A DNA stretch of 64,000 nucleotides. It comes from Gnetum montanum. Taxonomy: Eukaryota > Plantae > Gnetophyta. The DNA lies in NCBI GenBank assembly GCA_015680685.1, contig MNCI01001632.1, positions 1 through 64,000 on the forward strand, given 5' to 3'. Below the pieces are notes generated by a model. It searched no databases. It was not told the origin of the DNA and worked only from the letters and a program-made list of their open reading frames with translations. Both the position numbers and the translations under genes were made by a program. Below, piece after piece: positions 1-64,000 of the stretch (positions within the stretch are counted from its first letter, which is position 1; every line of letters starts with the position of its first letter).

Positions 1-3000
1 ATTCTAGCTAAATATTAGTATTGGAGCTTAGTTTTTTTGCACTTTTTAGAAGATTTTTATCAATTTCAGATGGCATCAAAGAAGAAACAAGTTCAAGCCC
101 AAATAGAGACATGGAGAGAATGAAGTCTACCTTCTAATTTATCATTGCTTGGTTAGATAAAATTAGCATAAAGGTAGATAGAAATGATGATCCCAAAATT
201 ATCTAGAAATGTAACATGATCAACATTCACATTTAGATGAAGATGTTTCCTAGCATGGTGGAGATTGAGTAGATGATAAGAAAGGATTATCTAGCTATGG
301 GAGTATAGAAATCCATTAGCAAAGGATTAAAATGTGAGGAAATATTATTCCTTGCATGATAATTTTGAGGGCTTCAATAGTGTAAACTACTTCTACCAAG
401 CTTGATGAGGAAGATGAAGCAAGACATGCTAGAGTGTTCTGCAATGCTACAAGACATCCATACATTGAGTTGAAGACTTTTAATCATGTTGATGGTACAA
501 ATTATTTTTTGAAGTTAGTTGAAGACACTTGATAAATATTTTAACATATAAGAGATACCAAATAATTCAGATCACCTATTGTTGAATCTATATTAGAAGG
601 TATGGCTTTTACTTAATGGGGAAAATGGTTCTAACATTATGAAAGATAAAATGGTTCATCCATTAGAGATTGAAATTTGATGAAATATTGGTTGAGAAGA
701 AAATTTTAATAGTCTAATCAAAAGTAACAGACTATTATGAAGTTGAAATTCCTAAGGCAAGATAACAAAAATGTCAAAGAATTATACATCAAATTTTATG
801 GTATATTCCATCAAGGTAATGTGAATTGGGAGGAGTATGAGTAGGCTTCAATTTTTTTAGAAGGTCTTAGAATGATGAATTAGTATTTGTCTTTTTTTGA
901 TCCATAAAATCTTTATGAGGCTTATGATTTGAGACTCAAATGGAAAAGAGATTAAGTGGATTCAAAAACTGGAGTAAACAAACTTTTACAAAAAAGAAGA
1001 AGGAATCCATGTCTAAATTTCAAGGCAAAGATGATAGCCATAACAAGAAGACACAAAATGATGATGAAAAGGAAAAAGCCAAAAAAGACCTAGACAATAA
1101 AGGCAAGGGTTCAAGGAAGAATCTCACCTAAGATTCAATGCTTTAACTATGAAGAATGAGGACACAAGGAATGGAAATATCCACTTTACAAGGCAACCAA
1201 GGGTAAATATGTATAACCCATGAAGGTGGCAGAGATATCAAGCCAAGCTCTTTAGATAGGTAACTGTAATGCTCCTAAGATTAAAGAAGTTTCTAAATTA
1301 CATTCTTATACATTCATTAGGAATGTTAATAGAGGAGATCATCTTGATATATAATTTTTATTTTGAATATGGATTAGATTTTTGCTTAGTGGGAAATGGA
1401 TTCATGTTCTAATTGATAGAGAAACCTAAGAAAATGTTATTTATTATATGGTAGGTGCTAGATTGGGTATGGTGACTAACCTACAACCCTGATCTTATAA
1501 AGTGCATTGGTTGTCTAGAGTTATTTCAAAAGAAGTGAGGAAACAATATACTTTGAAATTTAAAATTGGAGGTTTTCATGATGTTGTGAAGTATGATGTG
1601 CTTTCAATAGATTATGTTGATGTAATTCATAGTCAACCTGGGAACCTTAATAATGGTGCTTGAATTCATGAAGTAAGAAATGTATGAAGTGTAGCTAGAT
1701 CTAATGGAATCCATGAGTTGATTTCCATGATAGCTATCAAGTAAGGTATTAAAGCTCACTTAATTCTTCCTTAATCCTTCTAGGGGAGAAGGAATGCATT
1801 AAGTAACATGATGAAATACATTATGAATTTGTTTTTTAATTAATAGTTTCCTCCAACTATGATTATGTGTAGATTGAACTTCCTATATGTGTGCTAGGCT
1901 TGAAGGATTAATTTTCCAAGGTGTTTAAGGAGGAATTAGATAGATTGTCACTAGTGAGGAATGTACAACATTAAATTGATTTCATCCTTGTCACTACCAT
2001 TTCAAATGAGAAAGCTTACCAGAAGGCACAAAATCAATGATCTAAATTACAAAGATAAGTAGAGAAGTTACTTGCAAATGACTTTATGAGGGAATCCATT
2101 TTACCTTACAGTAATAGTTCCAAAGAAAGATAGTGATAAATAGATGATATGCATTAATTCTTGAATAGTGAATAGGATAACTGTGAACTATATGTTTCCA
2201 ATTTCAAGGATGGATGATATTCCTGAGGTCCTTAGCAATGCTAGAATTTTTAGAAACATTGATTTGAAGAGTGATTATCATTAAATTAGAATCATGCCTA
2301 GTGTTAAATAAAAGATAACTTTCAATGAACACAAAAAATTGTTTGAATGGTTGGTAATGTCATTTGGGCCCATGAATGCACCTAATACATTCATGAGGTT
2401 GACACATGATGCATTGAAGAACTTGCTTGGTAAATGTTGTATTATATTTTAATGAAAATTTGGTATATAGCTATAATGAGGAAAAGCACTTGGATCACTT
2501 GCGAATGATGTATCTTCAATTAGAAGAGGGACAATTGCTAATCAAAGTGAAGTCATTTCTTCAAGATGGAAATAACATAATTGAAGCATGTGGTTTCTAA
2601 AAATCAAATTCAAATCAAAGCTAACAAGGTTAAGTCTATTATGGATTGGTTAATTCTTAAAAATGTTGGGGAGCTAAGATCATTCCTTGGTTTAGTAGGT
2701 TTTTATAAATGGTACATAAAAACTTTTTAGTTGTATTTCATGATCTATGTTTGCTTTGTTGAAGAAAACTAAATATTTTAGATGGGATAATGAAATGTAT
2801 GGGAGCTTTGACTTGTTGAGAAAAAAAATATTACAAATGAATTAGTGCTTACAATTTCAAATTTTTAAAGCTCTTTTAGGTGGAGGTAGATGAAAGTTAA
2901 CTTGTCATTGATGATATACTTTCAAATGAAGGTAGGCTTGTTGCTTTCTTTTTGAAAAATTTGAATGAGTAACAACAGAAAATAGCATATATGAGAAGAA

Positions 3001-3425
3001 TTTTTATGCTATTCTTTAAGCAATCAAGCATTAGAGGCATTACTTGTTACCCAAAGAGTTTACTTTGATGATGGATCACAAAGCATTACAATTTCTAAAC
3101 TCTCAAAAGAATTTGGATGCAAAGAAAATGAAGTGGTTTTCATAGTTATAGGAATTTAATTTTGTGTTTAATTACAAAATTAAAAAAGGCAATGTGGGGA
3201 TCGATGCATTATTAAAGGTTCACATGGTGAATTTTATTGTACCTCATGTAGAAGGTATGGATGATTTTGCTAATTTTTACAAGCATGATGTTGGTTTTGG
3301 AAAGGTTTAAAGAAACCTTAAAGAATAATTGATGAGTAGGATAGACTAGTGGAGAAACTATCATATTAAATATGAACTATTATTATAGAATGGAAAGGTA
3401 TGTGCATAGCATTAAGAAAATTTGG
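1..3425 (+). mobile_element. Element F: degenerate Ty3/gypsy, CRM/chromovirus-like (gag-pro-RT-RH-start of INT), truncated by the window edge and interrupted by E
   Basis: Zn-knuckle relic QCFNYEE*GHKEWKYP at ~1135-1185; protease relic IHVLIDRET*ENVI ~1400 with YKVHWL...FKIGGFHDVVKYDV; RT relics IDLKSDYH*IRI and LFEWLVMSFGPMNAPNTFMRL at 2260-2400; RH relic IKH*RHYLLPKEFTLMMDHKALQFL at ~3020-3100. Many stops and frameshifts. Confidence 0.85.
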
Positions 3426-4509
3426 TGTTGGAAAAATGAAGATCCCCAAAGGAATAGTTTGACCTTGGATTCCATGGGCCTAAAGAAAGGAATCTAAAGC
3501 ACCCTAGATAATATTTTCAATCATCTAAGGACTTGAAATTTTTTTAAAAAATGCAATTAAATTGAATAAAATTTGTAGATCTAACAATAGAGAAAGCGCA
3601 AAAATCAACTTGAAATGCACAAATGAACTTTTAAATAGTATTAAAATAATAAAATGTTGAAGGAAAAAAGTTCAAATGAGTATAAGTTATGTTCCTATGA
3701 TGCACAAAGAGCTACACAAAAGATGTTTGAAGTTTAGTGAATCTGGTAGAGTGTGTCCTGTAGTTAGCTTCACTATCCAAATGCTCCAAAGCTTTACTCC
3801 CAAGGCTCCTTGTTATTTCTTTGGTATTGAATCTACTTCATTTAGATGTTGAAATGATGAATGTTTGTTGGAATTTCAATTGATCTACAATGCTTGGAGA
3901 TTCTCTATGCTCATCCAAATGGAAATTTGTCAAAATTCCTTGTGAAGTGATCATATTTGATTTTTATAAGCCATTTGGGTTTTGGTATGGTGGTGCAAAT
4001 TTCTTCCATGATTATTGATAGAGTGTTACAAATTTATGATATTGTAGGACATCAACCTCACCATATTTTCTAATTTTTGTAATTTTGATATATTAAAGCC
4101 ATCAAAGGTATGATGGATCCCAGAAAAACATGCTAATTTTACCAAAGATATGCTAGATTCACCATAAGTATGCTAGCCTTAGAGGAGATACACTGGGTTC
4201 CATAGAAAACATGCTCACCTCACCATGAAAATCAAAACCCATTAATTCATATGCTACTTACAAGTAGTTCTAGTGTATAAATTTCTTTGACCAACATAAA
4301 AACAATGGAAAAGCCAAATTTAGTAATTCCCAAGGTAATTTTAGCCTTTCCAAGCCTAGGTACATACATGACCTTTTTCTACTTGGGAAGTAAGGCAATA
4401 ACAACTTATGAGGCATTTTTTAATCTCATACATTTTACAATAAGATCCTGTCTCAATTTCAATAGTAAAGGTTATGAGTTGTAGCATGAATTTTTTTAGT
4501 GGTGTTTCA
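3426..4509 (-). repeat. 3' LTR of Tat-like element E
   Basis: Starts TGTTGG where F homology stops and ends ...GGTGTTTCA like the other Tat LTRs here. The last ~150 bp are homologous to the A and D LTR ends (acaacttatgaggcattttt). A PPT-like ttagcctctct follows. The left edge is less certain. Confidence 0.7.
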
Positions 4510-5515
4510 TTAGCCTCTCTATCTTGATGTTTTAAGGATTGACCTAAGAGACATCGACAAAGAATACAAAAACCACTACAAGCCTATCTCCTACATTTCC
4601 TCTCTATGATGGATTCTATAACTATCAAACAATAGTGAAGAGTGCATGCGATGGAATGATAAGGTCATGATGAGATGTTATAGGGTAAAGGCTATATTAG
4701 ATTATAAGGAAAAGGTTACAATGATTAACAATGAATTCCACATGTTGACATCATGGTTGTGCTATGGTAGTGACATGGTTGTGCATTAGTGTAGTCTTGG
4801 TGCTTCATGATTTGAAGTGTTGGTCACTTGGTAATGTTTCTGAGGAACCAACACTTCACTCCAAGGATTCTTTGGCCATTAAGTACCTCCTTTTTCTTTT
4901 TTAGTGTCATTGATTTGACTTTTGAGCTTCATTGGCCTCTTGACTTGCTTAAAAATTTGTTTCCCCACTTTTTATTTTGTGGCAAGAAACCTTCATTGGA
5001 TTTCATTATTTATGTCAAATTCAATTTGGTTTTCTCATTGAGTGGAATGTGTTACAACTAATGAACTTGATGGTGGAGCATGACGAAGAAGATCTCACAT
5101 GATCATAGTGAATGAATGCCAAATAGGAGTCATCATTATTGTTGAGGGTAAGAAAGGTTGTAATTGAGCTATGGGATTTTTGGCTGAATAGGGGTAATAG
5201 AAATGATATGAGATAAGCACTATTTTCATGAACATATGATCTCACTAAATCTTATATATATAAGTCACATGACAACTTACTACCACAATGATCTACATCT
5301 TTGCAATGACTTCCAAGTTTCATCTTGCAACCAAAACTTCTAGAGAATAAGAAAATAAGATAAAGAAAACATATCATTACAGTGCATTCCATAGGGATAC
5401 ATCAGACAACCATCAAGACTACAAGCCACCATAGGTTAGTACTAGTGCAACATTGAGAGATCTATGTAATGTACATTAGATTTTGCAAAGCTTATAGTTC
5501 ATTCATTATGCAAAA

Positions 5516-5518
<3 letters not shown>

Positions 5519-5557
<39 letters not shown>
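5519..5557. repeat. (AG)n microsatellite, ~19 units
   Basis: Directly visible; abuts the left LTR of A. Confidence 0.98.
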
Positions 5558-5559
<2 letters not shown>

Positions 5560-7504
5560 TTGTAATCAAAAACCCCAATTTTTTGAGTGTAAACCAAGGA
5601 TCCTTAGTGCAAGTACTTTTCCAACCATAAATCCCTAGGGCCTCCTTGATAAAAATGGAAGTCGACGCACCCTGGCTAGTCTGGTAGACCAAATAGGGAC
5701 TTATGAGATGCAAAACATGGAAATATGAATATATCTAAATAATGCATAAATAATAAATTTATTTTTGAACAAAAAACGTAAAACTTAAAACTTTATTGAA
5801 AAAAAGAATAAAGAATAAGTTAGAGAAATGTGTACAAATGGTGCCTGGATGAGCAAAAAGGTGGTTCACTTATGCAAGAGTTCAAAGTCCATTGATGTTA
5901 TCAAACCTCCCCTTTCTTTTAAAACCTTCGATCTTCCAATTGGGTCACTCCTAGGGGGTGAAAATATTGGAATATTTGAATGCCAAGTTGCTCCACACTG
6001 GGTTTGGAATCCCAGAAGTGCAGTATTAAGACCAAAAATCCACCAAATCTGAAGGCCTCGCTACTTCCATGTTGGGGTTCAAGAAGAATTCTAATATGGG
6101 AACTTGAAATATCTCTTGAATGTCTAAAAATGCCCCAAGTATGAAATTTTATGTATGCAAATTACTTGAACAAAAAAATGCATAACTTGCTGAAACATTT
6201 CCCAAAACCTTGTAACTGTTGAATCTTATCAAAAATGCTAAACTTGTAACTAGTGTTGGAGGCTGGTTGTTATAGGTTTTTTGGGTCATGAATGGGGTTG
6301 CAAATTTGTCATTATTTGGCTACAAATTGGCTGAATATTTCAGTCAAAAATGGCTACAAAATGGCTATAAATTTGTTACAATTTTAGGTGAGATTGTTAC
6401 CTAAATTTAGGGGTTACTATACATAGTAAGTGCTTCCTTCCATGGCCATTTAGTTTAATATAAATAGTAACTAGGGCACACCTTCCACACTTGAGATGAA
6501 TATTTCATGTTGAGATTTCCACCATGCATGTTGAAGTGGTTGGTCAATGTTAAAGTGCATGAATTGATGAATCTTGCTTCTTGTGGCTTCCACACTAGGG
6601 GGAAAAGTTTCTAGGTTAGGGGGAAAGTTTCCAAGCTAGGAGAAAACTTTATAGGCTAGGGAAAAAGTTTCCAAGTTGGGGAAAAACTTTTACATTTAAG
6701 GAAAAACTTTCAAGGCTGATAGGAAAAAGCTTCCAAGCTAGGAAAAATTTCCAAGTTGTGCAACTAGTCTTCATGTTGAAGGGGGGAATGTTTCCAAACC
6801 CCCCACCCTTCCACATTATGAGTAGCTAAGATGTATTCCCTATAGGTTTTTTTAGTGTAGAAACATGCATACCCCCCATAAAACCCATCACCATGCTTGT
6901 TGAAGTGGTTGGTCAATGTCAAAGGGCATGAATTTGATGAATGTTACTTCTTATTGCTTCCATGCTAGGGGGAAAACTTTCCAAGCCAGGAGGAAAGTTT
7001 CCAAGCTGGGGAGAAACTTTCTAGGCTAGGGGAAACTTTCACATTTGAGGAAAAAATTTCAAGGCTAATAGGGGAAAGTTTCCAAGTGGGAGAAAAGTTT
7101 CCAAGTCTTGCATTTGGTCTTCACTTTTTAGAGGGGAAATTTTCCAAATCCTCCATCCTTCCATGTTAAGGGTAGCTGAGATAGACCCCCCCCCCCTTTT
7201 GGTGTTTTTAGTATAGAAAAATGCATACCCCCCATAAAACCCATTAAATTATCCTTTTTGGCATTCCAAAAGGCATTTTTGACCCCCAAGCCCAAATATA
7301 GATACTATATCACTTTTTTCACTTGTGAAATGAGACCTAGACAACTTATGAGGTATTTTTTACCCCCAAAAGTATAAAGTATGTAAAATTACTCATTTTG
7401 GGTTACAATTTTCACTTTTACAATGAAGTATTACCTTGGATTTCATGGGGTGAAAGCTACATGATGAATATTTGTTATAACATGCAAAATTTGTTGGTGT
7501 TTCA
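5558..7504 (-). repeat. 3' LTR of A, with an internal ~365-bp tandem duplication (6521-6890 / 6890-7245) containing ~20-bp TTTCCAAGCTRGGGRAAA subrepeats
   Basis: TG...GGTGTTTCA ends; matches 52139-53039; followed by atgatccctctttg (PPT on the - strand). Confidence 0.85.
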
Positions 7505-7745
7505 ATGATCCCTCTTTGTTGGTGCTTGGAGGATTTACCCAAGAGACACCAATAAATAATACAAAATACCACTACATATTATAACACTATAATGAATACA
7601 AGCTACATGAGAGTTAGGCTATCTAGGTTACCAACATTACTAGTTTAAGGCCATGGCACTAGTTTAAGGTCTTGGTAGGTCATGTTGCTAGTTTAAGGTT
7701 GTAGCAGACCATTGAAAGTAGGATTTCTTGTTAACTATCTATTAG

Positions 7746-10700
7746 CTATATGTAGTATGGATTTAGACAGGAATGGTTAACTAGATTGACTAGCTCATTC
7801 CCATCCATGTTGGCTATTCTAAATTCTCCATTCTTGTAGGCTCTATTGATAAGGAAGGGCCCTTTTAAGTTGGTTCATAATTTTTCCATGTGCTCATGAA
7901 CAGCCTTGAGGACTAGGTCCTCCTCCTTGATCTTATGCATGGTCAAGTCATGGCGATGTTGTTACTTCTACCTCTCTTGATAGTGATCAATGTAAGTAAG
8001 TGCTTACATACACTACTCCTCCACTAAATCCAATATTGTTGTCTACAACTCCTTACTCTACTTGTCATTGATGAAGTTGGTCAAGGCTACTTAGAGTGAT
8101 GAAACATACAATTCAAGATGAAAAATTGTTTTAGAATCATAAACAAGGCTATAAGGGGTCATGCCAATTGTCATGTGATAGGTTTTTTTTATGCCCATAC
8201 TGCATGGACAAGCTACTTCCACTTTCTATTCTTGAGCATCTTCTTGAGCAAGTTGATGATGGCCTTGTTTCTTTCTTCTACTTGTCCATTGGCTTGAGGG
8301 TAGTAAGGGGATGAGAAAGAATGCTTAATGCCTAGGTCATGACAGAAATCCTTGGTTTCTTGGCTACTAAATTGAGGTCCATTTTCTGTAACTATGATCA
8401 TGGGTATGCCAAAATGAGCTATAATGTTATCTAGGATAAATTTGCAAACTTTTTTAGATGTGTTCTTCCTTAGGAAAATAGCCTCAACCCACTTGGTAAA
8501 GTATTCAGTTGTGGTAATGATGAAGCTATGTCCTATGAAAGACCAACATGGTATGGATCTAGTGATATCCAACCACCATTTTTGATATAGCCATGTTATC
8601 TGGGTTGTATGTAACTTAGTTGCTGATACATGTATTAGGTTGCCATATCATTGGCATGTGTAACATCACATAACCTTTTGCAAGCAGTCATTTTTCATAT
8701 GGGGCCAATAGGAGCCTAATCTTCTAATGTTAGTGACCATGGATCTAGGTCATATATGTCCTCCAAAAACACCCTCCTTAACCTCCTCTAAGATTCTTTT
8801 GGCTTTGGTTTTACCTAAGAACTTTATGAGTATGCCATCATAGGATCGTCAACATAATGTGTTATCACCTACAATGACATACTGCTTCAATTACTTGCAT
8901 ATAGCATCCTTCTAAGTAGTAGTTAGGCCTTGTGAGGATTCAACATATGTAAGGTAAAATTTAATATCATCATACCACTCCTTGGGAGGAGTAGTATGAA
9001 TGATGACCACAAAGGTATCATTAGTGTTTTGTGTGATGGAAGTAGTATAGTCCATAGTTAAGATGGGAAACTTGCTAAACACATCTAGCATCACATTAAG
9101 GGCTAATGTTGTAATTACATTAGATATGGTGTTTTTGTTTCTAGGTATGTGTTGGACATTGACATCTATGTATTGTTGTAATAACTACTTCCCTAGGTCA
9201 TAGTAAGGTTGTAAGTGCATAGCTTTGCATGCATAGACTTTAGTTACTTGGTTAACCATGAGTTGTGAATTGCCTTTTATGGCTAGGTGTCTAATTCCTA
9301 GGTCATGAGCTACCATCATCCCTTATTGTGCTATGTTATTTGTACATGGAAATTTGAAATGATAGGAAAATGTTTTATTTCACTAGATGGAAATGTCACA
9401 AGGGTAGTAGTACTAGCCCCATGGGGAGTTGAAGCTCCATCAAAGTTCATGACTACCTCATAACCCTTGGGCACTTAGCTAACTGTGTTAATGTATTCAT
9501 CAAGGAACTCATGGTCTATGGTTGCTTGGTCATCAAAAAGTGAAATTATGAGTTGTATAACTATAGCTTGACCTTTGTTAAGGATTGAGAGATGTAATGA
9601 AGGTTGATCTCTATGGTTATGGCTTTCTGTTAGGCTATGTGGGTACTTTCGTAGACGTTGGTTATTATGGCTCTAAGTATGTTATCCTTACAGATCATGT
9701 TGACTTGGCTTCTAAAGAGGTAGTGTCTCCATTTCTTCAAAGAGAAGGCTAGTACTAGAAAATACTTCTTTATTTCATTATGTTAAGTCTCATTGGCTAC
9801 AAATGCATTGCTAAGGTATTATATAGGCATTTCTAGTCCATCATCATGTTTTTCACAGAGTAGGGAGGCAATGGATGTGTCAAACATGGTGAGATAAATG
9901 TAAAATGGTTTACCCTCTTGTAGAGGATAGAATATCAATAATTATATTAACTCTTTCTTATGGTTTTCAAAGGCCTCTTGTAATTGAGCCTTCTATTCAT
10001 AGTGAACTCCTTTCTTAAGCAAGTGTTGCATGGACTGTAATGTATCCATAACCCTAGCAATAAACCTTTGAATAAATTGTAACCTACCTTGTAATCCATA
10101 AATCTCTTTAAGATTGGTCAGTGTTGCTAATTTGGATATTGATTTAACCTTATTAGGGTCTACATGTATCCCTACTTCAAAGATTACAAATCCAAGCTTC
10201 TTACCTGTCTTGACATTGAAGACACACTTCTTAGAATTAAGCCTAAGCTCATATTTGGGGCACCATTTAAGCACAAGATCTAGGTCATTATTATGGTCAT
10301 CAACTATCTTAGACTTCATGGCTATGTGATCTATGTAATCATTAAGAAAACCTAACATGTAATCACTAAAGATATAGGTCATGACTCTTTGTTATGTTGC
10401 TTTTGTATTCTTAATACCAAAGGGCATCATGGTATAATTAAAAACACCCCATGGGGTCATAAAGGTTGTGCTAAATTGGTGATCTAAGTTGATTCTAATT
10501 TGGTTATATCACGAGAATCCATCTATAAAGGACAACAAGGCATGTCTAGCTATAGTATTAATAAGTTGATTAATACTAGGCAAAGGGAAGTCATCCTTGA
10601 GAGTTTCTTTGATTAGGTTTCCAAAATTAATGCAAATATGGATACTCCTATTTTTCTTAGGGACTACCACTCTATTGGACACCCATTCTATGTAATAGAC

Positions 10701-11241
10701 AAGCCTAATGAAACCTACTTGGTAGAGCTTTGAGATTTTATCATGAACTACCAAGGCCAAATTAGGTCTAATCCTATGCACTTTTTACTTAACTAGTCTA
10801 ATTCTATGATCCAATATGATGTTATGTTGGACTATACATGGATCTAGTCCTACCATATCTTCATATGACTAGTAAAATGCCTTAATGTTATCCTATAAGT
10901 CTTTGGTGATGTCTTGGGCATATTGAGGCTCTAGTGAGGAATTTAGTTTAAGGGTTTTCTCCTCACCACTATGTCATGATAGGAAGCTCAACTAGAGAGG
11001 CTTTGGTTATGTCCCCTACTTCTAAGTTAAGGGTTTTGACTAGGTTTTTAGGCCATTCTAGAGGTTTCTCTATTGAGGCTATGTGGTTTACAAGACTCTT
11101 AGGCCTAATATCTAGGAAATGAGGGTTGATACACCATTTAATATCATCATGAGGTCCATGAAAACACAAAGGAAAATTGATTTTCTCCTAGTTATTCATA
11201 CTTTTATGCTACATATCAACCAAAAGCATATTAACTGACAC
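7746..11241 (-). pseudogene. pol: pol of A (RT-RH-aRH-INT)
   Basis: ORF fragments DDFPLPSINQLI (RT), LNDYIDHIAMKS (decayed YVDD), FDGASTP (aRH, ~9430) and EYFTKWVEA...YYPQANGQVE (INT). Confidence 0.92.
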
Positions 11242-11939
11242 CTAGGTAAAAGTGAATAAATAATGTTAAAATGTCAAAAAACATATGTAAATCTAATGAA
11301 ATCAAGGCCATTCAAGATCATTAGTGAGATAAGGTCAATTCAAAAATTACAATAGAGGAAAACAAAGATCACATAAGGGTCAAACAAGGGAAACTATAAG
11401 GCTACAAATGGTAAGAAAAGGCCATACTTTTTTCTAGTTTTAGGCATTAGTGGGTCATGATGCTAGTTTAAGGCCTTAGTGAGCCAAGGTCATATGGTGT
11501 TGAACAATGGTAACAAAATGTCAAACTCCACTATTGGATACCATTTAAAGGCCAAACAAAGACAAATAGATTTGTAATAAGGCAAACAATGAACATATAA
11601 GGTTTTATAAAGGCCATAAAAGGTCAACAAGGTTATTAAGGCAACATAAGTCTAAAAACAAGCCAAAACATTACTTAATAATGCAAAAATCAAGAAGAAT
11701 AGGTTATATATGATAAAATATAATTAATATATGAAATAAATGGTTAGGTTTTACTATTATTAAGCCTTATCAAGGCATGTTATAAGGGTAGAGGGCTATA
11801 AGATGAGTTTAGGTGTCAATCAAGGCTATTTTTAGGCTATTTAGACACAAAAATCTAGTGCTTTGAGGCTTCAATTCTACAAGTTTCTGGCTAATTTTGG
11901 GCATGTTTGAAGGATTTTTAAGGGTACTTAAGATCTTCC

Positions 11940-14395
11940 CCTTCATTTCCATGGTGGGGGAGTTACTCCAGCATGGAAGAATGGGGGAATGAGTTTTAAA
12001 GGTTGAAATAAGATCAGATAAGAAAATTATTGAGGCTATGATGTCATGGACTTTCCCACCAAAGATCTTTGGATTCCATGAGTGCCATCTTATCTCCATG
12101 GTTGGCAAAGTTACTCTAGCATGGAAGAAGAAAGAATCTTAGATCTGCACTAATTCGGAACATAATTAATCATTCATGTTACCTCCCAGGTTTGCCAAGG
12201 TTAAGGGCTATGGATTCATGTCAAAATTTAGTAGTTTTGGGCATCCCTAAGTAGTTTTGTCACTTACCCCTTTCCTTCCATGCTAGGGATAGAGATCACA
12301 ATGTGGAAAATAGAAGGAAATGAATTTTTGGCCATCCAAGTTTAGTTTTGTAAATTTTAAGATCTCAAATAGCTACTACCAAGGTTTTAGAGCGCATGAA
12401 AGGTTGTTTGATGTTATTTTGAGGTGTTTGGGAGCTTAAAAAAAATCCCCCTTTGAGTTTCCATGCTGGGGAAGCTAATATTAGCATGGAAAAATTAATC
12501 CCCAACATGGAAGAACCATGCATATTAGATCTAGGCCAATTTTAATCTCAATCGACTTTGCATGTCAACTTCTAGAGCTATCAAGGTCGAGGACTAGGGT
12601 TTGGTGATAAATTTTGGTAATTTTGAGTATTTCTAAGTGGTTTTTCAAATTTCCCCCATGTTTCCACACTAATACTTCCATGATCAATGTGGAAAAATTT
12701 GGGAAAGTTTCTTTGATCATTTTTTGCTACTTTTGATCATGCATGCGGGCTTCCAAGGTTGTTGGCAATCATGGTCAATGCCTATTGTCAAAATCCAGTT
12801 TTCTTGAAGGTTGATGAGTGGTTTTTGAGCTTTCCCCATTTTTTCCATGTTGGGGCTTCCATTCCCAAGGTGAANGTAGCAACAATCAGCACCAGTAACC
12901 TTAAAAACTTACATGCATGATTGAAAGTGGCCAAAAATGATCAAAAATATTTTACCTCATTTTTTCACCTTGGGAATGGAAGCCCCAACATGGAAAAAAT
13001 GGGGAAAGCTCAAAAACCACTCATCAACCTTCAAGAAAATTGGATTTTGACAATAGGCATTGACCATGATTGCCAACAACCTTGGAAGCCCGCATGCATG
13101 ATCAAAAGTAGCAAAAAATGATCAAAGAAACTTTCCCAAATTTTTCCACATTGAGCATGGAAGTATTAGTGTGGAAACATGGGGGAAATTTGAAAAACCA
13201 CTTAGAAATACTCAAAATTNACATACCAAAATTTTCCATTTCTAGGAATTTTATGCTCAGCATTAAATGTTTGGGAAAATATTTTTAATCACTTTTGGTC
13301 ATTTTCAAGCATGCATGTTGGCCCCTATGTTTGTCAATGTCTGCTATTGCCATTTGACATTGAAATTTGACTATTTCAAGGGTCATAAGGCATTTTTTTG
13401 GTTTCACCCCATTTTTCCACATTGGGGATTCCATGCTTAGCATGGAAATTTTTGGTCATAGATTTTTTGATCATTTTTGGTCACTCTGGCCATGCATGAG
13501 TGCTCATAGGGTTGCTGACATTGGTCATTAGTGCTTAAGGCCAATATCTGGTGGTTTTTCAGGGTTTTGAGTGGGTTTTCAAGCTTCCCCAACTTTTTAT
13601 ATGCTGAGGGTGTAAGGCTCAATGTGGAAGATGTTTCTCTTCATGAAGAAATTTTGATCTAGTCCAAATTGATAGCTAGTATACCATGGATGTCAACCTT
13701 TAGGGTTGCCAATGTTGATGATAATGTTGGATGTTAAGATTTGATAATTTGGAGGCTTTTGGTTTTCTCATGTAATTTTCCTCCTTTAGTTCATGCTAAT
13801 AGTGGTGGAACTATCATGGATGAGAGTGAAATGATAGATTTGTACCATTTTTGACCCATTTGGAAGCTTCTAAATGCTTTATAGGGTTCTGACAATGTCT
13901 AGGCATAATCAAACATCAAGAAATGCTCATTAGATCATCAATTTAGGTCAATTATGGCTTTTCCCCATCTATCCATGTTTGGGGTGAAAGGCTCTAATGG
14001 AAGAATCCTCCCCTATCATGGAACTCATCAAATGCTAGATTTCAACCAATTTTGACTAGTTTTAATTAAGTTTGATGAAGTTTTGAGGTTACCAGAGATG
14101 CTTAAAGGGCTTCTAGAGAATGCGAGTCTTACTTTGTAGTCAAACTTGTTATAGATAAGTGTTGGGATGTAATAGTGACTGTTACCATCCTTCTTACAAG
14201 TTGGGAACTATTTCCCTAACGTGGAAATCCATGGTACTTACCCTTGCTCATGTCTTGCCCAATTTTGAAAACCCAAGGTTGAAAAAGCTAAGTTTGGGTT
14301 GCTAAAAATAGAAAGAAATTGTAATATTAATGAATTTATAGAAGAATGTGCAATTTTCCATGTTGGGAATGGCATTCCCAATGTGGATGTATGAA
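11940..14395. repeat. Diverged ~185-bp-period array with palindromic core TTCCAYRYTGGG..N..CCCARYRTGGAA (~12 copies)
   Basis: Cores at ~11946, 12094, 12276, 12459, 12661, 12843, 13413, 13600, 13790, 13971, 14200 and 14357. Confidence 0.75.
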
Positions 14396-17300
14396 ATCAA
14401 GGTTGCTATAATGTTTGAAGTGTCAAAATTAACAAAAATCTTAACATTGATGCAAGTTTTGGCAAAAGTAAAGGCATAAAGTGGGGTCCACAATCAAAAA
14501 ATTTAAAATTTTGAAAACTAGATTTTTTTCCATCCAAAACCAATGTGAACTAGAGTTTCCCCCTTTTTCCTTAATGGACTTATAGTTATGGTGCACTGAA
14601 TTGGTAGTTGGGGTTTCATTTAGGTTTTAAAAGGGCTTTATATGTTAGATTTTGTAATTTTTAATCTTAACTATCATTCTCTAGAAATAGTGAATTGGAG
14701 GAGAGCTCTCATAGAGATTCTTGTGACAGCCACAACTACTCTTCAGCATGGAAGCTTCCCATCTCCCTTGTAGCCAACATAGAACTCTTATTTTTTCCTA
14801 ATTTTCATCTTCCTCAATGTTGAGCCTACCATGGCACCCAAACAAAGAGGAGGAAAGAGAAAAAATCCTATAATTTAGATAATGGATGAGTGTTCAAGGG
14901 AGTTTTCAAAGGTTTGTAGGCTTATCTCTATCCACACCTCATTGTCACTACTCCAAGGTAAGCAATTATACCTATTTTTGCCTTTGTTTTTTGTGATTTT
15001 TCTAGTTTTTTGCTTTCTAGATGTTGAGGTTGTTCTTTTAGATAGACCACTATAGAGGAATTAAAGTGGAATTTTGATGAAATCCCATCCCTTATTTTGG
15101 TTGCCCCCATGCAGATCTATAGTTTTTTTTTATCACTTTAGCCTTTTTACATTAGATTTTGAAAATAGGGCTTGCTATTTTATGTTTTATTTTCTCAAAA
15201 TTTTGGTGTATGTCCATTTTTTTTAGTTCTAGGCCTTAGGATTTGTTAAAATTAAATTTTAACAAAATCCTACCCCATTATTTTGATGTTAATTTAATTG
15301 GTTTTTAATGGTTTTGGATATTTCAACCATTTTAATGGCTATGTGAAATTTAGGCTTTGCAATTTTTGAAGTTTTGCTATGAAAAAGCAAGCAAGGTTGT
15401 GTATTTGTTTCTTGGTGAAATAGCTATACATTTGTAAAATTAAATGTTATGGGTTTGTATCCCTTTGTTTAATCTTTTTATGGTTGTTTTCTCATTTAAT
15501 TTTTCTTTGAAATGACAAAGTTATGGATGTTGTCCTATCGTTGCATAGTTAGGTTGTTTATGCTAATTTTATAATTTCATGTAGATTTATGAAATTTTTA
15601 TAAGAAAATGGTAAAAAGTTTTGCTATTTTTTGGTCATGGTTACATAGGCTTCAGCTTCAGCTTTCGAATGAAGTGAAATCACTCCAATTGGACTTAAAA
15701 TGAGTTTTTATGAATTTTTTAGTATGGCTATGTGAACCAAGGCAAAACACATAGTTGTAGTACATGACCCAAAATAGAAGTTGTTGATATGCTTAATTTT
15801 TCTTTTTTAAAAAGAGTAAAAGTTTTTTCTATTTTAAATAAGTTTATACTATGTTTTCATGGATTTTTCTAAGTTTATCATAGTTTTTCTAAATTTGTGC
15901 ATAGTTTAGATGTTTTTTTTTCCAAATTTATACATTCTTTCCATAATTTAGATGATTTTTCTAAATTTATGCTTGATTTTTCCGAAATTATGCATAATTT
16001 AGATGATTTTTCTAAATTTATGCATAATTTAGACTAAGATATAGTTTTGGCTATAAAGGCTATAAAACATGGTAATAATGCTTTTATGGAATTTCTCAAG
16101 CTAATTTAGATAAACATCTAAGAGCTCTTTCCAAAAGCTAATTTTACCTCTAACTTATGAAGTTTTTTCTAAATTTGTAAAGAAATTCAAATTGTTCAAG
16201 ATTTAAGGATAATGTAAGTTTTCAATAATGTTTTCTTGTTTAATTACTTAGACTAATTTAATAAAACACCTTACAACCTTTTACATAGGCTAATTTCACC
16301 TTCTACTAGCTATTTTGTCTAAATTTTCTAAGTAATACTAATAGGCCACAATGTTTTTACATTGAAAGGTTGTAATAGTGCCTTTTTGTATAATTCCTTA
16401 ATCCAATTTAGATAAATATCTTAGAGCTTTTTACAAAGGCTAATTTCACCTCCAACTAAATATTTTGTCTAAACTTGCTAAGTAACTCCAATTGGTTATA
16501 ATGTTTTTGTTTGGTTTCATACAGGGTCTTCTTGAGGCCTATTATCATCATAGTGGAGTTGGTTGACATTTTTTGCTACGTTGGTCATCCAAATACCAAT
16601 AATCCATCACAACATGCCTTTTGGGAAGCTCTCATTGTAATTTTGGCCTAGGGCAAGGGACTTCCTTGCCTACCTCTTTAGGAACTTTAGTGTGATGTTG
16701 TGGTCACACTTGTTCATGGATGTAGTTAGGGTTGTTGTGGAGACCTTATTGCCTTAAGCATCTAGACTAATTAGTAGGTATATTATTGATAAGCTACCAC
16801 CTAAGATTGCATGGGGACCAGTAGAGGTCATAAGTTCACACTACCTTATGGAGATCTAGTCAATGCTAGAGTATAGTCAATATAATGCTAATAATACTCT
16901 GAAGGTGGCACATAGAGCCCACACATTATTCCAAAATCCACCTAGCACCCTGTATCATCTACAAGGGTAAACATGATTATTGTAATTTTTTTATGATTTT
17001 TGCTTAATTACCTTACTTAACATCATTAATTTAACTTCTTGTAGGTACAAGGTTAATGATCAAGGCTTGATCATTAATGATCAAATTTTGGTAGTGCCTT
17101 AAATTGATTTGGATGAATTCACCAAGAGTTTCCAAATTAGAGCTATTGTGTATCAACAGTTAAGAGGATACTTTAATGAATACACCCATTGGTTTAACCT
17201 TATATACAAAAAGTGTAAGGATGATGCAATGATGCATAGCTGGTGGGTAGATACCAGTAACATAGATCAAACCCTTGTAGCTGGAACCTCTGCACTATAG

Positions 17301-18451
17301 AAGAAAAGTAAAGGTGAACATATAGCTTCTAGTGTTTTATGGTTCTAAGTGTTTTATTGCTTTTCTTGGTTGTTCAAATTATTCATATTACTTCTAACCT
17401 TTGGTTATTACTTTGTAGGACCTTCCACCTTAGCTGATGTAACTATACCACTTTTGCATTTGCGTCATGAGTATACCCTCATCCTAAAGTTTGATGACCT
17501 AACATTAGTATAGGAGTGGCTAAAGGGACAAGTGCCTAGATATGTTCAAGAAAACATCTAGCATGCTAGTTTGCTCAATGTATTTATGGGACCTATTCCT
17601 TCCATTCTTACTACAAAGATGTTGTATGTTATCAACTCCTTTGATGAGGAGGGTGGTAGCTTTAGCACCAACATTAGTAGTGTTATAGTGTGCATTGATG
17701 TAGGTGTTAGCCTCTTTCATGATCTGTTTAGTGTCATTGCTGATGGGACCAAGGTTCCCACCAGGACATTGAGGGAATCAAGTCATCACGAGGAAGTTCT
17801 AAAGTGGCTTGGTGCCAGCACGGGCCACTTTGAAATTTTGATGGATAGCTTTATGACTCCTAATGTAAAGGAATCATATCCTTTGTTTTGTTCTTGTGCA
17901 TTCCCCAAAATGCTATCACAAAAGAAGGTAATTGGCCTAGCACAAGGATGGATCTCTAAGAAGGTCTTAATCAATGACATCAAATTTGGCTACTAGGCTT
18001 TGATAGGAAATCGTTAGACTTTGTGTTGACACCTCTAGAATAATCCATATGCACTTTGCATTTTTCATATGTTATCTAAAGAGGTTTGCAAAGATTCTAG
18101 TGGTGTATAGGAATGGATGATGGGTTTCCAAAGGCCTAAGCCAACTTTCTAGGCCTTGGATAAAGCACACTTATCCAATAGTGTAGGCCTAGAACTCACT
18201 AGAGGAAATGGATAAAACATTATCAATCATCACTAAGAATATTAATGTTAGAAAGTACAAGTTTCTTGATAATACTGATGATGATGAGCCACTTTTTTTT
18301 CCTACTAGTGTTTAGGATGTCAAATGATGGTGCATGAAGGTTGAAGGGATAACTAGAGAGAAATTCAAGAGGCCTATGGAGGAGGCACCCCCAACATCAA
18401 ATCAACGTACCCTAAAGAAGCTTAAGTTTAAGCTTAAGCCATCATAGTAGG

Positions 18452-19990
18452 TGTGACGATGGAAAACGTCGATCGTTGGAAATACCAAATAGAGTTCCAT
18501 GTACATAGTTCCAACCCTAGATCTGTGTGAGGGCCATGCTGAAGAAGATGAATTCGAGGTGCCCTGAACGGTCTTGTTGATCAGACAGGGACTTAATCAA
18601 TAAAATTTTGTAATAACCAGGTGGCAAAATGGTGATTTAAATGAGGAAATATGATATCGTTAATCCCAGAGGTAACGAGAGTGATGTAAATGATTCAAAG
18701 AGATTGCAAAAATCTATATAGATAGGATGCAATAAACTAGATTTAAAAAGTGTGCAATCCCAAGATCTGGGATTTAGCTTATGAACAAAATATGTTGGAT
18801 ACAATGATTATAGGCAGACTTCAGTTTATACGAAGCACGTGCCAAGAACAGGAAAGCTATTTAAAGATAAAACAAGCAAAGGTCGATCTACCTTGTTCTA
18901 GCCAATCTGGGCGCAAGGGAGTCAGACCCGAAACAGAATGTCCGCTAACTAACTATTTCTGATCAAAATTCTTGTCAATCATCTTCAATGTTCTTACAAT
19001 TGTCGATCCCCTTTTTGCTTTCTTATCAATCTTTGCCAAACGTTTTTGACAATTGCCAATGAAAGAAAATTGCTCACGGAGAAAATTTTTCCAATCAAGA
19101 TAATTTTTTTTTTTGCCAACCCCTTTTTGATCCTTGTCAACTGGAGTATTTATAAGGTTAGGGTTAGGAAAAAAATGTGGTTTAGATGATGCATGTCCTG
19201 AACCTACAAAATTCCGTTGACTTGATGTGTTTGTGTTTGAAGCTAGCAGCGCTATGCTACATTACACTCTGAAGCGTAATGTGTCATAAACTACTTTTGC
19301 TGGAGCTTTGGCAACAAACTGTTCTATGATTACACTGTAATACGCTAGAGAGTGTATTGTGATGTATGAACTACTGATGCCTGAATTGTGTTATCTCTAT
19401 TGTTACTTGTATTACGTTGTGTCATGCTACATTACGTTGCATAGAGTAATTCAACGTAAGATAGTGAACCTACAAAAAATTGAAGTGTTGTCGCTGTGCT
19501 TCCCTTGTTTTTGTTCAGTATTTCTAGGGTTTATTATGCTACACTACATAATGTAGTGTAATAGGCCCTTAGCCGAAAAAAGAAAACTTGCTGAGATGTG
19601 CGACATGTTGCAGATCTTTGCTTGAGCCTTGAGATTTTACTGAACCATTGAGATCTTCAAATTTTGCAATCTCCGTTGTTGTGACTAGATGGACTGTCTC
19701 CTTGTATTACGCTGTGTTACGCTACATTACAATGCATTGCATAACATGGCATAATCCGTTAAAAGTTAAAATTTTTGAAGCATAGCTAACTTACAAAGTT
19801 GAAGGCTTGCCATTGTGCACCCCTTGTCTTGTTCTATCCTCTGGAGTCTATTATGTTGCACTGCATAGTGTGGCGTAACAAACCCTTAGCCAAAAAGAGA
19901 ACTTGCTAAGCCACAACTTGTCATAAATCCTTGCCTGAGTTGCAAGATTTTGCTGAACTGTTGAGGCCTCGAAATTTGCATGGTGTTTCA
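18452..19990 (-). repeat. 3' LTR of B (1539 bp)
   Basis: Colinear with 36077-37622; differences are almost all transitions. Confidence 0.96.
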
Positions 19991-20005
19991 ATGGTCCCTC
20001 TTTGT
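19991..20005 (-). promoter_or_regulatory. Polypurine tract of B
   Basis: The - strand reads ACAAAGAGGGACCAT immediately before TGAAACACC; equivalent tracts at 7505 and 58013. Confidence 0.8.
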
Positions 20006-21210
20006 TGATGTTTAGAGGGCTTACCCAAAACATGTTTACAAAGAATATGAAACACTAGAGAGGTAAAAACACCAACAACATCCGTCAGCAACTGCTCAGA
20101 TGTTGCTCTATCAAACCTGGATGTGTGAAGGTAGGAGGAGGAGAATAGGAGGGATCTTAAAGAAGTGAGAGGAGGGAGGTTCGAGGAAGACTCATGCATG
20201 TGAATAGGAAACTTTCGCAAACAAGTTATTAGGCGTCCTTTCATGGGTGTGTTTGCGAGAGGTTACGTTGCTATACTGCATATGAAGGGCTTACATGGAT
20301 GAGTTGTGTTATGCCTGTATGGCCTGGATGAATTTTTTTACATCCATTTTTCCTAGCTTTTCCATTTTTCTTTGAGAGTGCAACTTACATTCCACGAGGC
20401 GAGTTGTGTTATGCCAGTTCATGGATATGATGGTGGGAAAGAATTGATTATATGCTCACATCCTATACAAACAAAGAAGAGGGTAAAGGCAGTTGTAAGG
20501 ATAAGGGAAGGAGGAAGTGAAGTAAGGTATCTGATGGAGGGAAAGGTAGGGTTTGCACTCCCAAGTAGTTAGGCTAGTCTGAGTAGCCACCTCAGAATGC
20601 CATGACACCTCACCTCCTAGTGAATGCATTCTCGATCAATCCCATCGTAGCAAGTAACTTGCAAAACATAATAGAGAACAAAGAGCAAAAGCAATCTTCC
20701 TAATCGCTAGGGAGGCTGTTGAAACAAGTGTCGTCCAAAGTGAAAAGGAGAGTGTAGGCCATAAAAAAGGGACCATAGCAAGAAGCAAGGGTCCCTATGT
20801 TGATGCCATGATTTATGAAGTTATCATCAACAGCCAGATTCATCTTGCTCAAATGATTGGACAAAGAACCAATCAGATGAATTTGCTAAGCTAGAGTCTA
20901 GTGGCAACAATGGGTGGAGGCCATCGAGGCTATGGATGACCATAGTTTCTTTGGGGTTCCAAGTAGTGAAGTTAACCCCAGGAGTTGCAAATACAGAGTG
21001 GCTATCATAGCAACATCTCCGAGGGGTCAGTAGTATGCCTTCCAGCTTATCCGAGGAATCAGTAGGATGCCAGTGGGGTAGAGGCATTGCGTCTATTCCA
21101 ACATCTTACCCATTCCATATGGTAGGGATGTAGTGCAAGAGTGATCATGATTACTTACTTCATGGATTTTCTATTGATGGATTCGAGTTTTGAGTCCTGG
21201 TTGACTGTTA

Positions 21211-21541
21211 TTGCTGGTTTTAGGTCTCAGAAGACCGTGGTCCCGGTTTAAAGTCTGGGTAGACTGAAGCCTGCTAGTTTTACATCATAGTAGACAGTGG
21301 AAGAGCTAGTTTACGGTCCTAGTAGACTATGTTGTGGGTGTCAATTTTACGTCGTGACCCAGGGACAAGTCTGTGCTAGTTTAACATCTTAGTAGACAGA
21401 TGCTTACCTTGCCAGTTTCACGTCATGGTGGACAGTCGAAAACTTTGCCAGTTTAGCGTCGTGGAAGACACATGCAAGAAATGCTAGTTTTACGTTGTAG
21501 CGGATGTGTACAACATTGCTAGTTTTACATCGTAGCAGACA
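21211..21541 (-). repeat. Hairpin-motif array (10 copies, variable spacers) after the INT stop of B
   Basis: + strand consensus GCYAGTTTWA-NGTC-N6-GACN', with 7-13 nt variable spacers. Confidence 0.85.
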
Positions 21542-21573
21542 TTTTCTACCTTGTGTTTGAGCCGAGTCGACGT

Positions 21574-24500
21574 TTAGATGTGGTACCTCTTTGGATACAT
21601 ATGATTCATTGGGTTCAGGTGTTCGTTGTCGTTGATGTCTGCTAGCCTAAATGCTCCATTTCCATATGCGTTGACAACCAGGAAAGGGCCTTCCCAACTC
21701 ATAGAGAATTTTTTCGCTGGTTCATGGATGGCTTTGAGAACCAAGTCTCCTTTCTTGATTGGTCATTGATGCAAGTTGTGATGATGCTTTTGTTTCTACC
21801 TATCTTGATACCTTTCGATGGTGTTGAGCATCTGGATGCGTTTCACCTCTACTGAGTCTAAATCCACGATCTTAGACTCTTTGTGTTGATTCTCACTTAT
21901 AACCATGGAGAGGACCATCCAAAATGAGGGAATCTATAGTTCCAGGGGCAACCCTGCTTCAGATCCGTAGACTAGGCTGTAGGGTGTCCTATCGGTAGCT
22001 GTTCTGCATGTCATATGATAGGCCCATAGCACATAGAGGATTTTTTCATGCCATCATTTTTTGTTGCTGCTGAGCATCTTCCTGAGTAGATTGATAACCA
22101 CCTTGTTTGTTGCTTCTTCTTGACCATTTGCTTGTAGGTAATAGGATGAGGAAAAAGATTACTTGATACCAAGGTTGTTGCAAAAAGATTTGGTTTTAGT
22201 GCTACTAAATTGTGGCCCATTGTTGGTCACAATAGTCATGGGAAGCCCAAACCTGGCTACTATATTTTCCAAGATAAAATAGCAAACCTATTGAGATGTA
22301 ATCTTTTGTAGGAGAATAGCCTCAACCCACTTCATGGAATACTCGGTGGTGGTGATGATGAAGCTATGTCCTGCGGAAGACTTAGGCGTGATAGGACCTA
22401 TGATGTCTAGTCCCCATTGTTCGAATGGCTAAGTGATCTGTGTAGTATGCAATTCAGTTGGTGACACGTGTATTAGATTTGCGTAACGTTGGCATGTGTT
22501 ACATGTCTTAACCTTGGTGAGGAAATCTCATTCCATGTATGGCCAGTAATACCCTAAGCATCTGATTTTAGCGGCCATGGCTTGTGGGGCTATATGTCCC
22601 CCACATAGTGCTTCATCAACTTTACTAACTATTCATTGTGCTTGGTCATTATTAATGTAGGTTAGCAATACTCCATCAAAAGACTGTCTACAGAGAGTAC
22701 TATCTCCAATGATGACATATTGCCGAGCAATCTTGCAGATTGCATCTTTTTGTGTAGGTGTTAGCTCATGCAATGGTTCGCCATGCAAAAAGTAGGCTTT
22801 AATGTTATCGTACCATTCTAGTGTTCCACCCATGCTTAGAGAAGAAATTTGCGCCACTTGAATGACAGGCTCTGTACATTGCATCATTAAAGTGGGCCAA
22901 GTGACAAACAAATGTGGTGGCATATTTAAGGCCAGTGTGGCTAGTGCATCAGCTATAGCATTTTCATTATGCGACACGTGTTGGACATCAGTTTTCATGA
23001 ATTATTTCAGGAGATCTTTAGCCATATCACAATAGGGATGCAAATGCATAGCTTTGCATGCATAGACCCCTATGATTTGATTAATGATGAGCATTGAATT
23101 ACCTTGGATTTCCAGGTGTTGAACATTGAGTTCCCTGGCTATTAACAATCCCCTGAGGAGCCCCTCGTACTCTGCCACATTGTTCGTACAAGGGAATTCT
23201 AGGCGGTAAGCTAATGGATGAACATCCTCAGGGGAATGCGTAATGATAGCGGCAGCAGTGCCACCTTTGGTAGTCGAAGCTCCATCAAAGTATAACATTG
23301 CTTTGAGGCTTGTCAATATAGGGCTTAAACTACATATTTGTTCATTAGGAAACTCAGGCTCTATTGCGGCTTGATTGTTAATCGGTGATGTTGCAAGCTG
23401 GTCGGCTATCACTTGGCCTTTCATGGAAGATTGGCTAACGTAGTGCAAGTCAAATTCTTCTTTCTAGTAGGCTATCCTATTACTTTCATATAAATTTTTT
23501 GTGATGGCCTGTAGAATGTTTTTTTTACAGATTATATTGACCTGGCTACGGAAAAGATAGTTCCTACATTCCTTGAGTGCAAACACCAATGCTAAACAGT
23601 TACGCTCTACTTCATTGTACCATGTTTTGTATGCAAATAGAGCATGACTTAGGTAGTAGATAGGAACTTCTGACCCATCATCCCTTCTTTGGCACAACAA
23701 CACAGCTATAGACACCTCTAAGTTTGCCAAGTATATGTAGAAAGGCTGATCCCTTTGTGAGGAGAAAATCATTTGCAAATGTAATAGCTCTTTCTTCATA
23801 TTGTCAAATGCACATTGGAAGTTCTTGGTCCATTCGAAGTTAACCCCTTTCTTGAGCAAATGTTGCATAGGGTGTAACTTATCTGTTAATCTTGAGATGA
23901 ACCACCTGATAAATTGCAACCTACCCTATAGCCCATGTAGTTCTTTGAGGTTTGTAGGTGGTGTTAGATTAATGATGGATTTAACCTTATCGGGGTCGAC
24001 TCGAATGCCATTCTCTAATACCACAAACCCCAACATGCACCCATTTTTGACTCCTAATACGCACTTTCTTGGGTTGAGCTATAGGTCATTTTTGATACAT
24101 CGTTAAAGGATTATCTCTAGGTCTTTCGAGTGATCTTCTGACTTCTTAGATTTGATAGCAATGTCATCTACGTAGTCATTCAATCCCTCTAAGAGGTAAT
24201 CACTAAAGATGTAAGTCATGACGCATTGATGGGTTGCTCTAGAGTTTTTTAATCCGAAGGGCATCATGGTGTAACAAAAAGTTCCCCAGGGGATCATGAA
24301 AGTCGTAGTCAGTTGGTGTCCTTGCTTGATACAGATTTGATTATAGCCTGAACACCCATCCATAAAGGATAGTAACACGTGGTCGGCTGTTGGATCGATA
24401 AGTTGGTCAATACTCGGTAATGGAAAGTTTTCTTCAATCGTGGCCTTGTTCAGATCGTGGAAGTCTATACAGATGCATATTCCTCCCATTTTCTTAGAGA

Positions 24501-25044
24501 CAACTATGATGTTCGACACCTAATCTGAATAATCAACTGCATGAATGAAACTAGCCTAATATAGCTTAGTGATTTCATCACACACTGCTAACCCGATTTT
24601 GAGCTTAATCTTCTAGGATTTCTGTTTAAATGCTTTCATATGCGATTCTAAAACTATGTTGTGCTATATTAGCCTTGGGTCTAAACCTGGCATATCTTCG
24701 TATGACCATGCGAACACCGTAATGTTATCTTGTAGCACTCGAGATATATCACTCTGCGTTTGTTGGTCAAGGAGAGAACTAACTTTTAGAGTTTTACTTT
24801 CTCCTTTGTGCGTAACCATAGGGACCTCAGTGAGGGAATCCTCAGTCACATCACCAGCTTCCAGGTCTAGGGTTTGGGCCAAATATTCTAGCTAGTCTGG
24901 AAATACTTCCGATGTTGCAATGGTTATACCACAAAGGGAAGCGTCAGTTCCTATCAATGTGTGATTGAGCTATCTAATACTTTCCCCGTATGGGCCTGTT
25001 AAGGCTAGGGGTGCAAGTAAAGCTACATCCATTTGTGAATTGAC
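21574..25044 (-). pseudogene. pol: pol of B (RT-RH-aRH-INT)
   Basis: YVDD at 24163-24174; FPLPSIDQLID; SGYNQI; RH PIYYLSH; aRH YFDGAS...CTNNVAEYEGL; INT FEQWGLDIIGP and EYSMKWVEA; GPY/F-like WEGPF; stop at 21574-21576. Confidence 0.95.
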
Positions 25045-25062
25045 CTGCAAAAATGCCAAAAA
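25045..25062 (-). promoter_or_regulatory. Putative 3' splice acceptor for the pol exon of B
   Basis: The - strand reads TTTTTGGCATTTTTGCAG|GTC AAT TCA CAA ATG, in frame with RT. Equivalent AG|G sites lie at 11242 (A) and 63789 (D). Confidence 0.75.
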
Positions 25063-25622
25063 TGGAGGTTGTTACATTTTTTTTGTTGACCTATTGAAAT
25101 GATAGAAGGTTTTCTTTTTTTAGTGGTACGTGTTAAAGAGCTGCAAATTTAAGATCCTAGCAGACCGTTACCATATGCGTGATTTGTGAGAAAGCAGTAA
25201 GCCAAATTTCCTAGATGTTAGTGTAAGACTTCTATGCACTATAGTAGGGAGTGTAACGTGGCATGTATAACATGTCGAGACAACTAATTTTTAATTTTTT
25301 GCATATCATAGTTAATGTGACTGGATTACGAGACCATGAGCTACATGTTAGTTTAGGGTCTTTTCGGACCGTAATCTATACAATATCTACAAGATTAATG
25401 TTGCGATCTTCATGCTTCATGTCACATTGACATACCTATGTCTCGAGAAAATTCCACATTGGTCAGGCACGCAATAGTTAGTTTCAACCAATTCATTTAT
25501 AAGTCAGTGATTCATCCTCAAAGTAGACTAGAGATATTGCGAATTTGAATTAGGATATAGCAGAAGGAAAGCAAAAGTAAGGCATGAGCAGAAGATTTTG
25601 CAAAGGTTGTTTAGTCATGACC

Positions 25623-28600
25623 ATGGTACCAAAGATCAAAGGGAAACATGTCAAATTGGCAAAGATTAATAAAGTGTAGGAGAGTTTCCAGTGGGTTGAA
25701 ATGCGGTAGGCTACTCCACTCGCTCGGTAAGTGACATTTTATCGTCCTGCATGATTGTTATTTTTGTTGTTATGGTGTCGCAATTGTACCTATTTCAAAG
25801 ATGTGTATTATGGTGGGCATTGATACCTGGTCACACGGGCTAAGCTATCGTAGTTTGTACTATTACCGCTATCGTTGTTTTTGGAGACAGACCTTGCGTA
25901 CTCGCAAGGGTTAGGACGATCTTGGGCAGTATTGTGCAAACACAATGCATAACTGAAGGAGTCCAGGTACTATACCCTTATGTAGTATGAATAGGATTCC
26001 ATCATCTCACCCATAAATGTTGCATGTTACACTGAGATAATAGGTAGTATTACTTTTATCGCCATTTCCAGGGATAGACCTTGTGCGATTGCAAGGGTTT
26101 GGGTGGTTTTGGTAATGCATTTTCAGCATAACCTACAATTTCCTGGGAGTCAAGGTAATGGAAATTCTAGTGTTATGTAATTAATTTTTGTGCCTCTCTC
26201 CCTTTTTTTTTGTTTTTCTCTTACATCATTAGTATGTCTACATTGCTGTTTCTAATAGAATTCTATTTTATTGTAAAGGATTACGCTAAAGCCTATCCTA
26301 ATCATCTTGGACATTGTGGGCGTTCTGTGTTGTTTACATGTCCCCATGGCCAATGTTCCTCCTCCTCATGCTCGTGTAAAGGTGGAGGCAGTTTGGTTCC
26401 GAAGAGGCACACAAGAGTTTCTGTAGTTTTTGTTACATAATTACAGTGTAATTATTTGGTCGCATTTGCCAGCCGAGACAGTCGCCTCCATTCTGGAGAC
26501 GCTACTAGTTGGATCAACATAGAGCATGTTGATGTTTTTGGTGGATGGCTCAATCGAAACCGTGCAGGTACAAGACCATGAATAGAGTGCCAGGGGTTTG
26601 AGACATTTTTCTTGGATCTAGGATATGCCCAGGTTTAATTGTTATCACGCCTACAACACTCTATTCGTGGCTTGTCATCTTATGACCTACTTCCAAAATC
26701 CACCTGGGATTGTGTATTATGCAAGCGGGTAAGTGCTTCCACGGCGTCATAATACACTAACCATTTTTTTGAATTTGTATCTAATGTAAACAATTGTCTA
26801 CATTCTGTGATGTAGTTTTTTCATCAATAATGATGGTCTCCAGGGTGATATAGATACGTTGTCTATGGCCAAAATGGCCATAAAGGAGTTCACCTCTATT
26901 AGCAATGTACGTGCTGGTGTTATGGGATAACTAGAATTGGAAATCCCACATTACCCTAACTACTATATCAAATTTTTCACCAAGTGCAAAAGGCTCAGAT
27001 GGTTGGATAAGGAGTGGACTTTGGATCGTCCTCTCACTATCATGGACATGTGAGAGAAAATCCCACCGTTTCCTTTGCCTTTTAGATGCGGTAAATTATG
27101 CTATGGTGGTTCATTGTACAATCTTACGAGATGGACACAATGTGTAAAATCATTTTATTTTGCTATATTGTCTAAACCCTTGTTTCATGTTTATAGTTAA
27201 GGAATCACAAGAGATCACGGTTATGGCTTCCAGGCATGAAGCGAGCAGCCTTTGTTTCGTTATGGTGACATAAAGAAAATGCAACATTCGCTCAGCCATA
27301 GTGCAGCCCCAGTTGTCCTAACCAATAACCTATGGGAAGCTAGACTAATGCAGCTATTTTTGGTTGTAACCCCCAACGTCACCGTGGGAAAAATGTTGAC
27401 CCTAGTTAACTCCTTCAGCAAAGAAGCCAAGCATCTTTACATGCGCATGCATAACGTGCATGTAAGTTTTGATATTGACGCTTGACTGTTCACTAACTTT
27501 CTTGGTGTTTCCTTTGATGGCCTTCCAGTAGAAGAAAATTCAATGAGGAGTTCTAAGCACCAAAAGGAGATAGAGGAGTGGCTAGGGGTTAACAAGGAAG
27601 TGAAAGGAATCCCTGCTGATAAAATTGAGCTCGAGGTGGCTCATACCATTTATCCCCTCTTCTGAGCCCACGCCTTCCCCAAGTTGCTTTCCCAGGGGAG
27701 AATCTTTACCATAGAGCAGGCATGGATCATGCAGGAGGTTATGGAGAACGGAACGTGGTATAATTGGGTTAGTTACTTCGCCAAAGGCATGCAGGCTGAA
27801 ATGGTCAAGCTTCAGAAGAAGTTTGAGTACCGCTTCAACGTGCATTTTACCTTCTTTTTAGCTTGCTTTCAGCATTTTTTCGAATTCCTAGTGGTTCAGA
27901 GGGATGGAATCTGGGTGCTACAGGATCATAACCAGATTTCCAAATCTTGGATTTCCTAGATTTTCGACACTACTCGATCATAAGATCCCCCCGAAGGCAT
28001 TGGGGATTCGCTTTCACTTACGACTAAGATTTTGGTGGCACCTCGTACACGAGGCCAGGATAGCATGGGTGGAGCGCTCCCTTCTTTCACCGGTAGTGTG
28101 TCGAGGGGGAAATTCCTTGTAGTAAAAATAGTGGATTCGTCAGTCTAGCAGAAAAAGCCTCGTCTAGCCATGGAGTCCGCTAGTTTGACTGACATAGAGA
28201 GAAAGAGGTTGCAAATTAATTTTCACAAGAATGATCCCCCAACTAGTAAGTAAAGAGATGCATAATTAGTTTATATATTTGTTATGTTGCGTACAGATGT
28301 GGCATCACATAGCATTTGTAAGATTTTTGATTAACTATTTTTTTTAGCAGACAAAAGAAAGAATGTAGAGGAGTTGACCCCTAAAACAGGGGAAATAGTC
28401 ATACGATGTGAAGGAGGGGCCCCAATTTTGAAAAAGAAGGCCCCTGTTAATAATGCAGGTGGCACATAGGTTTCTGTGTGTGAAGAAGAGATGGAAGCAG
28501 AGGACGTCGAAGTCCTTTCAGATGAGCTGGAAAAAAGGGAGCAGCTTGTTGCTGGTAAGTTTAACTTTTCCTTAGAGGGTAGCGTCACATTACGACCATT

Positions 28601-30170
28601 GAGGGTTTTTTTGGATTGAGTTTTGCATTATCGTAATGTCTCAATTGTCCTTTATGTCCATCATACTGTGTCTAACTCATTTTTGTTTGCGTAAAAGGTA
28701 CTTCTAACGCTGGCTTCGTGCCCTTGTCAGCGGCACCCACTCAGCATTGGGATGAGACCCCTGATAAATTTGCCTTTATGGAAGGCATTGCAAAGGATAT
28801 GATGGGCCATCTATAGAGAATCGACCCTGAGATTGGTACGTGAGTGTTATAATGTAGGGATTGTTGACATTATGATATTGTATCTTTTTTTATGTCTCAC
28901 TATTATTTTTATGTTACAGGATCTCGCCTCAGATGGGATCACAAAGAGCCCGTTGACTTGGATATTGCCCCTAAACCCTCATCAGAGCTGACCGAAGTGC
29001 CATGCAGCCTTTACGACGAAATGAGTAAATGTGCGTTACGCTCAACCCACTCTTTATGGGAGTGCCAGAACATCAACGAAGCTCTTTGGAAGAGGTTGTA
29101 GAAGGAAGAAAAGGAGAAGATGTTCCTAATCAGTAGGGTTGAGGACCTGGAGTCTCGAAATAAATTTCTACTAGCTTGAGAGACCAATGATGAGAATTGG
29201 TGGACAGTTGTAATTGACTACACTTGCTATTGGACAGTCATCAGAAACAACATACAAGCTAGTCGTGAACTCATTGAGAAATGGATGCAAATGAATCTCC
29301 TAGCCCAGAAGAACCAAGACTGGAAGGATTATAGCGTGATGGTCCAAGAATGGGGCTAGACACAGAAAGATCATAAGCACGTGTATAAGCGAGAATGTGT
29401 TGCCTACTACCAACATTACAAGGATTCTACTATTAAAGCATGGTCCCTTCAACTATTTCTTGATGTCATCGGTGCTTCTAGAGCATACGAAAAGTTTCAA
29501 GAGCAAGTGACAGTAAGTGCTTCCCCAGAGAGGGAAATAACTTTCCTTGGTCGGGAGACCACTGTCTCTTCCTTCTTTTCTAAACTGCCCTGATGGACTC
29601 CTATGGAGAAGGGAAAGGTTAAGGTTGGAACTGATCTAGGAGATGGCGTTTGGTCTAAGCTTACCGAGGACAAGATCATGCAATGCCTGTGGGTTGGTTT
29701 GGAACAGATTCCTTTCGCAGCTAACGCAAGACCATCATAGGTAAGTTGTAGGCCTATTGCATTCTTGTTATGCGTAGTCTCGATGAAAATACTAATGTGT
29801 GCATCATGTAAAACTATAGGATTGGAACAAGGAGGATCCTCATGAGGATGAGCGTAATGGAGATGATGGTCAAGGAGAAGAGAGTCTTCATGAGGAGGAG
29901 CATAACGAAGATGATGGTCCTCACGAAGAGGATCTCCATGAGGAGGCACATAATGAAGATGATGATCCTCATGAAGAGGATATCCATGAGGAGGCATGTA
30001 ATGAAGATGATCAAACTCGCGGTGAGAAATCCCATGAGGAAGAGCCCTGCAGAGAGGACCCTCGTCATGAAGAGACATCCTACAAAGAAGGTCCTTACAA
30101 GGATGATCTTCATGAGGCAGAGGTGGAGTTGGATGACACAGGTGGAAATGATAGCAAAGGGGATGTGTAG
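25623..30170 (+). pseudogene. Antisense 8-exon accessory gene of B, ~1130 codons: FCP1/NIF-like HAD domain, plant-transposon domain, coiled coil, acidic tail
   Basis: Exons 25623-25726, 26279-26728, 26816-27090, 27197-28245, ~28351-28554, 28698-28835, 28920-29740 and 29820-30170. Donors gtaagt (x5), gtaaat and gtacgt; AG acceptors after T-rich tracts; scattered CAG>TAG stops and a few frameshifts. Confidence 0.85.
29830..30120 (+). repeat. ~15/45-bp coding repeat giving an acidic His-rich tail (GDPHEEAHNEDDDPHEEDIHEE...)
   Basis: Repeated catgagga(g/t) units. Confidence 0.85.
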
Positions 30171-30289
30171 CATGGTGATATTAGCCTAAACATCTTGTTG
30201 TAATGAAAAGGAATAAAGAATAGAGTTCTTGGATCAATTTGATTGTAAGAAAAAAAATTGGAAGAAAGTGTATCATTAGAAAGGTTACG

Positions 30290-30702
30290 TGTTTTAGGCC
30301 ACTGCGGGATATTAGTAGTTTAAGGCCATTTTGGGCCAGTCCATTGTAAGTGTAAAAGGATAAAATAAATAAAAATTGAGTTTCTAGTTTTAGGCCATGG
30401 TGGGCCATAAATAGTTTAAGGCCATTTCAGGCCATATCTTCATAAGCGTAAAGGGGTAAATTACATTTGCCAGTTTTAGGCCGTAGCGGGCCGCAACTAG
30501 TTTAAGGCCATTTTGGGCCAAGCCATCGTAAGCGTAAGAAAAAAAATAAAATTGATAGTTTTAGGCCATAGTGTGCCGTAAATAGTTTAAGGCCATTCCG
30601 GGCTAGTCCATTGTAAGCGTAAAAGGATAAAATAAATAAAAACTGAGTTGCCAATTTTAGGCCGTGGCGGGCCATAAATAGTTTAAGGCCATTTCGGGCT
30701 AG
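30290..30702 (-). repeat. Hairpin-motif array after the gag-pro stop of B (paired motifs in ~90-120-bp higher-order units)
   Basis: AGTTTWAGGCC-N6-GGCC repeated ~10 times. Confidence 0.85.
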
Positions 30703-30806
30703 ATCGTCATAAGCATAATAATGATAATGTAAAAAGAAAGAGCGTAAACTATGTAATAATAAAAAACATGGACTGATACAACATGTCACGCTAACATGTT
30801 AATTTG

Positions 30807-33800
30807 CTAGCTCTGTAGTTGTTTCTTGATCATTTTTAGGTTTGGCGACACGTATGGGCAAGGAGGCTTATTATAGAATTCCTCTACGCTACCATCTTCT
30901 CCTTGGAAGGGTAGTTCAGCCCAAGTCAAGCTTTCATTGGCTACTGTGTTAGCCTATTCAACTATTGGGATAGGAGTTTGATCTTTAGAGAATTCAACCT
31001 CTAACCCTTGTTCCATTTCTACATTGTTAACCGCTTAAGGGATCATCTTATCACCATGGATGATCACTTCCCCTCCCACATAGGACAAATGGATCTCTTG
31101 ATGAATGGGTGATGAGACTACTCTTAATTAAGCTAACCAAGACCTCCCTAAGATTAGGTTGAAGTCGGGCATCTCCTCAATGACGATGAACACTGCATTT
31201 GTGGGGAATTGATCCACTACTACAAAGTTGATGTGTACCATTCCCTTAACTTGCACTCTTGGCCCATTAAATGACTTCAAACATGACATTGTCATGGGAT
31301 TAATCTGGTCAATAAAACCCAGTTTGTCCACTATAGGGAATGGAATGACATTGGCAGCGGCCCCGTCATCTATGTGTACTCTCCGGATTTTGTACTGGCT
31401 GACTTGGATAGTGATGAACATGGATGTTGTTGTCACCTGACCCTTTTCTGGATCATCCTTAATGGATTCTTCATGAAATGTCAGTTGGGGAGATCTTAGT
31501 TGTTCAGCAGTGTGAGGAAACATAATCGAATGGATTGCTTCTTCATCTGCTGGCAACTTTTTGTCCACCAGTATGGACGTTAGCATGCGAACCATGACCT
31601 CATGATGCTTTTAGGATGTCATCAACAAGTCATACAGACTCAGCATTATTTTTCTATTTGAGAGCCTGCTTGACTTGTGTAAAAGAGTCAAGGAGATCAT
31701 GCCCATGATCTAGTTGTTTGTTACCCTTCTCTTCTTTCATTTGTCCCAGGAGACGGATCTCTTGGGGTAGAATAGTTTCTGGTTGAGGATTGTATTTTCT
31801 TGGGCAGGGAGAAGGTGTCCGTATTTGCGTAACATTGCCCTTTTTAGAAGAAGGTGGGGCCAAGGGCACCAAGGCAAGGGATGTAGGCCTAGGGAATCCC
31901 AATGTAGGGTGATCCTTGGCTACCTCAGCTATCATGCACCCTTCTCCTTTCCTATTAGGTTGTGATTGGGGCGTTGACTTAGATGGTTGTCCCTACATAA
32001 TAGGAATAGCTGATGGCTTTGGCACCCTGATGACAAAGGGTACCTTAGGTATGGGTGCGGGTTGGGCTACGGCTTTACCAATAGTAGGCTATGGGACGAT
32101 AGTAGGAGATGGGACTCAAAGGACAAAAGGTTGTTGTTGAACCACACCCATTGATGTTGATGGGTTTGTCGTTTGAGATGAGCAAGGAGATACACATAGG
32201 ACAAAGGGATGCTTTGGCTGTGCTTAACCATCGCCTTCCATACCTACCACATTGATATTGTACCCTACATTATTAGCATTTAACGGGTCTTGGTACATGT
32301 GCATGGATTGGTTTTCAGGATGGATCAGGCTATTGCTGTCTAAGATTAGTTTACCTTGATTGATCATGTATTGAATGTCATCTTTCAACACCCAGTAGTA
32401 ATCCATGTCATGACCACACAGTTGGTGATAGTCATAGAAGCGGTCCAGCCTAAAGTTTTTTGGGACTAAGGGTTCATTCGGTAGGGCCAAGGACGGATTC
32501 TTGAGCAACTCACAATGTCATCTATGGCACTTCAAATCCTCCTTGGATACCTTCTTATGTTGGATGTGGCTAGTTCCCAACAATTTCTTTAGAAGTTCTA
32601 AAGGCTTTATAGGTAGGGCCGCGTATTTTGAATGGTCTTTACGCTCAAAATTAGGGTTCGGCTACAAAGGTGCTTCAAGGGTGAAAGGAGTTTCTGGATC
32701 GATGCTGTTTGAGCTAGTTGTGGGCTCAGCAAGCTCCGTAGATATTTTCTTGTTGTTGTTTTTCTTCTTAGCCCCCTCGGCAACCGCTGTTACTGTCATT
32801 GTCGTAGCTTTTCCTTTGTTCTTACCCTTGTTGTGGGAATTCTTTTAGACCACATACGTTGGATCCTTGCTAGCCTCTGCCATGTCTTGGATGCTCTTAG
32901 CCTGAGTGAAGGCTTGGCTGAGGGAGCGAGGAGCGAGGTAATATAACTTAGACTTAATAAAGTCGTTAACTACCCCCTTGAAAACTACCAACAGATGGCC
33001 CTCCACGATGGGTTCATAGATTTTGTTCAAGGTGGTGCTCCACTGCTATATAAACTTTTGAACTGACTTGAGCGGGTCTTGCTTGACTCCCATGAGCTGG
33101 TCCAGCATGACTTCTGGTTTCATGTTGTACTTGAAACAAGTCACGAACTAAGTTAACAGCTCTTCCAAAGTTGAGATGGAAGCACGCAGGAGTGCTCGAT
33201 ACCAATCTAAAGCTTTACCTGTTAGGGACATAGCAAAGACACAGATGATAGTATGTGGCCATTGTTGCAATAACAATGACTCTGACCTAAAAGTAACTAA
33301 ATGGGTGTTGGGATCGCCTTCCCCATTGTATTTTGTAAAATGGGGAAGTGGCATCCCAAGAGGTAATGACAAAATGGACACTGCCAAGCTAATAGGATCT
33401 TCATGGTAAAAATCCATGACTTGTACTATGTCAGAACCAGCATCCTTGAGGTGTTTAACTTCCTCAGTAAGGGTCTAGATAAGCTAGAAGGATTTATCTA
33501 GACCTGTAGATGAAGAGGTCATTTGTGGAACAGCAGGAGGAGCCACGCTGGGTGGCAGAATAGGGGCGGCAACTTGGCCGATGGGTGATGCTATCGAAAT
33601 TATCCCTGTAGGAGGTGCTACTTGTGGCATCCACCACCTGGTAGGTGGCATGGATGGGGCGATTTCCATTGGCTGTGCCATTGGATATGTTGTTTGCATT
33701 GCTAGGGGCATAGACAATGACCCTGTAGTAGGGTTTAGTGCCTACTGAACTTCGTTTTAATGATGGAGGAGATGGGACATCTATGTAGGATGCACAACGA

Positions 33801-34230
33801 GAGACATGTTTGGAGCCCACCATGCTGTAGTGGGGGGCCCTATCATGTGAGTCAGGATGAATGTAGGTGTTGTATGTAACTACAAAGTAGGTATTGCGTG
33901 TAGATACGATGACATGGGCGTAGGTGTATGGTGAGATAGATTAGCTAACTACACTTGCTAAGGAATGATTTGTAATGGGACACCACCTGAGAGGGTAGTT
34001 GGAGAGAGAAAATGTAGCTGGGACGAGTGCGGTACTTGGTTAGTATTAGACAATGTCAAGGACATGGTGACCATGAACAACAAATTTATGCGAGACGTTG
34101 TGGAGGGAAGGGCCACAACCAAATCAGCATGACTACTTCCCTCAGAGTGGGAATCTAGATCAACCTGCCCATGATGAAGCGCTTCATCATGGAACAACTC
34201 CTCTCATTATTCTGTTGATGTCCTAGCCAT
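30807..34230 (-). pseudogene. gag: gag-pro of B
   Basis: Gag PHFTKYNGEGDPNTHL...FAMSLTGKALDWY; Tat-type Zn motif YDYHQLCGHDMDYYWVLK; protease VHIDDGAAANVIP...FNLILGRSWL. The start and end positions are approximate. Confidence 0.9.
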
Positions 34231-35480
34231 TGAAACACCACAAAATTTTAGGTCTTGACATCTCGACTGCATATTTTTCTAAGTGTCAAAATGATGACAC
34301 TTTTAACACCTTGTAACGCTATGCTATTATGCACTGTTACATGATGTTACGCTGCATAGCGTAGTGTAGCGTAACACACTGTTACACGCTATTACACTCC
34401 ATAGCGTAGCGTAACACCCTGTCACGCGCTGTTATGCACTGTTACGCTACATAGCGTAGTATAGCATAGCATACCACCCTATTACACTACGCTGTTATGC
34501 ACTGTTACATGATGTTAGGCGCTGTTATGCTCCATAACATAGCATAACACCCTGTTACATGATGTTACGCTACATAGCATAGCGTACTGTAGCATAGTGT
34601 AGTATAACACTTTGTTATGCTATGCTGTTAAATGCTGTTACATGATGTTATGCACTGTTACGCTCCATAGCGTAGCATAACACCCTATTATGCTACGCTG
34701 TTACATGCTATTATATGATGTTACGCGCTGCTATACTTACATTACGCTGTTACGCACTGTTACATATTGTTACGTGTTGTTACACGCTGTTACACATTAT
34801 TACCTACCGCACTATCACGTGGCACCAGATCTGCATTTTGGGCTAACCCTAGTCTTATAAATGCCTCTACGCCCTCTTTTTTAAAAAAGAAGAGGGGAGG
34901 GAAGAGAAAGGGGAGCGAAGAACTTTTTCTTCAAGGGAAAAAAACATTTTGGCATTTTCAACATTTGGGCACTTAGCTCCATGGGTGAACGAGACCCAGA
35001 GCACACCACACCGACAGAAAGGCACATTACATGGTATACTGTGATCACTGACCCAGGAGGCATAGTTTATCATAGTGAGTACCAGATTTCACAAATTGAC
35101 ACCACTGAGGTTGTGATTCTGCTCCTACTATTCCTATTGTACACTTTCTATATCGGTACCATTTTTTAGGGCAATGTATCTTTCTATTCAAACTCTCTTT
35201 TGGCTGATTACAACATTTTTTTGGCATTGTTAAGCATTAAATCATTTTCATTGACCTATTATGCACTTTAGCATGTTTCTACTACTATGCACATTACATT
35301 TTTTCTTATTATTGGCAAAAAGGTTATTGTATACCGATTAAGTCCCTGACTAATCGACCAGACCGTTCAGGGCACCCTGAATCCATTTTCTACAACATTG
35401 CCCTCGCGCAGATTCGAGGTTAGGTTATGCACCCAAAGACCTCTCGGTGTTTTTAGTGATCGACATTTTCTAATGCTATA
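34231..35480 (+). mobile_element. Solo LTR of a related Tat family, inserted in B in the opposite orientation
   Basis: Starts TGAAACACCACAAAATTT; perfect TSD GCCAT at 34226-34230 and 35481-35485; its ends are reverse-complement homologous to the 60610-61723 LTR and to the B LTR; contains (GTTAC/ACGCT)n low-complexity sequence at 34310-34800. Confidence 0.9.
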
Positions 35481-36038
35481 GCCATCAGCATTTGATCTAG
35501 GATCCACTATTGTTGATCTATCAAGGATACAATGGTGTTTGGCAAAGGACTAAATTCCTTCCCATTGCAGTATATGAACTCGTATTCTCGTTTCTCTTTG
35601 ATTTCTTGTGGGTACATGGGAAGATTTGCTACAAGTTTAGCACAGAGGAAATTGTAATGTTCCCTATGCTGAGCATGTCCCTTAGGCTCCTTGTTTTGGA
35701 GCCTGAGGGATTAGCGTGGTCACACTGAACTGGTTGGTGGTTTGACCATAGGAGGCGTAGCTTGCAAAGTCCAAGGATTCTCGAGGTTGGCAATGTTAAC
35801 AACGGTGGTTGATGTAGCCATTCTCTATGCAGTTCAAAAGTAATGATGACAAGAATAAAGATCACAAGGGAAAAGGTAAACTAAGGTGAGAATTGGGCTT
35901 TCTACCCTACAGGATTCCAAAGGAATCATCAAAGCGACCGATCTACATCACACAATCTCGTAAAAAACCACGGAGGTATTATGTTTACGTCAATCGATAA
36001 TGGGTACTGACAGCTTACAGGACTACCCATAAAGTGTG

Positions 36039-36067
36039 GATCAGAGGTTCAGGCCCTCCTTCTAGCG
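36039..36067 (-). promoter_or_regulatory. Primer-binding site of B, tRNA-Asn type, extended
   Basis: The + strand gatcagaggttcaggccctccttctagcg resembles the 3' part of plant tRNA-Asn(GTT) as recalled; it lies 9 nt from the LTR. Confidence 0.8.
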
Positions 36068-36076
36068 TAGGAAAAT

Positions 36077-37622
36077 TGTAACAATGGAAAATGTTGGTCA
36101 CTGGAAATACCGAGCAGAGTTCCATGTACACAGTTCCAACCCTGGATCCGTGCGAGGGCTGTGCTGAAGAAGACAAATCCGAGGTGCACTGAATGGTCTT
36201 TTTGATTAGACAGGGACTTACTTAATCAGTAAAATTTTATAATAACTAGGTGGCAAAATGATGATTTAAATGAGGAAATATGATATCCTTAATCCCAGAG
36301 GTAACGAGAGCGATGTAAACGATTCAAAGATATTGCAAAAATCTATATAGATAGGATGCAATAAACTGAATTTAAAAAGCGTGCAATCCTGAGATCTAGG
36401 ATTTAGCTTATAAAAGAAATATGTTGGATACAATGATTACAGGTGGAATTTGGTTTAAATGAAGTGCATGCTAAGAACAGGAAAGCTATTTAAAGATAAA
36501 ACAAGCAAAGGTCGATTTACCTTATTCTAGCCAATCTGTGCGCAAGGGAGTCACACCCGAAGTAGAATGTCTGCTAAGTAGCTATTTCTGATCAAAATTC
36601 TTGTTAATCACCTTCGATGTTCTTACGATTATCGATCCCCTTTTTTCTTTCTTATAAATCTTTGCCAAAAGTTGTCGACAATTGCCAATGAAAGAAAATT
36701 GCTCACGGAGAAAATTTTGCCAATCGAGAGAAATTTTAAATTTTTTGCCAACCCCCTTTTGATCCTTGTTAACTGGAGTATTTATAAGGTTAGGGTTAGG
36801 AGAAAAATTTTGTTTAGATGACATGTGTCCTGAAACTACAAAATGTCGTTGACTTCATGTGTTTGTGTTTGAAGCTTGCGGCACTACACTGCATTACGCT
36901 CTGAAGCGTAATTTGTCGTAATCTACTTTTGCTAGAGCTTTGGCAACAAACTATTCTATGGTTACACTGTAATACGCTAAAGAGCGTATTGTGACATATG
37001 AACTGTTGATCCCTAAATTCTGTTATCTTTGTTGTTTCTTGTATTACGTTGTGTCATGCTACATTACGTTGCATAGAGTAATTCAACATAAGATAATGAA
37101 CCTACAAAAAATTAAAGTGTTGTCATCATGCTTCCCTTGTAACTTTTCAGTCTTTCTGGGGTTTATTATGCTACACTGCATAATGTAGCGTAATAGGCCC
37201 TTAGCTAAAAAAGGAAAACTTGCTGAGATGTGCAACATGTTGTAGATCTTTGCTTGAGCCTTGAGATTTTTCTAAACCATTGAGGTCTTTAAATTTTGCA
37301 ATCTTCGTTGTTGCGAATAGATGGACTATCTCCTTGTATTATGCTATGTTACGCAACATTACGCTACGTTGCGTAACACGGCAAAATACGCTAAAAGTTA
37401 AAATTTTCGAAACATAGCTAACTTGCAAAGTTGAAGGCTTTCCATTGCGCACCCCTTGTCTTGTTCTATCCTTCAGAGTCTATTACGTTGCACTGCATAG
37501 TGTGGTGTAATAGACCCTTAGCTAAAAAGAGAACTTGCTAAGCCACGACTTGTCACAAATCCTTGCCTGAGTCGCAAGATTTTGCTAAATCGTTGAGGCC
37601 TCAGAATTTGCACAGTGTTTCA
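36077..37622 (-). repeat. 5' LTR of B (1546 bp)
   Basis: Colinear with 18452-19990. Confidence 0.96.
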
Positions 37623-38914
37623 GTAGGTATTCATAGGTATGCTTTATTTAATTTTTAGTATTTCATGTTCTAAATTTTATGGCTACAATATGATTTTATG
37701 TGTTAACTAGTTTTCTATGTGCTATGCTTGTAGATAAGTATCAGGTTATAGTAGCCGAAGCTACTACAGAGGTAGAACAAAGGCATGCAGAAGAGACACT
37801 TCTAAAGCAACCTATGTTTGAAGGACTTGTTAATGCTAGTGTAGATAATCTAAATGTCTTGTTTGATGAACTGGTATTAGGTATCTCTTCCATCATCATC
37901 CTAGAGGAGGAAGAGGAGGAGGAACCAGGGACACCTATGCCTCACTATGTTTTCCATATTTCATTAGCTCTCTTTGGTCATCATCATAACCTTTCAATGA
38001 TTGTTATGCTTACAGTAGTTCCTGAGTCACCAATGGAAGCTTCCATCCCTAAGTTTCATGTGAAACCATGGGTAGAGACTCTAGACAAAGTGGAGTTCCT
38101 ACTTGGGATGGCTAATGAAATCATCAATCAATTGCATTAGGTTGCAGTTAAGATAGGTAAGGATTTTATTTTATGTGCTTTGGTCATAGGCTTTGTTTGC
38201 ATTATGTTCATTTTAGGTTTTGTCTTATGATTGTATTTTATTCTTTATGTAGTATTGTTAGTGGAGTTTGACTCTAGTAGAGAGATGGAGGTAGACTCCT
38301 TGCCTAGACTTGTCTCTTATGTTTTTAGTATACTTATGAAGTTGTATGATACTACCACTGATTTGGAAATGTCATGTGCAAAAGCTTCATGCAAGCTAGA
38401 GAGGTCCAATGAATTTCTATGGAAGGAAATTATGGCTTTAATGGAAAAGGCTTAAAGGAAGGAGGATATGATTTAGTATCTCTAAGACTATAAAGCCTTT
38501 GTAAAAGGCCAAGTTGCTAACTTAAGGGAGTTATGGACCAAGGAGATCAGTTAGGCCCACTATTGGCATGTCATTCAAGACAAAGTAGCAATCCTATAGG
38601 AGATGGTAGAGTGACAAATGTAGATGGGCCTCATCTTCCAAAATGTTGAGGACTAGACTACACTTGAGTTCTGGAGTGGGGCAAGACACAAAAGGTCTAG
38701 AAGCATCAATATAAGGTCAATCATGGGGCCTACCTAAAATGTCTTAAGGAAGATTTGATTGAATGAAACAAGAGAGATCTATTCATTTAGAGGATCTAGG
38801 TAGAGAGTTCTTATCAACTTTCTGAATGTACTCTCAAGGTGAAGCAATCCCCTACTCTTCATATCACCACAATTGTAGGTGAGACCTCTACAACTGATGC
38901 TACTCATGAGCCTC

Positions 38915-39748
38915 TGATGAGTGGCGAGGTACCCCCTACATCCAACCATACGAATATGAGTGTGTATGCATGATCCGATTGAACTCTGTGGATGCGCTAA
39001 TCATGAGTTTTAAGATAGTTATTGTGCTTCTTTATTCATTTTCTTCCCACATTAGACTAGTGGAGGCTTTGTCACGTATGGTTTAGTCTAAAGTGAGGTG
39101 TATGATATAATGTTTTAACGTTACTCCTACTATGGAATGATAATAAAGGGTTGATTAACTAAAGGTATGAAATAAATCCTACATTTAACCTAAGGTGATG
39201 AGTATCCAAACCTGATTGTCCATATGCACCTTGGGCTTCACATAGTTGCTGCTGGGATTACCAAACACTAATTGCTACTGGGTTACTAGACAATATGCTT
39301 ATGTGTTTGCAATTGGTCATACTCATTTTGCTTAATGACAAGGAACATAAATAACATTAATTGGAAATAGTAATAAATAAATACATTGAAATTTTAATAT
39401 AAGAAAATCACAAATGCAAAGTGGATGCTGCAATGATGTAAATGATCTCAATCTTTATTATCGAACATGTAATGTGCCCAAGTACATTGCATGTGAATAA
39501 GGACATTGTGCAACCATAAACATCACACTGCAGGCATACACTAGAATTGAAATTGAAAAACTTCTAACTAACTTTATCTATCTTCTATTTCTACCTATCT
39601 ATCTATGTATCTCCCCCCTATAACACCATGCACCCCATGTGATATTTATAGGTGAGAATGGTAGAAACAACATTGGATATCTGACATCGCTTATTGACCC
39701 TGATATCGAAGCCCCAATATTGCTTCTAATGTGGATGATGACTCATCA
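38915..39748 (-). repeat. 3' LTR of C
   Basis: Colinear with 46225-47064. Confidence 0.93.
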
Positions 39749-39920
39749 TATCCCCACAACTAAATGAAAACTCATCCTTGAGTTTCATACAAAATGGTGA
39801 AAGGTATGGGATTATTGAATAACAAGATAATCATTGCATCACAATGGTGTTTTATTGCAATAGAATGATGACACATTACAAGAATCAAAATTAGAAACAA
39901 AAAAAAGGATGATGGAGCCA

Positions 39921-42736
39921 CTACATTGTGCTAGGAGGTGGTGGCTCTTCCATAATCTCTTTTCCTTTGCCTTTATCTACTAGTTTCAGAGGCTTGTAAT
40001 GATGTAGTAGTGATTGAAATTTCTCCTCCTCTATCTTGGGATCATGCACAGTTCATGCAGATGATCTGATGTGTAAGGAAACTAGCACATCCCATGGACA
40101 CAACAATTGCAAAAAAATTTGATTAGCTTTTACATACCAAGTCACAAACTGTTATCTCTCCTCTTCAAATGCCTTGGCCTTATCCTTTAACTCTTGAAAA
40201 TCAATGAAGCATTTGGCTAGGTCTACAACTACATCTTTCTATCCATGGTATCTTGCCTTAACCACCTCCAATTCTATAGTTGCAACCACTAGCTTGTTAA
40301 GAGATGCTTTGCAGTCAACAACCTCCTTTTCATACAACGCGTATGTGGCAACTACCTACCTCTCGAGCTCATTGCATGGGCACCCTACTATCAACATGGC
40401 CAAGTTAGCCTATCAAAGATTGGCCAACTCCATGTATTCTTTCAGATCAGCAATCTATAGATCCTGGCTTTTAACCTCCACCTAGTGGGTAAGGGCATAT
40501 GTATCCAAGATGTTTCTCCAATTCGATTTTTGGGCCACAAAGAAATCTATCTAGAAATTTTCCATCAGGATTTCTTTTTCAATGACTTATTTGCACATTC
40601 CCACCTAGTCATGGAAGTGCTCTTGGAGGTGCTCATTCTTTCTAGCCTTGTTCTACCACATGCTTATTTCAATGACCAACTTTTGTCAGATAGCATGTAC
40701 CTCCTCCATAGAGAGGGTTCTATTTTCTTAGGTGAGGCAACTCATGTCATGGTTAACATGCACCAACTACTCTCTTAGCTAGTGGACACTTTCTTCTAGC
40801 CAATTCTTTTGTTTCTCAATGGTGGTCAAGATATTTTTTGCTGCAATTAACTTTTTATTTTCTTTTTGTAGGGTAGTAAGGGCCTTGAGTTGCGCATGTG
40901 TTTGCGCTTCTGTGATGGAAGCATCCCATACCACTTTCTATCTTTCCAGTGCCAAGGTTTTATTCATTTCTTAGTTTAGAAAGCCTCCATTATCTTAGGT
41001 GGGATCAATAAAGATGTATCCCACCTTTCCACCCTTAAGGTTGCAAGCTCTTGATGAAGCCTTTGGGCTTTTGCTTCTGCGTGCTCAACCCTGTGCTCGA
41101 CGATGAGAAGCTTTCCTCTAGTTGAAATCACTTTGGACTATGCTGTAGTGACATCGTTGGGGATGTTTAACAAGGAGGTCATTACCTACCCTATCTGTAG
41201 CGGTCTATCTAGCATATCCTTGTGTTCAGCCAGAGTCATGATAGGATCAACCAATGCTTGCGCATCCCATGTGCCTGTGAGATCTATTGGTGGTATAACA
41301 AGGACATTAAAGGATTCTTTAATGTGATCCTTGATAATTTCTATTGCAAATACTACATCTTGGTCTTGCATGACTACAATTGTAGGCCCTTCACCAGTTT
41401 CAAGTAGTACTTGAAATGATGCAATGTTCCCAAAGATCTGTTGTAACCACTAGGCCTCTCGTCTGAACTGGAGTGAAACCTACCCTGTGGAATGAGTAGT
41501 AGACATCATGGGTTGGATTGCATCATCAAGAAATTGAAAGAGACTTGACTCATTAGGTGTTCTCTAGCTCATAAGCTCTGAGATCCATCAAAGATGACTA
41601 AGTGTGGGCTTATAATCATAAACTGGTGGCTGCTGCTGAGGTGGTTGAGATGATAGTGGTGGTTGTTTAGAATATGGTCTGTGGCTAGGTCTTGTTTCCT
41701 ACTGCTACTTGGCCTACACCAACTAGTGCCTAAGCTATTTGATTTGTTTCTCTAGTTGGGTAATGTATCTCTACTTTGGTTGCTGCTCTTGTTGTTCTTC
41801 TTCCTCTCTGAGATCTTTTCTCGGAGGCATTGGTTTGAGTAGTTTTGCAAAAGAAGCATTTTGAGCTTTGTGGGATATATCATTGGTATAACCAAGGATT
41901 CCAACACATTGACACAATTTCTAGATTAGATAGGGGAATTTCAAAGTGAGCTTCCCTGTCTTTGCCTCTTCAAACTACTACTTGATCTCCATTAAGTATA
42001 GTTGGGGGATGTTGGCTTGAAATTTTCTCATTAACATAGCACATCATGGAGTTGCATAGGTGGATAAAATATTGAGCCCCTTCATTGGAAACAAATGATA
42101 TGTCCCAATTTTAAAATAGGTATGCTATTCTATGCTCAATTCATTGTATGACTTATTCTTTTCATGAAAAGCATGTTTTAACCATAGCTTATGACTCTGT
42201 AGATCAAGTCGAGTTGATAGAACCAGCAATCGTGCTCCAATATTTGGAAAATTTAGGGCTTTAGTGATTGCCTAGATAGAATTAGAGACTGTGTCCCCAC
42301 CAATTCTTACAGTCATACCTTCTTCTTTACCATGCAAAAAATAATAAGTCTTCCCAAGGTACCATTTTGCATTTTCAGAGAAAATTGGCCAAAATGGAAA
42401 TGCTTGCAACTATGTCCTCACTGACTAAGGGGAAAACTCCATGAATGGCCCAAAGTTCATTTTCATGATGATCAAGGCTAATGTGGGACATTCCTAAATG
42501 TAAACAAGGCATTTCGGTGACAACATGAGTCATTTTCCTTGCACTTAATGTGTTGCCTTTTCCTACATAGGTTGAGCTTTAGCAGGGACTTATGTAGGGA
42601 CTTCTTGATGGATGCTAAATGACTATGCCTCCTACTTAATTGGTGGCCCTTGCTAGCCAGTTTGACCTTAGTTTCCCTAAGGGCGTTTGCTTGGTCCTTG
42701 TGATGGATCACCTTCGGTTGCTTGTTTGGGGGCCAT
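39921..42736 (-). pseudogene. Athila-type accessory ('env-like'/plant transposon protein) ORF of C, ~940 codons
   Basis: ttgtag|ATG MAPKQATEGDPSQGPSKR...; VRIGGDTV...AITKALNFP; LKFPYLI*KLCQCVGI; Q/P-rich linker; coiled-coil C-terminal half; many stops. Confidence 0.7.
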
Positions 42737-43729
42737 CTACAATCACACAAAACATTAGGTTACTAAAGGATCCTTGTATTGATCATGTTACACATTTATA
42801 CCTTAGTCAACCTTAAGTGTACATTATAGCTATGTTAGATTTCAGAGTTAAGGGCTTACTTTTTTATTCAAAATGGCCTAATAAGGTAGTTAAGGCACTT
42901 AGGAATATGTAAAAAGTATCTTTGGTATGGTGGGCAACATTTATTTACTTATTTAGCTTTGATTTTACTTAGTGTATTCATTTTTTACACTTAGAATACC
43001 TTTTGGGTGATAGCGATTTTTGAAAAAAAAAATGTGACATTAGGTGGACACAATAACCACCATCCCACCAAAAAGAAGAAAAGAGTAATAGGAAGTGTGG
43101 AAGGACCTTAGTTAGAGGGAACCTTCAAGCATAACCAGTGCTTGTCTTTCTAGTTCCATAACTAGTGCTTGTAGCCCATACTCCATTATTACATCTAAGG
43201 GGTCTACTTTGAATTTTCATTAGTTCTCTCTCTCTTTTTGCTACATTTTTTTTCTTTTTGGATGGAAACCACACCATGCAAAGACTTATTTGACTCAGTC
43301 AACTTCCTGGTGGTGTTCGACGGTCGAATGATGGAAAATGAATGACAACATCCACATGCCCAAGAGAATAAAGCTACACAAGCACATCAAATCCTCTTGA
43401 AGTCACACCCTTTTCAATTCCTTTGAATCCTTCTTCAGGGTGGAGGATGCCAAGCCAAAAATTCATTATAGTTTGATTAGAAAAGGGCTCCATCCTTCCA
43501 AAATAGAGGGAAACCATAGAATTAAGTGAATGGATGGATGATGTGGAATCACCATTCACACAGTTAAACATTTATGATAGAAACAACATAGAAACAAATC
43601 CCCACCCCAAGTGGACCAAAGTAAAGCTCACGTATTGATCGAGAACACTTAGGAATGGTAAACAAAATAAATCAAAACAAAAAATGAAAATAAAAGAAAA
43701 CAAAACAAAAGTAAAAGGGGGATTAGTTC

Positions 43730-46100
43730 ATGGTTAGAAAGGAAGGTAGCCCCAAGGACTATGCATTGGAGGGTGATACAAACTAGCAAAAGGGTCCATG
43801 CATTATGGATACATGGTATAGGGCTTGCTTCCTTGTGGTGTCATACACATGGTATAAGGGTTGGGTTGGTATGCCAGTGTGGAAGATGGGGTAGCTTGAA
43901 ACGTTCTTGGAATCCAATTAAGGTCATGAAAACTTGATGGAATGCATGGATTATATTTTCTTGGCATAAAATTAGAATCCACAATAATGATCAAAATAGA
44001 ACTAGAGACAATAGGTGACTTTAGTATATGTATAGAAGGTGGTAGATCCAAAGGAAGGGATATGTCACTAGATTGCCCTTGTGCAATAATAGTAGATATA
44101 GTGTGTGATGCTTGGCCTTTACATTTTTTGGTGCATATCGTCCTGAAGAATGGATGTTTGTGTGGCTGTAAAGGATTTTCACTAGATTGATCATTGGTAC
44201 GTACAATTTCTGCATGAGTAGCTACTTGTGGTTGTAAAGGATGTTATGCTGAACCCTTTGGAATGGATGATGACATGTGAAGGGGAAAAACATGAGAGCT
44301 TGGGAAAGATGGCAGAGGATACGCAGCATGCGGTGTTGATGACATGGTAGATGGGATGTAGTGATGGTGTTCTAGTGAGTGGTACACATGCTATGAAGAA
44401 GAAGAAGATGAATGAAAACTTGTCAGTGAAACAGGCTGTTGAACTTAGTACTCACATGAGTACGAATGGTGATATGGCTACCAAGTGGGTGATTGCCTCC
44501 CCCATGACTGTGGTGGTTGCCACTGTAGTTGAGGTTGACCATAAGGTTGAGGATGGTTCTTACCCACATGGTTATAGGATGGACGTTAATCATGTGGATG
44601 AAAAGGTATTCTTCTAGGCTTATGTTGGCATAAGAACTTCAAATTTAGCACAGAAGCCCAATGCTCCTATAGATGTGACAATATCAGGCATCGACCCTTT
44701 AGATGATCATAAAGGCAAAGGTCACATTCCTCATCTGTGTTTTTAGTGGAGCTATTTGCCTTGTTTTCAATAGCAATGTGTTTTTCTTGTTGGCCTTTCA
44801 TCTCACTTGTTTTGCAATTTGTTCCTTTATGTTGAGATTCTTCACCGAGGCTGTGTTGTGCCACACTCACTTTAGTAGGCTTATGATATGATGAAGCACT
44901 ATCCTAAAGCCATGTAGACATTCTATTCAACCTTGCATGGAATTCATCAATCAGTTATTATATTGGCAACAGATGTTGGGACATCTCCCTATGGAAAGTT
45001 GCCTTATCCTAGTCAATGATGGTTTCTATTACAAACATTGATTCCCATTGGTGGTTTTCCAAACTTTTTTTTTACACAACTCCACTTATTCTTTAGCAAC
45101 CCATTGAATTAGCCTTAAAATCTAATAGCCTTCTAATTCATGTAATTGACCCTTAGCATGTGTTCCAAGGGTCTCTAGTGTTTGAGTCCGAAGCCCATCT
45201 ATGATGTGGTGAAGTTGTTCTTCCTTGGAGAAGCCATGGCCTGGACATTTATGCAATAAAGAGTAATAATAGTCCAGGGCCAAATCGAAGGGGTCATATT
45301 CTATTTTTTGCCACTCTTGGACCTATTTCTGTAACTAGGACACTCTAGTGTAAGTTTGGTACTTGTTGTTGTACAATTCTAACATCGTGGACTAATGCTT
45401 AATAGAATTTGGTTTTAGTGACTAATACCACATGGTAGCTTGATCAATGAGTGTCCAGGGGAAGAGTTTTAACTTCTAGCACATGTTGTCAATGTCTTGT
45501 AAGATGCATGCATCATGGAAGGCTTTCAAATGATGTTATGGATCAGAATTATGGCCTCCTCTAAACCTAGGGATATACTCCATTTTGATTCATTTGATAC
45601 AGCTATCTTGTTGATGCTTTTTGGGGATTCTAACAGCCTCCTGAATGTTTTCTAAGCTTCAAGTCGATAACAATGGTTCACTTTCTCCATCAAACATCGT
45701 CATGTATGGACGTTGAGTTGCATGAGTTTGATAACCCTGTAGGTAGTTGTGATGATGATATGAGTATTGCATTCTTCAACATCTATCATCGTGGTTTATG
45801 TGGAAATCATACCTATATCAGACATCATCCAAACAAGATGTTGCAAAGGAAGATGAAGTGAGACTAGGAGAAGGGTTATGGGTCCTATGGTTCTCCAATT
45901 AATCCCATGATGTATCATGACTTTGTGCTTGGAAGTTTCTAGGCTTGGAAATTATTCCAACTTTAGGATGATCACTCTCTTCGACAAAAGTTTCTGAGTC
46001 TATTGAATATAGTTGTGAAACACTATTTGAAAAGATTTGAATCCATTCAGATGGTTACTCACTCCATTCCATGTAACTATATATAACTATTGGATAAATT
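43730..46100 (-). pseudogene. gag: gag of C
   Basis: IPRFRGGHNSDP*HHLKAF...KLFPWTLIDQATMWY*SLKPNSI at 45400-45600; CDLCLYDH..GRC at ~44700. Boundaries approximate. Confidence 0.75.
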
Positions 46101-46205
46101 ACTAATGTCACATGCACAAGACATGTTGGAGATGCATGTGTGACTTGTTACTCCTTGTTGAAAGATAGAGCATGGACATAGTGCCATCTTAGATAATAAG
46201 CATCA

Positions 46206-46224
46206 TCCCTAGCAATGGTGCCAA
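46206..46224 (-). promoter_or_regulatory. PBS of C (tRNA-Asp type)
   Basis: TTGGCACCATTGCTAGGGA directly after the 5' LTR. Confidence 0.85.
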
Positions 46225-47064
46225 TGATGAGCAGTGAGGTACCCCTACACCCAGCCATAAGAATACGAGTGTGTACATGCAATCTAGTCAAACTTCATGG
46301 AATCATAAGTTCTAAGATAGTTATTGTGCTTCATTGTTTGTTGTCTTCCCATGTCAGACTAGTGGAAGATTTGTCATGTATGGTTTAGTTCAAAGTGAGG
46401 TGTATGATGTAATGCTTTAACACTACTCCTACTATGGAACGATAATAAAGGGTTGATTAACTAAAGGTATGAAATAAATCCTACATTTAACCTAAGGTGA
46501 TGAGTATCTGAACCCGATTGTCCATACACACCTTGGGATTCATGTAGTTGATGCTGGGATTACCAAATGCTAATCACTACTAGGTTACCAAACAATACGC
46601 TTATGTGTTCACAATTCGTTCTACTCATTCTACTTAATGATGAGGAACATAAATAACATTAATTAGAAACAAAAATCAATAAAGACATTGAAATTTTAAT
46701 TTAAGAAAATAAAAAATGCAAAGTGGATGCTGTAATGATGTAAATGATCATGATCTTTATTGCCAAACATGTAATGTGCCCAAGTACATTGCACTCAAAT
46801 AAGGATGTCATGCAACCATAAACATCACATTAGGGGCATACACTAGAACTGAAATTGGAAAACTTCTAACTAACTCTATCTATCTTCTATCTCTACCTAT
46901 TTGTCTATGTATCTCCCCCCTCTCACACCATGCACTCCATGTGATATTTATAGGTGAGCATGGCAGAAATGACATAAGATATATGACATTGGTTACTAAC
47001 CCCAATATTGGATCCATGATATAAAAGCCCCAATATTTATTCTGACGTGAATGATGACTCATCA
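46225..47064 (-). repeat. 5' LTR of C
   Basis: Colinear with 38915-39748. Confidence 0.93.
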
Positions 47065-47693
47065 ACCTTCTACTTGAACTTATATAGAAAGATTTGGCAT
47101 TCTTTTTGACATTGATCTTAGGAATGTTGACTAGGTTAACATGATAGAGTCCCAGATCCTCCATTGTTTGGAGGAAGGCCTTTCCCATCTATCCCCAAAA
47201 GTGATGGAGCTGAACTCTCCATAGGTTTGATATATTTTGTGTTTTAGTCTTTATTTTAAGTCATGATTTTGGGTATGGGTTACTAACTTGCTATATGTTG
47301 TTGTATTTTAGGCCTCAAGAGACATTGGAGGGCCTAGTGGTGAGGGTGGAAATGACCCACCACTTCCTCATCAAAAGGCTACTTAGCAGCCTCCTTCAAT
47401 TTAGCTTGTTGGCTATTTGTTTTTATTTTCATGTTCATAGCTATGATTAGCCAAAACTATGTTATTGATGGTTATTCTTTGGAATCATTGCTACTCATTG
47501 TGGTTATGGCTATATATGTTATGGAAATTTAATTTTAAATTTAACTATTTGATTTTATTTCTTAGTTATATGCATCTATAATGATAAATGCTATAAATGG
47601 CTATATTGATGTTTTTGGGTTATAAAATCAAATGGCTAATCGATGTGATAATAGGCTAAGAAAAGAAAGATATAATAATAAAAGGAATTTTTG

Positions 47694-48120
47694 TTGGTTT
47701 TAGGCCATCATGGGCATAGGTTATATTGTGCGATTATGGATACATTGCCAGTTTAAGACCGTGGTAGGCCATAATGCTAGTTTAAGGTCTTAGTGGACCA
47801 TAGTACCAGTTTAATGTCTTAGTAGACAACAATGTTAGTTTAATGTCATAGTAGACCGTAGTGCCTATTTAATGTCTTAGTGGATGAAAATGCCAATTTA
47901 AGGTCATAATAGACTGTAGTGCTAGTTTTAGGCCTTATTGAGCTAGAATGCTAGTTTAAGATTATAGCGGACCATAGTGCCAGTTTTAGGCCTTAGCAGA
48001 CTAGAATGCTACTTTAAGGTCATAGTAGACTATAGTGCTAGTTTAACATCTTAGTAGATGAGAATGCTAGTTTAAGGTCATAGTAGACCATAGTGCCTGT
48101 TTAATATCTTAGTAGACAAG
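47694..48120 (-). repeat. Hairpin-motif tandem array (~14 copies, 29-bp unit) after the gag-pro stop of A
   Basis: tgctagtttaaggtcatagtagaccatag and variants. Confidence 0.9.
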
Positions 48121-48279
48121 GTCTGAAAGAGACTCTTTTTTAATGTTTAAAACATAAGTAAAATTAAAGGAAGGTTATAGCAATTAAGTAACAATGCAAA
48201 GAAATTTAGGCTACATGCATAGGCTATGAGAATAAAATAACAAAGATATAATAAACTACAGAAGAAAAAATAAGGCTAT

Positions 48280-51000
48280 CTAGCTATCATTGCATCTGGT
48301 CATAGAGGCATGGGAAGATTAAGGTAAAATTCACTTATGTAGACTTTTTCTAATCTTTCCAAGATTAGGGAGTGAGTAAGGTCTACTCTACACAAGCTTA
48401 TATTCGTCATCCCCTTCACTTACAATGTTAAACGGGAGTTCATCCCATAATGTATCCCATTTCCTATTGTTGTCATCATTGGCTATCTTGGGATTTTTCT
48501 CTTCATGGCTAGGATCTTCTTCTTGAAGCTCCACTTCAAACCCTTGTTCTATATCTACATTGTTGATAGGTAGGGGAGCTGCATTGTCACCATGAATGAT
48601 GATTCCACCCCCCTCATAAGGAAGGTGAATTTCTTGATGGATGGGTAAGGACATAGCTCATAACTAAGCCAACCAAGATCTTCCTAGGATAAGGTTGAAT
48701 TTAGGTGTCTCTTCCACCACCAAAATGTTTACAATTGTAGAAAATTTTTCTTTGGCTACAAAATCCAAGGAGATAGATGCCTTAATGGAAAATCTTGATC
48801 TATTGAAGGACTTAAAAGCTACAATGATCATAGGTTGTACTTATTCATTCAAGCCCGTGTTCAATTATGGTATACAAGATGACATTGGTTGCAATTCCAT
48901 CATCAACATGCATTCTATGCATTTTAAAATTTTCCTATGCATATGATTATGAATATAGGGGATGTAGCCACCTTGCCATTCTAGGGATTAATCTTAATTT
49001 TTCTATCATGAGTTGTTAATGGTCTTGACTTCCCCTTCCTTGGTGAGGGTGGAATCATCATTGCATGGATGGGTTTCGCATTAGTAGGAATATCCTTACT
49101 AATTGGTATGGAGGTCAACATTTTGATAAGCATCTTAGAATATGTGGCAAAAGTCATGATTAGATCATATAAGCTTAAAGTTTCATTTTTCTGCTTTAAT
49201 GATTTCCTAACTTGGTCCATTGCACTAAGGAAGCTTTTTTTGTTGACCATTGGCTTGTCACCCTTGTTGTTCTTTACTTCCTCCATGCAATCCAAAATGT
49301 GAAATTTGGCTTTAGGTTGTGGCTGTTGTGACTCTTTTCAATTGTTTTGGTTGTGGCGTTTGGTTTTCTCTTGTGGCTCATTGGTTGAAGATGCAGTAGA
49401 GAAGGTCATAGGTATAGCTAAAATGGAAGTGGGATTTAATGGATCCACTTCCTTTCATGCCTCCATCTACTTATCTCTCCTATTATCAGGCTTTTTCTTA
49501 TGCTTATTCCTTTTATTGGTTGTAGTTTTTTGGTTGTCAGTTGTTGGTTTTAAGGAAGAGGTAGTAGCATTGGCTACAATAAGGGGTTGTTGTGTAATTT
49601 TTTGGGCTATGGATAATTATATTGTGTTGGNCAAGTACACCACTATAACAAAAAGGCTTCTTTGGCTTTCTGTAACTCAAGACCTCCCTTCATTATGAGA
49701 GTACCATCACAAATGACTTTGAGAGAAACTTTTGTCATCAAGGTCTCCCAACCCAACACAATATAATTATCCATAGCCCAAAAAATTACACAACAACCCC
49801 TTATTGTAGCCAATGCTACTACCTCTTCCTTAAAACCAACAACTGACAACCAAAAAACTACAACCAATAAAAGGAATAAGCATAAGAAAAAGCCTGATAA
49901 TAGGAGAGATAAGTAGATGGAGGCATGAAAGGAAGTGGATCCATTAAATCCCACTTCCATTTTAGCTATACCTATGACCTTCTCTACTGCATCTTCAACC
50001 AATGAGCCACAAGAGAAAACCAAACGCCACAACCAAAACAATTGAAAAGAGTCACAACAGCCACAACCTAAAGCCAAATTTCACATTTTGGATTGCATGG
50101 AGGAAGTAAAGAACAACAAGGGTGACAAGCCAATGGTCAACAAAAAAAGCTTCCTTAGTGCAATGGACCAAGTTAGGAAATCATTAANTCGTGGATCAAG
50201 GTAGTAGAGTTTAGACTTAATGAATTCATTAACTACTTATTTGAATATGCCTAAAAAGTGGACTTTGCCTATGGGATCTAGTATTCCATTCAATAGTCCA
50301 TTCCACCATTGAATGAATTTTTGTGCAAGTTCTAAGGGCCCCTACTTGACCTTCATTAGTTGGTCAAGCATTATGTCAACCTTCAAGTTATACTTGAAGA
50401 AGTTGACAAACAAGGCTACTAAGTCTTCCAAAGAGGATATAGATCATCTAGGTAATGCATGACACCAATGAAGTGCTTTCTTAGTCAAAGACATATGGAA
50501 ATCCTCATGATGGATGAGGCCATGGCTACAATAGAAAACATTTAGATTAAAAGGTAATAAGGTAAGCATTAGGGTTACCTTCTCTATTGTATTTGCTAAA
50601 CTAGGGAATGGAGACACTAGAAGGGAGTATCAAAGATGGGACTACAAGACATATGGGATAATCTTGGTATAAGTCCATGATCTTAAGGATTTGTGTGGTA
50701 GAGGGTTTAAGCCTATCCAACTCCTCCATTACACCATGTATCATTTAGAAGGCTTGATCCAAGCCTTGCAGTGGTAGTGGCCCCATAGTTTGTGATTTTT
50801 GTACATAAGATATGAGGTTTGGGGCCTCATTATGGGTTGCATGATAGAAGGAAAAGGTTGTGCTATGGTTGTGGCTTATGGAACAAACAAAGAAAAAGAT
50901 GTTTGTGCTGGTACTTCAGGCACAAATGGGATAAATGTAGTGTGTGATCCTTCTATTGTTGAGGGTCTCATGGTAGAGTAGGAGGATAAGGGGGGTTTAT
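48280..51000 (-). pseudogene. gag: gag-pro of A
   Basis: HVDDGIATNVI (protease, ~48900); FNLILGRSWL; PIHQEIHL shared with B; gag relics at 50200-50650. Includes an N-bounded inverted segment. Confidence 0.85.
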
Positions 51001-51029
51001 CCCTTTATTAGAAATATAATATTAGCAAC

Positions 51030-52100
51030 ATTGGCTTCAAACATCACCCAAGTTGGCTTCCCAAGTGCCTCTATGTTCGGTATGACAAAAGGAAAAAGAA
51101 GGGGGCTGAGATAATGGAACTCTCACACCTTCTTATTCCAACATTGGAGAGAGAGGGAAAAGTTTGATGACCAAAAATGAAAACTTGGCAATTTCCAAAG
51201 ATGGGTTTGTCAAGCTACCAACTTTCAAGTTTGATGACCAAAAATGAAAACTTGGCAATTTCCAAAGATGGGTTTGTCAAGCTACCAACTTTCACTAAAA
51301 AGGAGGGAGAAGTAAGCATGGTTGGTATGGAAACAAAAATTAGTTTAGTAGCCAAGATAATCAAAACAAAAATTAACTTTTTATTAAGTCTTCCATAGTG
51401 TCTTTGCTCTAGGAATTTACAATAGATGTTGTGAAATTCCACCACCCAAACCACCTACAGCTTCCATGCTATGGTTTCTACCATAGGGGAGGGGTAAAGG
51501 TAGCATTGGATTCCTTGGGAGTTTTGGCTATAAAATGGCTTTCAACTTGCAATAAAATTAGATCTAGTTATAAAATTAGTTTCAAACATCACCAACACTA
51601 GCCTTCCAACTTCTTTCATGTTGTGTATGATAGAGTAGGAGGATTAGGTGGGGGGGGGGTTGAGGAAGAAGGGGGGCTGAGGTAATGGGAATCTCACACC
51701 TCCTACTTCAACATTGGTTAGGGGAAAGGCTAGAAACCAAAGTGGAAAGTTAGTATTTTCTTGCTAAAATTGGTTTTAGCTAGCTACTAATTTTCTCAGC
51801 TTGGAAAAGTGGGCAGAAAGCCAACCCATAGATGAGTTGAATCACTGACTTTAGAAACTAGACAAAATTATTTTGGAAGTAAAAAAAATATGGGGAAGAG
51901 ACATTAATGTTGGCTTTGGGCTATAAAAGTTACAACAAATATTGTGAAAGGCGAAAACCCAAACACCTGCAACTTCCACCTTGTAAGTTTGGTCACAGGG
52001 GAGGAAAGACCAACATTGATTTTTCAAGGGTTTTGGTATCAAAACAAATTAAGGAAAAGCTTGCAAGTGGTTATGAAAAGAATAGATTTGGTTATAGAAT
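51030..52100. repeat. Two diverged ~545-bp tandem units in the 5' UTR of A
   Basis: aaacatcacc...ggggctgag(a/g)taatgg...ctcacacct at ~51040 and ~51585. Confidence 0.65.
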
Positions 52101-52110
52101 TTAGGTGAAA

Positions 52111-52128
52111 GCTCTCCTTCTAGTGCCA
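52111..52128 (-). promoter_or_regulatory. PBS of A (tRNA-Asn type)
   Basis: The - strand reads TGGCACTAGAAGGAGAGC, ~10 nt from the LTR. Confidence 0.85.
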
Positions 52129-52138
52129 AGAAAAACTC

Positions 52139-53039
52139 TTACGACCAAAAAGATTGATTGCTTAAATGAAAACTATAGATCCTTAGTGTAAGTAGTTATC
52201 CAATGCTAAATCCCTAGGGCCTTCATTATAAAAATGGGATTTGAGGTGCCCTAGCTAGTTTGGTAGATCAACCAGGGACTTATGAGATGCGAAATGTGGA
52301 AATGTGAATAGATCTAAATAATGCACAAATAATAAATTTAATTTTTAACACAAAACTTAAAACTTTATTTAAAAAAAGAATAAATAATAAGTTAGGGAAA
52401 TGTACAAATGATGCCTGGATGAGCAAAAAGGAGATTCACTTATGCAAGAGTTCAAAGCTTGTTGAAGCTAAGGTGATTCACTCCATGATCTAGGTTCTAA
52501 GTCACTCTTGATGTTATTAATCCTTCCCTTCTTGCTGCAACCTTGGATTTGTCAAATGGATCACTATTGGGGGGTAAGAAAGGTGAAATATTTGGATGTC
52601 AAGTTTCTTCACATTTGGGTGGGTGGGGAAGTAGGGGAGGGGGGGGGGGGGTCTTTATAGGCTAGGGAAAAAGTTTCCAAGATATGGGGAAACTTTCACA
52701 TTAGGGGGGAAAGTTTCCAAAACTTCCATCCTTCCACACTAGGGGTAGCTGAGATCTACCATCCTATAGGTCTTTTAAGCATAGAAAAATGCATACCCCT
52801 CATAAAACCCATCCCCCTCTCCCAATCCCAAATATAGACAATATGTGACTTTTCTAGCTTAGGAAATAAGGCTTAGACCACTTATGAGGCATTTTTCAGC
52901 CCCAAAAGTATAAAGTATGTGAAATTTCCCATTGTGGATTATAATTTTCACATGTACAATGAAATTTTACCTTTGACCTCATGGGGTGAAAGCTACATGA
53001 TGAAGATTGGTTATAACATGTAAAATTTTGTGGTGTTGA
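52139..53039 (-). repeat. 5' LTR of A, internally shorter than the 3' LTR
   Basis: Matches 5560-6000 and ~6650-7504; termini decayed (ends ggtgttga); followed by GA repeats. Confidence 0.8.
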
Positions 53040-53140
53040 GAGAGAGAGAAAGAGAGAGAAAGATCACATGGGCTCACTTACTATCAATTTTAAAGAACAT
53101 CGATGTAAATTATTAATTCACACCTATAAAGAAAATTATT

Positions 53141-56100
53141 CTAAATATAATAACACTTGAGATAGAAATTGTTGACTAGGTTTGCCAATTCATTTGCATC
53201 CATTGTTGCCAATATGAAGGCTTCATTGCCATACAATTTGATGACTAGAAAAGGCCCCTCCCAATTGGCTGAGAACTTGTCTACATGTTCATGAATATCC
53301 TTGAGGACTAGGTCTTCTTCCTTAATCTTTCATTTTTTCAAGTCATGCTAATGTTGTTGCTTATACCTCTCTTTGTATCATTTGATGTAAGCAAGCATTT
53401 ATATTCATTGCTCTACTACTAAATATAAGTTGATAGTACACAACTCATTATTCTGATCATTGTTGATGAAGCCAAATAGAGCCACTCTGAGTGATGGAAT
53501 CTTAATTCAAGAGGCAAAATATATTTATATCCATAAAAAATGCTATACAAGGTGACACCAATTGTAGTTCAAAAGGTAGTTTTGTAGGCCTAAAGTGCAT
53601 GGATATGTTGCTTATGTCACTTACATCTACTATTTTTTAGCATCTTTTAAGCAAGTTTATGATGACCTTGTTCTTATCTTCATCTTTTCTATTAGCTTGG
53701 GGATAGTATGGTAATGAAATTTTTTTTTTAATACTTATGTCTTAACAAAAGGATTGCATTTATCTATGACTATGGTAAGAGGTATGCCAAAATGGGCTAC
53801 TATGTTGTCTAGTATGAATCTATAGACTTGTTAAGAGGTTGTCTTCCTTAGGGGAATAAATTCAACCTACTTTGTAAAATATTTTATTATACTAATGATG
53901 AAGTTATGACCCATGAAATACTTAGGTATTATAGGTCCAATAATTTCAAGTCTCCACCATTGAAATGGCCAAGTTATATGAGTAGTATGTAACTTAGTTG
54001 GAGGTACATGTATTAGGTTGTTATGTCATTGACAAGTATCGCAAGTCTTAACCTTTTGCAAGTAGTTACTTTTCATATAAGGCCAATAATATTATAATTA
54101 TCTAATCTTTATAACCATGTCTTTAGGTCCTATATGTCCTCCACATACATCTTCATGAACTTACTCAAGGACTATGCAAACTTCAATTTTACCCAAGCAC
54201 ACTAACAAATATGCCATCATAAGACCATTGACATAGTGTGTTATTACCTATGATGACATATTATTTTGATATTTTACTTACAATGTCCTTTTGAGAAATA
54301 GTGAGGTTTTGTGAAGATTCACCATGTATTAGGTAAAAAATTATATCATAATACCACTCTTTTTTAGAAGTGGTATTAATAGTGGCTATAGAGATGCCTT
54401 CAGTGTTCTATATGATAGGAATAGAACCATTCATGATGAAGGAAGGTAACATGCTAAATACATTGGATGTCACACTAAGAGCTAAAGTTGCAATGACATC
54501 AGCTAATGTATTCTCAACTTGGTGTATATGTTGAATACCAACATCTATGAATTGTTGCATTATTTTTTGAGCTAGGTCACAATAAGGTTGCAAATGTTTA
54601 GCTTTACATGTATAAAACTTACTTACATAGTTAACCACAAGTTGTGAATCACCTTTTATCATTAGGCATTTGATCCCTTGGTCATGGGATACCATCATTC
54701 TTCTGGTTAGGAAATTTATTAGAAATTATTAAAATTATGATTTTGAGTTATTAGTGCTAGATTTAAGCTTTCTATTGGCTATGATCTTGTTTGATTTGGA
54801 GTTATAATGAGGGAATGTAACCATTTTTATTATGTTGCACACTTGATGTTTGTGTCATTTTTAGATTTCATAGAAGTTTATGAATTTTTTCTAAATAAAT
54901 GAAAGGGGTTTTGAATTTTTGAAGGTTATGGATGCATAGTGTTAACTTGAGCTTTCAAATAGTGTGGAATCACTCTACTTGGAGTTAAAATGATTTTTTG
55001 AAAAAAAAATTTACCAACCCTATATGAAAGGAGGTTTTTAGTAATAGCTACATTCATGTTAGTTTGATCACATTTTATGCAAAGATGGCTATGGATTTTG
55101 TCTTTCTCTAATTATGGCTAAAAAGCTTATGATTTTAGGATTCCTTCAATGATGGAATCATTGAAATTAGAACTAGAATAAGTTTTAAATGAATTTTTCA
55201 CTAATGAACTTTACCATGTTGTTGTTACATGGACATTGGAAATGGTAAGAAGAATATTAGATTACACTAGAAGGGGATGTTAAGATAATAGAATCACTAG
55301 CCCCATCGGTAGCTGAAGATCCATCAAAGTGCATAATAGCCTCATAGCCCTCAATTACCTTGTTAACAATGCTAACATGTTGATTAGGGAATTCAAGATA
55401 TATCACTACATGTTCTTCAACGAGGGAATTTGTGAGTTCTCTAGATATAGCTTGAATTTTGGTTGAAGCTTGGGAGATGTAATGTAGGTCAAACTCAACT
55501 ATTATGATCTTCCATCATGATATCTAGCTATTTTCATAAATGTTGATCATTATGGCTCTCAGTACATTATCCTTGCATGTGACATTGACTTGGCTCCTAA
55601 AGAGGTAGTATCTCCACTTCTTTAAGAGGAAGACTAGGGCTAGAAAATACTCCTCAACTATAGTGTATCAACTTTCATAGGCAATTAATGTATGGCTTAG
55701 GTATTATACTAGCAACTTTGCTTCATCATCTCATTTTTGATAGAGTAGAATGGTGATGAACATGTCAGAGATAACAAGGTACATGTAAAAAGGTTTATCT
55801 TTTACCATGGATAGTTGTGTCAATTCTTGCATAAGGTTTTCAAAGGCTTCTTGGGATTAGGTAGTCCACTCATAACGAACTCCTTTCTTAAGAAAGTATT
55901 GCATGAATTTTAGTTTATTTATAACGCTTGAGATAAACCTAAAAATAAATTGTAATCTACCTTGCAGTTCCCAAAGCTCCTTAAGGTTAGCAAGTGATAC
56001 CAAGTTGCTTATGATCTTAACCTTATTAGGATTGACATGTATTCCTACTTTAGACACTATAAAGCCAAGCATCTTACCGGTTTTAACATTAAATACATAC

Positions 56101-56470
56101 TTTTTAGGATTGAGGCTAAGTTTTTATTTGGGACATCACTTTAGTACTAAGTTAAGGTAATGTGCATGTTCATTGGATATTCTAGATTTAACTACTATGT
56201 CATCAACATAGTCATTAAGTAATCCTACAAGTAATCATTAAATGTGTACGTCATGGCTTGTTTATAGGTTGCACCCATATTCTTTCTACCAAGGGCATCA
56301 TGGTATAATAAAATATTTCCCAAGGATTCATGAATAGTTCTATGATAATCCTAACTTGATTGTATCCCAAGAATCCATCCATCAAAGATAATAAGACATG
56401 TTCAATCATCGTATTGATAAGGTGGGTCAATATAAGGCAAATGCCCATCACTTAGGATGTTTGCTTATTT
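53141..56470 (-). pseudogene. pol: pol of E (partial RT, RH, aRH, INT)
   Basis: LSLMDGFLGYNQV; DYVDD at ~56200; HFDGSS; KGDSQLVVN; INT with WEGPF. Contains a ~500-bp insertion at 54711-55210. Confidence 0.9.
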
Positions 56471-59205
56471 TTTTGGTTTAGATGTTGATTATTTTGATTC
56501 ATAATTATCTTTTTAGTGACTATGCAATAAATCAAGTTGGTAGTGATATTGATACTTATATAGTCAATTAAGTCAATGAATATTATTATCTTTGCAATGA
56601 CTGTGCAGCTAGTTAGGTCAATAGTAAGCTAAATACTTATGTAGTAAATTTAGTCAATAAATGTCATTAATTGAAATTTTAATTCTATTTAATTTTAGAA
56701 AGTGGTGGTGGGGTTGATGCTAACTTTTGATTATTTTTGAGTTTACTGCTATTATCATTAATTATTCCTTTTTACATTTGTTTATATTTGTTTAGTTGAC
56801 ATTTGGTTTGCAACTATTTTTATGCATGACTATTCAACTATCTCATACTTTTAACCAAACTCATAAGGTAGTTGTTTATTAGTATATTTACCCTACTTAA
56901 TCTTAGGAATGATTCCCTTGGTTTTGTGTATGTTTAAGATGATTATGTTAGTTTAGAAGAGAATGACTGAAAAGACAATCTTAATGATTAATTCATGCTT
57001 TTAAATGTTGATTTAAGAATGGATTTAAATTTAAATTTAATTTTATGCTATAATGTTCAATTCGATTGTGATATTGGGATGTTTGAGAAGTTCATGATAA
57101 ATCCCTAGGATGCTTTTCAATTTATAATGTTCATGCTATAACATTAACAAATCCTTGTTGGGGGGTTTGAGAAGTTGCATTATTGCATGGTTCTAAGAGC
57201 TCTTAAATGCCAAAAAATGCTAAAATATTCAAATGCCAAAGGATTTGAACCTATTCATGTTATAGGAGCTTGGTTTACATAGGGTTTTGATCATAATTTT
57301 TTTTGCAACTTATGCTTAATTGGTGCTACAAATTCTGGCTATGTGCAACTGTGGTGGGTTTCCAAATCAAGGGAGGCTATTATATGGGGTAAGTGTTATA
57401 CCCTCATGGAATCAAATCCATTTCATTTGCTAAAAATAGTAAATGGAAATTTGACCCATGCTAGCCCCTCCAATAGCAATGTTGATGTGCAGGATCCTCA
57501 CTGAAGTTAGTGCTATGTTGAGATCTTTTCCATGTGGTATCAACATTGGGGGGATAAAGTATCAATGCTGAGGGGGATGGTGTATCAATTCTAGGAGGTA
57601 AGGATTATACCCCTCACGTTGCACATGGATGATGTCACACACCTCCACACTAAGCATAGATGCTACTACACTCCTCCCCACTAAGGATAGATGAGTTACA
57701 ATCTCATGTAGGTATCTCTAGCATAGAAGATGCTATACACCCAATAAAACACATCAAAATGCCAATTTTGGCATCCCAAAAGGCATTTTTAACCTCCCTT
57801 CCCTCGACAATCTTAAATATAGACATTATGTAACTTTTTTCATGTGGGGGATGAGGGTTTCACCACTTAGGAGGCATTTTTAAGCTCCAAGAGCATAAAT
57901 TACTTAATATTGCACCTTATGGATTACAATTTTCACATTTACAATGATGTTTGACTAAGGTTTCATGCAATGGGATTACAAGTTTACAACATGCAAATTT
58001 GGTGGTGTTTCAGTGGATCCTCTTTATTGGTGTCTAGAGGATTATGTTGAGAGGCATTGACAAAGAGTACAAAACACATTGTAGGTTCACCATCGATGTT
58101 CCCTCTTCACTCTTCATTCAGTCATGTTGAATCATGTCGAAGAGTGCTTTTGATGATGGAAAAATGATATAATGAGATGAAGGTAATGTGATCATAGGAA
58201 AATGATCATAAGAACTAAAAATGCATTCCATAGTTAACATCATGACTATGACACTAACATGTTGGTCAATCAATGATTTTGGCACTTCATGTTTTGAAGC
58301 GTGGTTCACTTAGTAGATGTGTTTGATGAATCATCACCTCACTCCAAGGTTTATTTGACTACTAGGCTTACCCCTTTGCATGTTTGAATCCATAGGTTTG
58401 TTCTTTCATTTTCTTTGGTCATCTAGCTTCTTGGTAGTTTGCTTTCCATATTTTTGGGATCAAACATTCATTGGGTTTCTTTGCTAAAGCTAATTCTAAT
58501 ATGGTTTTCCTTACTAAATTACGTTTGTTACTTCTATTAATATTAATGGATTTCCCATCAAATAAGATGTGTTACACTCAATGGACTTAATGGTTTTCCC
58601 ATTGAATAAGATGTGCTACACTCAATGAACTTAATGATGGAGCATGACAAAGGAATTTCAAAAGGCCATAGTGCATGAATGTCATAGATAGTTTAACATT
58701 TCTATTCAAGGTAAGAAAGGCTATAACAAGGTTATGAGATTGGGTTTAAGGAGATGATAGCTAAAATGGGAATGGGATAAGCACTCTTGGCATAGCAGGA
58801 CAAACTCACTGGACCTTATGCTTTGAGGTTACATAGTGACTTGCTACCATGATGAGTGGTACCTTGATAATGAACCCGAACTACATCTTACAAGCATAAC
58901 TCCAAGAGGACAAGGAAACCAAGTAAATAAAGCATGTTGTCATGTTACAATTCATAAGGCCACATAGAATGATGAATGAAGACAAATGACCCAAATCACC
59001 ATGGTTTCCAGTTTGAGGCCATGGTAGGCCATGATGCCATTTTGAGACCCTAGTAGGTCATAGTGATAGCTAAAGATCTTAAAAAATCATGGTTTCATGA
59101 GTTTTAGGCCTTGGAAATTCATCTTGCCAATTTAAGGCCTTAGTAAGCTATTTATTTTGATTGACAAGTTATCGATGTTCATTGTTGACTATTGGTTCTA
59201 GCAAG

Positions 59206-62200
59206 CTACATGTAGTAAGGCTTTACGTAGGAATGAATGATCAGATTAGGCAACTCATTCCATTAATGTCTATGATCTTGAATTCTCTATTATCATAGGC
59301 TCTAGTGACTAGGAAGGATCCTTTCTAGTTGGCTAAGAATTTATCCACATGCTTGTGGATAGCTTTGGGGACCATTTTGCCTTCCTTGATCTTACACTTG
59401 GTCAACTTATGGTTGTGCTACTATTTTCACTTCTCTTGATAGCACTCAATATGAGCAAGCATTTGCACTCACTGCTCCTCCACTGAGTCTAGGTCCATGG
59501 TACATAGCTCCTTATTCTATTCATCATTGATGAAGCTGAATAGGATCATTCGAAGTAATGATACTTACAATTCAAGAGGTAAACCAACTTCAAAACCATA
59601 AACTTGGCTATAAGGGATTACATCAATTGTAGTATGATAGATCATTCTATAGGCCAAAAGTGCATGAACAATTTGCTCATGCCACATGCACTTACTATTG
59701 AAAATATTTTTAAGGAAATTGATATGGCCTTATTTCATGCTTCTACTGGTCCATTGGCTTGAGGGTAATATGATGATGAGAAAGAGTGCTTAATGCCTAA
59801 GTTGTGATAGAAGATTTTATTTCTTGGCAACTAAATTATGGTCCATTATCTATAACTATTCTCATAGGTGTGCCAACACGAGCTACAATGTTATCAAATA
59901 TAAATCTACAAACTTGTTTAGATGTTGTTCTTCATTAACCCAAGTTGTAAAGTATTCAGTTGTAGTGATGATGAAACTATGTCTCATGGAAGACTTAGGT
60001 GTTATAGGTCCAATGATATTCAACCCCCACCACTTAAATGACCAAGTTATCTAAGTATTGTGCAACTCAATTGGTAGTACATGTATAAGGTTACTATGAC
60101 ATTGGCATGTGTCACACGTTTTAACCTTCTCCAAGTAGTCACTTTTCATATAGGACTAGTAATAGCCTAAAAATCTAATATTAGTGGCCATAGCTCTAGG
60201 ACCTATATGTCCCCCACATATACTCTCATGAACCTACTCTAGGACATTGCAGGCTTTGGTTTTACATAAGCACAGTAATAATATGTCATCATAGGACCAT
60301 CAACATAATGTGTTATTGTCTACTATGACATACTATTTTGATCATTTACATACAACATCCTTTTGAGTAGTACTCAAGCCTTATGAAGGTTCACCATGCA
60401 TAAGGCAAGCTTGATATCATTATACCACTCCATTGCAGGAGCAGTATGGACTATGGCCATAAATGTATCCTTAATGCTCTATGTAATGGATATAACATAG
60501 TCCATAATCAAGGTGGGTAACTTGCTAAACACATATGGTGTCATACTAAGGGCTAGTGTTGTAATGGCATTGGCTATAGAATTTTCATTTTAGGGTATAT
60601 GTTGGATGTTGTAACGATCATAAACATTGGTGGCTAGAATCATCGAGGGGTCAACAAATGCATAACCTTAATCCTACCTCTACATGAGGGCCTTACTAGA
60701 AATGGAGGTGAAGCATCCTAAATGATCTTATCAATTGAATAGGGATTTTTCTGGTTGCAATCATGGTGGTGGATGCAACTAGGGGGTGGCATGGTTAGCC
60801 GAAATGCAAGTGCAAACAAAACAAAATGGTGCTAAGTGTCAAAGTGGTGCTTCACAATGCTAAGTGTAGAGCATAGCTATGAAATAGGGGCAAGCATAGC
60901 CAAGGGTTTCAATTGAAATGAAAGTGTCAACCCACAATGACTACCACCCATGCATAATACAATGTGACAACACATGAGAAAAATGTGAAAAGATGCAAAA
61001 CAAATGCCAAAAAATGCTAGAAATGGGAGAGAGGAATGGAACACCACCATAAATGAAAGTGTAGTTAACTCCACAAGGATCTTAGATGGTACATAGTGTA
61101 CAACAGGCATAGTGGGAGCACAGTCATAGTCTCAATGGTGTAGGGTCATGAATTCTGGTGCTCACCATGATGAACTGTGCCTAACAGGTTGGCTGCCATG
61201 ATGTACCATGCAGTATTCTACAAGGTTGCAACAAGCTTATAGTGTACCATGTGGTGTAGGGATGTCATGGGGATATGATATAGTATGCATTGCAGGAATG
61301 CCTCTCTACTAGTATGGTGTGCTCTAGGTCTCATTCGTCCATGAAGCTAAGTGAGAGTGTATGCTATGCTAGCTACACTTTAGAGCATAGTAGGCATAGT
61401 GAAAGTGTAGCAGAACACTTAGAAAAATTTTCATGCAATTGCTATTAATACTTAGAAAAAATTACAAAATAGGCCTTCATGCATGCTACACTACCTATGG
61501 TGTGGAGCATAACACCAACACATAGAAAAAATTTGTCAAGTTTTGACACTTAGACAAATTTGTAGAAAGTGCCATCATTCTGACACTTACAAAAATTTTG
61601 CAGTCTAGCAGTTAGAGCTAACTATAGTCAATACTTAGAAAAATTTGGGAAAAGTGCCACCATTTTGATGATTATCCAAATTTTTAGTTGAGATTTTGAG
61701 GCACAAAATTTTGTGGTGTTTCAGATGTCAACATCTGTAAATTGTTGTATGTGTTTCTTTTCTAGATCATAGTAACATTGAAAATGTTTAGCTTTACAAG
61801 TGTAAACCTGAATTAGTTGGTTGACCACAACTTCTGAATCATCCTTGGTTGTTAAATAATTGAATCCTTGGTCATGATATACCATCATCCCTCTAATTAA
61901 TCCCTCATACTCTACTATATTTTTGGTACATGAAAATTCAAAAACATAGGTGAAGGATTGGATTTCACCAAATGGGAATGTTACGATGGCAATAGCACTA
62001 GCCCCATGGGCAATTGAAGCTTTATCAAAGTGTAAAACTACCTCGTAACCCTCAAGAACTTAGCTAATGGTGTTGACATGTTCATCAAGGAATTGAAGAT
62101 CTATGGTTTCCTAGTCACCAATGGGTGAAACAATGAGTTGTACAGCTATGATTTGACCTTTCACCAAGGATTGAAAAATGTAATGAAGGTTAAACTCCAC

Positions 62201-63788
62201 TGTTATGACTTTCCATCGGGTTATACAACTAGCCCATAGATGTTTCTCATTATTCCTATAAGAATTTTATCTTTGCAAATGATGTTGACTTGGCTTTTAA
62301 AGAGGTAGTATCTCCACTTCAATGAGAAGACTAGTGCTAGACAATACTTCTTCACTTCAGTGTATCATGTCTCATGAACAACTAATGCATGGCTAAGGTA
62401 GTATACTAGCATCTTTACTTCATCATCACATTTCTAAAAAAATAGAGAGGTAATAGATATTTCAAGATAGTAAGGTAGATGTAAAAAGGTTTACCCTCTT
62501 GTAGAAGATAAACTATTAGCAATTATGCCAACTCTTGCTTAAAGTTTTCAAAGGCCTCTTGGCATTGAGCCATTCACTCATAGTGAACCCCTTTCTTAAG
62601 AAAGTGTTGCATGGATTGTAACTTATTTGTAAGCCTAGCGATGAACCTAGGAATAAATTATAATCTACCTTGCAATTCCCAAAGCTCCTTAAGGTTGGTA
62701 GGTACTACCATGTTGGATATGACCTTAAACTTATCAGGATCAACATGAATTCTTGTTTTAGATAGTAGAAAGCCAAGAATATTACCAATCTTAACACCAA
62801 AAACAAACTTCCTGGGATTGAAACTTAGTAATATTTAAGGCATCATTTAAGCACAAGTTCTAGGTCATGTGTATGGTCATTAGCCACTTCGAACTTAACA
62901 ACTATATCGTCTACATAATCGTTGAACAAATCTAGCATGTAGTCACTAAATATGTATGTCATGACTCTCTATTAGGTTGCTCCTGCATTCATAAGGTCAA
63001 AGGACATCATGGTATAGTAAAAGGTACCCCAAGGGGTCATGAAGGTTATGCTAAGTTGATATTCTAGGTTGATCCTATTTGGTTATATCCAGAGAGCCCA
63101 TCTATGAAGGACAATAAGGCATCTCCAGCCATAGTATTAATAAGTTGGTCAATACTAGGCAAAGGAAAATCATCCTTGATGGTTGCCTTGTTTAGGTCTT
63201 AGAAATCAATGTGAATGAAAATACTCCCATTTTTCTTAGGTACTACTACAATGTTGAACATCCATTCTATGTAATCAATGGCTCTAATAAAACCATCTTG
63301 ATACAGTTTTTTGATTTAATCATGAACTACCAAGATCAAATTAGGTCTAATCTTGAAAACCTTCTACTTAACTAGTCTAATGCTAGGATCAAGGATGATG
63401 TTGTGTTGCACTAAATGTGGATTTAGGCCTAGCATACCTTCATATGACTAGGCAAAGGCCTTAATTTTATCTTGTAGGACCTTTGTGTGTCATTTTAGGG
63501 TTTTCTCCTTACCATTATGTCTCATGATAGGAACCTCAACTAGGAAGCCTTCAAAAATGTCTCCAACCTCGAGGTCAAGGGTCTTAACTAGGTTTTAAAT
63601 CCATTCTAGAGGTTTCTCTATAGAGGCCATGTGTTCAACAAGACTCTTAGGCTCAAGATCTAGGTAACCAAGTTGATACATCATTCAACACCATAGTGAG
63701 GCCCACTTGGGCTCAAAGGAAAATTGGTCTACTTCCAGGTACTCATACTTCAGTCCTACATATCAACCATAAGCACATTAAGTTGCAC
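59206..63788 (-). pseudogene. pol: pol of D (RT-RH-aRH-INT), split by a solo LTR
   Basis: DDFPLPSIDQLI; DYVDD at ~62910; HFDKAS; EYEGLIRG; INT QANGPVEA. Confidence 0.92.
60610..61723 (-). mobile_element. Solo LTR (1114 bp) inserted in the pol of D
   Basis: TGTAAC...GGTGTTTCA; perfect TSD GATGT at 60605-60609 and 61724-61728; removing it restores DVDIQHI. Confidence 0.95.
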
Positions 63789-64000
63789 CTATCTATAAAT
63801 GCATAAATAATATCAAAATGTTATGAAATCTAGTAAACACATGCTTATTCAAATGCTTACTATAATGGAAATAAGGTTATCCAAGGCTATGAGGTAATAG
63901 TAAGGAAAACAAGTGGGACAAAGGCCAAACAAAGATCAAAAAAGGTTTGATAAAAGTCCAAAAGTGTCAAGTAAGATCAAATATGACAAATAAGCCAAAA

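What the first reader, a model, noticed from the sequence alone, without database searches (positions are those of the whole stretch)
14831..47386. Divergent element A carries the same antisense gene in the same place with the same introns
Seen: A and B have poorly alignable introns and LTR interiors but matching peptides at matching junctions: FQNPP..G|, KCK...W, NI(W)HASLLNVF vs NLWEARLMQLF, DKVEFLLGMANEI vs DKFAFMEGIAKDM, NEFLWKE vs NEALWKR, YWHVI vs YWTVI, ILHCLEEGL vs IMQCLWVGL. Intron phases after exons 2 and 3 are the same. Inference: the gene is an old, selected part of the lineage rather than a chance capture.
Basis: partly seen in the sequence, partly recalled or inferred. Interest (0 to 1): 0.85.

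Follow-up and report, generated by a model that had tools for sequence, protein, structure and literature searches.

The report
Spliced antisense gene inside retrotransposon intron
Two distantly related plant retrotransposons, one nested inside the other, carry the same predicted eight-exon gene backwards between their protease and reverse-transcriptase genes, with introns predicted at matching places; it likely made a nuclear helper protein with a catalytically dead phosphatase-like domain, a layout I did not find in print.

Summary
Confirmed. A and B are nested Ty3/gypsy Tat elements (gag, PR, then RT-RH-aRH-INT, minus strand). Both carry a homologous plus-strand gene between PR and RT, in a spacer that looks like an enlarged Ogre-type intron (B 5.8 kb, A 9.8 kb net).

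B's model has 8 exons, 1,130 codons and no frameshift. A blind spliced alignment to A scores 751 against 52-76 for controls. Proteins are 29% identical and codon-position identity is 46/57/33%. Phases 2,2,1,1,1,1,0 fit both models. Introns 2 and 6 are recovered blind both ways, 4 one way; 1, 3, 5 and 7 rest partly on manual models.

A and B RT regions are only 55% identical, so the gene is old and selected. The family is high-copy in four organism labels. Exon 2 is an FCP1/NIF-like HAD domain lacking most catalytic aspartates; the rest has no database match.

Likely function: a nuclear, non-catalytic regulator of the element (inferred). No spliced RNA read was seen. Antisense ORFs in Tat elements are known; this position, the conserved introns and the HAD domain I did not find described.

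The parts
5558..53039 (-). Element A, Tat-lineage LTR retrotransposon, about 20 kb net of nested B and C; LTRs about 5558-7504 and 52140-53039, inserted in an AG microsatellite
   Evidence: LTR pieces 73-84% identical, K2P 0.15-0.19 on two alignable parts; ends
7750..11241 (-). A pol: RT, RH, additional RH, integrase (several frameshifts)
   Evidence: Pfam RVT_1, RT_RNaseH, RVT_3, Integrase_H2C2, rve in this order
11242..48338 (-). A PR-RT spacer, inferred element-sense intron (about 9.8 kb without B and C); acceptor ttttacctAG at 11243-11242, donor uncertain
   Evidence: acceptor directly before the RT frame in A, B and E; splicing not observed
14831..47386 (+). A antisense gene, predicted exons 14831-14957, 16525-16966, 17045-17313, 17419-18451 + 37628-37636 (split by B), 37734-37928 (or -37880), 38016-38156, 38253-38914 + 47070-47224 (split by C), 47312-47386; about 1,030 codons, decayed
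47695..48120 (+). A 29-bp tandem array with the 12-bp motif YAGTTTWAGGYC, behind the antisense gene's AATAAA (47677)
48338..50900 (-). A gag and protease (gag interrupted by an inverted duplication at 49196-50187)
   Evidence: tblastn to B gag 45-60% and PR region 38-48%
18452..37622 (-). Element B, 19,171 bp Tat element nested in the end of A's exon 4; LTRs 18452-19990 and 36077-37622, TSD GTAGG
   Evidence: 88% LTR identity, K2P 0.127, TSD
21560..25044 (-). B pol in one frame: RT, RH, additional RH, integrase
   Evidence: Pfam; best database hit 41% identical, plant Tat/Ogre-type pol proteins
25045..30851 (-). B PR-RT spacer, inferred element-sense intron of 5.8 kb; acceptor tttttgcAG at 25046-25045, weak candidate donor at 30851 that would keep PR and RT in frame
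   Evidence: longest stop-free stretch on this strand is 227 codons and lies opposite exon 7
25623..30170 (+). B antisense gene, predicted exons 25623-25726, 26279-26728, 26816-27090, 27202-28245, 28348-28554, 28698-28835, 28920-29740, 29820-30170; 3,390 nt, no frameshift, 21 internal stops; AATAAA at 30212
26279..26728 (+). Exon 2 of B (A: 16525-16966): FCP1/NIF-like HAD domain, most conserved exon (35%), catalytic aspartates largely absent
   Evidence: Pfam PF03031 E=6e-4, below cut-off; NIF protein P0002 E=9e-4 among 1.84 billion; fold lists; motifs
27202..28245 (+). Exon 4 of B (A: 17419-18451): helical domain of no assigned family, basic C-terminal end
   Evidence: 28% A-B identity; no Pfam or database hit; Atlas lead to plant hypothetical and DUF1985 clusters, scores 0.85-0.88
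28920..30170 (+). Exons 7-8 of B: conserved region of unknown family (28% to A) and an acidic tail (51 D/E of 116 residues, 48-bp repeats)
30276..30739 (+). B 85-bp tandem array with the same 12-bp motif
30851..34270 (-). B gag and protease
   Evidence: Pfam Retrotrans_gag; protease-like reading frame
38915..47064 (-). Element C, 8,150 bp LTR element nested in A's exon 7; gag hit only
   Evidence: LTRs 83%, K2P 0.16, Pfam on six frames

Best explanation
A Tat-lineage LTR retrotransposon clade carries, on the strand opposite to gag-pol and between protease and RT, an old conserved gene that is predicted to be spliced from eight exons and likely encodes a nuclear, non-catalytic regulator of the element itself. 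Steps: (1) Shown: the gene lies in the same slot in A and B, is homologous, and shows the codon pattern of purifying selection. (2) Inferred: the slot is an Ogre-type intron. The spliced element RNA would join gag-PR to RT-RH-aRH-INT, and the unspliced RNA would be the genome that is reverse transcribed. (3) Follows from strand logic: the gene's own GT-AG introns read CT-AC on the genomic RNA, so they pass through reverse transcription untouched. This is how a retroelement can keep a seven-intron gene. (4) Inferred: an internal promoter between the RT acceptor and the ATG drives the gene, which ends at AATAAA before the tandem array. (5) Inferred: the 1,030-1,130 aa protein has a basic N-terminus (RGGKRK in A), an FCP1/NIF-like HAD fold kept as a binding module, a helical domain and an acidic tail. 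(6) Most speculative: it binds the element's 12-bp motif arrays and protects the element from silencing or helps Pol II make and process the 18-20 kb RNA. Steps 1 and 3 about 0.9, step 2 about 0.75, steps 4-5 about 0.65, step 6 about 0.35.
For: Blind spliced alignments 751 and 789.5 against nulls of at most 80.5. Codon-position identity 46/57/33% over 919 codons, pol 66/75/41% over 1,151. 13 of 14 donors are GT and 14 of 14 acceptors AG in the models, and exon lengths match within 12 nt for exons 2-7. Both copies read a TAA stop straight into intron 2, so the unspliced frame is closed. Acceptor-like YAG directly before the RT frame in A, B and E, and A-E similarity begins about 30 nt upstream of it. 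An intron between GAG-PROT and RT is established for Ogre (PMC6317226, passages). Exon 2: PF03031 E=6e-4, NIF protein P0002, HAD and CTD phosphatases at the top of both fold lists. Motif I is DIVGV in B and ELVDI in A; the motif-IV position is FVACH and KVAHR. The 12-bp motif occurs 34 times against 2.6 expected, 31 on one strand, at equivalent places in A, B and E. 35,421 contigs of one DNA run lay over all 30 bins of B's spacer.
Against: No spliced read at any of the 7 antisense introns or at the PR-RT intron in five RNA runs (shallow sampling, mostly diverged copies); reads running into introns 6 and 7 were seen instead. 10 of 14 intron lengths are multiples of three (P=0.004). The sense donor is weak in B and degenerate in A. 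NIF evidence is below Pfam's cut-off; the fold model has pLDDT 52, was built with a NIF protein in its alignment, and has best E 0.07 and Z 5.3. Exon 4 has no Pfam PMD, Transposase_28 or Transposase_32 hit. No binding, localisation or activity data. Only two gene copies could be read.
Confidence: 0.6

Rival explanations
1. The gene is the domesticated remnant of a DNA transposon (MULE- or CACTA-like accessory gene) that inserted into an ancestral element's intron and was then kept. This is a rival on origin and is compatible with a regulatory role.
For: Multi-intron structure and flanking tandem arrays are typical of such transposons (recalled). PMD of Tat eORFs is related to MULE PMD (PMC4408406, passages). 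Atlas lead to a DUF1985 cluster.
Against: No terminal inverted repeats around the gene in B or A (longest B pair is 36 nt at 78% and one arm lies inside exon 3). No transposase family hit. The motif also lies in the 3' UTRs of A, B and E.
Confidence: 0.15
2. The protein is a working phosphatase, for example acting on the Pol II CTD or on host defence proteins.
For: Exon 2 is the most conserved exon. B keeps the first aspartate of motif I and both keep the W-S of motif II.
Against: Both copies have Val at the second aspartate of motif I and no aspartate at motif IV; A has Glu at the first (motif definitions recalled). Shared non-acidic residues point to a loss before the A-B split.
Confidence: 0.08
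3. The protein is a structural or movement factor (env-like or particle-associated) rather than a nuclear regulator.
For: Plant aORFs are often discussed as env-like or as particle chaperones (PMC7264820). The C-terminal half is unassigned.
Against: Antisense orientation, a basic N-terminus and an acidic tail. The hydrophobic stretches in the unspliced frames are the T-rich introns. No transmembrane predictor was run.
Confidence: 0.08
4. The short 'introns' are variable in-frame linkers of a few long ORFs, and the gene is not spliced as modelled.
For: 10 of 14 lengths are multiples of three. No spliced read, and intron-retaining reads seen.
Against: GT-AG ends at aligned codons. Introns are AT-rich (GC 21-37% against 45% in B exons) and unalignable. 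Shared TAA in intron 2; 4 of 14 lengths shift the frame. The blind program chose introns there unprompted.
Confidence: 0.05
5. A host gene fragment captured by chance and carried neutrally.
For: Gene-fragment capture by TEs is frequent in gymnosperms (PMC13477047, passages).
Against: Whole multi-exon frame kept across a split with near-saturated third positions. No close host homologue among 1.84 billion representatives.
Confidence: 0.03

Closest known systems
[quoted passage not shown]
   Same: Domain order PR / spacer / RT-RH-aRH-INT; acceptor-like site before RT; tandem arrays; large size.
   Different: Ogre's spacer averages 274 bp (PMC6317226, passages) and has no described gene; here it is 5.8-9.8 kb and holds an antisense eight-exon gene. 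A, B, D and E form their own clade, support 1.0, at most 43% identical to the 31 database hits in the tree.
Antisense aORFs of Retand, Grande gene23, RIRE2, PvRetro13; antisense PMD eORFs of gymnosperm Tat lineage III
   Same: Family-wide antisense accessory gene, faster evolving than pol, next to tandem repeats; own promoter and nuclear product shown for Grande (PMC7264820, main text).
   Different: Those lie between pol and the 3' LTR and are described as ORFs; the passages and text I read give no introns for them (word count for 'intron' is 0 in PMC11963269). They carry Transposase_28, Smc or PMD domains, none of which scored here.
Orchid Tat element with a captured ALKBH5-like m6A demethylase (PMC9289625)
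   Same: Host enzyme domain fixed in a Tat element as an accessory gene.
   Different: Recent, catalytically active, a different fold; Gag and Pol form one ORF there. Here the domain is an old, divergent HAD fold with most catalytic aspartates missing.
VANC of VANDAL transposons; PMD proteins MAIN/MAIL1 with the phosphatase-family partner PP7L
   Same: Works-like model only: a transposon-related protein that acts at specific DNA motifs against silencing (PMC11728184 passage; bioRxiv 2024.09.27.615353 abstract); PMD plus phosphatase-domain modules (PMC7156037, passages).
   Different: No sequence evidence that exon 4 is a PMD; the phosphatase-like domain here is HAD/FCP1, not PPP; no binding shown.
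FCP1/SCP/CTDNEP1/TIM50 (NIF, PF03031) HAD domains
   Same: Strand-helix pattern and motif spacing; 24% identity over 130 aa to NIF protein P0002.
   Different: Score below the Pfam cut-off; the DxDx(T/V) and motif-IV aspartates are mostly absent.

Membership tests
Ty3/gypsy Tat lineage | LTRs, TSD, gag, and RT-RH-INT order | tested here: met
Ty3/gypsy Tat lineage | additional RNase H; here between RH and INT ('retroviral' structure 1) | tested here: met
   RVT_3/RNase_H between RT_RNaseH and integrase in A and B; best hits are plant pol proteins of the same domain set
Ogre | RT phylogeny inside the Ogre clade | tested here: inconclusive
   A, B, D, E form a separate clade in a midpoint-rooted tree of 31 of 120 listed hits; no labelled reference elements and no gymnosperm Tat J/K sequences were on hand
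Ogre | spliced intron between GAG-PROT and RT | tested here: inconclusive
   conserved acceptor in A, B, E and weak donors; no junction read
Retand | antisense ORF between pol and the 3' LTR | tested here: not met
   the gene lies between PR and RT; B protein matches nowhere else in the window than A's spacer
Retand | Transposase_28 domain | tested here: inconclusive
   no Pfam hit in decayed exon translations
NIF/FCP1-like HAD domain (PF03031) | profile match and HAD Rossmann-like fold | tested here: inconclusive
   19.9 bits against cut-off 21.8, E=6e-4; NIF protein E=9e-4; HAD hits fill both fold lists but at E at least 0.07 and Z at most 5.3. Likely a divergent member
Active FCP1/SCP phosphatase | DxDx(T/V) motif and motif-IV aspartates | tested here: not met
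   B DIVGV and FVACH, A ELVDI and KVAHR; motif definition recalled
Plant mobile domain / DUF1985 / Transposase_32 helical domains | profile or structural match of exon 4 | tested here: inconclusive
   no Pfam hit; no match to PMD-containing P0047; Atlas lead 0.85 to a cluster with 23% DUF1985; model unusable, pLDDT 33
Nested DNA transposon (MULE/CACTA) | terminal inverted repeats and transposase | tested here: not met
   ancient remnants could have lost both
VANC-type anti-silencing factor | sequence-specific binding to own motifs and loss of silencing | not testable with these tools
   only the motif arrays are shown

The most novel reading that the evidence does not exclude
A whole clade of giant plant Tat retrotransposons hides a seven-intron gene in its PR-RT intron. 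The gene encodes a pseudo-CTD-phosphatase that docks on the element's own 12-bp motif arrays and steers host Pol II, silencing or splicing on the element: a plant retrotransposon counterpart of retroviral regulatory genes, built from a host phosphatase fold.
Probability: 0.2. Interest if true: 0.88.

Novelty: new variant of a known kind. Interest (0 to 1): 0.7.

Why it matters
[quoted passage not shown] A spliced antisense gene inside the polyprotein region falls outside that net, and a 2020 review asks for exactly such antisense and spliced transcripts to be looked for (PMC7264820). This case shows that a retroelement can carry a gene with many introns for a very long time. It gives a recognisable domain (FCP1/NIF-like) and a candidate DNA motif, so the function is testable. 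The family is abundant in its hosts, so an anti-silencing role could bear on genome expansion in large plant genomes. It also warns that RT and PR of such elements lie 6-10 kb apart and will be split by annotation tools.

Tried and rejected
Word-index protein searches with exon 2 (longer proteins only) and exon 4 (136-436 aa only) found nothing. The HMMER search of 1.84 billion representatives used 452 profile positions (exons 2 to mid 4) and gave 2 hits: P0002 (NIF) and P0001, a repetitive algal protein with no NIF or related family hit, which I rejected as a repeat artefact. Exons 5-8 were searched only against Pfam and, for exon 7, NCBIfam; weak hits (NRN1, Peptidase_M8, YchJ, Jiraiya) are below cut-off and not shared between copies. 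Metagenome scan: 416 pattern matches, 0 confirmed. PDB sequence searches: nothing meaningful. The exon-4 model had pLDDT 33 and its viral fold search is uninformative. The Atlas was not usable for exon 2; for A exon 4 it gave no hit. No RNA holder was listed in the run index. RNA lays: 217, 89, 628 and 24 reads on 12.7 kb and 362, 89 and 116 on 6.1 kb; every joint shown lay in the tandem array (3 of 3; 15 shown and 263 not shown). Run X11 has a strand bias over exon 7 that fits the gene's direction, but it shows the same bias over pol and 25 molecules start at one place, so I do not count it as proof of a promoter. A candidate intron at 27462-27528 in B was rejected because A aligns across it in frame. 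Earlier findings of the scan: three look-ups, nothing returned. The host species was not identified; a gymnosperm is a guess from genome texture and from the published range of this Tat structure.
Full report
Architecture. The window is a stack of decayed LTR retrotransposons from a large, methylated plant genome (GC 27-45%; CpG observed/expected 0.04-0.54). Self-alignment shows three LTR pairs. B (18452-37622; LTRs 88% identical, K2P 0.127, TSD GTAGG) and C (38915-47064; 83%, K2P 0.16) are nested in A (about 5558-53039; LTR pieces 73-84%). All read on the minus strand. In A and B, Pfam finds RT, RH, a second RNase H and integrase in that order; gag is found in B by Pfam and in A by similarity to B. 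This is the 'retroviral' structure of the Tat lineage, reported from cupressophytes, Ginkgo, gnetophytes, ferns and angiosperms (PMC10508981, parts 1-2 of 3 read; PMC13468544, passages). The best database hit to B's RT-aRH region is 41% identical. The host was not identified.

The unusual feature is where the gene sits. In both elements the protease frame ends, a tandem array follows, then a plus-strand gene, then RT begins. The spacer is 5.8 kb in B and about 9.8 kb in A once B and C are subtracted. A pyrimidine-rich tract and YAG lie directly before the RT frame in A, B and a third element E, and A-E similarity begins about 30 nt upstream of it. Candidate donors behind PR are weak. Ogre elements have a spliced intron at this position, averaging 274 bp (PMC6317226, passages; the experimental paper was not held). 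I infer an enlarged intron of that kind; it was not observed in RNA.

The gene. B's model has eight exons, 3,390 nt and 1,130 codons from ATG 25623 to stop 30170, without a frameshift. It has 21 internal stops against 49 and 99 stops in the other two frames. B's pol has 21 stops in 1,160 codons, so both decayed alike after insertion. A's model runs from 14831 to 47386, split by B at the end of exon 4 and by C in exon 7, with three frameshifts found by alignment and one more needed in exon 1. Intron phases are 2,2,1,1,1,1,0 in both models. 13 of 14 donors are GT and 14 of 14 acceptors AG.

Is the match real? A spliced aligner that knew nothing of A's introns scored 751 against 52.5 (reverse strand) and 59.5-76 (8 shuffles), aligning 921 codons with 266 identities. 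It placed introns after B residues 184 (phase 2), 625 (phase 1) and 739 (phase 1), where B has them at 184, 624 and 739. It found intron 3's acceptor with another donor and put intron 5 seven codons off in phase 0. The reciprocal run scored 789.5 against at most 80.5; it recovered B's introns 2 and 6 exactly and the donor of 5, and misplaced 1, 3 and 4. Introns 1 and 7 border exons with no significant similarity and rest on splice signals and flanking residues. So 2 of 7 positions are recovered blind both ways, 3 of 7 at least one way, and all 7 are consistent in the manual models.

Age and selection. Nucleotide identity by codon position is 46/57/33% in the gene and 66/75/41% in pol; 153 of 264 identical residues use different codons; introns do not align. 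A protein-guided alignment favours this pattern somewhat, but not over 919 codons at ten times the null score. Protein identity is 23-35% per exon against 52-55% for RT and integrase and 45-60% for gag. A, B, D and E form one clade (support 1.0) with B branching first. A-B identity is 55%, like Victoria against Prunus at 53% (31 of the 120 listed hits used; decay inflates the distance). The stretch is held by DNA runs of four organism labels in three studies. In one run 35,421 contigs cover all 30 bins of B's spacer, with the deepest bins on exons 2 and 7. The gene is a family trait, not a single capture.

The protein. Exon 2 matches Pfam NIF at E=6e-4, just under the cut-off. The only credible hit among 1.84 billion representatives is a NIF-family protein. 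A low-confidence model (pLDDT 52, built with that protein in the alignment, so not independent) returns CTDNEP1, SCP1, UBLCP1, TIM50, Fcp1 and other HAD proteins, all weak. The catalytic motif reads DIVGV in B and ELVDI in A, and the motif-IV position has no aspartate in either (motif definitions recalled), which points to a pseudo-phosphatase. Exon 4 has no family hit; its nearest Atlas clusters are plant hypothetical proteins and one with DUF1985, at 0.85-0.88, a lead only. A begins MAPKQRGGKRK, like the nuclear signal RGGKRKL predicted for a sunflower Athila aORF (PMC11728184, passages). B ends in an acidic tail. A 12-bp motif, YAGTTTWAGGYC, occurs 34 times against 2.6 expected. It lies in the arrays behind the gene, before the RT acceptor and in the 3' UTRs of A, B and E, although these regions otherwise barely align.

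Expression. Five RNA runs gave sparse reads, mostly from diverged copies. No joint at any predicted intron was shown, and some reads ran into introns 6 and 7. This neither shows nor excludes splicing. Together with the excess of intron lengths divisible by three (10 of 14), it is the main evidence against the spliced model.

Mechanism. The element's long sense RNA carries the gene as reverse complement, so its introns are invisible to the spliceosome and survive reverse transcription. Splicing of the PR-RT spacer would remove the whole cassette from the Gag-Pol message. The gene would be transcribed from its own promoter, as shown for Grande gene23 (PMC7264820, main text). I commit to a nuclear, non-catalytic regulator acting on the element's own motif arrays. 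The analogies are VANC and the PMD proteins, which act at DNA motifs and pair with a phosphatase-family protein (bioRxiv 2024.09.27.615353, abstract; PMC7156037, passages; PMC13547354, passages). That last step is analogy, about 0.35.

Novelty. Antisense accessory ORFs in Tat elements are known, between pol and the 3' LTR (PMC11963269, passages; PMC4408406, passages), and an enzyme capture is known in an orchid Tat element (PMC9289625, passages). Ten full-text searches (listings and abstract starts) showed no antisense multi-intron gene between PR and RT and no FCP1/NIF domain in an LTR element. Subscription papers such as Steinbauerova 2008 and 2011 were not readable, and I did not open the supplements of PMC6317226 or PMC10508981, which may list such elements. 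Verdict: real, old and selected; a new variant of a known kind; interest 0.7.

Noticed in passing
window 7641-7700, 11435-11475, 21215-21318, 25349, 30316-30690, 47695-48079, 59009-59139: The 12-bp motif YAGTTTWAGGYC is conserved in sequence, strand and position across elements A, B and E (34 matches, 2.6 expected). It is a candidate cis-element on DNA or on the element's RNA.
   Followed up: partly
window 38915-47064: Element C has LTRs and a gag hit but no Pfam pol domain in six frames. A long decayed minus-strand frame starts MPPRKDLREEEEQQ near 41,830, possibly a sense accessory gene of a non-autonomous element.
   Followed up: partly
window 12609-13234 and 49196-50187: Two near-perfect inverted duplications, each bounded by single N letters (12875/13220 and 49631/50188). 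Probably assembly artefacts; the second interrupts A's gag.
   Followed up: partly
window 53157-56441 and 54704-55208: Pol fragment D of the same clade is interrupted by about 500 bp that match A's intron 1 (15540-15709, 73%), probably a small mobile insertion present in both.
   Followed up: partly
window 59204-63821 and 60609-61735: Pol of element E (same clade) keeps the acceptor before RT at about 63,790; its spacer runs off the window and may hold a third copy of the gene. It is interrupted by a 1.1-kb TGT...TCA segment with inverted similarity to B's 5' UTR.
   Followed up: partly
introns of both gene models: 10 of 14 intron lengths are multiples of three (P=0.004), unexplained.
   Followed up: partly
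window 34314-34803: TTACGC/TGTTAC-rich repeats in B's 5' UTR and 20-bp G-rich repeats in A's LTR (6587-7095).
   Followed up: no
window 2000-3400: Decayed plus-strand frame that looks like another Ty3/gypsy RT-RH (motif recalled, not searched).
   Followed up: no
window 51160-51294: Exact 67-bp tandem duplication in A's 5' UTR, unexpectedly perfect for an old element; recent or an assembly slip.
   Followed up: no

Follow-up and report, generated by a model that had tools for sequence, protein, structure and literature searches.

Candidate coremin-like RNA units at the ORF boundaries of an Ogre-like retrotransposon in Gnetum montanum

Introduction

Coremin (xrRNA-C), known from RNA3 of BNYVV, is an Xrn1-blocking viral RNA with a first hairpin of 4 bp and a C-G closing pair, a 6-nt loop with a pyrimidine at position 1 (Y1) and an adenine at position 5 (A5), and a UUAAACU-type spacer, and it lies just past a stop codon or between ORFs, in some viruses in tandem copies (PMC6546385, PMC10520033). 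In viral resistance assays loop G2 was required, and loss of the tail base C21 weakened the resistance of BNYVV threefold (PMC6546385, PMC10520033). The RNA protected by coremin in BNYVV acts as a silencing suppressor (PMC5086608, in part), and the structure of coremin was unsolved in the 2023 papers (PMC10520033; PMC10321173, in part). A further class, xrRNA-WCC, has a stem, an A-rich linker and a pseudoknot in which loop and tail form a canonical helix that shows covariation, and its loop is of 4 nt, with G required first and last and a G-C pair between the last loop base and C18 (PMC10321173, in part). PMC12397905 (in part) concerns a different xrRNA class.

Among plant retrotransposons, an aRH domain between RH and INT marks the Ogre and Retand lineages (PMC6317226, in part). 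Ogre elements typically have a non-coding stretch that separates gag-PR from RT and is an intron (PMC6317226, in part). Tandem repeats are common in Tat elements and specific to families, and replication errors have been proposed as their origin (PMC7004042, PMC11963269, both in part); a survey of 2025 calls the origin and function of the Tat-clade repeats unknown (PMC11963269, in part).

Here, we describe a stretch of 64,000 nt of Gnetum montanum DNA (assembly GCA_015680685.1, contig MNCI01001632.1, positions 1 to 64,000; the window) in which short RNA units with a stem, loop and spacer like those of coremin are arrayed within an Ogre-like element. By their sequence these units fit hexaloop coremin and are candidate members of this class.

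Results

A decayed Ogre-like element carries the motif arrays

The arrays sit in a full-length but decayed Ogre-like Ty3/gypsy element on the minus strand (element B; Table 1) with a 5-bp target duplication (37623-37627 and 18447-18451) and a polypurine tract at about 20005-19991. The primer-binding-site-like stretch is one that we take to resemble the 3' end of tRNA-Asn, and the label gag for the decayed first coding region is likewise our assumption from a likeness of motifs in its translation. The same region has a weak Asp_protease match in Pfam, below the cut-off, and 60% DNA identity to element E. Pieces of the long pol frame match the Pfam families RVT_1, RT_RNaseH and RVT_3, and the gene order is gag-protease, a 5.8-kb interval and RT-RH-aRH-INT. 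Similar to the Ogre lineage of Tat Ty3/gypsy elements, aRH lies between RH and INT, gag-PR is set apart from RT-RH-INT by a non-coding interval, tandem repeats follow pol and the target duplication has 5 bp (PMC6317226, PMC7004042, PMC11963269, all in part). In contrast to Ogre, however, the PR-RT interval of 5.8 kb is far longer than the mean of 274 bp given for that lineage (in part of the same sources) and holds antisense ORF-like stretches, and the named relatives of the polyprotein, angiosperm polyproteins with rve, are only 35-37% identical.

Like element B, element A has an acceptor-like site (at 11242). A Pfam scan of the antisense stretches in the PR-RT interval found no family, and their protein atlas scores, all <0.9, are leads only; the ORFs scanned gave no Pfam match to the plant mobile domain, the extra ORF present in 57% of Ogre elements. 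A protein search with an RH fragment among longer proteins returned no relative, and viral contigs contained no relative of the pol protein. The family is high-copy, with 8591, 9121 and 8334 contigs matching a 601-nt stretch in three DNA runs from three organisms.

Several other repeats lie in the window. Element A has 20-mer arrays in its 3' region (6588-7095) and element B 10/73-mer arrays in its 5' region (34314-34803); in addition there are a 48-mer repeat that encodes an acidic stretch (29832-30040) and an exact 67-bp duplication (51160-51294). Direct repeats of ~810 bp and 84% identity (38910-39720 and 46220-47022) are possibly the LTRs of another element inserted beside cluster E, and two near-perfect inverted repeats that each touch an N (12619-13219, 256 nt, 99%; 49196-50187, 458 nt, 98%) are likely assembly artefacts.

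Table 1. Features of element B and location of the candidate coremin-like units (window coordinates; the last row refers to a metagenome contig)
Feature	Position	Strand	Remarks
5' LTR, element B	36077..37622	-	TG...CA; 88% identical to 3' LTR over 1546 nt
3' LTR, element B	18452..19990	-	
Primer-binding-site-like stretch	36055..36073	-	Placed by its position just inside the 5' LTR
Gag-protease region	30850..33940	-	Decayed; ends approximate
RT-RH-aRH-INT frame	21574..25032	-	Single frame with internal stops; INT stop 21576-21574
Candidate 3' splice acceptor	25044..25053	-	U-rich tract, CAG; 12 nt before RT-frame ATG
Decayed antisense ORF-like stretches	26935..30189	+	PR-RT interval; end in acidic 48-bp repeat
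Array 3' of INT stop, element B	21182..21541	-	10 alignable coremin-like units and one broken; first unit 32 nt 3' of INT stop
Two single units 5' of RT, element B	25142..25370	-	
Array 3' of gag-PR, element B	30286..30700	-	Classic and Watson-Crick pseudoknot-type units in alternation
Three units, element A	7638..7710	-	35 nt 3' of INT stop
Two units 5' of RT frame, element A	11432..11485	-	
29-bp tandem array, element E	47692..48118	-	13 units and one, 3' of protease region
Three units, element D	59006..59149	-	Start 56 nt 3' of INT stop
Six units in LTR-like stretch	L003:2279-2581		GC-rich metagenome family

The units mark ORF boundaries

A 24-nt profile gave 42 matches at a score of at least 12 on the plus strand and none on the minus strand, spread over seven clusters, while 30 Markov shuffles gave a mean of 0.63 and a maximum of 2 matches on both strands, a contrast that is inflated because the profile was seeded on the window copies themselves. 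Read in element sense, the seven clusters, which a fuzzy search also picks out, lie on the minus strand. As reported in the preliminary description, there is a motif array after the INT stop of element B (25-nt spans ending at 21541, 21506, 21470, 21434, 21398, 21328, 21296, 21265, 21236 and 21206; a unit near 21340-21361 has a truncated loop), and we found the similar clusters that it had placed after INT in elements A and D. This is not the sole site, however, since further copies follow gag-PR and precede RT, and the units therefore mark ORF boundaries and not the 3' UTR alone. These copies in the PR-RT interval, like the loop-tail pseudoknot described below, were absent from that description, and its consensus as literally written matches the window only twice (47776 and 48066) and never inside 21211-21541 because the copies are decayed. 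At the fourth INT end (53141; 52821-53143) there is no motif copy, which leaves one of the four without an array, although 84% identity links the region downstream of it to the corresponding one of element A.

Between clusters, the motif is 55-71% identical, similar to pol DNA (58-62% between element B and the others), while its 10 flanking bases are at 22-53%. An Rfam search of the arrays returned no family and one weak, unrelated match (E 0.6).

Both helices of the unit covary

In element sense, a stem of 4 bp closes a loop of 6 nt, and UWAAACURG comes next; an A-rich linker joins the hairpin to a tail whose bases are complementary to loop positions 2-5. This predicted second helix would make the unit an H-type pseudoknot. 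Judged by covariation, it is loop positions 3-5 that pair with the tail in the Watson-Crick subtype, and in the classic subtype loop and spacer retain the bases known from publications. Over 44 aligned copies, stem and pseudoknot together have 78.1% of cells paired compared with 68.6% after shuffling (0/500) and 13-37% in slid-alignment controls. Taken separately, 84.7% of the cells are paired in the stem, of which all previously named variants occur, and 71.6% in the loop-tail helix, where 4/4 pairs show two-sided change. The covariation claimed earlier for the stem is borne out by shuffling within clusters (p ~1e-4), which also supports the loop-tail helix (p ~0.002), with few independent covariation events in the window because the copies within a cluster are related. 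The loop2-tail22 pair is present in only 11/36 Watson-Crick-type window copies. G-U oppositions are no more frequent than A-C ones (16 against 18 in the stem; also 15/26) and give no strand signal in the window, so that the worry about CpG decay voiced in the preliminary description is fair for single copies. For nine copies, the mean predicted pair probability of the hairpin was 0.35 on the element-sense strand against 0.06 on the opposite one.

Among variants in related contigs (40 of 168 rows examined and 24 classed, with 3 rows of the broken unit left out), 18 concern paired positions; 13 of these lead to a Watson-Crick pair, 3 to G-U and 2 to an unpaired state, and none breaks a pair. Judged by these contigs, much of the damage to the units is apparently decay. 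Natural covariation supports a loop-tail pseudoknot in the coremin structure.

The arrays might also be a neutral tandem repeat in the hypervariable region of Tat/Ogre elements that arose once, from a captured viral motif or by chance, and was then multiplied by errors in strand transfer. We regard this as very unlikely, given that the unit persists across families with ~60% identity in pol, whose spacers differ, that both helices covary within clusters, that two subtypes alternate in one array and that 42/42 matches have the same orientation; what speaks for it is that such family-specific repeats with a proposed origin in replication errors are common in Tat elements (PMC7004042, PMC11963269, both in part), that cluster E is a plain 29-bp tandem and that one INT end is without an array. 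The earlier view of a structured RNA, under selection and not a neutral satellite, is upheld by the stem pairing that survives within clusters and by stems that, left free in search patterns, turned out perfectly paired in unrelated genomes (see below). The unit does not explain all Tat repeats, since it is absent by eye from nine Ogre-derived satellite monomers of Lathyrus (PMC7004042, in part).

Window copies follow some coremin rules and depart from others

We scored ten published rules for hairpin and spacer (PMC6546385, PMC10520033), with C21 and the second hairpin standing outside those ten. All ten are found together in 4/44 copies, two of which have loops tested as resistant, CGAAAA and CGAAAU. 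CGAAAA, tested as Xrn1-resistant (PMC10520033), is the loop of the unit at 25346-25370, and the classic units of the array 3' of gag-PR have the loops CGAAAU, CGGAAU, UGAAAU and CAAAAU. The loop is not freely variable as had been thought, with Y1 in 43/44 copies, A5 in 41/44 and a last base other than C in 37/44. The first hairpin is within the 3-4 bp of the rule, closed by C-G or U-A in 35/44 copies, and the exact AAACU spacer is present in 32/44; in the spacer core AAC is kept in 37/44, U19 in 38/44 and A20 in 27/44, and most of the others have a G20 paired to the loop.

Other features often depart from the rules. Loop G2 is present in 14/44 window copies, and for seven intact B copies that do not have it the related genomic copies mostly carry G there; in viral Watson-Crick-type matches, G2 occurs in 22/53 among the matches listed. 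Tail C21 is found in 1/44 window copies and, among the viral matches listed, in 63/227. A predicted hairpin starts at most 6 nt past the tail in 24/44 copies (raw count), often a weak one and usually the next unit, and for three copies at 30409-30700 that follow all ten rules a hairpin lies 3 nt downstream. Compared with coremin, the window units differ in their host, a plant LTR retrotransposon, in that a single element has three sites with clusters of 2-14 copies, in the Watson-Crick loop-tail helix and G instead of C21 of most units, and in that the next unit often replaces the dedicated second hairpin. The stem, the A-rich linker and the covarying Watson-Crick loop-tail helix are shared with xrRNA-WCC; the loops, in contrast, are of 6 nt instead of 4, nearly always start with a pyrimidine and rarely end in G. 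A version of the BNYVV tetraloop motif with three Watson-Crick pairs showed no resistance, and the look-alike pseudoknot of BWYV does not stall Xrn1 (PMC10321173, in part), for which reasons the resistance of the Watson-Crick hexaloop subtype is putative.

The -1 frameshift pseudoknots of luteovirids (BWYV, PLRV) are of similar size and share the H-type topology and the A-rich linker (PMC10321173, in part). Such knots lie inside an ORF, 3' of an in-frame slippery site, whereas the window units lie 32-56 nt past INT stops or in non-coding DNA and not inside ORFs. A frameshift signal is disfavoured by this position beyond stop codons, where no elongating ribosome meets the units, and a branch point or splice acceptor by the 13 tandem copies and the copies after INT. 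Two further candidates fare no better: the loop is too short for a preQ1 riboswitch, to which there was also no Rfam match, and a VANDAL-like DNA-binding site for anti-silencing explains neither the loop-tail covariation nor the presence of the unit in RdRp viruses.

The same unit occurs in RNA viruses and in an unrelated element

Scans of viral contigs with loop and tail left free found at least 122 and at least 120 stretches, with 227 distinct matches among those listed. Among these, Y1 is present in 212/227 and G2 in 155/227, and 55 of the 156 listed matches with long flanks lie 0-15 nt past the stop of a long ORF (raw count). The 160 distinct viral loop/tail pairs among the listed matches have a Watson-Crick loop4-tail20 pair in 55 cases with 27 expected (0/5000) and a Watson-Crick loop3-tail21 pair in 69 with 40 expected (0/5000). 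When loop position 4 is a pyrimidine, the loop4-tail20 pair is formed in 50/53 of the viral matches listed and 31/36 window units; when it is a purine, tail position 20 is an A in 92/107 of the viral matches listed and 7/8 window units. By these bases the viral matches split into a classic and a Watson-Crick subtype, both of which occur in the window.

A covariance model built from 79 viral matches selected for closeness to a stop found 29 window matches at E<=10, and the top 16 (E<1) were all known copies on the minus strand; this test is not fully independent because the spacer, loop A5 and stems of the window copies had partly guided the choice of search patterns. The 77 ORFs upstream of the training matches comprise 33 with RNA-virus families, 9 with other families and 35 with none. 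Patterns for a single unit that put no constraint on the lower stem matched 13 viral loci. In 6 of these, which come from 3 distinct viruses, the stems are perfect, loop and tail form a helix of 5 bp, a second hairpin is present and the unit lies ~10 nt past the stop of a long ORF; the other 7 have imperfect stems and lie within ORFs. RdRp was confirmed in 2 of these 3 viruses. No match to the tandem pattern was found in viral contigs.

Viral contigs L013, L016, L017, L023, L081 and L270, several of them with RdRp, have a Watson-Crick hexa- or heptaloop coremin just past a stop, and some units of this set are nearly identical to window units. A hexaloop coremin-like unit is also seen in DNA-virus-like contigs of >20 kb (L024-L103), where 19/23 of the matches listed have a loop that starts with YG (hand count), three contigs have two copies and some of the ORFs upstream encode portal, head or tail proteins of phages.

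In metagenomes, the tandem pattern with its stems left free matched eight loci. Five of them (L002, L003, L004, L007 and L008) are one GC-rich element family unrelated to the window element. Its six units begin 18 nt past the stop of a long ORF, which has a protease-like motif, and lie beside a polypurine tract and TG; they have the same orientation, perfectly paired stems and loops of 6-8 nt. In L002 the upstream ORF is a different one that ends in the same residues. From these sequences we infer that the family may be LTR retroelements; a Pfam scan gave no match, atlas scores were <0.9, no second LTR was seen, and the L003 ORF had no significant match to the window protease. A bacterial-looking contig (L005:1583-1644) has two perfect units 14 nt past a stop and between convergent ORFs, with a different but perfectly paired stem and an equally perfect loop-tail helix, which could either have arisen by chance or act as a barrier to a bacterial 5'-3' nuclease. 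The remaining two of the eight loci (L001 and L006) are chance matches, as are two tandem-pattern matches in prokaryote genomes, of which the stems are unpaired.

This distribution weakens the main reading of the preliminary description, a multivalent hairpin array to which Gag or an accessory protein would bind in packaging or export. A large number of short identical hairpins would suit multivalency and the element has accessory ORF-like stretches, but the unit occurs both in RdRp viruses and in an unrelated element, which do not share proteins of this kind, and neither the intron-like interval nor the region after INT is a usual site of packaging signals. With no result that points to a protein partner and with a match to coremin instead, we consider this reading quite improbable.

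RNA reads come from related copies at low level

Four RNA runs gave 1147, 401, 568 and 199 reads on the stretch, mostly <90% alike and of unknown strand chemistry, which represent related copies at a low level; a fifth run had 0 reads on the array. In one run, a strongly one-sided pile of reads lies at 28816-29316, inside the PR-RT interval (25045-30850). The reads of the four runs contain no PR-RT splice joint, and no pile-up of read ends was seen at the array borders in libraries of types that are ill-suited to show ends.

These data bear on a nuclear variant, in which the units would block XRN2/XRN3 and thereby stop torpedo termination that follows cryptic cleavage in a 19-kb transcript, or stabilise an excised PR-RT intron. 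Plants do have nuclear XRN2 and XRN3 (PMC8892269, in part), the intron-like interval has copies at either end, and antisense ORFs converge on the arrays. Neither splicing nor intron RNA is seen in the RNA reads, however, and the unit has the same stop-proximal position in RdRp viruses, which points to decay that is linked to translation; a nuclear block thus seems very unlikely.

Discussion

Based on the match of sequence, loop rules, spacer and position to the Xrn1-resistant coremin RNA, we think it likely that the units act as an array of roadblocks for 5'-3' exoribonucleases. In the cytoplasm, XRN4 attacks RNA that has been decapped and degrades it in the wake of the last ribosome (PMC8892269, in part). 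After decapping or cleavage of the element RNA, such a nuclease would follow the last ribosome past the stop codon and stall at the first intact unit, for which the hairpin of the next unit may serve as the required second hairpin, while the tandem copies would be back-up blocks. The products would be stable uncapped 3' RNAs that start after gag-PR, just before RT and after INT. Speculatively, the element might benefit if these RNAs blunt silencing, as BNYVV ncRNA3 does, or if they keep 3' templates for reverse transcription. Nuclease resistance could also come at a cost, because in Arabidopsis XRN4-resistant fragments of EVD fed RDR6 silencing, with EVD levels left unchanged by xrn4 (PMC8892269, in part).

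The same fold would also stall scanning ribosomes, as coremin does in reticulocyte and wheat-germ extracts (PMC10520033). The units could then be roadblocks to 40S subunits that scan past the gag-PR or INT stop, so that translation of RT would require spliced RNA and the 3' regions would be kept free of ribosomes. The presence of units past each stop, and a second time ahead of the RT ATG within the intron-like interval, agrees with such a function, but 3' of INT there is no sense ORF that would need insulation, ribosomes are unlikely to re-initiate across 5.8 kb even if unblocked, and most of the described viral cases are nuclease blocks. We therefore see the ribosome as an unlikely target and favour the nuclease roadblock.

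In titles and the beginnings of abstracts, subscription journals being outside the coverage, we found no report of coremin or of xrRNA, Xrn1 or XRN4 in retrotransposons. The Xrn1-resistant RNAs that we found described come only from viruses, and a plant LTR retrotransposon would, by the sequence evidence, be a new kind of host for a coremin-like unit. A more far-reaching proposal, which we put forward tentatively and would not yet bet on, is that LTR retrotransposons use programmed exoribonuclease resistance like RNA viruses: coremin arrays after each ORF would turn the decay of full-length RNA into stable subgenomic RNAs, among them possibly an RT-INT message that lacks a cap and a non-coding RNA that counters silencing; the unit would have been gained more than once, in the plant Ogre-like family and in the unrelated gag-protease element; and the Watson-Crick hexaloop would be an undescribed natural subtype shared with RNA viruses. 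If the units resist XRN4, a high-copy family of plant retrotransposons would control the decay of its own RNA with a viral trick, and at least some of the Tat/Ogre repeats would be functional arrays.

Follow-up and report, generated by a model that had tools for sequence, protein, structure and literature searches.

How does an LTR retrotransposon make its Pol when pol lies several kilobases away from gag-pro, and what fills the interval between them? The question is raised by a stretch of 64,000 nucleotides from Gnetum montanum (contig MNCI01001632.1, positions 1 to 64,000; hereafter the window), which self-comparison resolves into a nest of decayed plant Tat-type Ty3/gypsy LTR elements on the - strand. 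Element B is complete: its two LTRs (36077-37622 and 18452-19990) are 88.6% identical over 1,539 columns, with 137 transitions and 39 transversions, and a 5-bp target duplication, a primer site and a purine tract are all disposed around this one LTR-bounded element. Element A spans ~53037 to 5560 and carries both B and a further element, E, nested inside its gag-pro/pol gap; its ends sit in a CT microsatellite, where its target duplication is unreadable. Element D is present only as pol and 211 nt upstream of it, its gag-pro lying outside the window, and is ~74% identical to A, so that the two form one family. The parts of these elements that the argument needs are as follows.

36077..37622, - strand: 5' LTR of B, with a donor-like site at 36520 and a TATA-like box at 36786
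36054..36070, - strand: primer-binding-site-like motif of B, which we take to resemble a tRNA-Asn site; the same motif stands behind the 5' LTR of A at ~52112-52128
18452..19990, - strand: 3' LTR of B, with the purine tract in front
18447-18451 and 37623-37627: target duplication of B
52135..53037, - strand: 5' LTR of A, ends approximate
5560..7504, - strand: 3' LTR of A, ends approximate, with a purine tract in front
30807..34200, - strand: gag-pro of B, decayed, 5' end approximate; its stop (30807-30809) aligns with that of A
48331..51500, - strand: gag-pro of A, decayed, 5' end approximate
21574..25044, - strand: pol of B, with RT, RH, aRH and integrase in one frame with in-frame stops and an ATG at codon 5
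7745..11208, - strand: pol of A, decayed and frameshifted
from the acceptor candidates given below to ~59200, - strand: pol of D
30291..30739, unstranded: tandem array of B with a unit of ~85 bp, where gag-pro and the antisense region converge; a related array lies in A at 47746-48120

We rejected the reading that the gag-pro and pol assigned to A come from different elements, the primer site standing behind the LTR at 52-53 kb and the purine tract before the LTR at 7.5 kb; it is also countered by an antisense region, described below, that is continuous across the target duplication of B.

Several other traits of the nest were recorded. The CT/AG microsatellite flanks A on both sides (5519-5557 and 53038-53064), as if A had inserted into one, apparently within the 3' region of another element, C. 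Element E (38915-47064) has LTRs that are 83% identical, each with a TATAAA and a donor-like site 56 nt after it, a match to gag (Pfam E 2.4e-5) and another long sense frame, of coiled-coil look and without a pol match; it is likely non-autonomous. The pol of D is interrupted by an insertion of ~1.1 kb (60606-61729) that begins with the LTR end motif of the family, and that of C by one of ~0.45 kb (54716-55150). Two long fold-back (inverted) repeats, with arms 89% and 94% identical, occupy 12609-13234 in the gap of A and 49196-50187 inside its gag, and three of the window's four N fall in them. A family motif with the core GGCCTTAAACT recurs at 7659-7698, 11430-11475, 30381-30720, 47746-48120 and 59100-59137, that is, behind gag-pro, in A also before pol, and past the integrase of both A and D; it is possibly a cis signal.

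In the pol of B the domains follow one another as RVT_1, RT_RNaseH, RVT_3 (586-704) and integrase, which places an additional RNase H between RH and integrase, and by this RT-RH-aRH-INT order the elements are assigned to the Tat clade of Ty3/gypsy. The best pol matches are plant proteins with two RNases H, 35-38% identical over their full length and 47-52% in the RT region. A and B share 55% identity in pol, with third codon positions saturated (0.38), and in the RT tree they form a long branch of their own (support 100) outside the angiosperm Ogre/Retand rows, a position made unsure by the long decayed branches in what is a quick, midpoint-rooted tree of 40 rows that holds no non-Tat outgroup. 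The nearer rows include a Taxus protein, itself on a long branch. The N-terminus seen in the window was not found in the nearest RT relatives. Several of the nearer relatives (P0125-P0129) have a start Met at about the same spot before RT, a weak sign given that gene callers favour Met, and in P0129 a Phe/Leu/Ser-rich stretch precedes the Met, as a translated T-rich tract would give.

The gag-pro of B matches Tat gag-pro (tblastn E 3e-12) and contains Retrotrans_gag at ~33016-33240 (Pfam E 2.4e-5) and, weakly, a protease at ~31134-31382 (Pfam E 0.055); the gag-pro tails of A and B align up to a common stop. From this stop to the acceptor at 25045 the gap of B measures 5,762 nt inside a single LTR-bounded element, and that of A ~9.8 kb net after subtraction of nested B and E, of which ~4.6 kb (~11850-16500), including a fold-back repeat, is without a match in B. 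A sequence-only reading of the window had placed pol 6-10 kb from gag-pro in three elements, and this stands for A and B, two of the three, the gag-pro of D being outside the window. A metagenome search with pol gave 6 loci from 18 stretches, each of 1.3-2.8 kb and thus shorter than the gap.

That reading had treated the gap as an empty intron. Instead, it holds a conserved coding region on the opposite strand with predicted introns of its own, and we regard this antisense gene as a firmer and more surprising result than the route by which pol is expressed. The homologous regions lie on the + strand at 26279-29570 in B and at 16525-18451 plus 37628-38914 in A, where the region is unbroken across the target duplication of B, and they are colinear, with the same order, place and strand. 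Their elements are laid out as follows.

26155..26278, + strand: predicted intron of B, 124 nt, 51% T; its acceptor has the same codon and phase as that of A at 16524
26279..28245, + strand: long exon-like segment of B, the first ~150 codons NIF/FCP1-like
28246..28350, + strand: predicted intron of B, 105 nt, phase 1; counterpart in A at 37637-37733
28351..28554, + strand: middle exon-like segment of B, 204 nt; counterpart in A at 37734-37928 (195 nt)
28555..28697, + strand: predicted intron of B, 143 nt, phase 1; counterpart in A at 37929-38015
28698..30160, + strand: last exon-like segment of B, homologous to 38016-38914 of A
16525..18451, + strand: first part in A, opening at a strong acceptor-like site at 16524, with two frame changes
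37628..38914, + strand: second part in A, between nested B and nested E

The relation between the two copies is seen at the protein level (tblastn E 7e-42 and 1e-15), blastn giving no match between their DNA. Four aligned blocks (416, 140, 193 and 76 codons) are 27-34% identical, and each outscores all of 200 shuffles, the longest with a score of 337, where its shuffles reach 52 at most and the remaining five frames no more than 72. In every block second codon positions are the most conserved and third positions the least (0.45/0.57/0.35 over the 416-codon block), with third positions at 0.26-0.38, as in pol (0.38). T-rich intron-like segments of 87-143 nt occur at three matching places in A and B, and their phases all fit one reading. 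Against a gene of this kind count a missing GT at the 5' end of the counterpart at 37929-38015 in A and a stop inside the middle exon of B. The last segment of B ends, after a frame change, in acidic 48-bp repeats. On the + strand of B, further donor- or acceptor-like sites at 25727, 25967 and 26071 (within 25700-26155) suggest additional small antisense exons nearer pol. As a source of the antisense region two independent insertions were rejected, since place, strand and order are the same and no ends of their own were seen.

A profile built from the two copies had two matches among 1.84 billion proteins (E 2.9e-6 and 1.9e-4), both of the NIF family and one from the plant Heracleum. The match to this group, the NIF/FCP1-like HAD phosphatases, which in plants include CTD-phosphatase-like proteins, runs without gaps over 143 residues at 29% identity; the Pfam NIF score, 19.8 bits, is below the cut-off of 21.8. 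Where the plant protein has its late Asp pair, both copies have other residues, and the first Asp is present in B. The remaining ~1,000 codons gave no credible match, nor was a second NIF-like repeat found in the later part; Pfam detected neither TRP28 nor PMD in the region, a word-index search with the protein returned none of 4,129 candidates at E 0.01, and AlphaFold on the two-row alignment was unusable (mean pLDDT 29). We consider that the antisense region is likely a spliced accessory gene captured in part from a host gene, and, the acidic motifs being lost, that its product is probably a non-catalytic regulator with a phosphatase fold.

On the sense strand, the sequence-only reading had proposed that pol begins at a phase-0 splice acceptor conserved in three elements, in frame with RT, at the point where coding similarity stops. 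The three AG/GT sites do exist on the - strand (25045 in B, 11242 in A and 63789 in D), and the candidates are now as follows.

25045..25080, - strand: 3' splice-site-like signal of B, a T-rich tract and TGCAG/GT
11242 (as first read) and 11209 (preferred), in the same phase, - strand: acceptor candidates of A
63789 (as first read) and 63756 (preferred), in the same phase, - strand: acceptor candidates of D

The proposal survives best in B, where RT follows in frame; in A and D it is reached only across frameshifts. Under a plant acceptor matrix the site of B ranks first among 3,750 AG sites of the - strand, and those first read in A and D only 97 and 100, ranks that depend on splice matrices of approximate plant frequencies. 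In A and D, in-frame AGs 33 nt downstream score 3.2 and 4.3, against 2.1 and 2.0 at the sites first read, and it is these (11209 and 63756) that align with the acceptor of B; the in-frame stop at that codon in both A and D is accounted for by the preferred AG 33 nt downstream. As to conservation, three sites are present, but with A and D ~74% identical they represent two lineages. Coding similarity does not end at the AG in A and D: their alignment runs on for 41-211 nt upstream (score 93, reached by 0 of 500 shuffles), with more gaps than downstream. Counts for A against D at the three codon positions, from few codons, are 7, 10 and 11 of 11 between the acceptors and 18, 20 and 23 of 31 behind them. 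Over the 52 N-terminal codons behind the acceptor, B and A show modest homology (score reached by 27 of 2,000 shuffles), and an ATG occurs at codon 5 in B and at codon 4 in A and D, for which the chance is ~0.14 per lineage. We thus read a 3' splice site before pol as well supported in B and, 33 nt further down than first read, as moderately supported in A and D, on the strength of these sequence signals. Element B also has a second AG/GTCAA 46 nt upstream, out of phase and of rank 137, and in all three copies a TAGGT(G)CA motif lies 33-46 nt upstream of the preferred acceptor (25091, 11242 and 63789), which could serve as another acceptor or belong to the branch region.

Where would the matching donor be? 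The phase-0 candidate proposed in A, at 48423, is indeed present. We rejected it, since it stands ~30 codons before the gag-pro stop, inside a coding tail conserved with B at the protein level, and has no aligned donor in B. No shared phase-0 donor was found in the last ~170 gag-pro codons of A and B, every aligned junction scoring jointly below 0 even with decayed GT allowed, in a comparison that rests on only two gag-pro ends, both decayed, in which the loss of a former donor is possible. Of the donor-like sites common to the two tails, the best (31005/48541) is of phase 2 and misfits the frame of the acceptor. Non-coding candidates exist: a donor-like site at 36520 in the LTR of B, whose GT is kept in the other B LTR, and one close to pol itself.

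25436..25501, - strand: TATA-like box (25501) and donor-like site (25435) of B, a candidate internal pol promoter with a short leader

The donor-like site at 25435 lies 390 nt upstream of the acceptor and 66 nt behind the TATAAA, and A has a TATAAA at 11609 with a weaker donor-like site 68 nt after it, at 11541. On the - strand 5 of 31 TATAAA have such a follower, two of the five in the LTRs of E, and 4.7% of positions have a TATAAA-donor pair 100-700 nt upstream, figures to be read with a pattern that was chosen after the sites were seen. The flanks of the pairs in B and A show no alignment (798 of 1,000 shuffles score as high), and both elements have ATGs between box and donor-like site. We therefore keep the pair before pol as a lead.

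Two spliced routes to Pol had been put forward, a gag-pro-pol fusion as in Ogre and a leader-spliced subgenomic pol RNA as in foamy viruses. The second fits better, with its AUG at codon 4-5, though the donor may be local and not in an LTR leader; we hold with about even confidence that pol has a separate RNA, spliced and unfused, on which translation starts at an AUG of its own, and that it is not made as part of a Gag-Pro-Pol fusion. Both elements keep the gap between their LTRs, so that a full-length RNA must cross it and serve as template; the gap would be preserved through reverse transcription, and so would the antisense introns, since introns on the opposite strand are not spliced from that RNA. 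The full-length RNA from the 5' LTR would give Gag-Pro and be packaged, while in the pol RNA a non-coding leader would be joined to the acceptor; this leader would be either short and internal or located in the LTR, with a slight preference for an internal one behind the TATA-like box ~400 nt upstream. Entry of Pol into particles would then not depend on a fusion to Gag, as in foamy viruses, and selection for the antisense gene would remove copies that had lost the gap. The case of Candida Tca2, where an internal gag-pol promoter exists and Pol nevertheless comes from the LTR transcript (as presented in PMC2194720), implies that an internal promoter can be real and yet not be the source of Pol. 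Against the unfused route counts the fact that related Ogre elements use fusion splicing (PMC6317226).

That fusion is the strongest rival, possible though rather doubtful: an intron of 5-6 kb with the antisense gene nested in it would be removed from part of the LTR transcripts, so that gag-pro and RT come to share one frame. The split of the domains and the place of aRH are those of Ogre, the acceptor is in phase 0, and the packaging of Pol would be solved by the usual route. We find it unsupported, since the proposed donor falls within a coding stretch that B has too and the comparison of the tails found no phase-0 donor common to both, the best shared site being of phase 2; the AUG retained directly behind the acceptor also speaks against it. 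Less probable still, and in our view unlikely, is an unspliced pol RNA from an internal promoter, the AG and T-rich tract being incidental 5'-UTR sequence. In B, pol and the antisense region point away from each other with ~1.2 kb between them, a natural position for a promoter; an AUG is near the start, the A and D sites are just in the top 3%, and A/D similarity continues upstream, but the site of B is the best of 3,750 acceptors and is in frame where homology starts. That the gap goes back to a passenger inserted long ago and passed on by a shared non-autonomous ancestor, with copies that moved in trans and never expressed pol, is very improbable: every copy is decayed, nesting is rife and the gap of A holds its ~4.6 kb without a match in B, but pol of A and B at 55% identity with saturated third positions, and the same codon pattern in the antisense region, imply that purifying selection acted on both for a long time once the lineages had separated.

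Returning to an unfused pol RNA, we would tentatively go further and picture three transcription units in one element, namely gag-pro from the LTR, a spliced unfused pol, and a multi-exon accessory gene on the opposite strand whose captured CTD-phosphatase-like fold might tune transcription, splicing or silencing of the element. The likeness to Ogre of Pisum and Medicago extends to protease on gag, RT-RH-aRH-INT in a second frame, an acceptor between the two, a 5-bp target duplication and large size. A tRNA-Arg primer site is a further mark of Ogre. The gag-pro/pol gap of Ogre averages 274 bp and has been demonstrated in pea and Medicago to be an intron, and the element's extra ORFs, 5' of gag or 3' of pol, carry a plant mobile domain, according to the sections of PMC6317226 on these elements; here the gap is at least 5.8 kb and contains a coding antisense region, no fusion donor is shared, and the RT of A and B falls outside the angiosperm Ogre/Retand rows. 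The RT-RH-aRH-INT order, which makes a non-flowering host likely, is known from hornworts, clubmosses, ferns and several gymnosperms, in the structure 1 retrovirus-like Tat elements of non-flowering plants (clusters D, J and K), a likeness by domain order only, as the relevant text of PMC10508981 and PMC13468544 classifies by RT and aRH position; the main text of PMC13468544 contains no intron, splicing or antisense, and that of PMC10508981 neither intron nor splicing. In gymnosperm TatII and TatIII, aRH stands before RT (II) or after integrase (III), whereas here it lies between RH and integrase.

The antisense ORFs of Retand, Grande and RIRE2, and Boty of fungi, offer the nearest parallel, with a family-wide antisense gene, tandem arrays and a long internal region, and in Grande a promoter of the gene's own. 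According to the parts of PMC11963269 and PMC7264820 that describe them, these genes lie between pol and the 3' LTR, mostly code for TRP28 and lack a recognised homologue in the host; in the window the antisense gene sits in the interval from gag-pro to pol, its N-terminal domain is NIF-like and resembles a host protein, and the stretch behind pol in B is 1.6 kb long. Ogre-related elements of orchids that captured an AlkB demethylase are likewise Tat-type with a host-derived enzyme domain as an extra gene; their domain is another one, shown to be active, in an element with a single gag-pol frame (PMC9289625, in the text on these elements), while the acidic catalytic motifs here appear lost. 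Foamy viruses also make Pol from a spliced RNA without Gag, and the sequence signals in the window fit such a model; the comparison is a functional analogy only, as foamy Pol includes protease, the acceptor is inside gag and no antisense gene lies between, in the account given in PMC3705302. An unfused Pol would need foamy-like packaging. Elsewhere, in the pertinent text of PMC4408406, PMC11963269, PMC7264820, PMC12786077 and PMC9289625, extra genes stand before gag or behind pol, or their position in this respect is not given. In the open-access literature covered, we found neither an antisense gene between gag-pro and pol nor the capture of an FCP1-like domain by a gypsy element, of which Additional files 1 and 3 of PMC6317226 could hold examples. 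The layout is a variant of the Tat retrotransposon that we did not find described.

The relevant text of PMC6317226 and PMC7264820 lists additional genes in LTR elements of plants solely upstream of gag or downstream of pol, and gives no known origin for those in antisense. An antisense gene between gag-pro and pol that is under selection, has introns and carries a domain recognisable from the host would offer an origin that can be traced and a function that can be tested. Should Pol be unfused, plants would have a counterpart to foamy viruses, and one would have to ask by what route Pol gets into the particle. In practice, annotation would wrongly show such elements as broken or nested, and would assign their antisense exons to the host.

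Follow-up and report, generated by a model that had tools for sequence, protein, structure and literature searches.

Introduction

Ogre and Retand are Tat elements in which gag, protease, reverse transcriptase (RT), RNase H (RH), a second RNase H and integrase follow one another in that order (PMC6317226), and in Ogre an intron between protease and pol is spliced (PMC4408406, citing Steinbauerova 2008). The known extra open reading frames (ORFs) of Tat elements are placed ahead of gag or behind pol, and what they encode is PMD, Transposase_28 or coiled coils (PMC4408406, PMC11963269). The surveys sought long ORFs on the upstream or downstream side of the polyprotein (PMC6317226), and such a search would pass over spliced genes that lie antisense in the protease-RT spacer. 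Elements with such a gene would appear in annotation as two unrelated halves. We know of no biochemistry for PMD or Transposase_28, the accessory-gene domains of Ogre, Retand and Athila, and the job of these accessory genes is therefore still a question.

Here we describe two related elements, A and B, from Gnetum montanum (assembly GCA_015680685.1, contig MNCI01001632.1, positions 1 to 64,000; this whole stretch of 64,000 nucleotides is called the window). In the window, decayed LTR retrotransposons are nested within one another.

Structure of the host elements

Element B is a 19.2-kb Tat/Ogre-type Ty3/gypsy LTR retrotransposon on the minus strand (18452-37622). Its 3' LTR (18452-19990, TG..CA ends) is 88% identical to the 5' LTR (36077-37622), with a K2P of 0.127 separating the two, and a 5-bp target-site duplication, GTAGG, flanks the element at 18447-18451 and 37623-37627. 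From the 5' LTR the order is gag, protease, spacer, RT, RNase H, second RNase H and integrase, all on the minus strand. The gag region (32100-33600; Pfam Retrotrans_gag, E 5.4e-6) is broken by stops and is followed by an aspartic protease (30900-31610) with 45% identity to that of A and a Pfam Asp_protease match at E 0.002, below the cut-off. Beyond a spacer of about 5.9 kb (25045-30900) lies the pol region (21600-25044), also broken by stops, with Pfam matches to RVT_1 (5e-13), RT_RNaseH_2 (2e-18), RVT_3 (3e-8) and rve (2e-10). The second, archaeal-type RNase H (RVT_3/RNase_H) is at 23002-23463, between RH and integrase, and a scan of the spacer for RNase H motifs found none. B therefore has the LTRs, the target-site duplication, the order gag-PR-RT-RH-INT and the second RNase H between RH and integrase by which Tat elements of the Ogre/Retand kind are recognized. 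A TGG start adjoining the 5' LTR was looked for and was absent, no tRNA gene was found, and Pfam gave no PMD match in the accessory gene or the element.

The spacer of B ends in a pyrimidine tract and AG (25046-25045) directly before the pol frame, and it is likely an Ogre-type intron; no donor site was found for it, and no splice joint of the spacer was seen in four RNA runs across the whole region. The spacer carries an accessory gene, antisense to the element on the plus strand, an odd position that the original prediction had not stressed, and a tandem array (30276-30723, units of 85-96 nt). An array of 29-nt units in A (47717-48180) shares with it the core GTTTAAGG; both sit in the spacer just past the protease, and similar units recur near 7650, 11420 and 59000.

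Element A is an older relative, and B is inserted within its accessory gene. The layout of A is the same, with the accessory gene in the equivalent place between the protease and RT regions. Its gag and protease are at 48427-50765 (minus strand; tblastn E 7e-47 and 1e-43), interrupted by a fold-back, and its pol at 7773-11172 (minus strand) is preceded, as in B, by a pyrimidine tract and AG. The accessory gene of A is on the plus strand, with predicted exons 1-4 at 14831-18446 (14831-14957; 16525-16966, with the NIF-like domain; 17045-17313; and from 17419), and it continues beyond the B insertion at 37628-38900 (tblastn with B exon 7, E 8e-9). The anatomy of A and B agrees with the original prediction, which had placed the accessory gene within an LTR element; a DIRS/non-LTR element or a divergent two-gene element was rejected, because gag and protease lie past the accessory gene.

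The remainder of the window holds further insertions. A third LTR element (38915-47064; LTRs 83% alike) is nested in the A spacer and has a minus-strand gag (Pfam E 2e-5) and a helical ORF; it gave no match to RT or integrase and is likely non-autonomous. Near-perfect fold-backs at 12609-13234 and 49196-50187, the latter in place of part of the A gag, each adjoin two of the window's four Ns and are probably assembly artefacts. Pol regions of the same type occur on the minus strand at 53157-56441 and 59204-63821, and within the window no accessory gene or NIF match was found beside them. A weak RT-like match on the opposite strand (2581-2839, plus; 35-37%) is probably another old element.

The accessory gene

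In B the predicted exon 1 (25623-25726, plus strand, as are all the exons) begins with ATG, encodes a basic N-terminus and ends in a GT donor in phase with exon 2; a counterpart exon is present in A. Exon 2 (26279-26728) holds the NIF/HAD-like domain (about 26298-26705) and four TAG stops. Exon 3 (26816-27090) is conserved with A, and no NIF similarity was detected in it. Exon 4 (27202-28245) encodes a conserved domain with no assigned family, 29-32% identical to A. Exons 5-8 (28351-30190, boundaries approximate) encode a charged linker, a helical region conserved with A and an acidic low-complexity tail; a coiled coil in this region was judged by eye and not computed.

Introns 1-3 of A and B are GT..AG and lie at matching codons, including the one after exon 2 (26729-26815 in B, 16967-17044 in A). 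Phase agrees between the two copies for introns 2 and 3, and for intron 1 only if exon 1 of A is frameshifted, the first donor of A being otherwise out of phase. The accessory coding parts of A and B match by tblastx (E 1e-38), and blastn between them gave no match. In protein-guided alignments, which favour codon positions 1 and 2, second positions are 53-71% and third positions 25-42% identical; the corresponding values for RT are 79% and 38%. Conservation between A and B is slightly higher in exon 2 (38-39%) than in exons 3-4 (25-32%). Since the gene occupies the same place in A and B, with matching introns 1-3 and similarity at the protein level only, it was under selection. Both copies in the window are now broken pseudogenes.

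The family is large: at 80% likeness over 471 bases, two DNA runs, which carry different organism codes, gave 3358 and 4012 contigs. Among 40 listed family differences 21 are synonymous, against 35% expected for transitions (p 0.018), an excess that is weak because the listed differences mix private and lineage changes. Exon 4 of B had no match in Pfam, the PDB or the Atlas, where it gave only leads (0.83-0.88) to plant hypothetical proteins, one of them with DUF1985 on 23% of members. A word-based protein search returned nothing for B exon 2, nor, among longer proteins, for exon 4, and the Atlas likewise yielded nothing for the NIF exon.

Homology of exon 2 to NIF proteins

The peptides on which the original prediction was built can be read from the DNA. 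In B a single frame from 26280 gives PILIILDIVGVLCC, VWFRRGTQEFL, FLLHNYSVIIWSHL, ILETLL and YHAYNTLFVACHLMTYFQNPPGIVYYASG, with four in-frame TAG stops, one of which had been written as "(Q)" after VWFRRGTQEFL; the exon terminates at 26728. In A (16526-16967) PIIIIVELVDIFCY starts at 16538, a frameshift follows near 16640, and the reading from FWPRARDFLAYLF to FQNPPSTLYHLQG at 16641-16967 contains two stops. The two exons are homologous (tblastn E 5e-12; 37% identity over the aligned part; score reached by 0 of 2000 shuffles). A stop in the same column of A and B was rejected as a sign of shared truncation, both being TAG after ATC, a context presumably prone to methylation-driven mutation.

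Membership of the NIF/HAD group, as had been proposed, is upheld by several searches. NIF (PF03031) was the top Pfam match of B exon 2 (residues 8-75, E 6.2e-4), at 19.9 bits short of the gathering cut-off of 21.8 bits; two pieces of A had no Pfam match. A profile of A and B run against 1.84 billion proteins matched three: two tandem-repeat proteins, P0004 and P0005, dropped as tandem-repeat artefacts, and P0006, a NIF protein (Pfam 1.9e-19) aligned over positions 2-100 at E 1.1e-4. P0006 was also the sole result of a word-based search with the mixed profile. A degenerate DNA pattern for domain residues 126-142 retrieved 96 metagenome loci, of which one, L035, matched A and B well past the pattern, over 100-140 residues. 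Its product is a NIF protein with DLNGLL, absent from the protein collection by exact look-up. The other 95 loci were dropped as chance, including L093 (20 residues, E 0.002), and among viral contigs the 41 and 45 pattern matches yielded none that was confirmed.

The following shuffle, tile and hhalign results are not independent of the searches that yielded P0006 and L035, because they reuse proteins found via A and B. With the pattern region excluded, B scored above all 2000 shuffles against both P0006 and the L035 protein; A did so against P0006, and 5 of 2000 shuffles reached its score against the L035 protein. When the window was cut into 1278 six-frame tiles, a profile of these NIF proteins singled out four, and every one falls on A or B, in exon 2, with E 1.8e-8 to 7e-4 (next-best tile E 1). 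The hhalign comparison gave 95.8% and E 7e-9 over 130 columns.

In a PDB search with the A and B profile, UBLCP1 (E 0.09), the only NIF chain matched, came behind three methyltransferase chains (E 0.03-0.04), and phmmer with B alone returned nothing under E 0.5. An unbiased fold prediction reached a pLDDT of 35. A second model, for which the alignment was biased by two added NIF proteins, reached 52 and starts with a strand-helix-hairpin-helix-strand order; Foldseek on this biased model ranked CTDNEP1, Tim50 and Scp chains at positions 1-11, with a best E of 0.024 and none at E 0.001.

On these several lines the accessory gene is judged to encode a NIF homologue, probably of the HAD fold, over exon 2. 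The proposal had gone further in two respects that found no support. Exon 3 had been included in the domain, and the match spans exon 2 only: A and B share a homologous exon 3 (score equalled by 0 of 2000 shuffles), and this exon shows no resemblance to the C-terminal part of two NIF proteins, where 629-1612 of 2000 shuffles reach the score. FCP1/SCP had been named as closest kin, and the nearest sequences are instead the DLNG-type NIF protein of L035, P0006 and UBLCP1. A DLNG-type NIF gene is the likely donor, and capture of the domain from a host is plausible. In L035 the intact NIF gene (857-2065, plus) faces an ORF of 658 aa (2312-4288, minus), which had no Pfam match and whose motifs, as we read them, presumably recall a DNA transposase. 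NIF genes may travel with other mobile elements as well.

Catalytic residues

HAD enzymes require DxDxT/V, a Ser/Thr, a Lys and acidic residues in motif IV (PMC8069645). The anticipated loss of catalytic residues is seen in both lineages and in most of the family. The first Asp of motif I is retained in B and replaced by Glu in A, and the motif IV Asp-Asp of UBLCP1 aligns with Ala-Cys in B and Ala-His in A, in line with the original reading that the motif I Asp is kept in B alone and motif IV DD is lost in both. The second Asp of DxD is Val in A and in B. The motif II Ser is retained (WSH in both), and B and most of its family keep this Ser together with the first Asp. Neither copy has a lysine in the 20 residues preceding the motif IV strand, and the phosphate pocket is therefore incomplete; the exact motif III column varies by alignment.

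In the family comparison on exon 2 (3358 and 4012 contigs), which favours B-like contigs, 40 of the 43 differences reaching at least 50% are listed, and none of those 40 touches a motif I codon (four in all) or the codon for the motif IV Ala. The losses are common to lineages saturated at third positions and no majority difference is listed, which makes them a family trait and not decay. In the likely donor group the second motif I Asp is already Asn, and those fungal NIF proteins that carry DXNXT count as pseudophosphatases (PMC13216928). The DLNG-type group may itself be non-catalytic.

Expression

Four RNA runs placed 187, 60, 481 and 182 reads on 24300-31700; being partial and mostly less than 90% alike, these come from relatives and not from B. 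At 31645-31686 a stretch of 40 bases matches an unrelated, abundant transcript, and this match reveals which runs are stranded. In two stranded-like runs the strands had summed depths of 9.6 versus 70.6 and 5.2 versus 13.5 over the accessory region, favouring the gene's strand under the usual convention, and of 14.0 versus 12.5 and 1.5 versus 5.1 over pol. Two pile-ups in the first of these runs may be copies of single molecules, and the second leans the same way over pol as over the accessory region, so that the bias toward accessory-gene transcription is suggestive at most. No accessory-gene splice joints were seen in four RNA runs (whole region) or two (exon 2), and run X13 had no reads on exon 2.

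Proposed function

We consider it fairly probable that the NIF domain is a non-catalytic binding or docking module in an antisense-encoded accessory protein that serves the element. The spacer would be retained in full-length, genomic RNA and spliced out for Pol, as in Ogre, and its presence in the full-length RNA would allow the accessory gene to be inherited; the antisense orientation would let the introns of the gene survive reverse transcription. Transcription would start from the gene's own promoter near the RT end and give its own antisense transcript. The predicted product, with a basic N-terminus, a pseudophosphatase, an unassigned domain, a helical region and an acidic tail, could be a nuclear scaffold. 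Its NIF groove would dock a host protein, perhaps a phosphorylated one, that takes part in transcription, RNA processing or silencing. Yeast Tim50, which has the NIF fold, is inactive and binds peptides (PMC8346121). A more specific form of the proposal, in which the captured pseudophosphatase, encoded by a spliced antisense gene within the gag-protease/pol intron, is a phospho-reader that sets the balance of spliced and full-length RNA via host transcription or silencing machinery, is conceivable but doubtful; if true, it would be a retroelement-encoded regulator comparable to the accessory proteins of complex retroviruses.

Several other readings were weighed against the binding module. The fold could be purely structural, or a scaffold for nucleic acid or partners, with an old active site that binds nothing. 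The change of three catalytic positions and an exon 2 conservation little above that of exons 3-4 are in keeping with this, but B and most of the family still have the first Asp and the motif II Ser, and we regard it as unlikely. The earlier suggestion that the domain specifically reads RNA polymerase II's phosphorylated C-terminal domain (CTD), tuning elongation or splicing of the long spacer, draws on the NIF membership, on the Scp1-type chains among the top 11 for the biased model and on the presumed need of the element to balance spliced and unspliced RNA. The sequence neighbours are, however, UBLCP1, described as a proteasome phosphatase (PMC5451543), and DLNG-type proteins, and with the lysine missing and the phosphate pocket partly gone in both copies this idea seems to us quite improbable.

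A passenger fragment of a host gene, useless to the element, or a chance resemblance to NIF would fit two broken copies and the lack of a close protein relative in three database searches. It is largely refuted by the fact that both lineages, saturated at third positions, have kept the domain and its introns; the independent homology lines (Pfam, the A and B profile, L035 and the NIF-profile tiles) speak against it too, leaving it very improbable. An atypical yet active phosphatase has in its favour the first Asp and motif II Ser of B and the reported activity of human TIMM50, which is classed as a pseudophosphatase (PMC13216928). Both lineages nevertheless lack the metal-binding Asp of motif IV and the Asp that acts as acid-base, and A has Glu at the nucleophile, so that we give activity hardly any credence.

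Comparison with known systems

Ogre and Retand resemble B in having Gag-protease apart from RT, a second RNase H between RH and integrase, a 5-bp target-site duplication, a length of about 19 kb, tandem repeats and an accessory gene (PMC6317226, PMC4408406). The extra ORFs described in them, however, are found upstream of gag or in the interval from pol to the 3' LTR, whereas the gene of B lies in the protease-RT spacer and has predicted introns and a NIF-like domain; B has no equivalent of Ogre's PMD-bearing extra ORF, which sits at the 5' end or, in antisense, at the 3' end. NIF does not appear in the extra-ORF domain table of PMC6317226 (Additional file 4), which covers domains present in at least five elements, nor among those that section 12 of PMC9289625 names. 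In the parts of the literature consulted we found neither a NIF domain reported from an LTR element nor a gene described in the protease-RT spacer. Accessory genes in Tat elements are known; the NIF cargo and the position of the gene appear to be new.

With DLNG-type NIF proteins the domain shares a hydrophobic strand with Asp, basic-basic..FL, V.IWS, YxAxNTL and FQNPP in the same order and spacing. It differs from them by Val and not Asn at motif I +2, Ala for the motif IV Asp, the missing motif III Lys, an unrecognizable C-terminal part and its fusion into a transposon protein. The enzymes UBLCP1, CTDNEP1 and Scp1 keep DxDxT and motif IV, unlike the A and B domain, and yeast Tim50, a precedent for a non-catalytic NIF protein, is mitochondrial. 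Arabidopsis MAIL3 and MAIN/MAIL1-PP7L combine a transposon-related domain with a phosphatase domain in the control of silencing (PMC7156037, PMC5418596), an analogy only, since they have the PPP fold and are host genes, and exon 4 here gave no PMD match. The AlkB/2-ODD cargo of the orchid Ogre-like Gypsy_Pa_2799 is likewise a regulatory enzyme domain of the host that became fixed in a giant Tat element, but it keeps its catalytic residues and is active (PMC9289625), whereas the NIF domain has lost them. The NIF fold has a known groove and chemistry, so that binding and activity of this accessory protein are directly testable.
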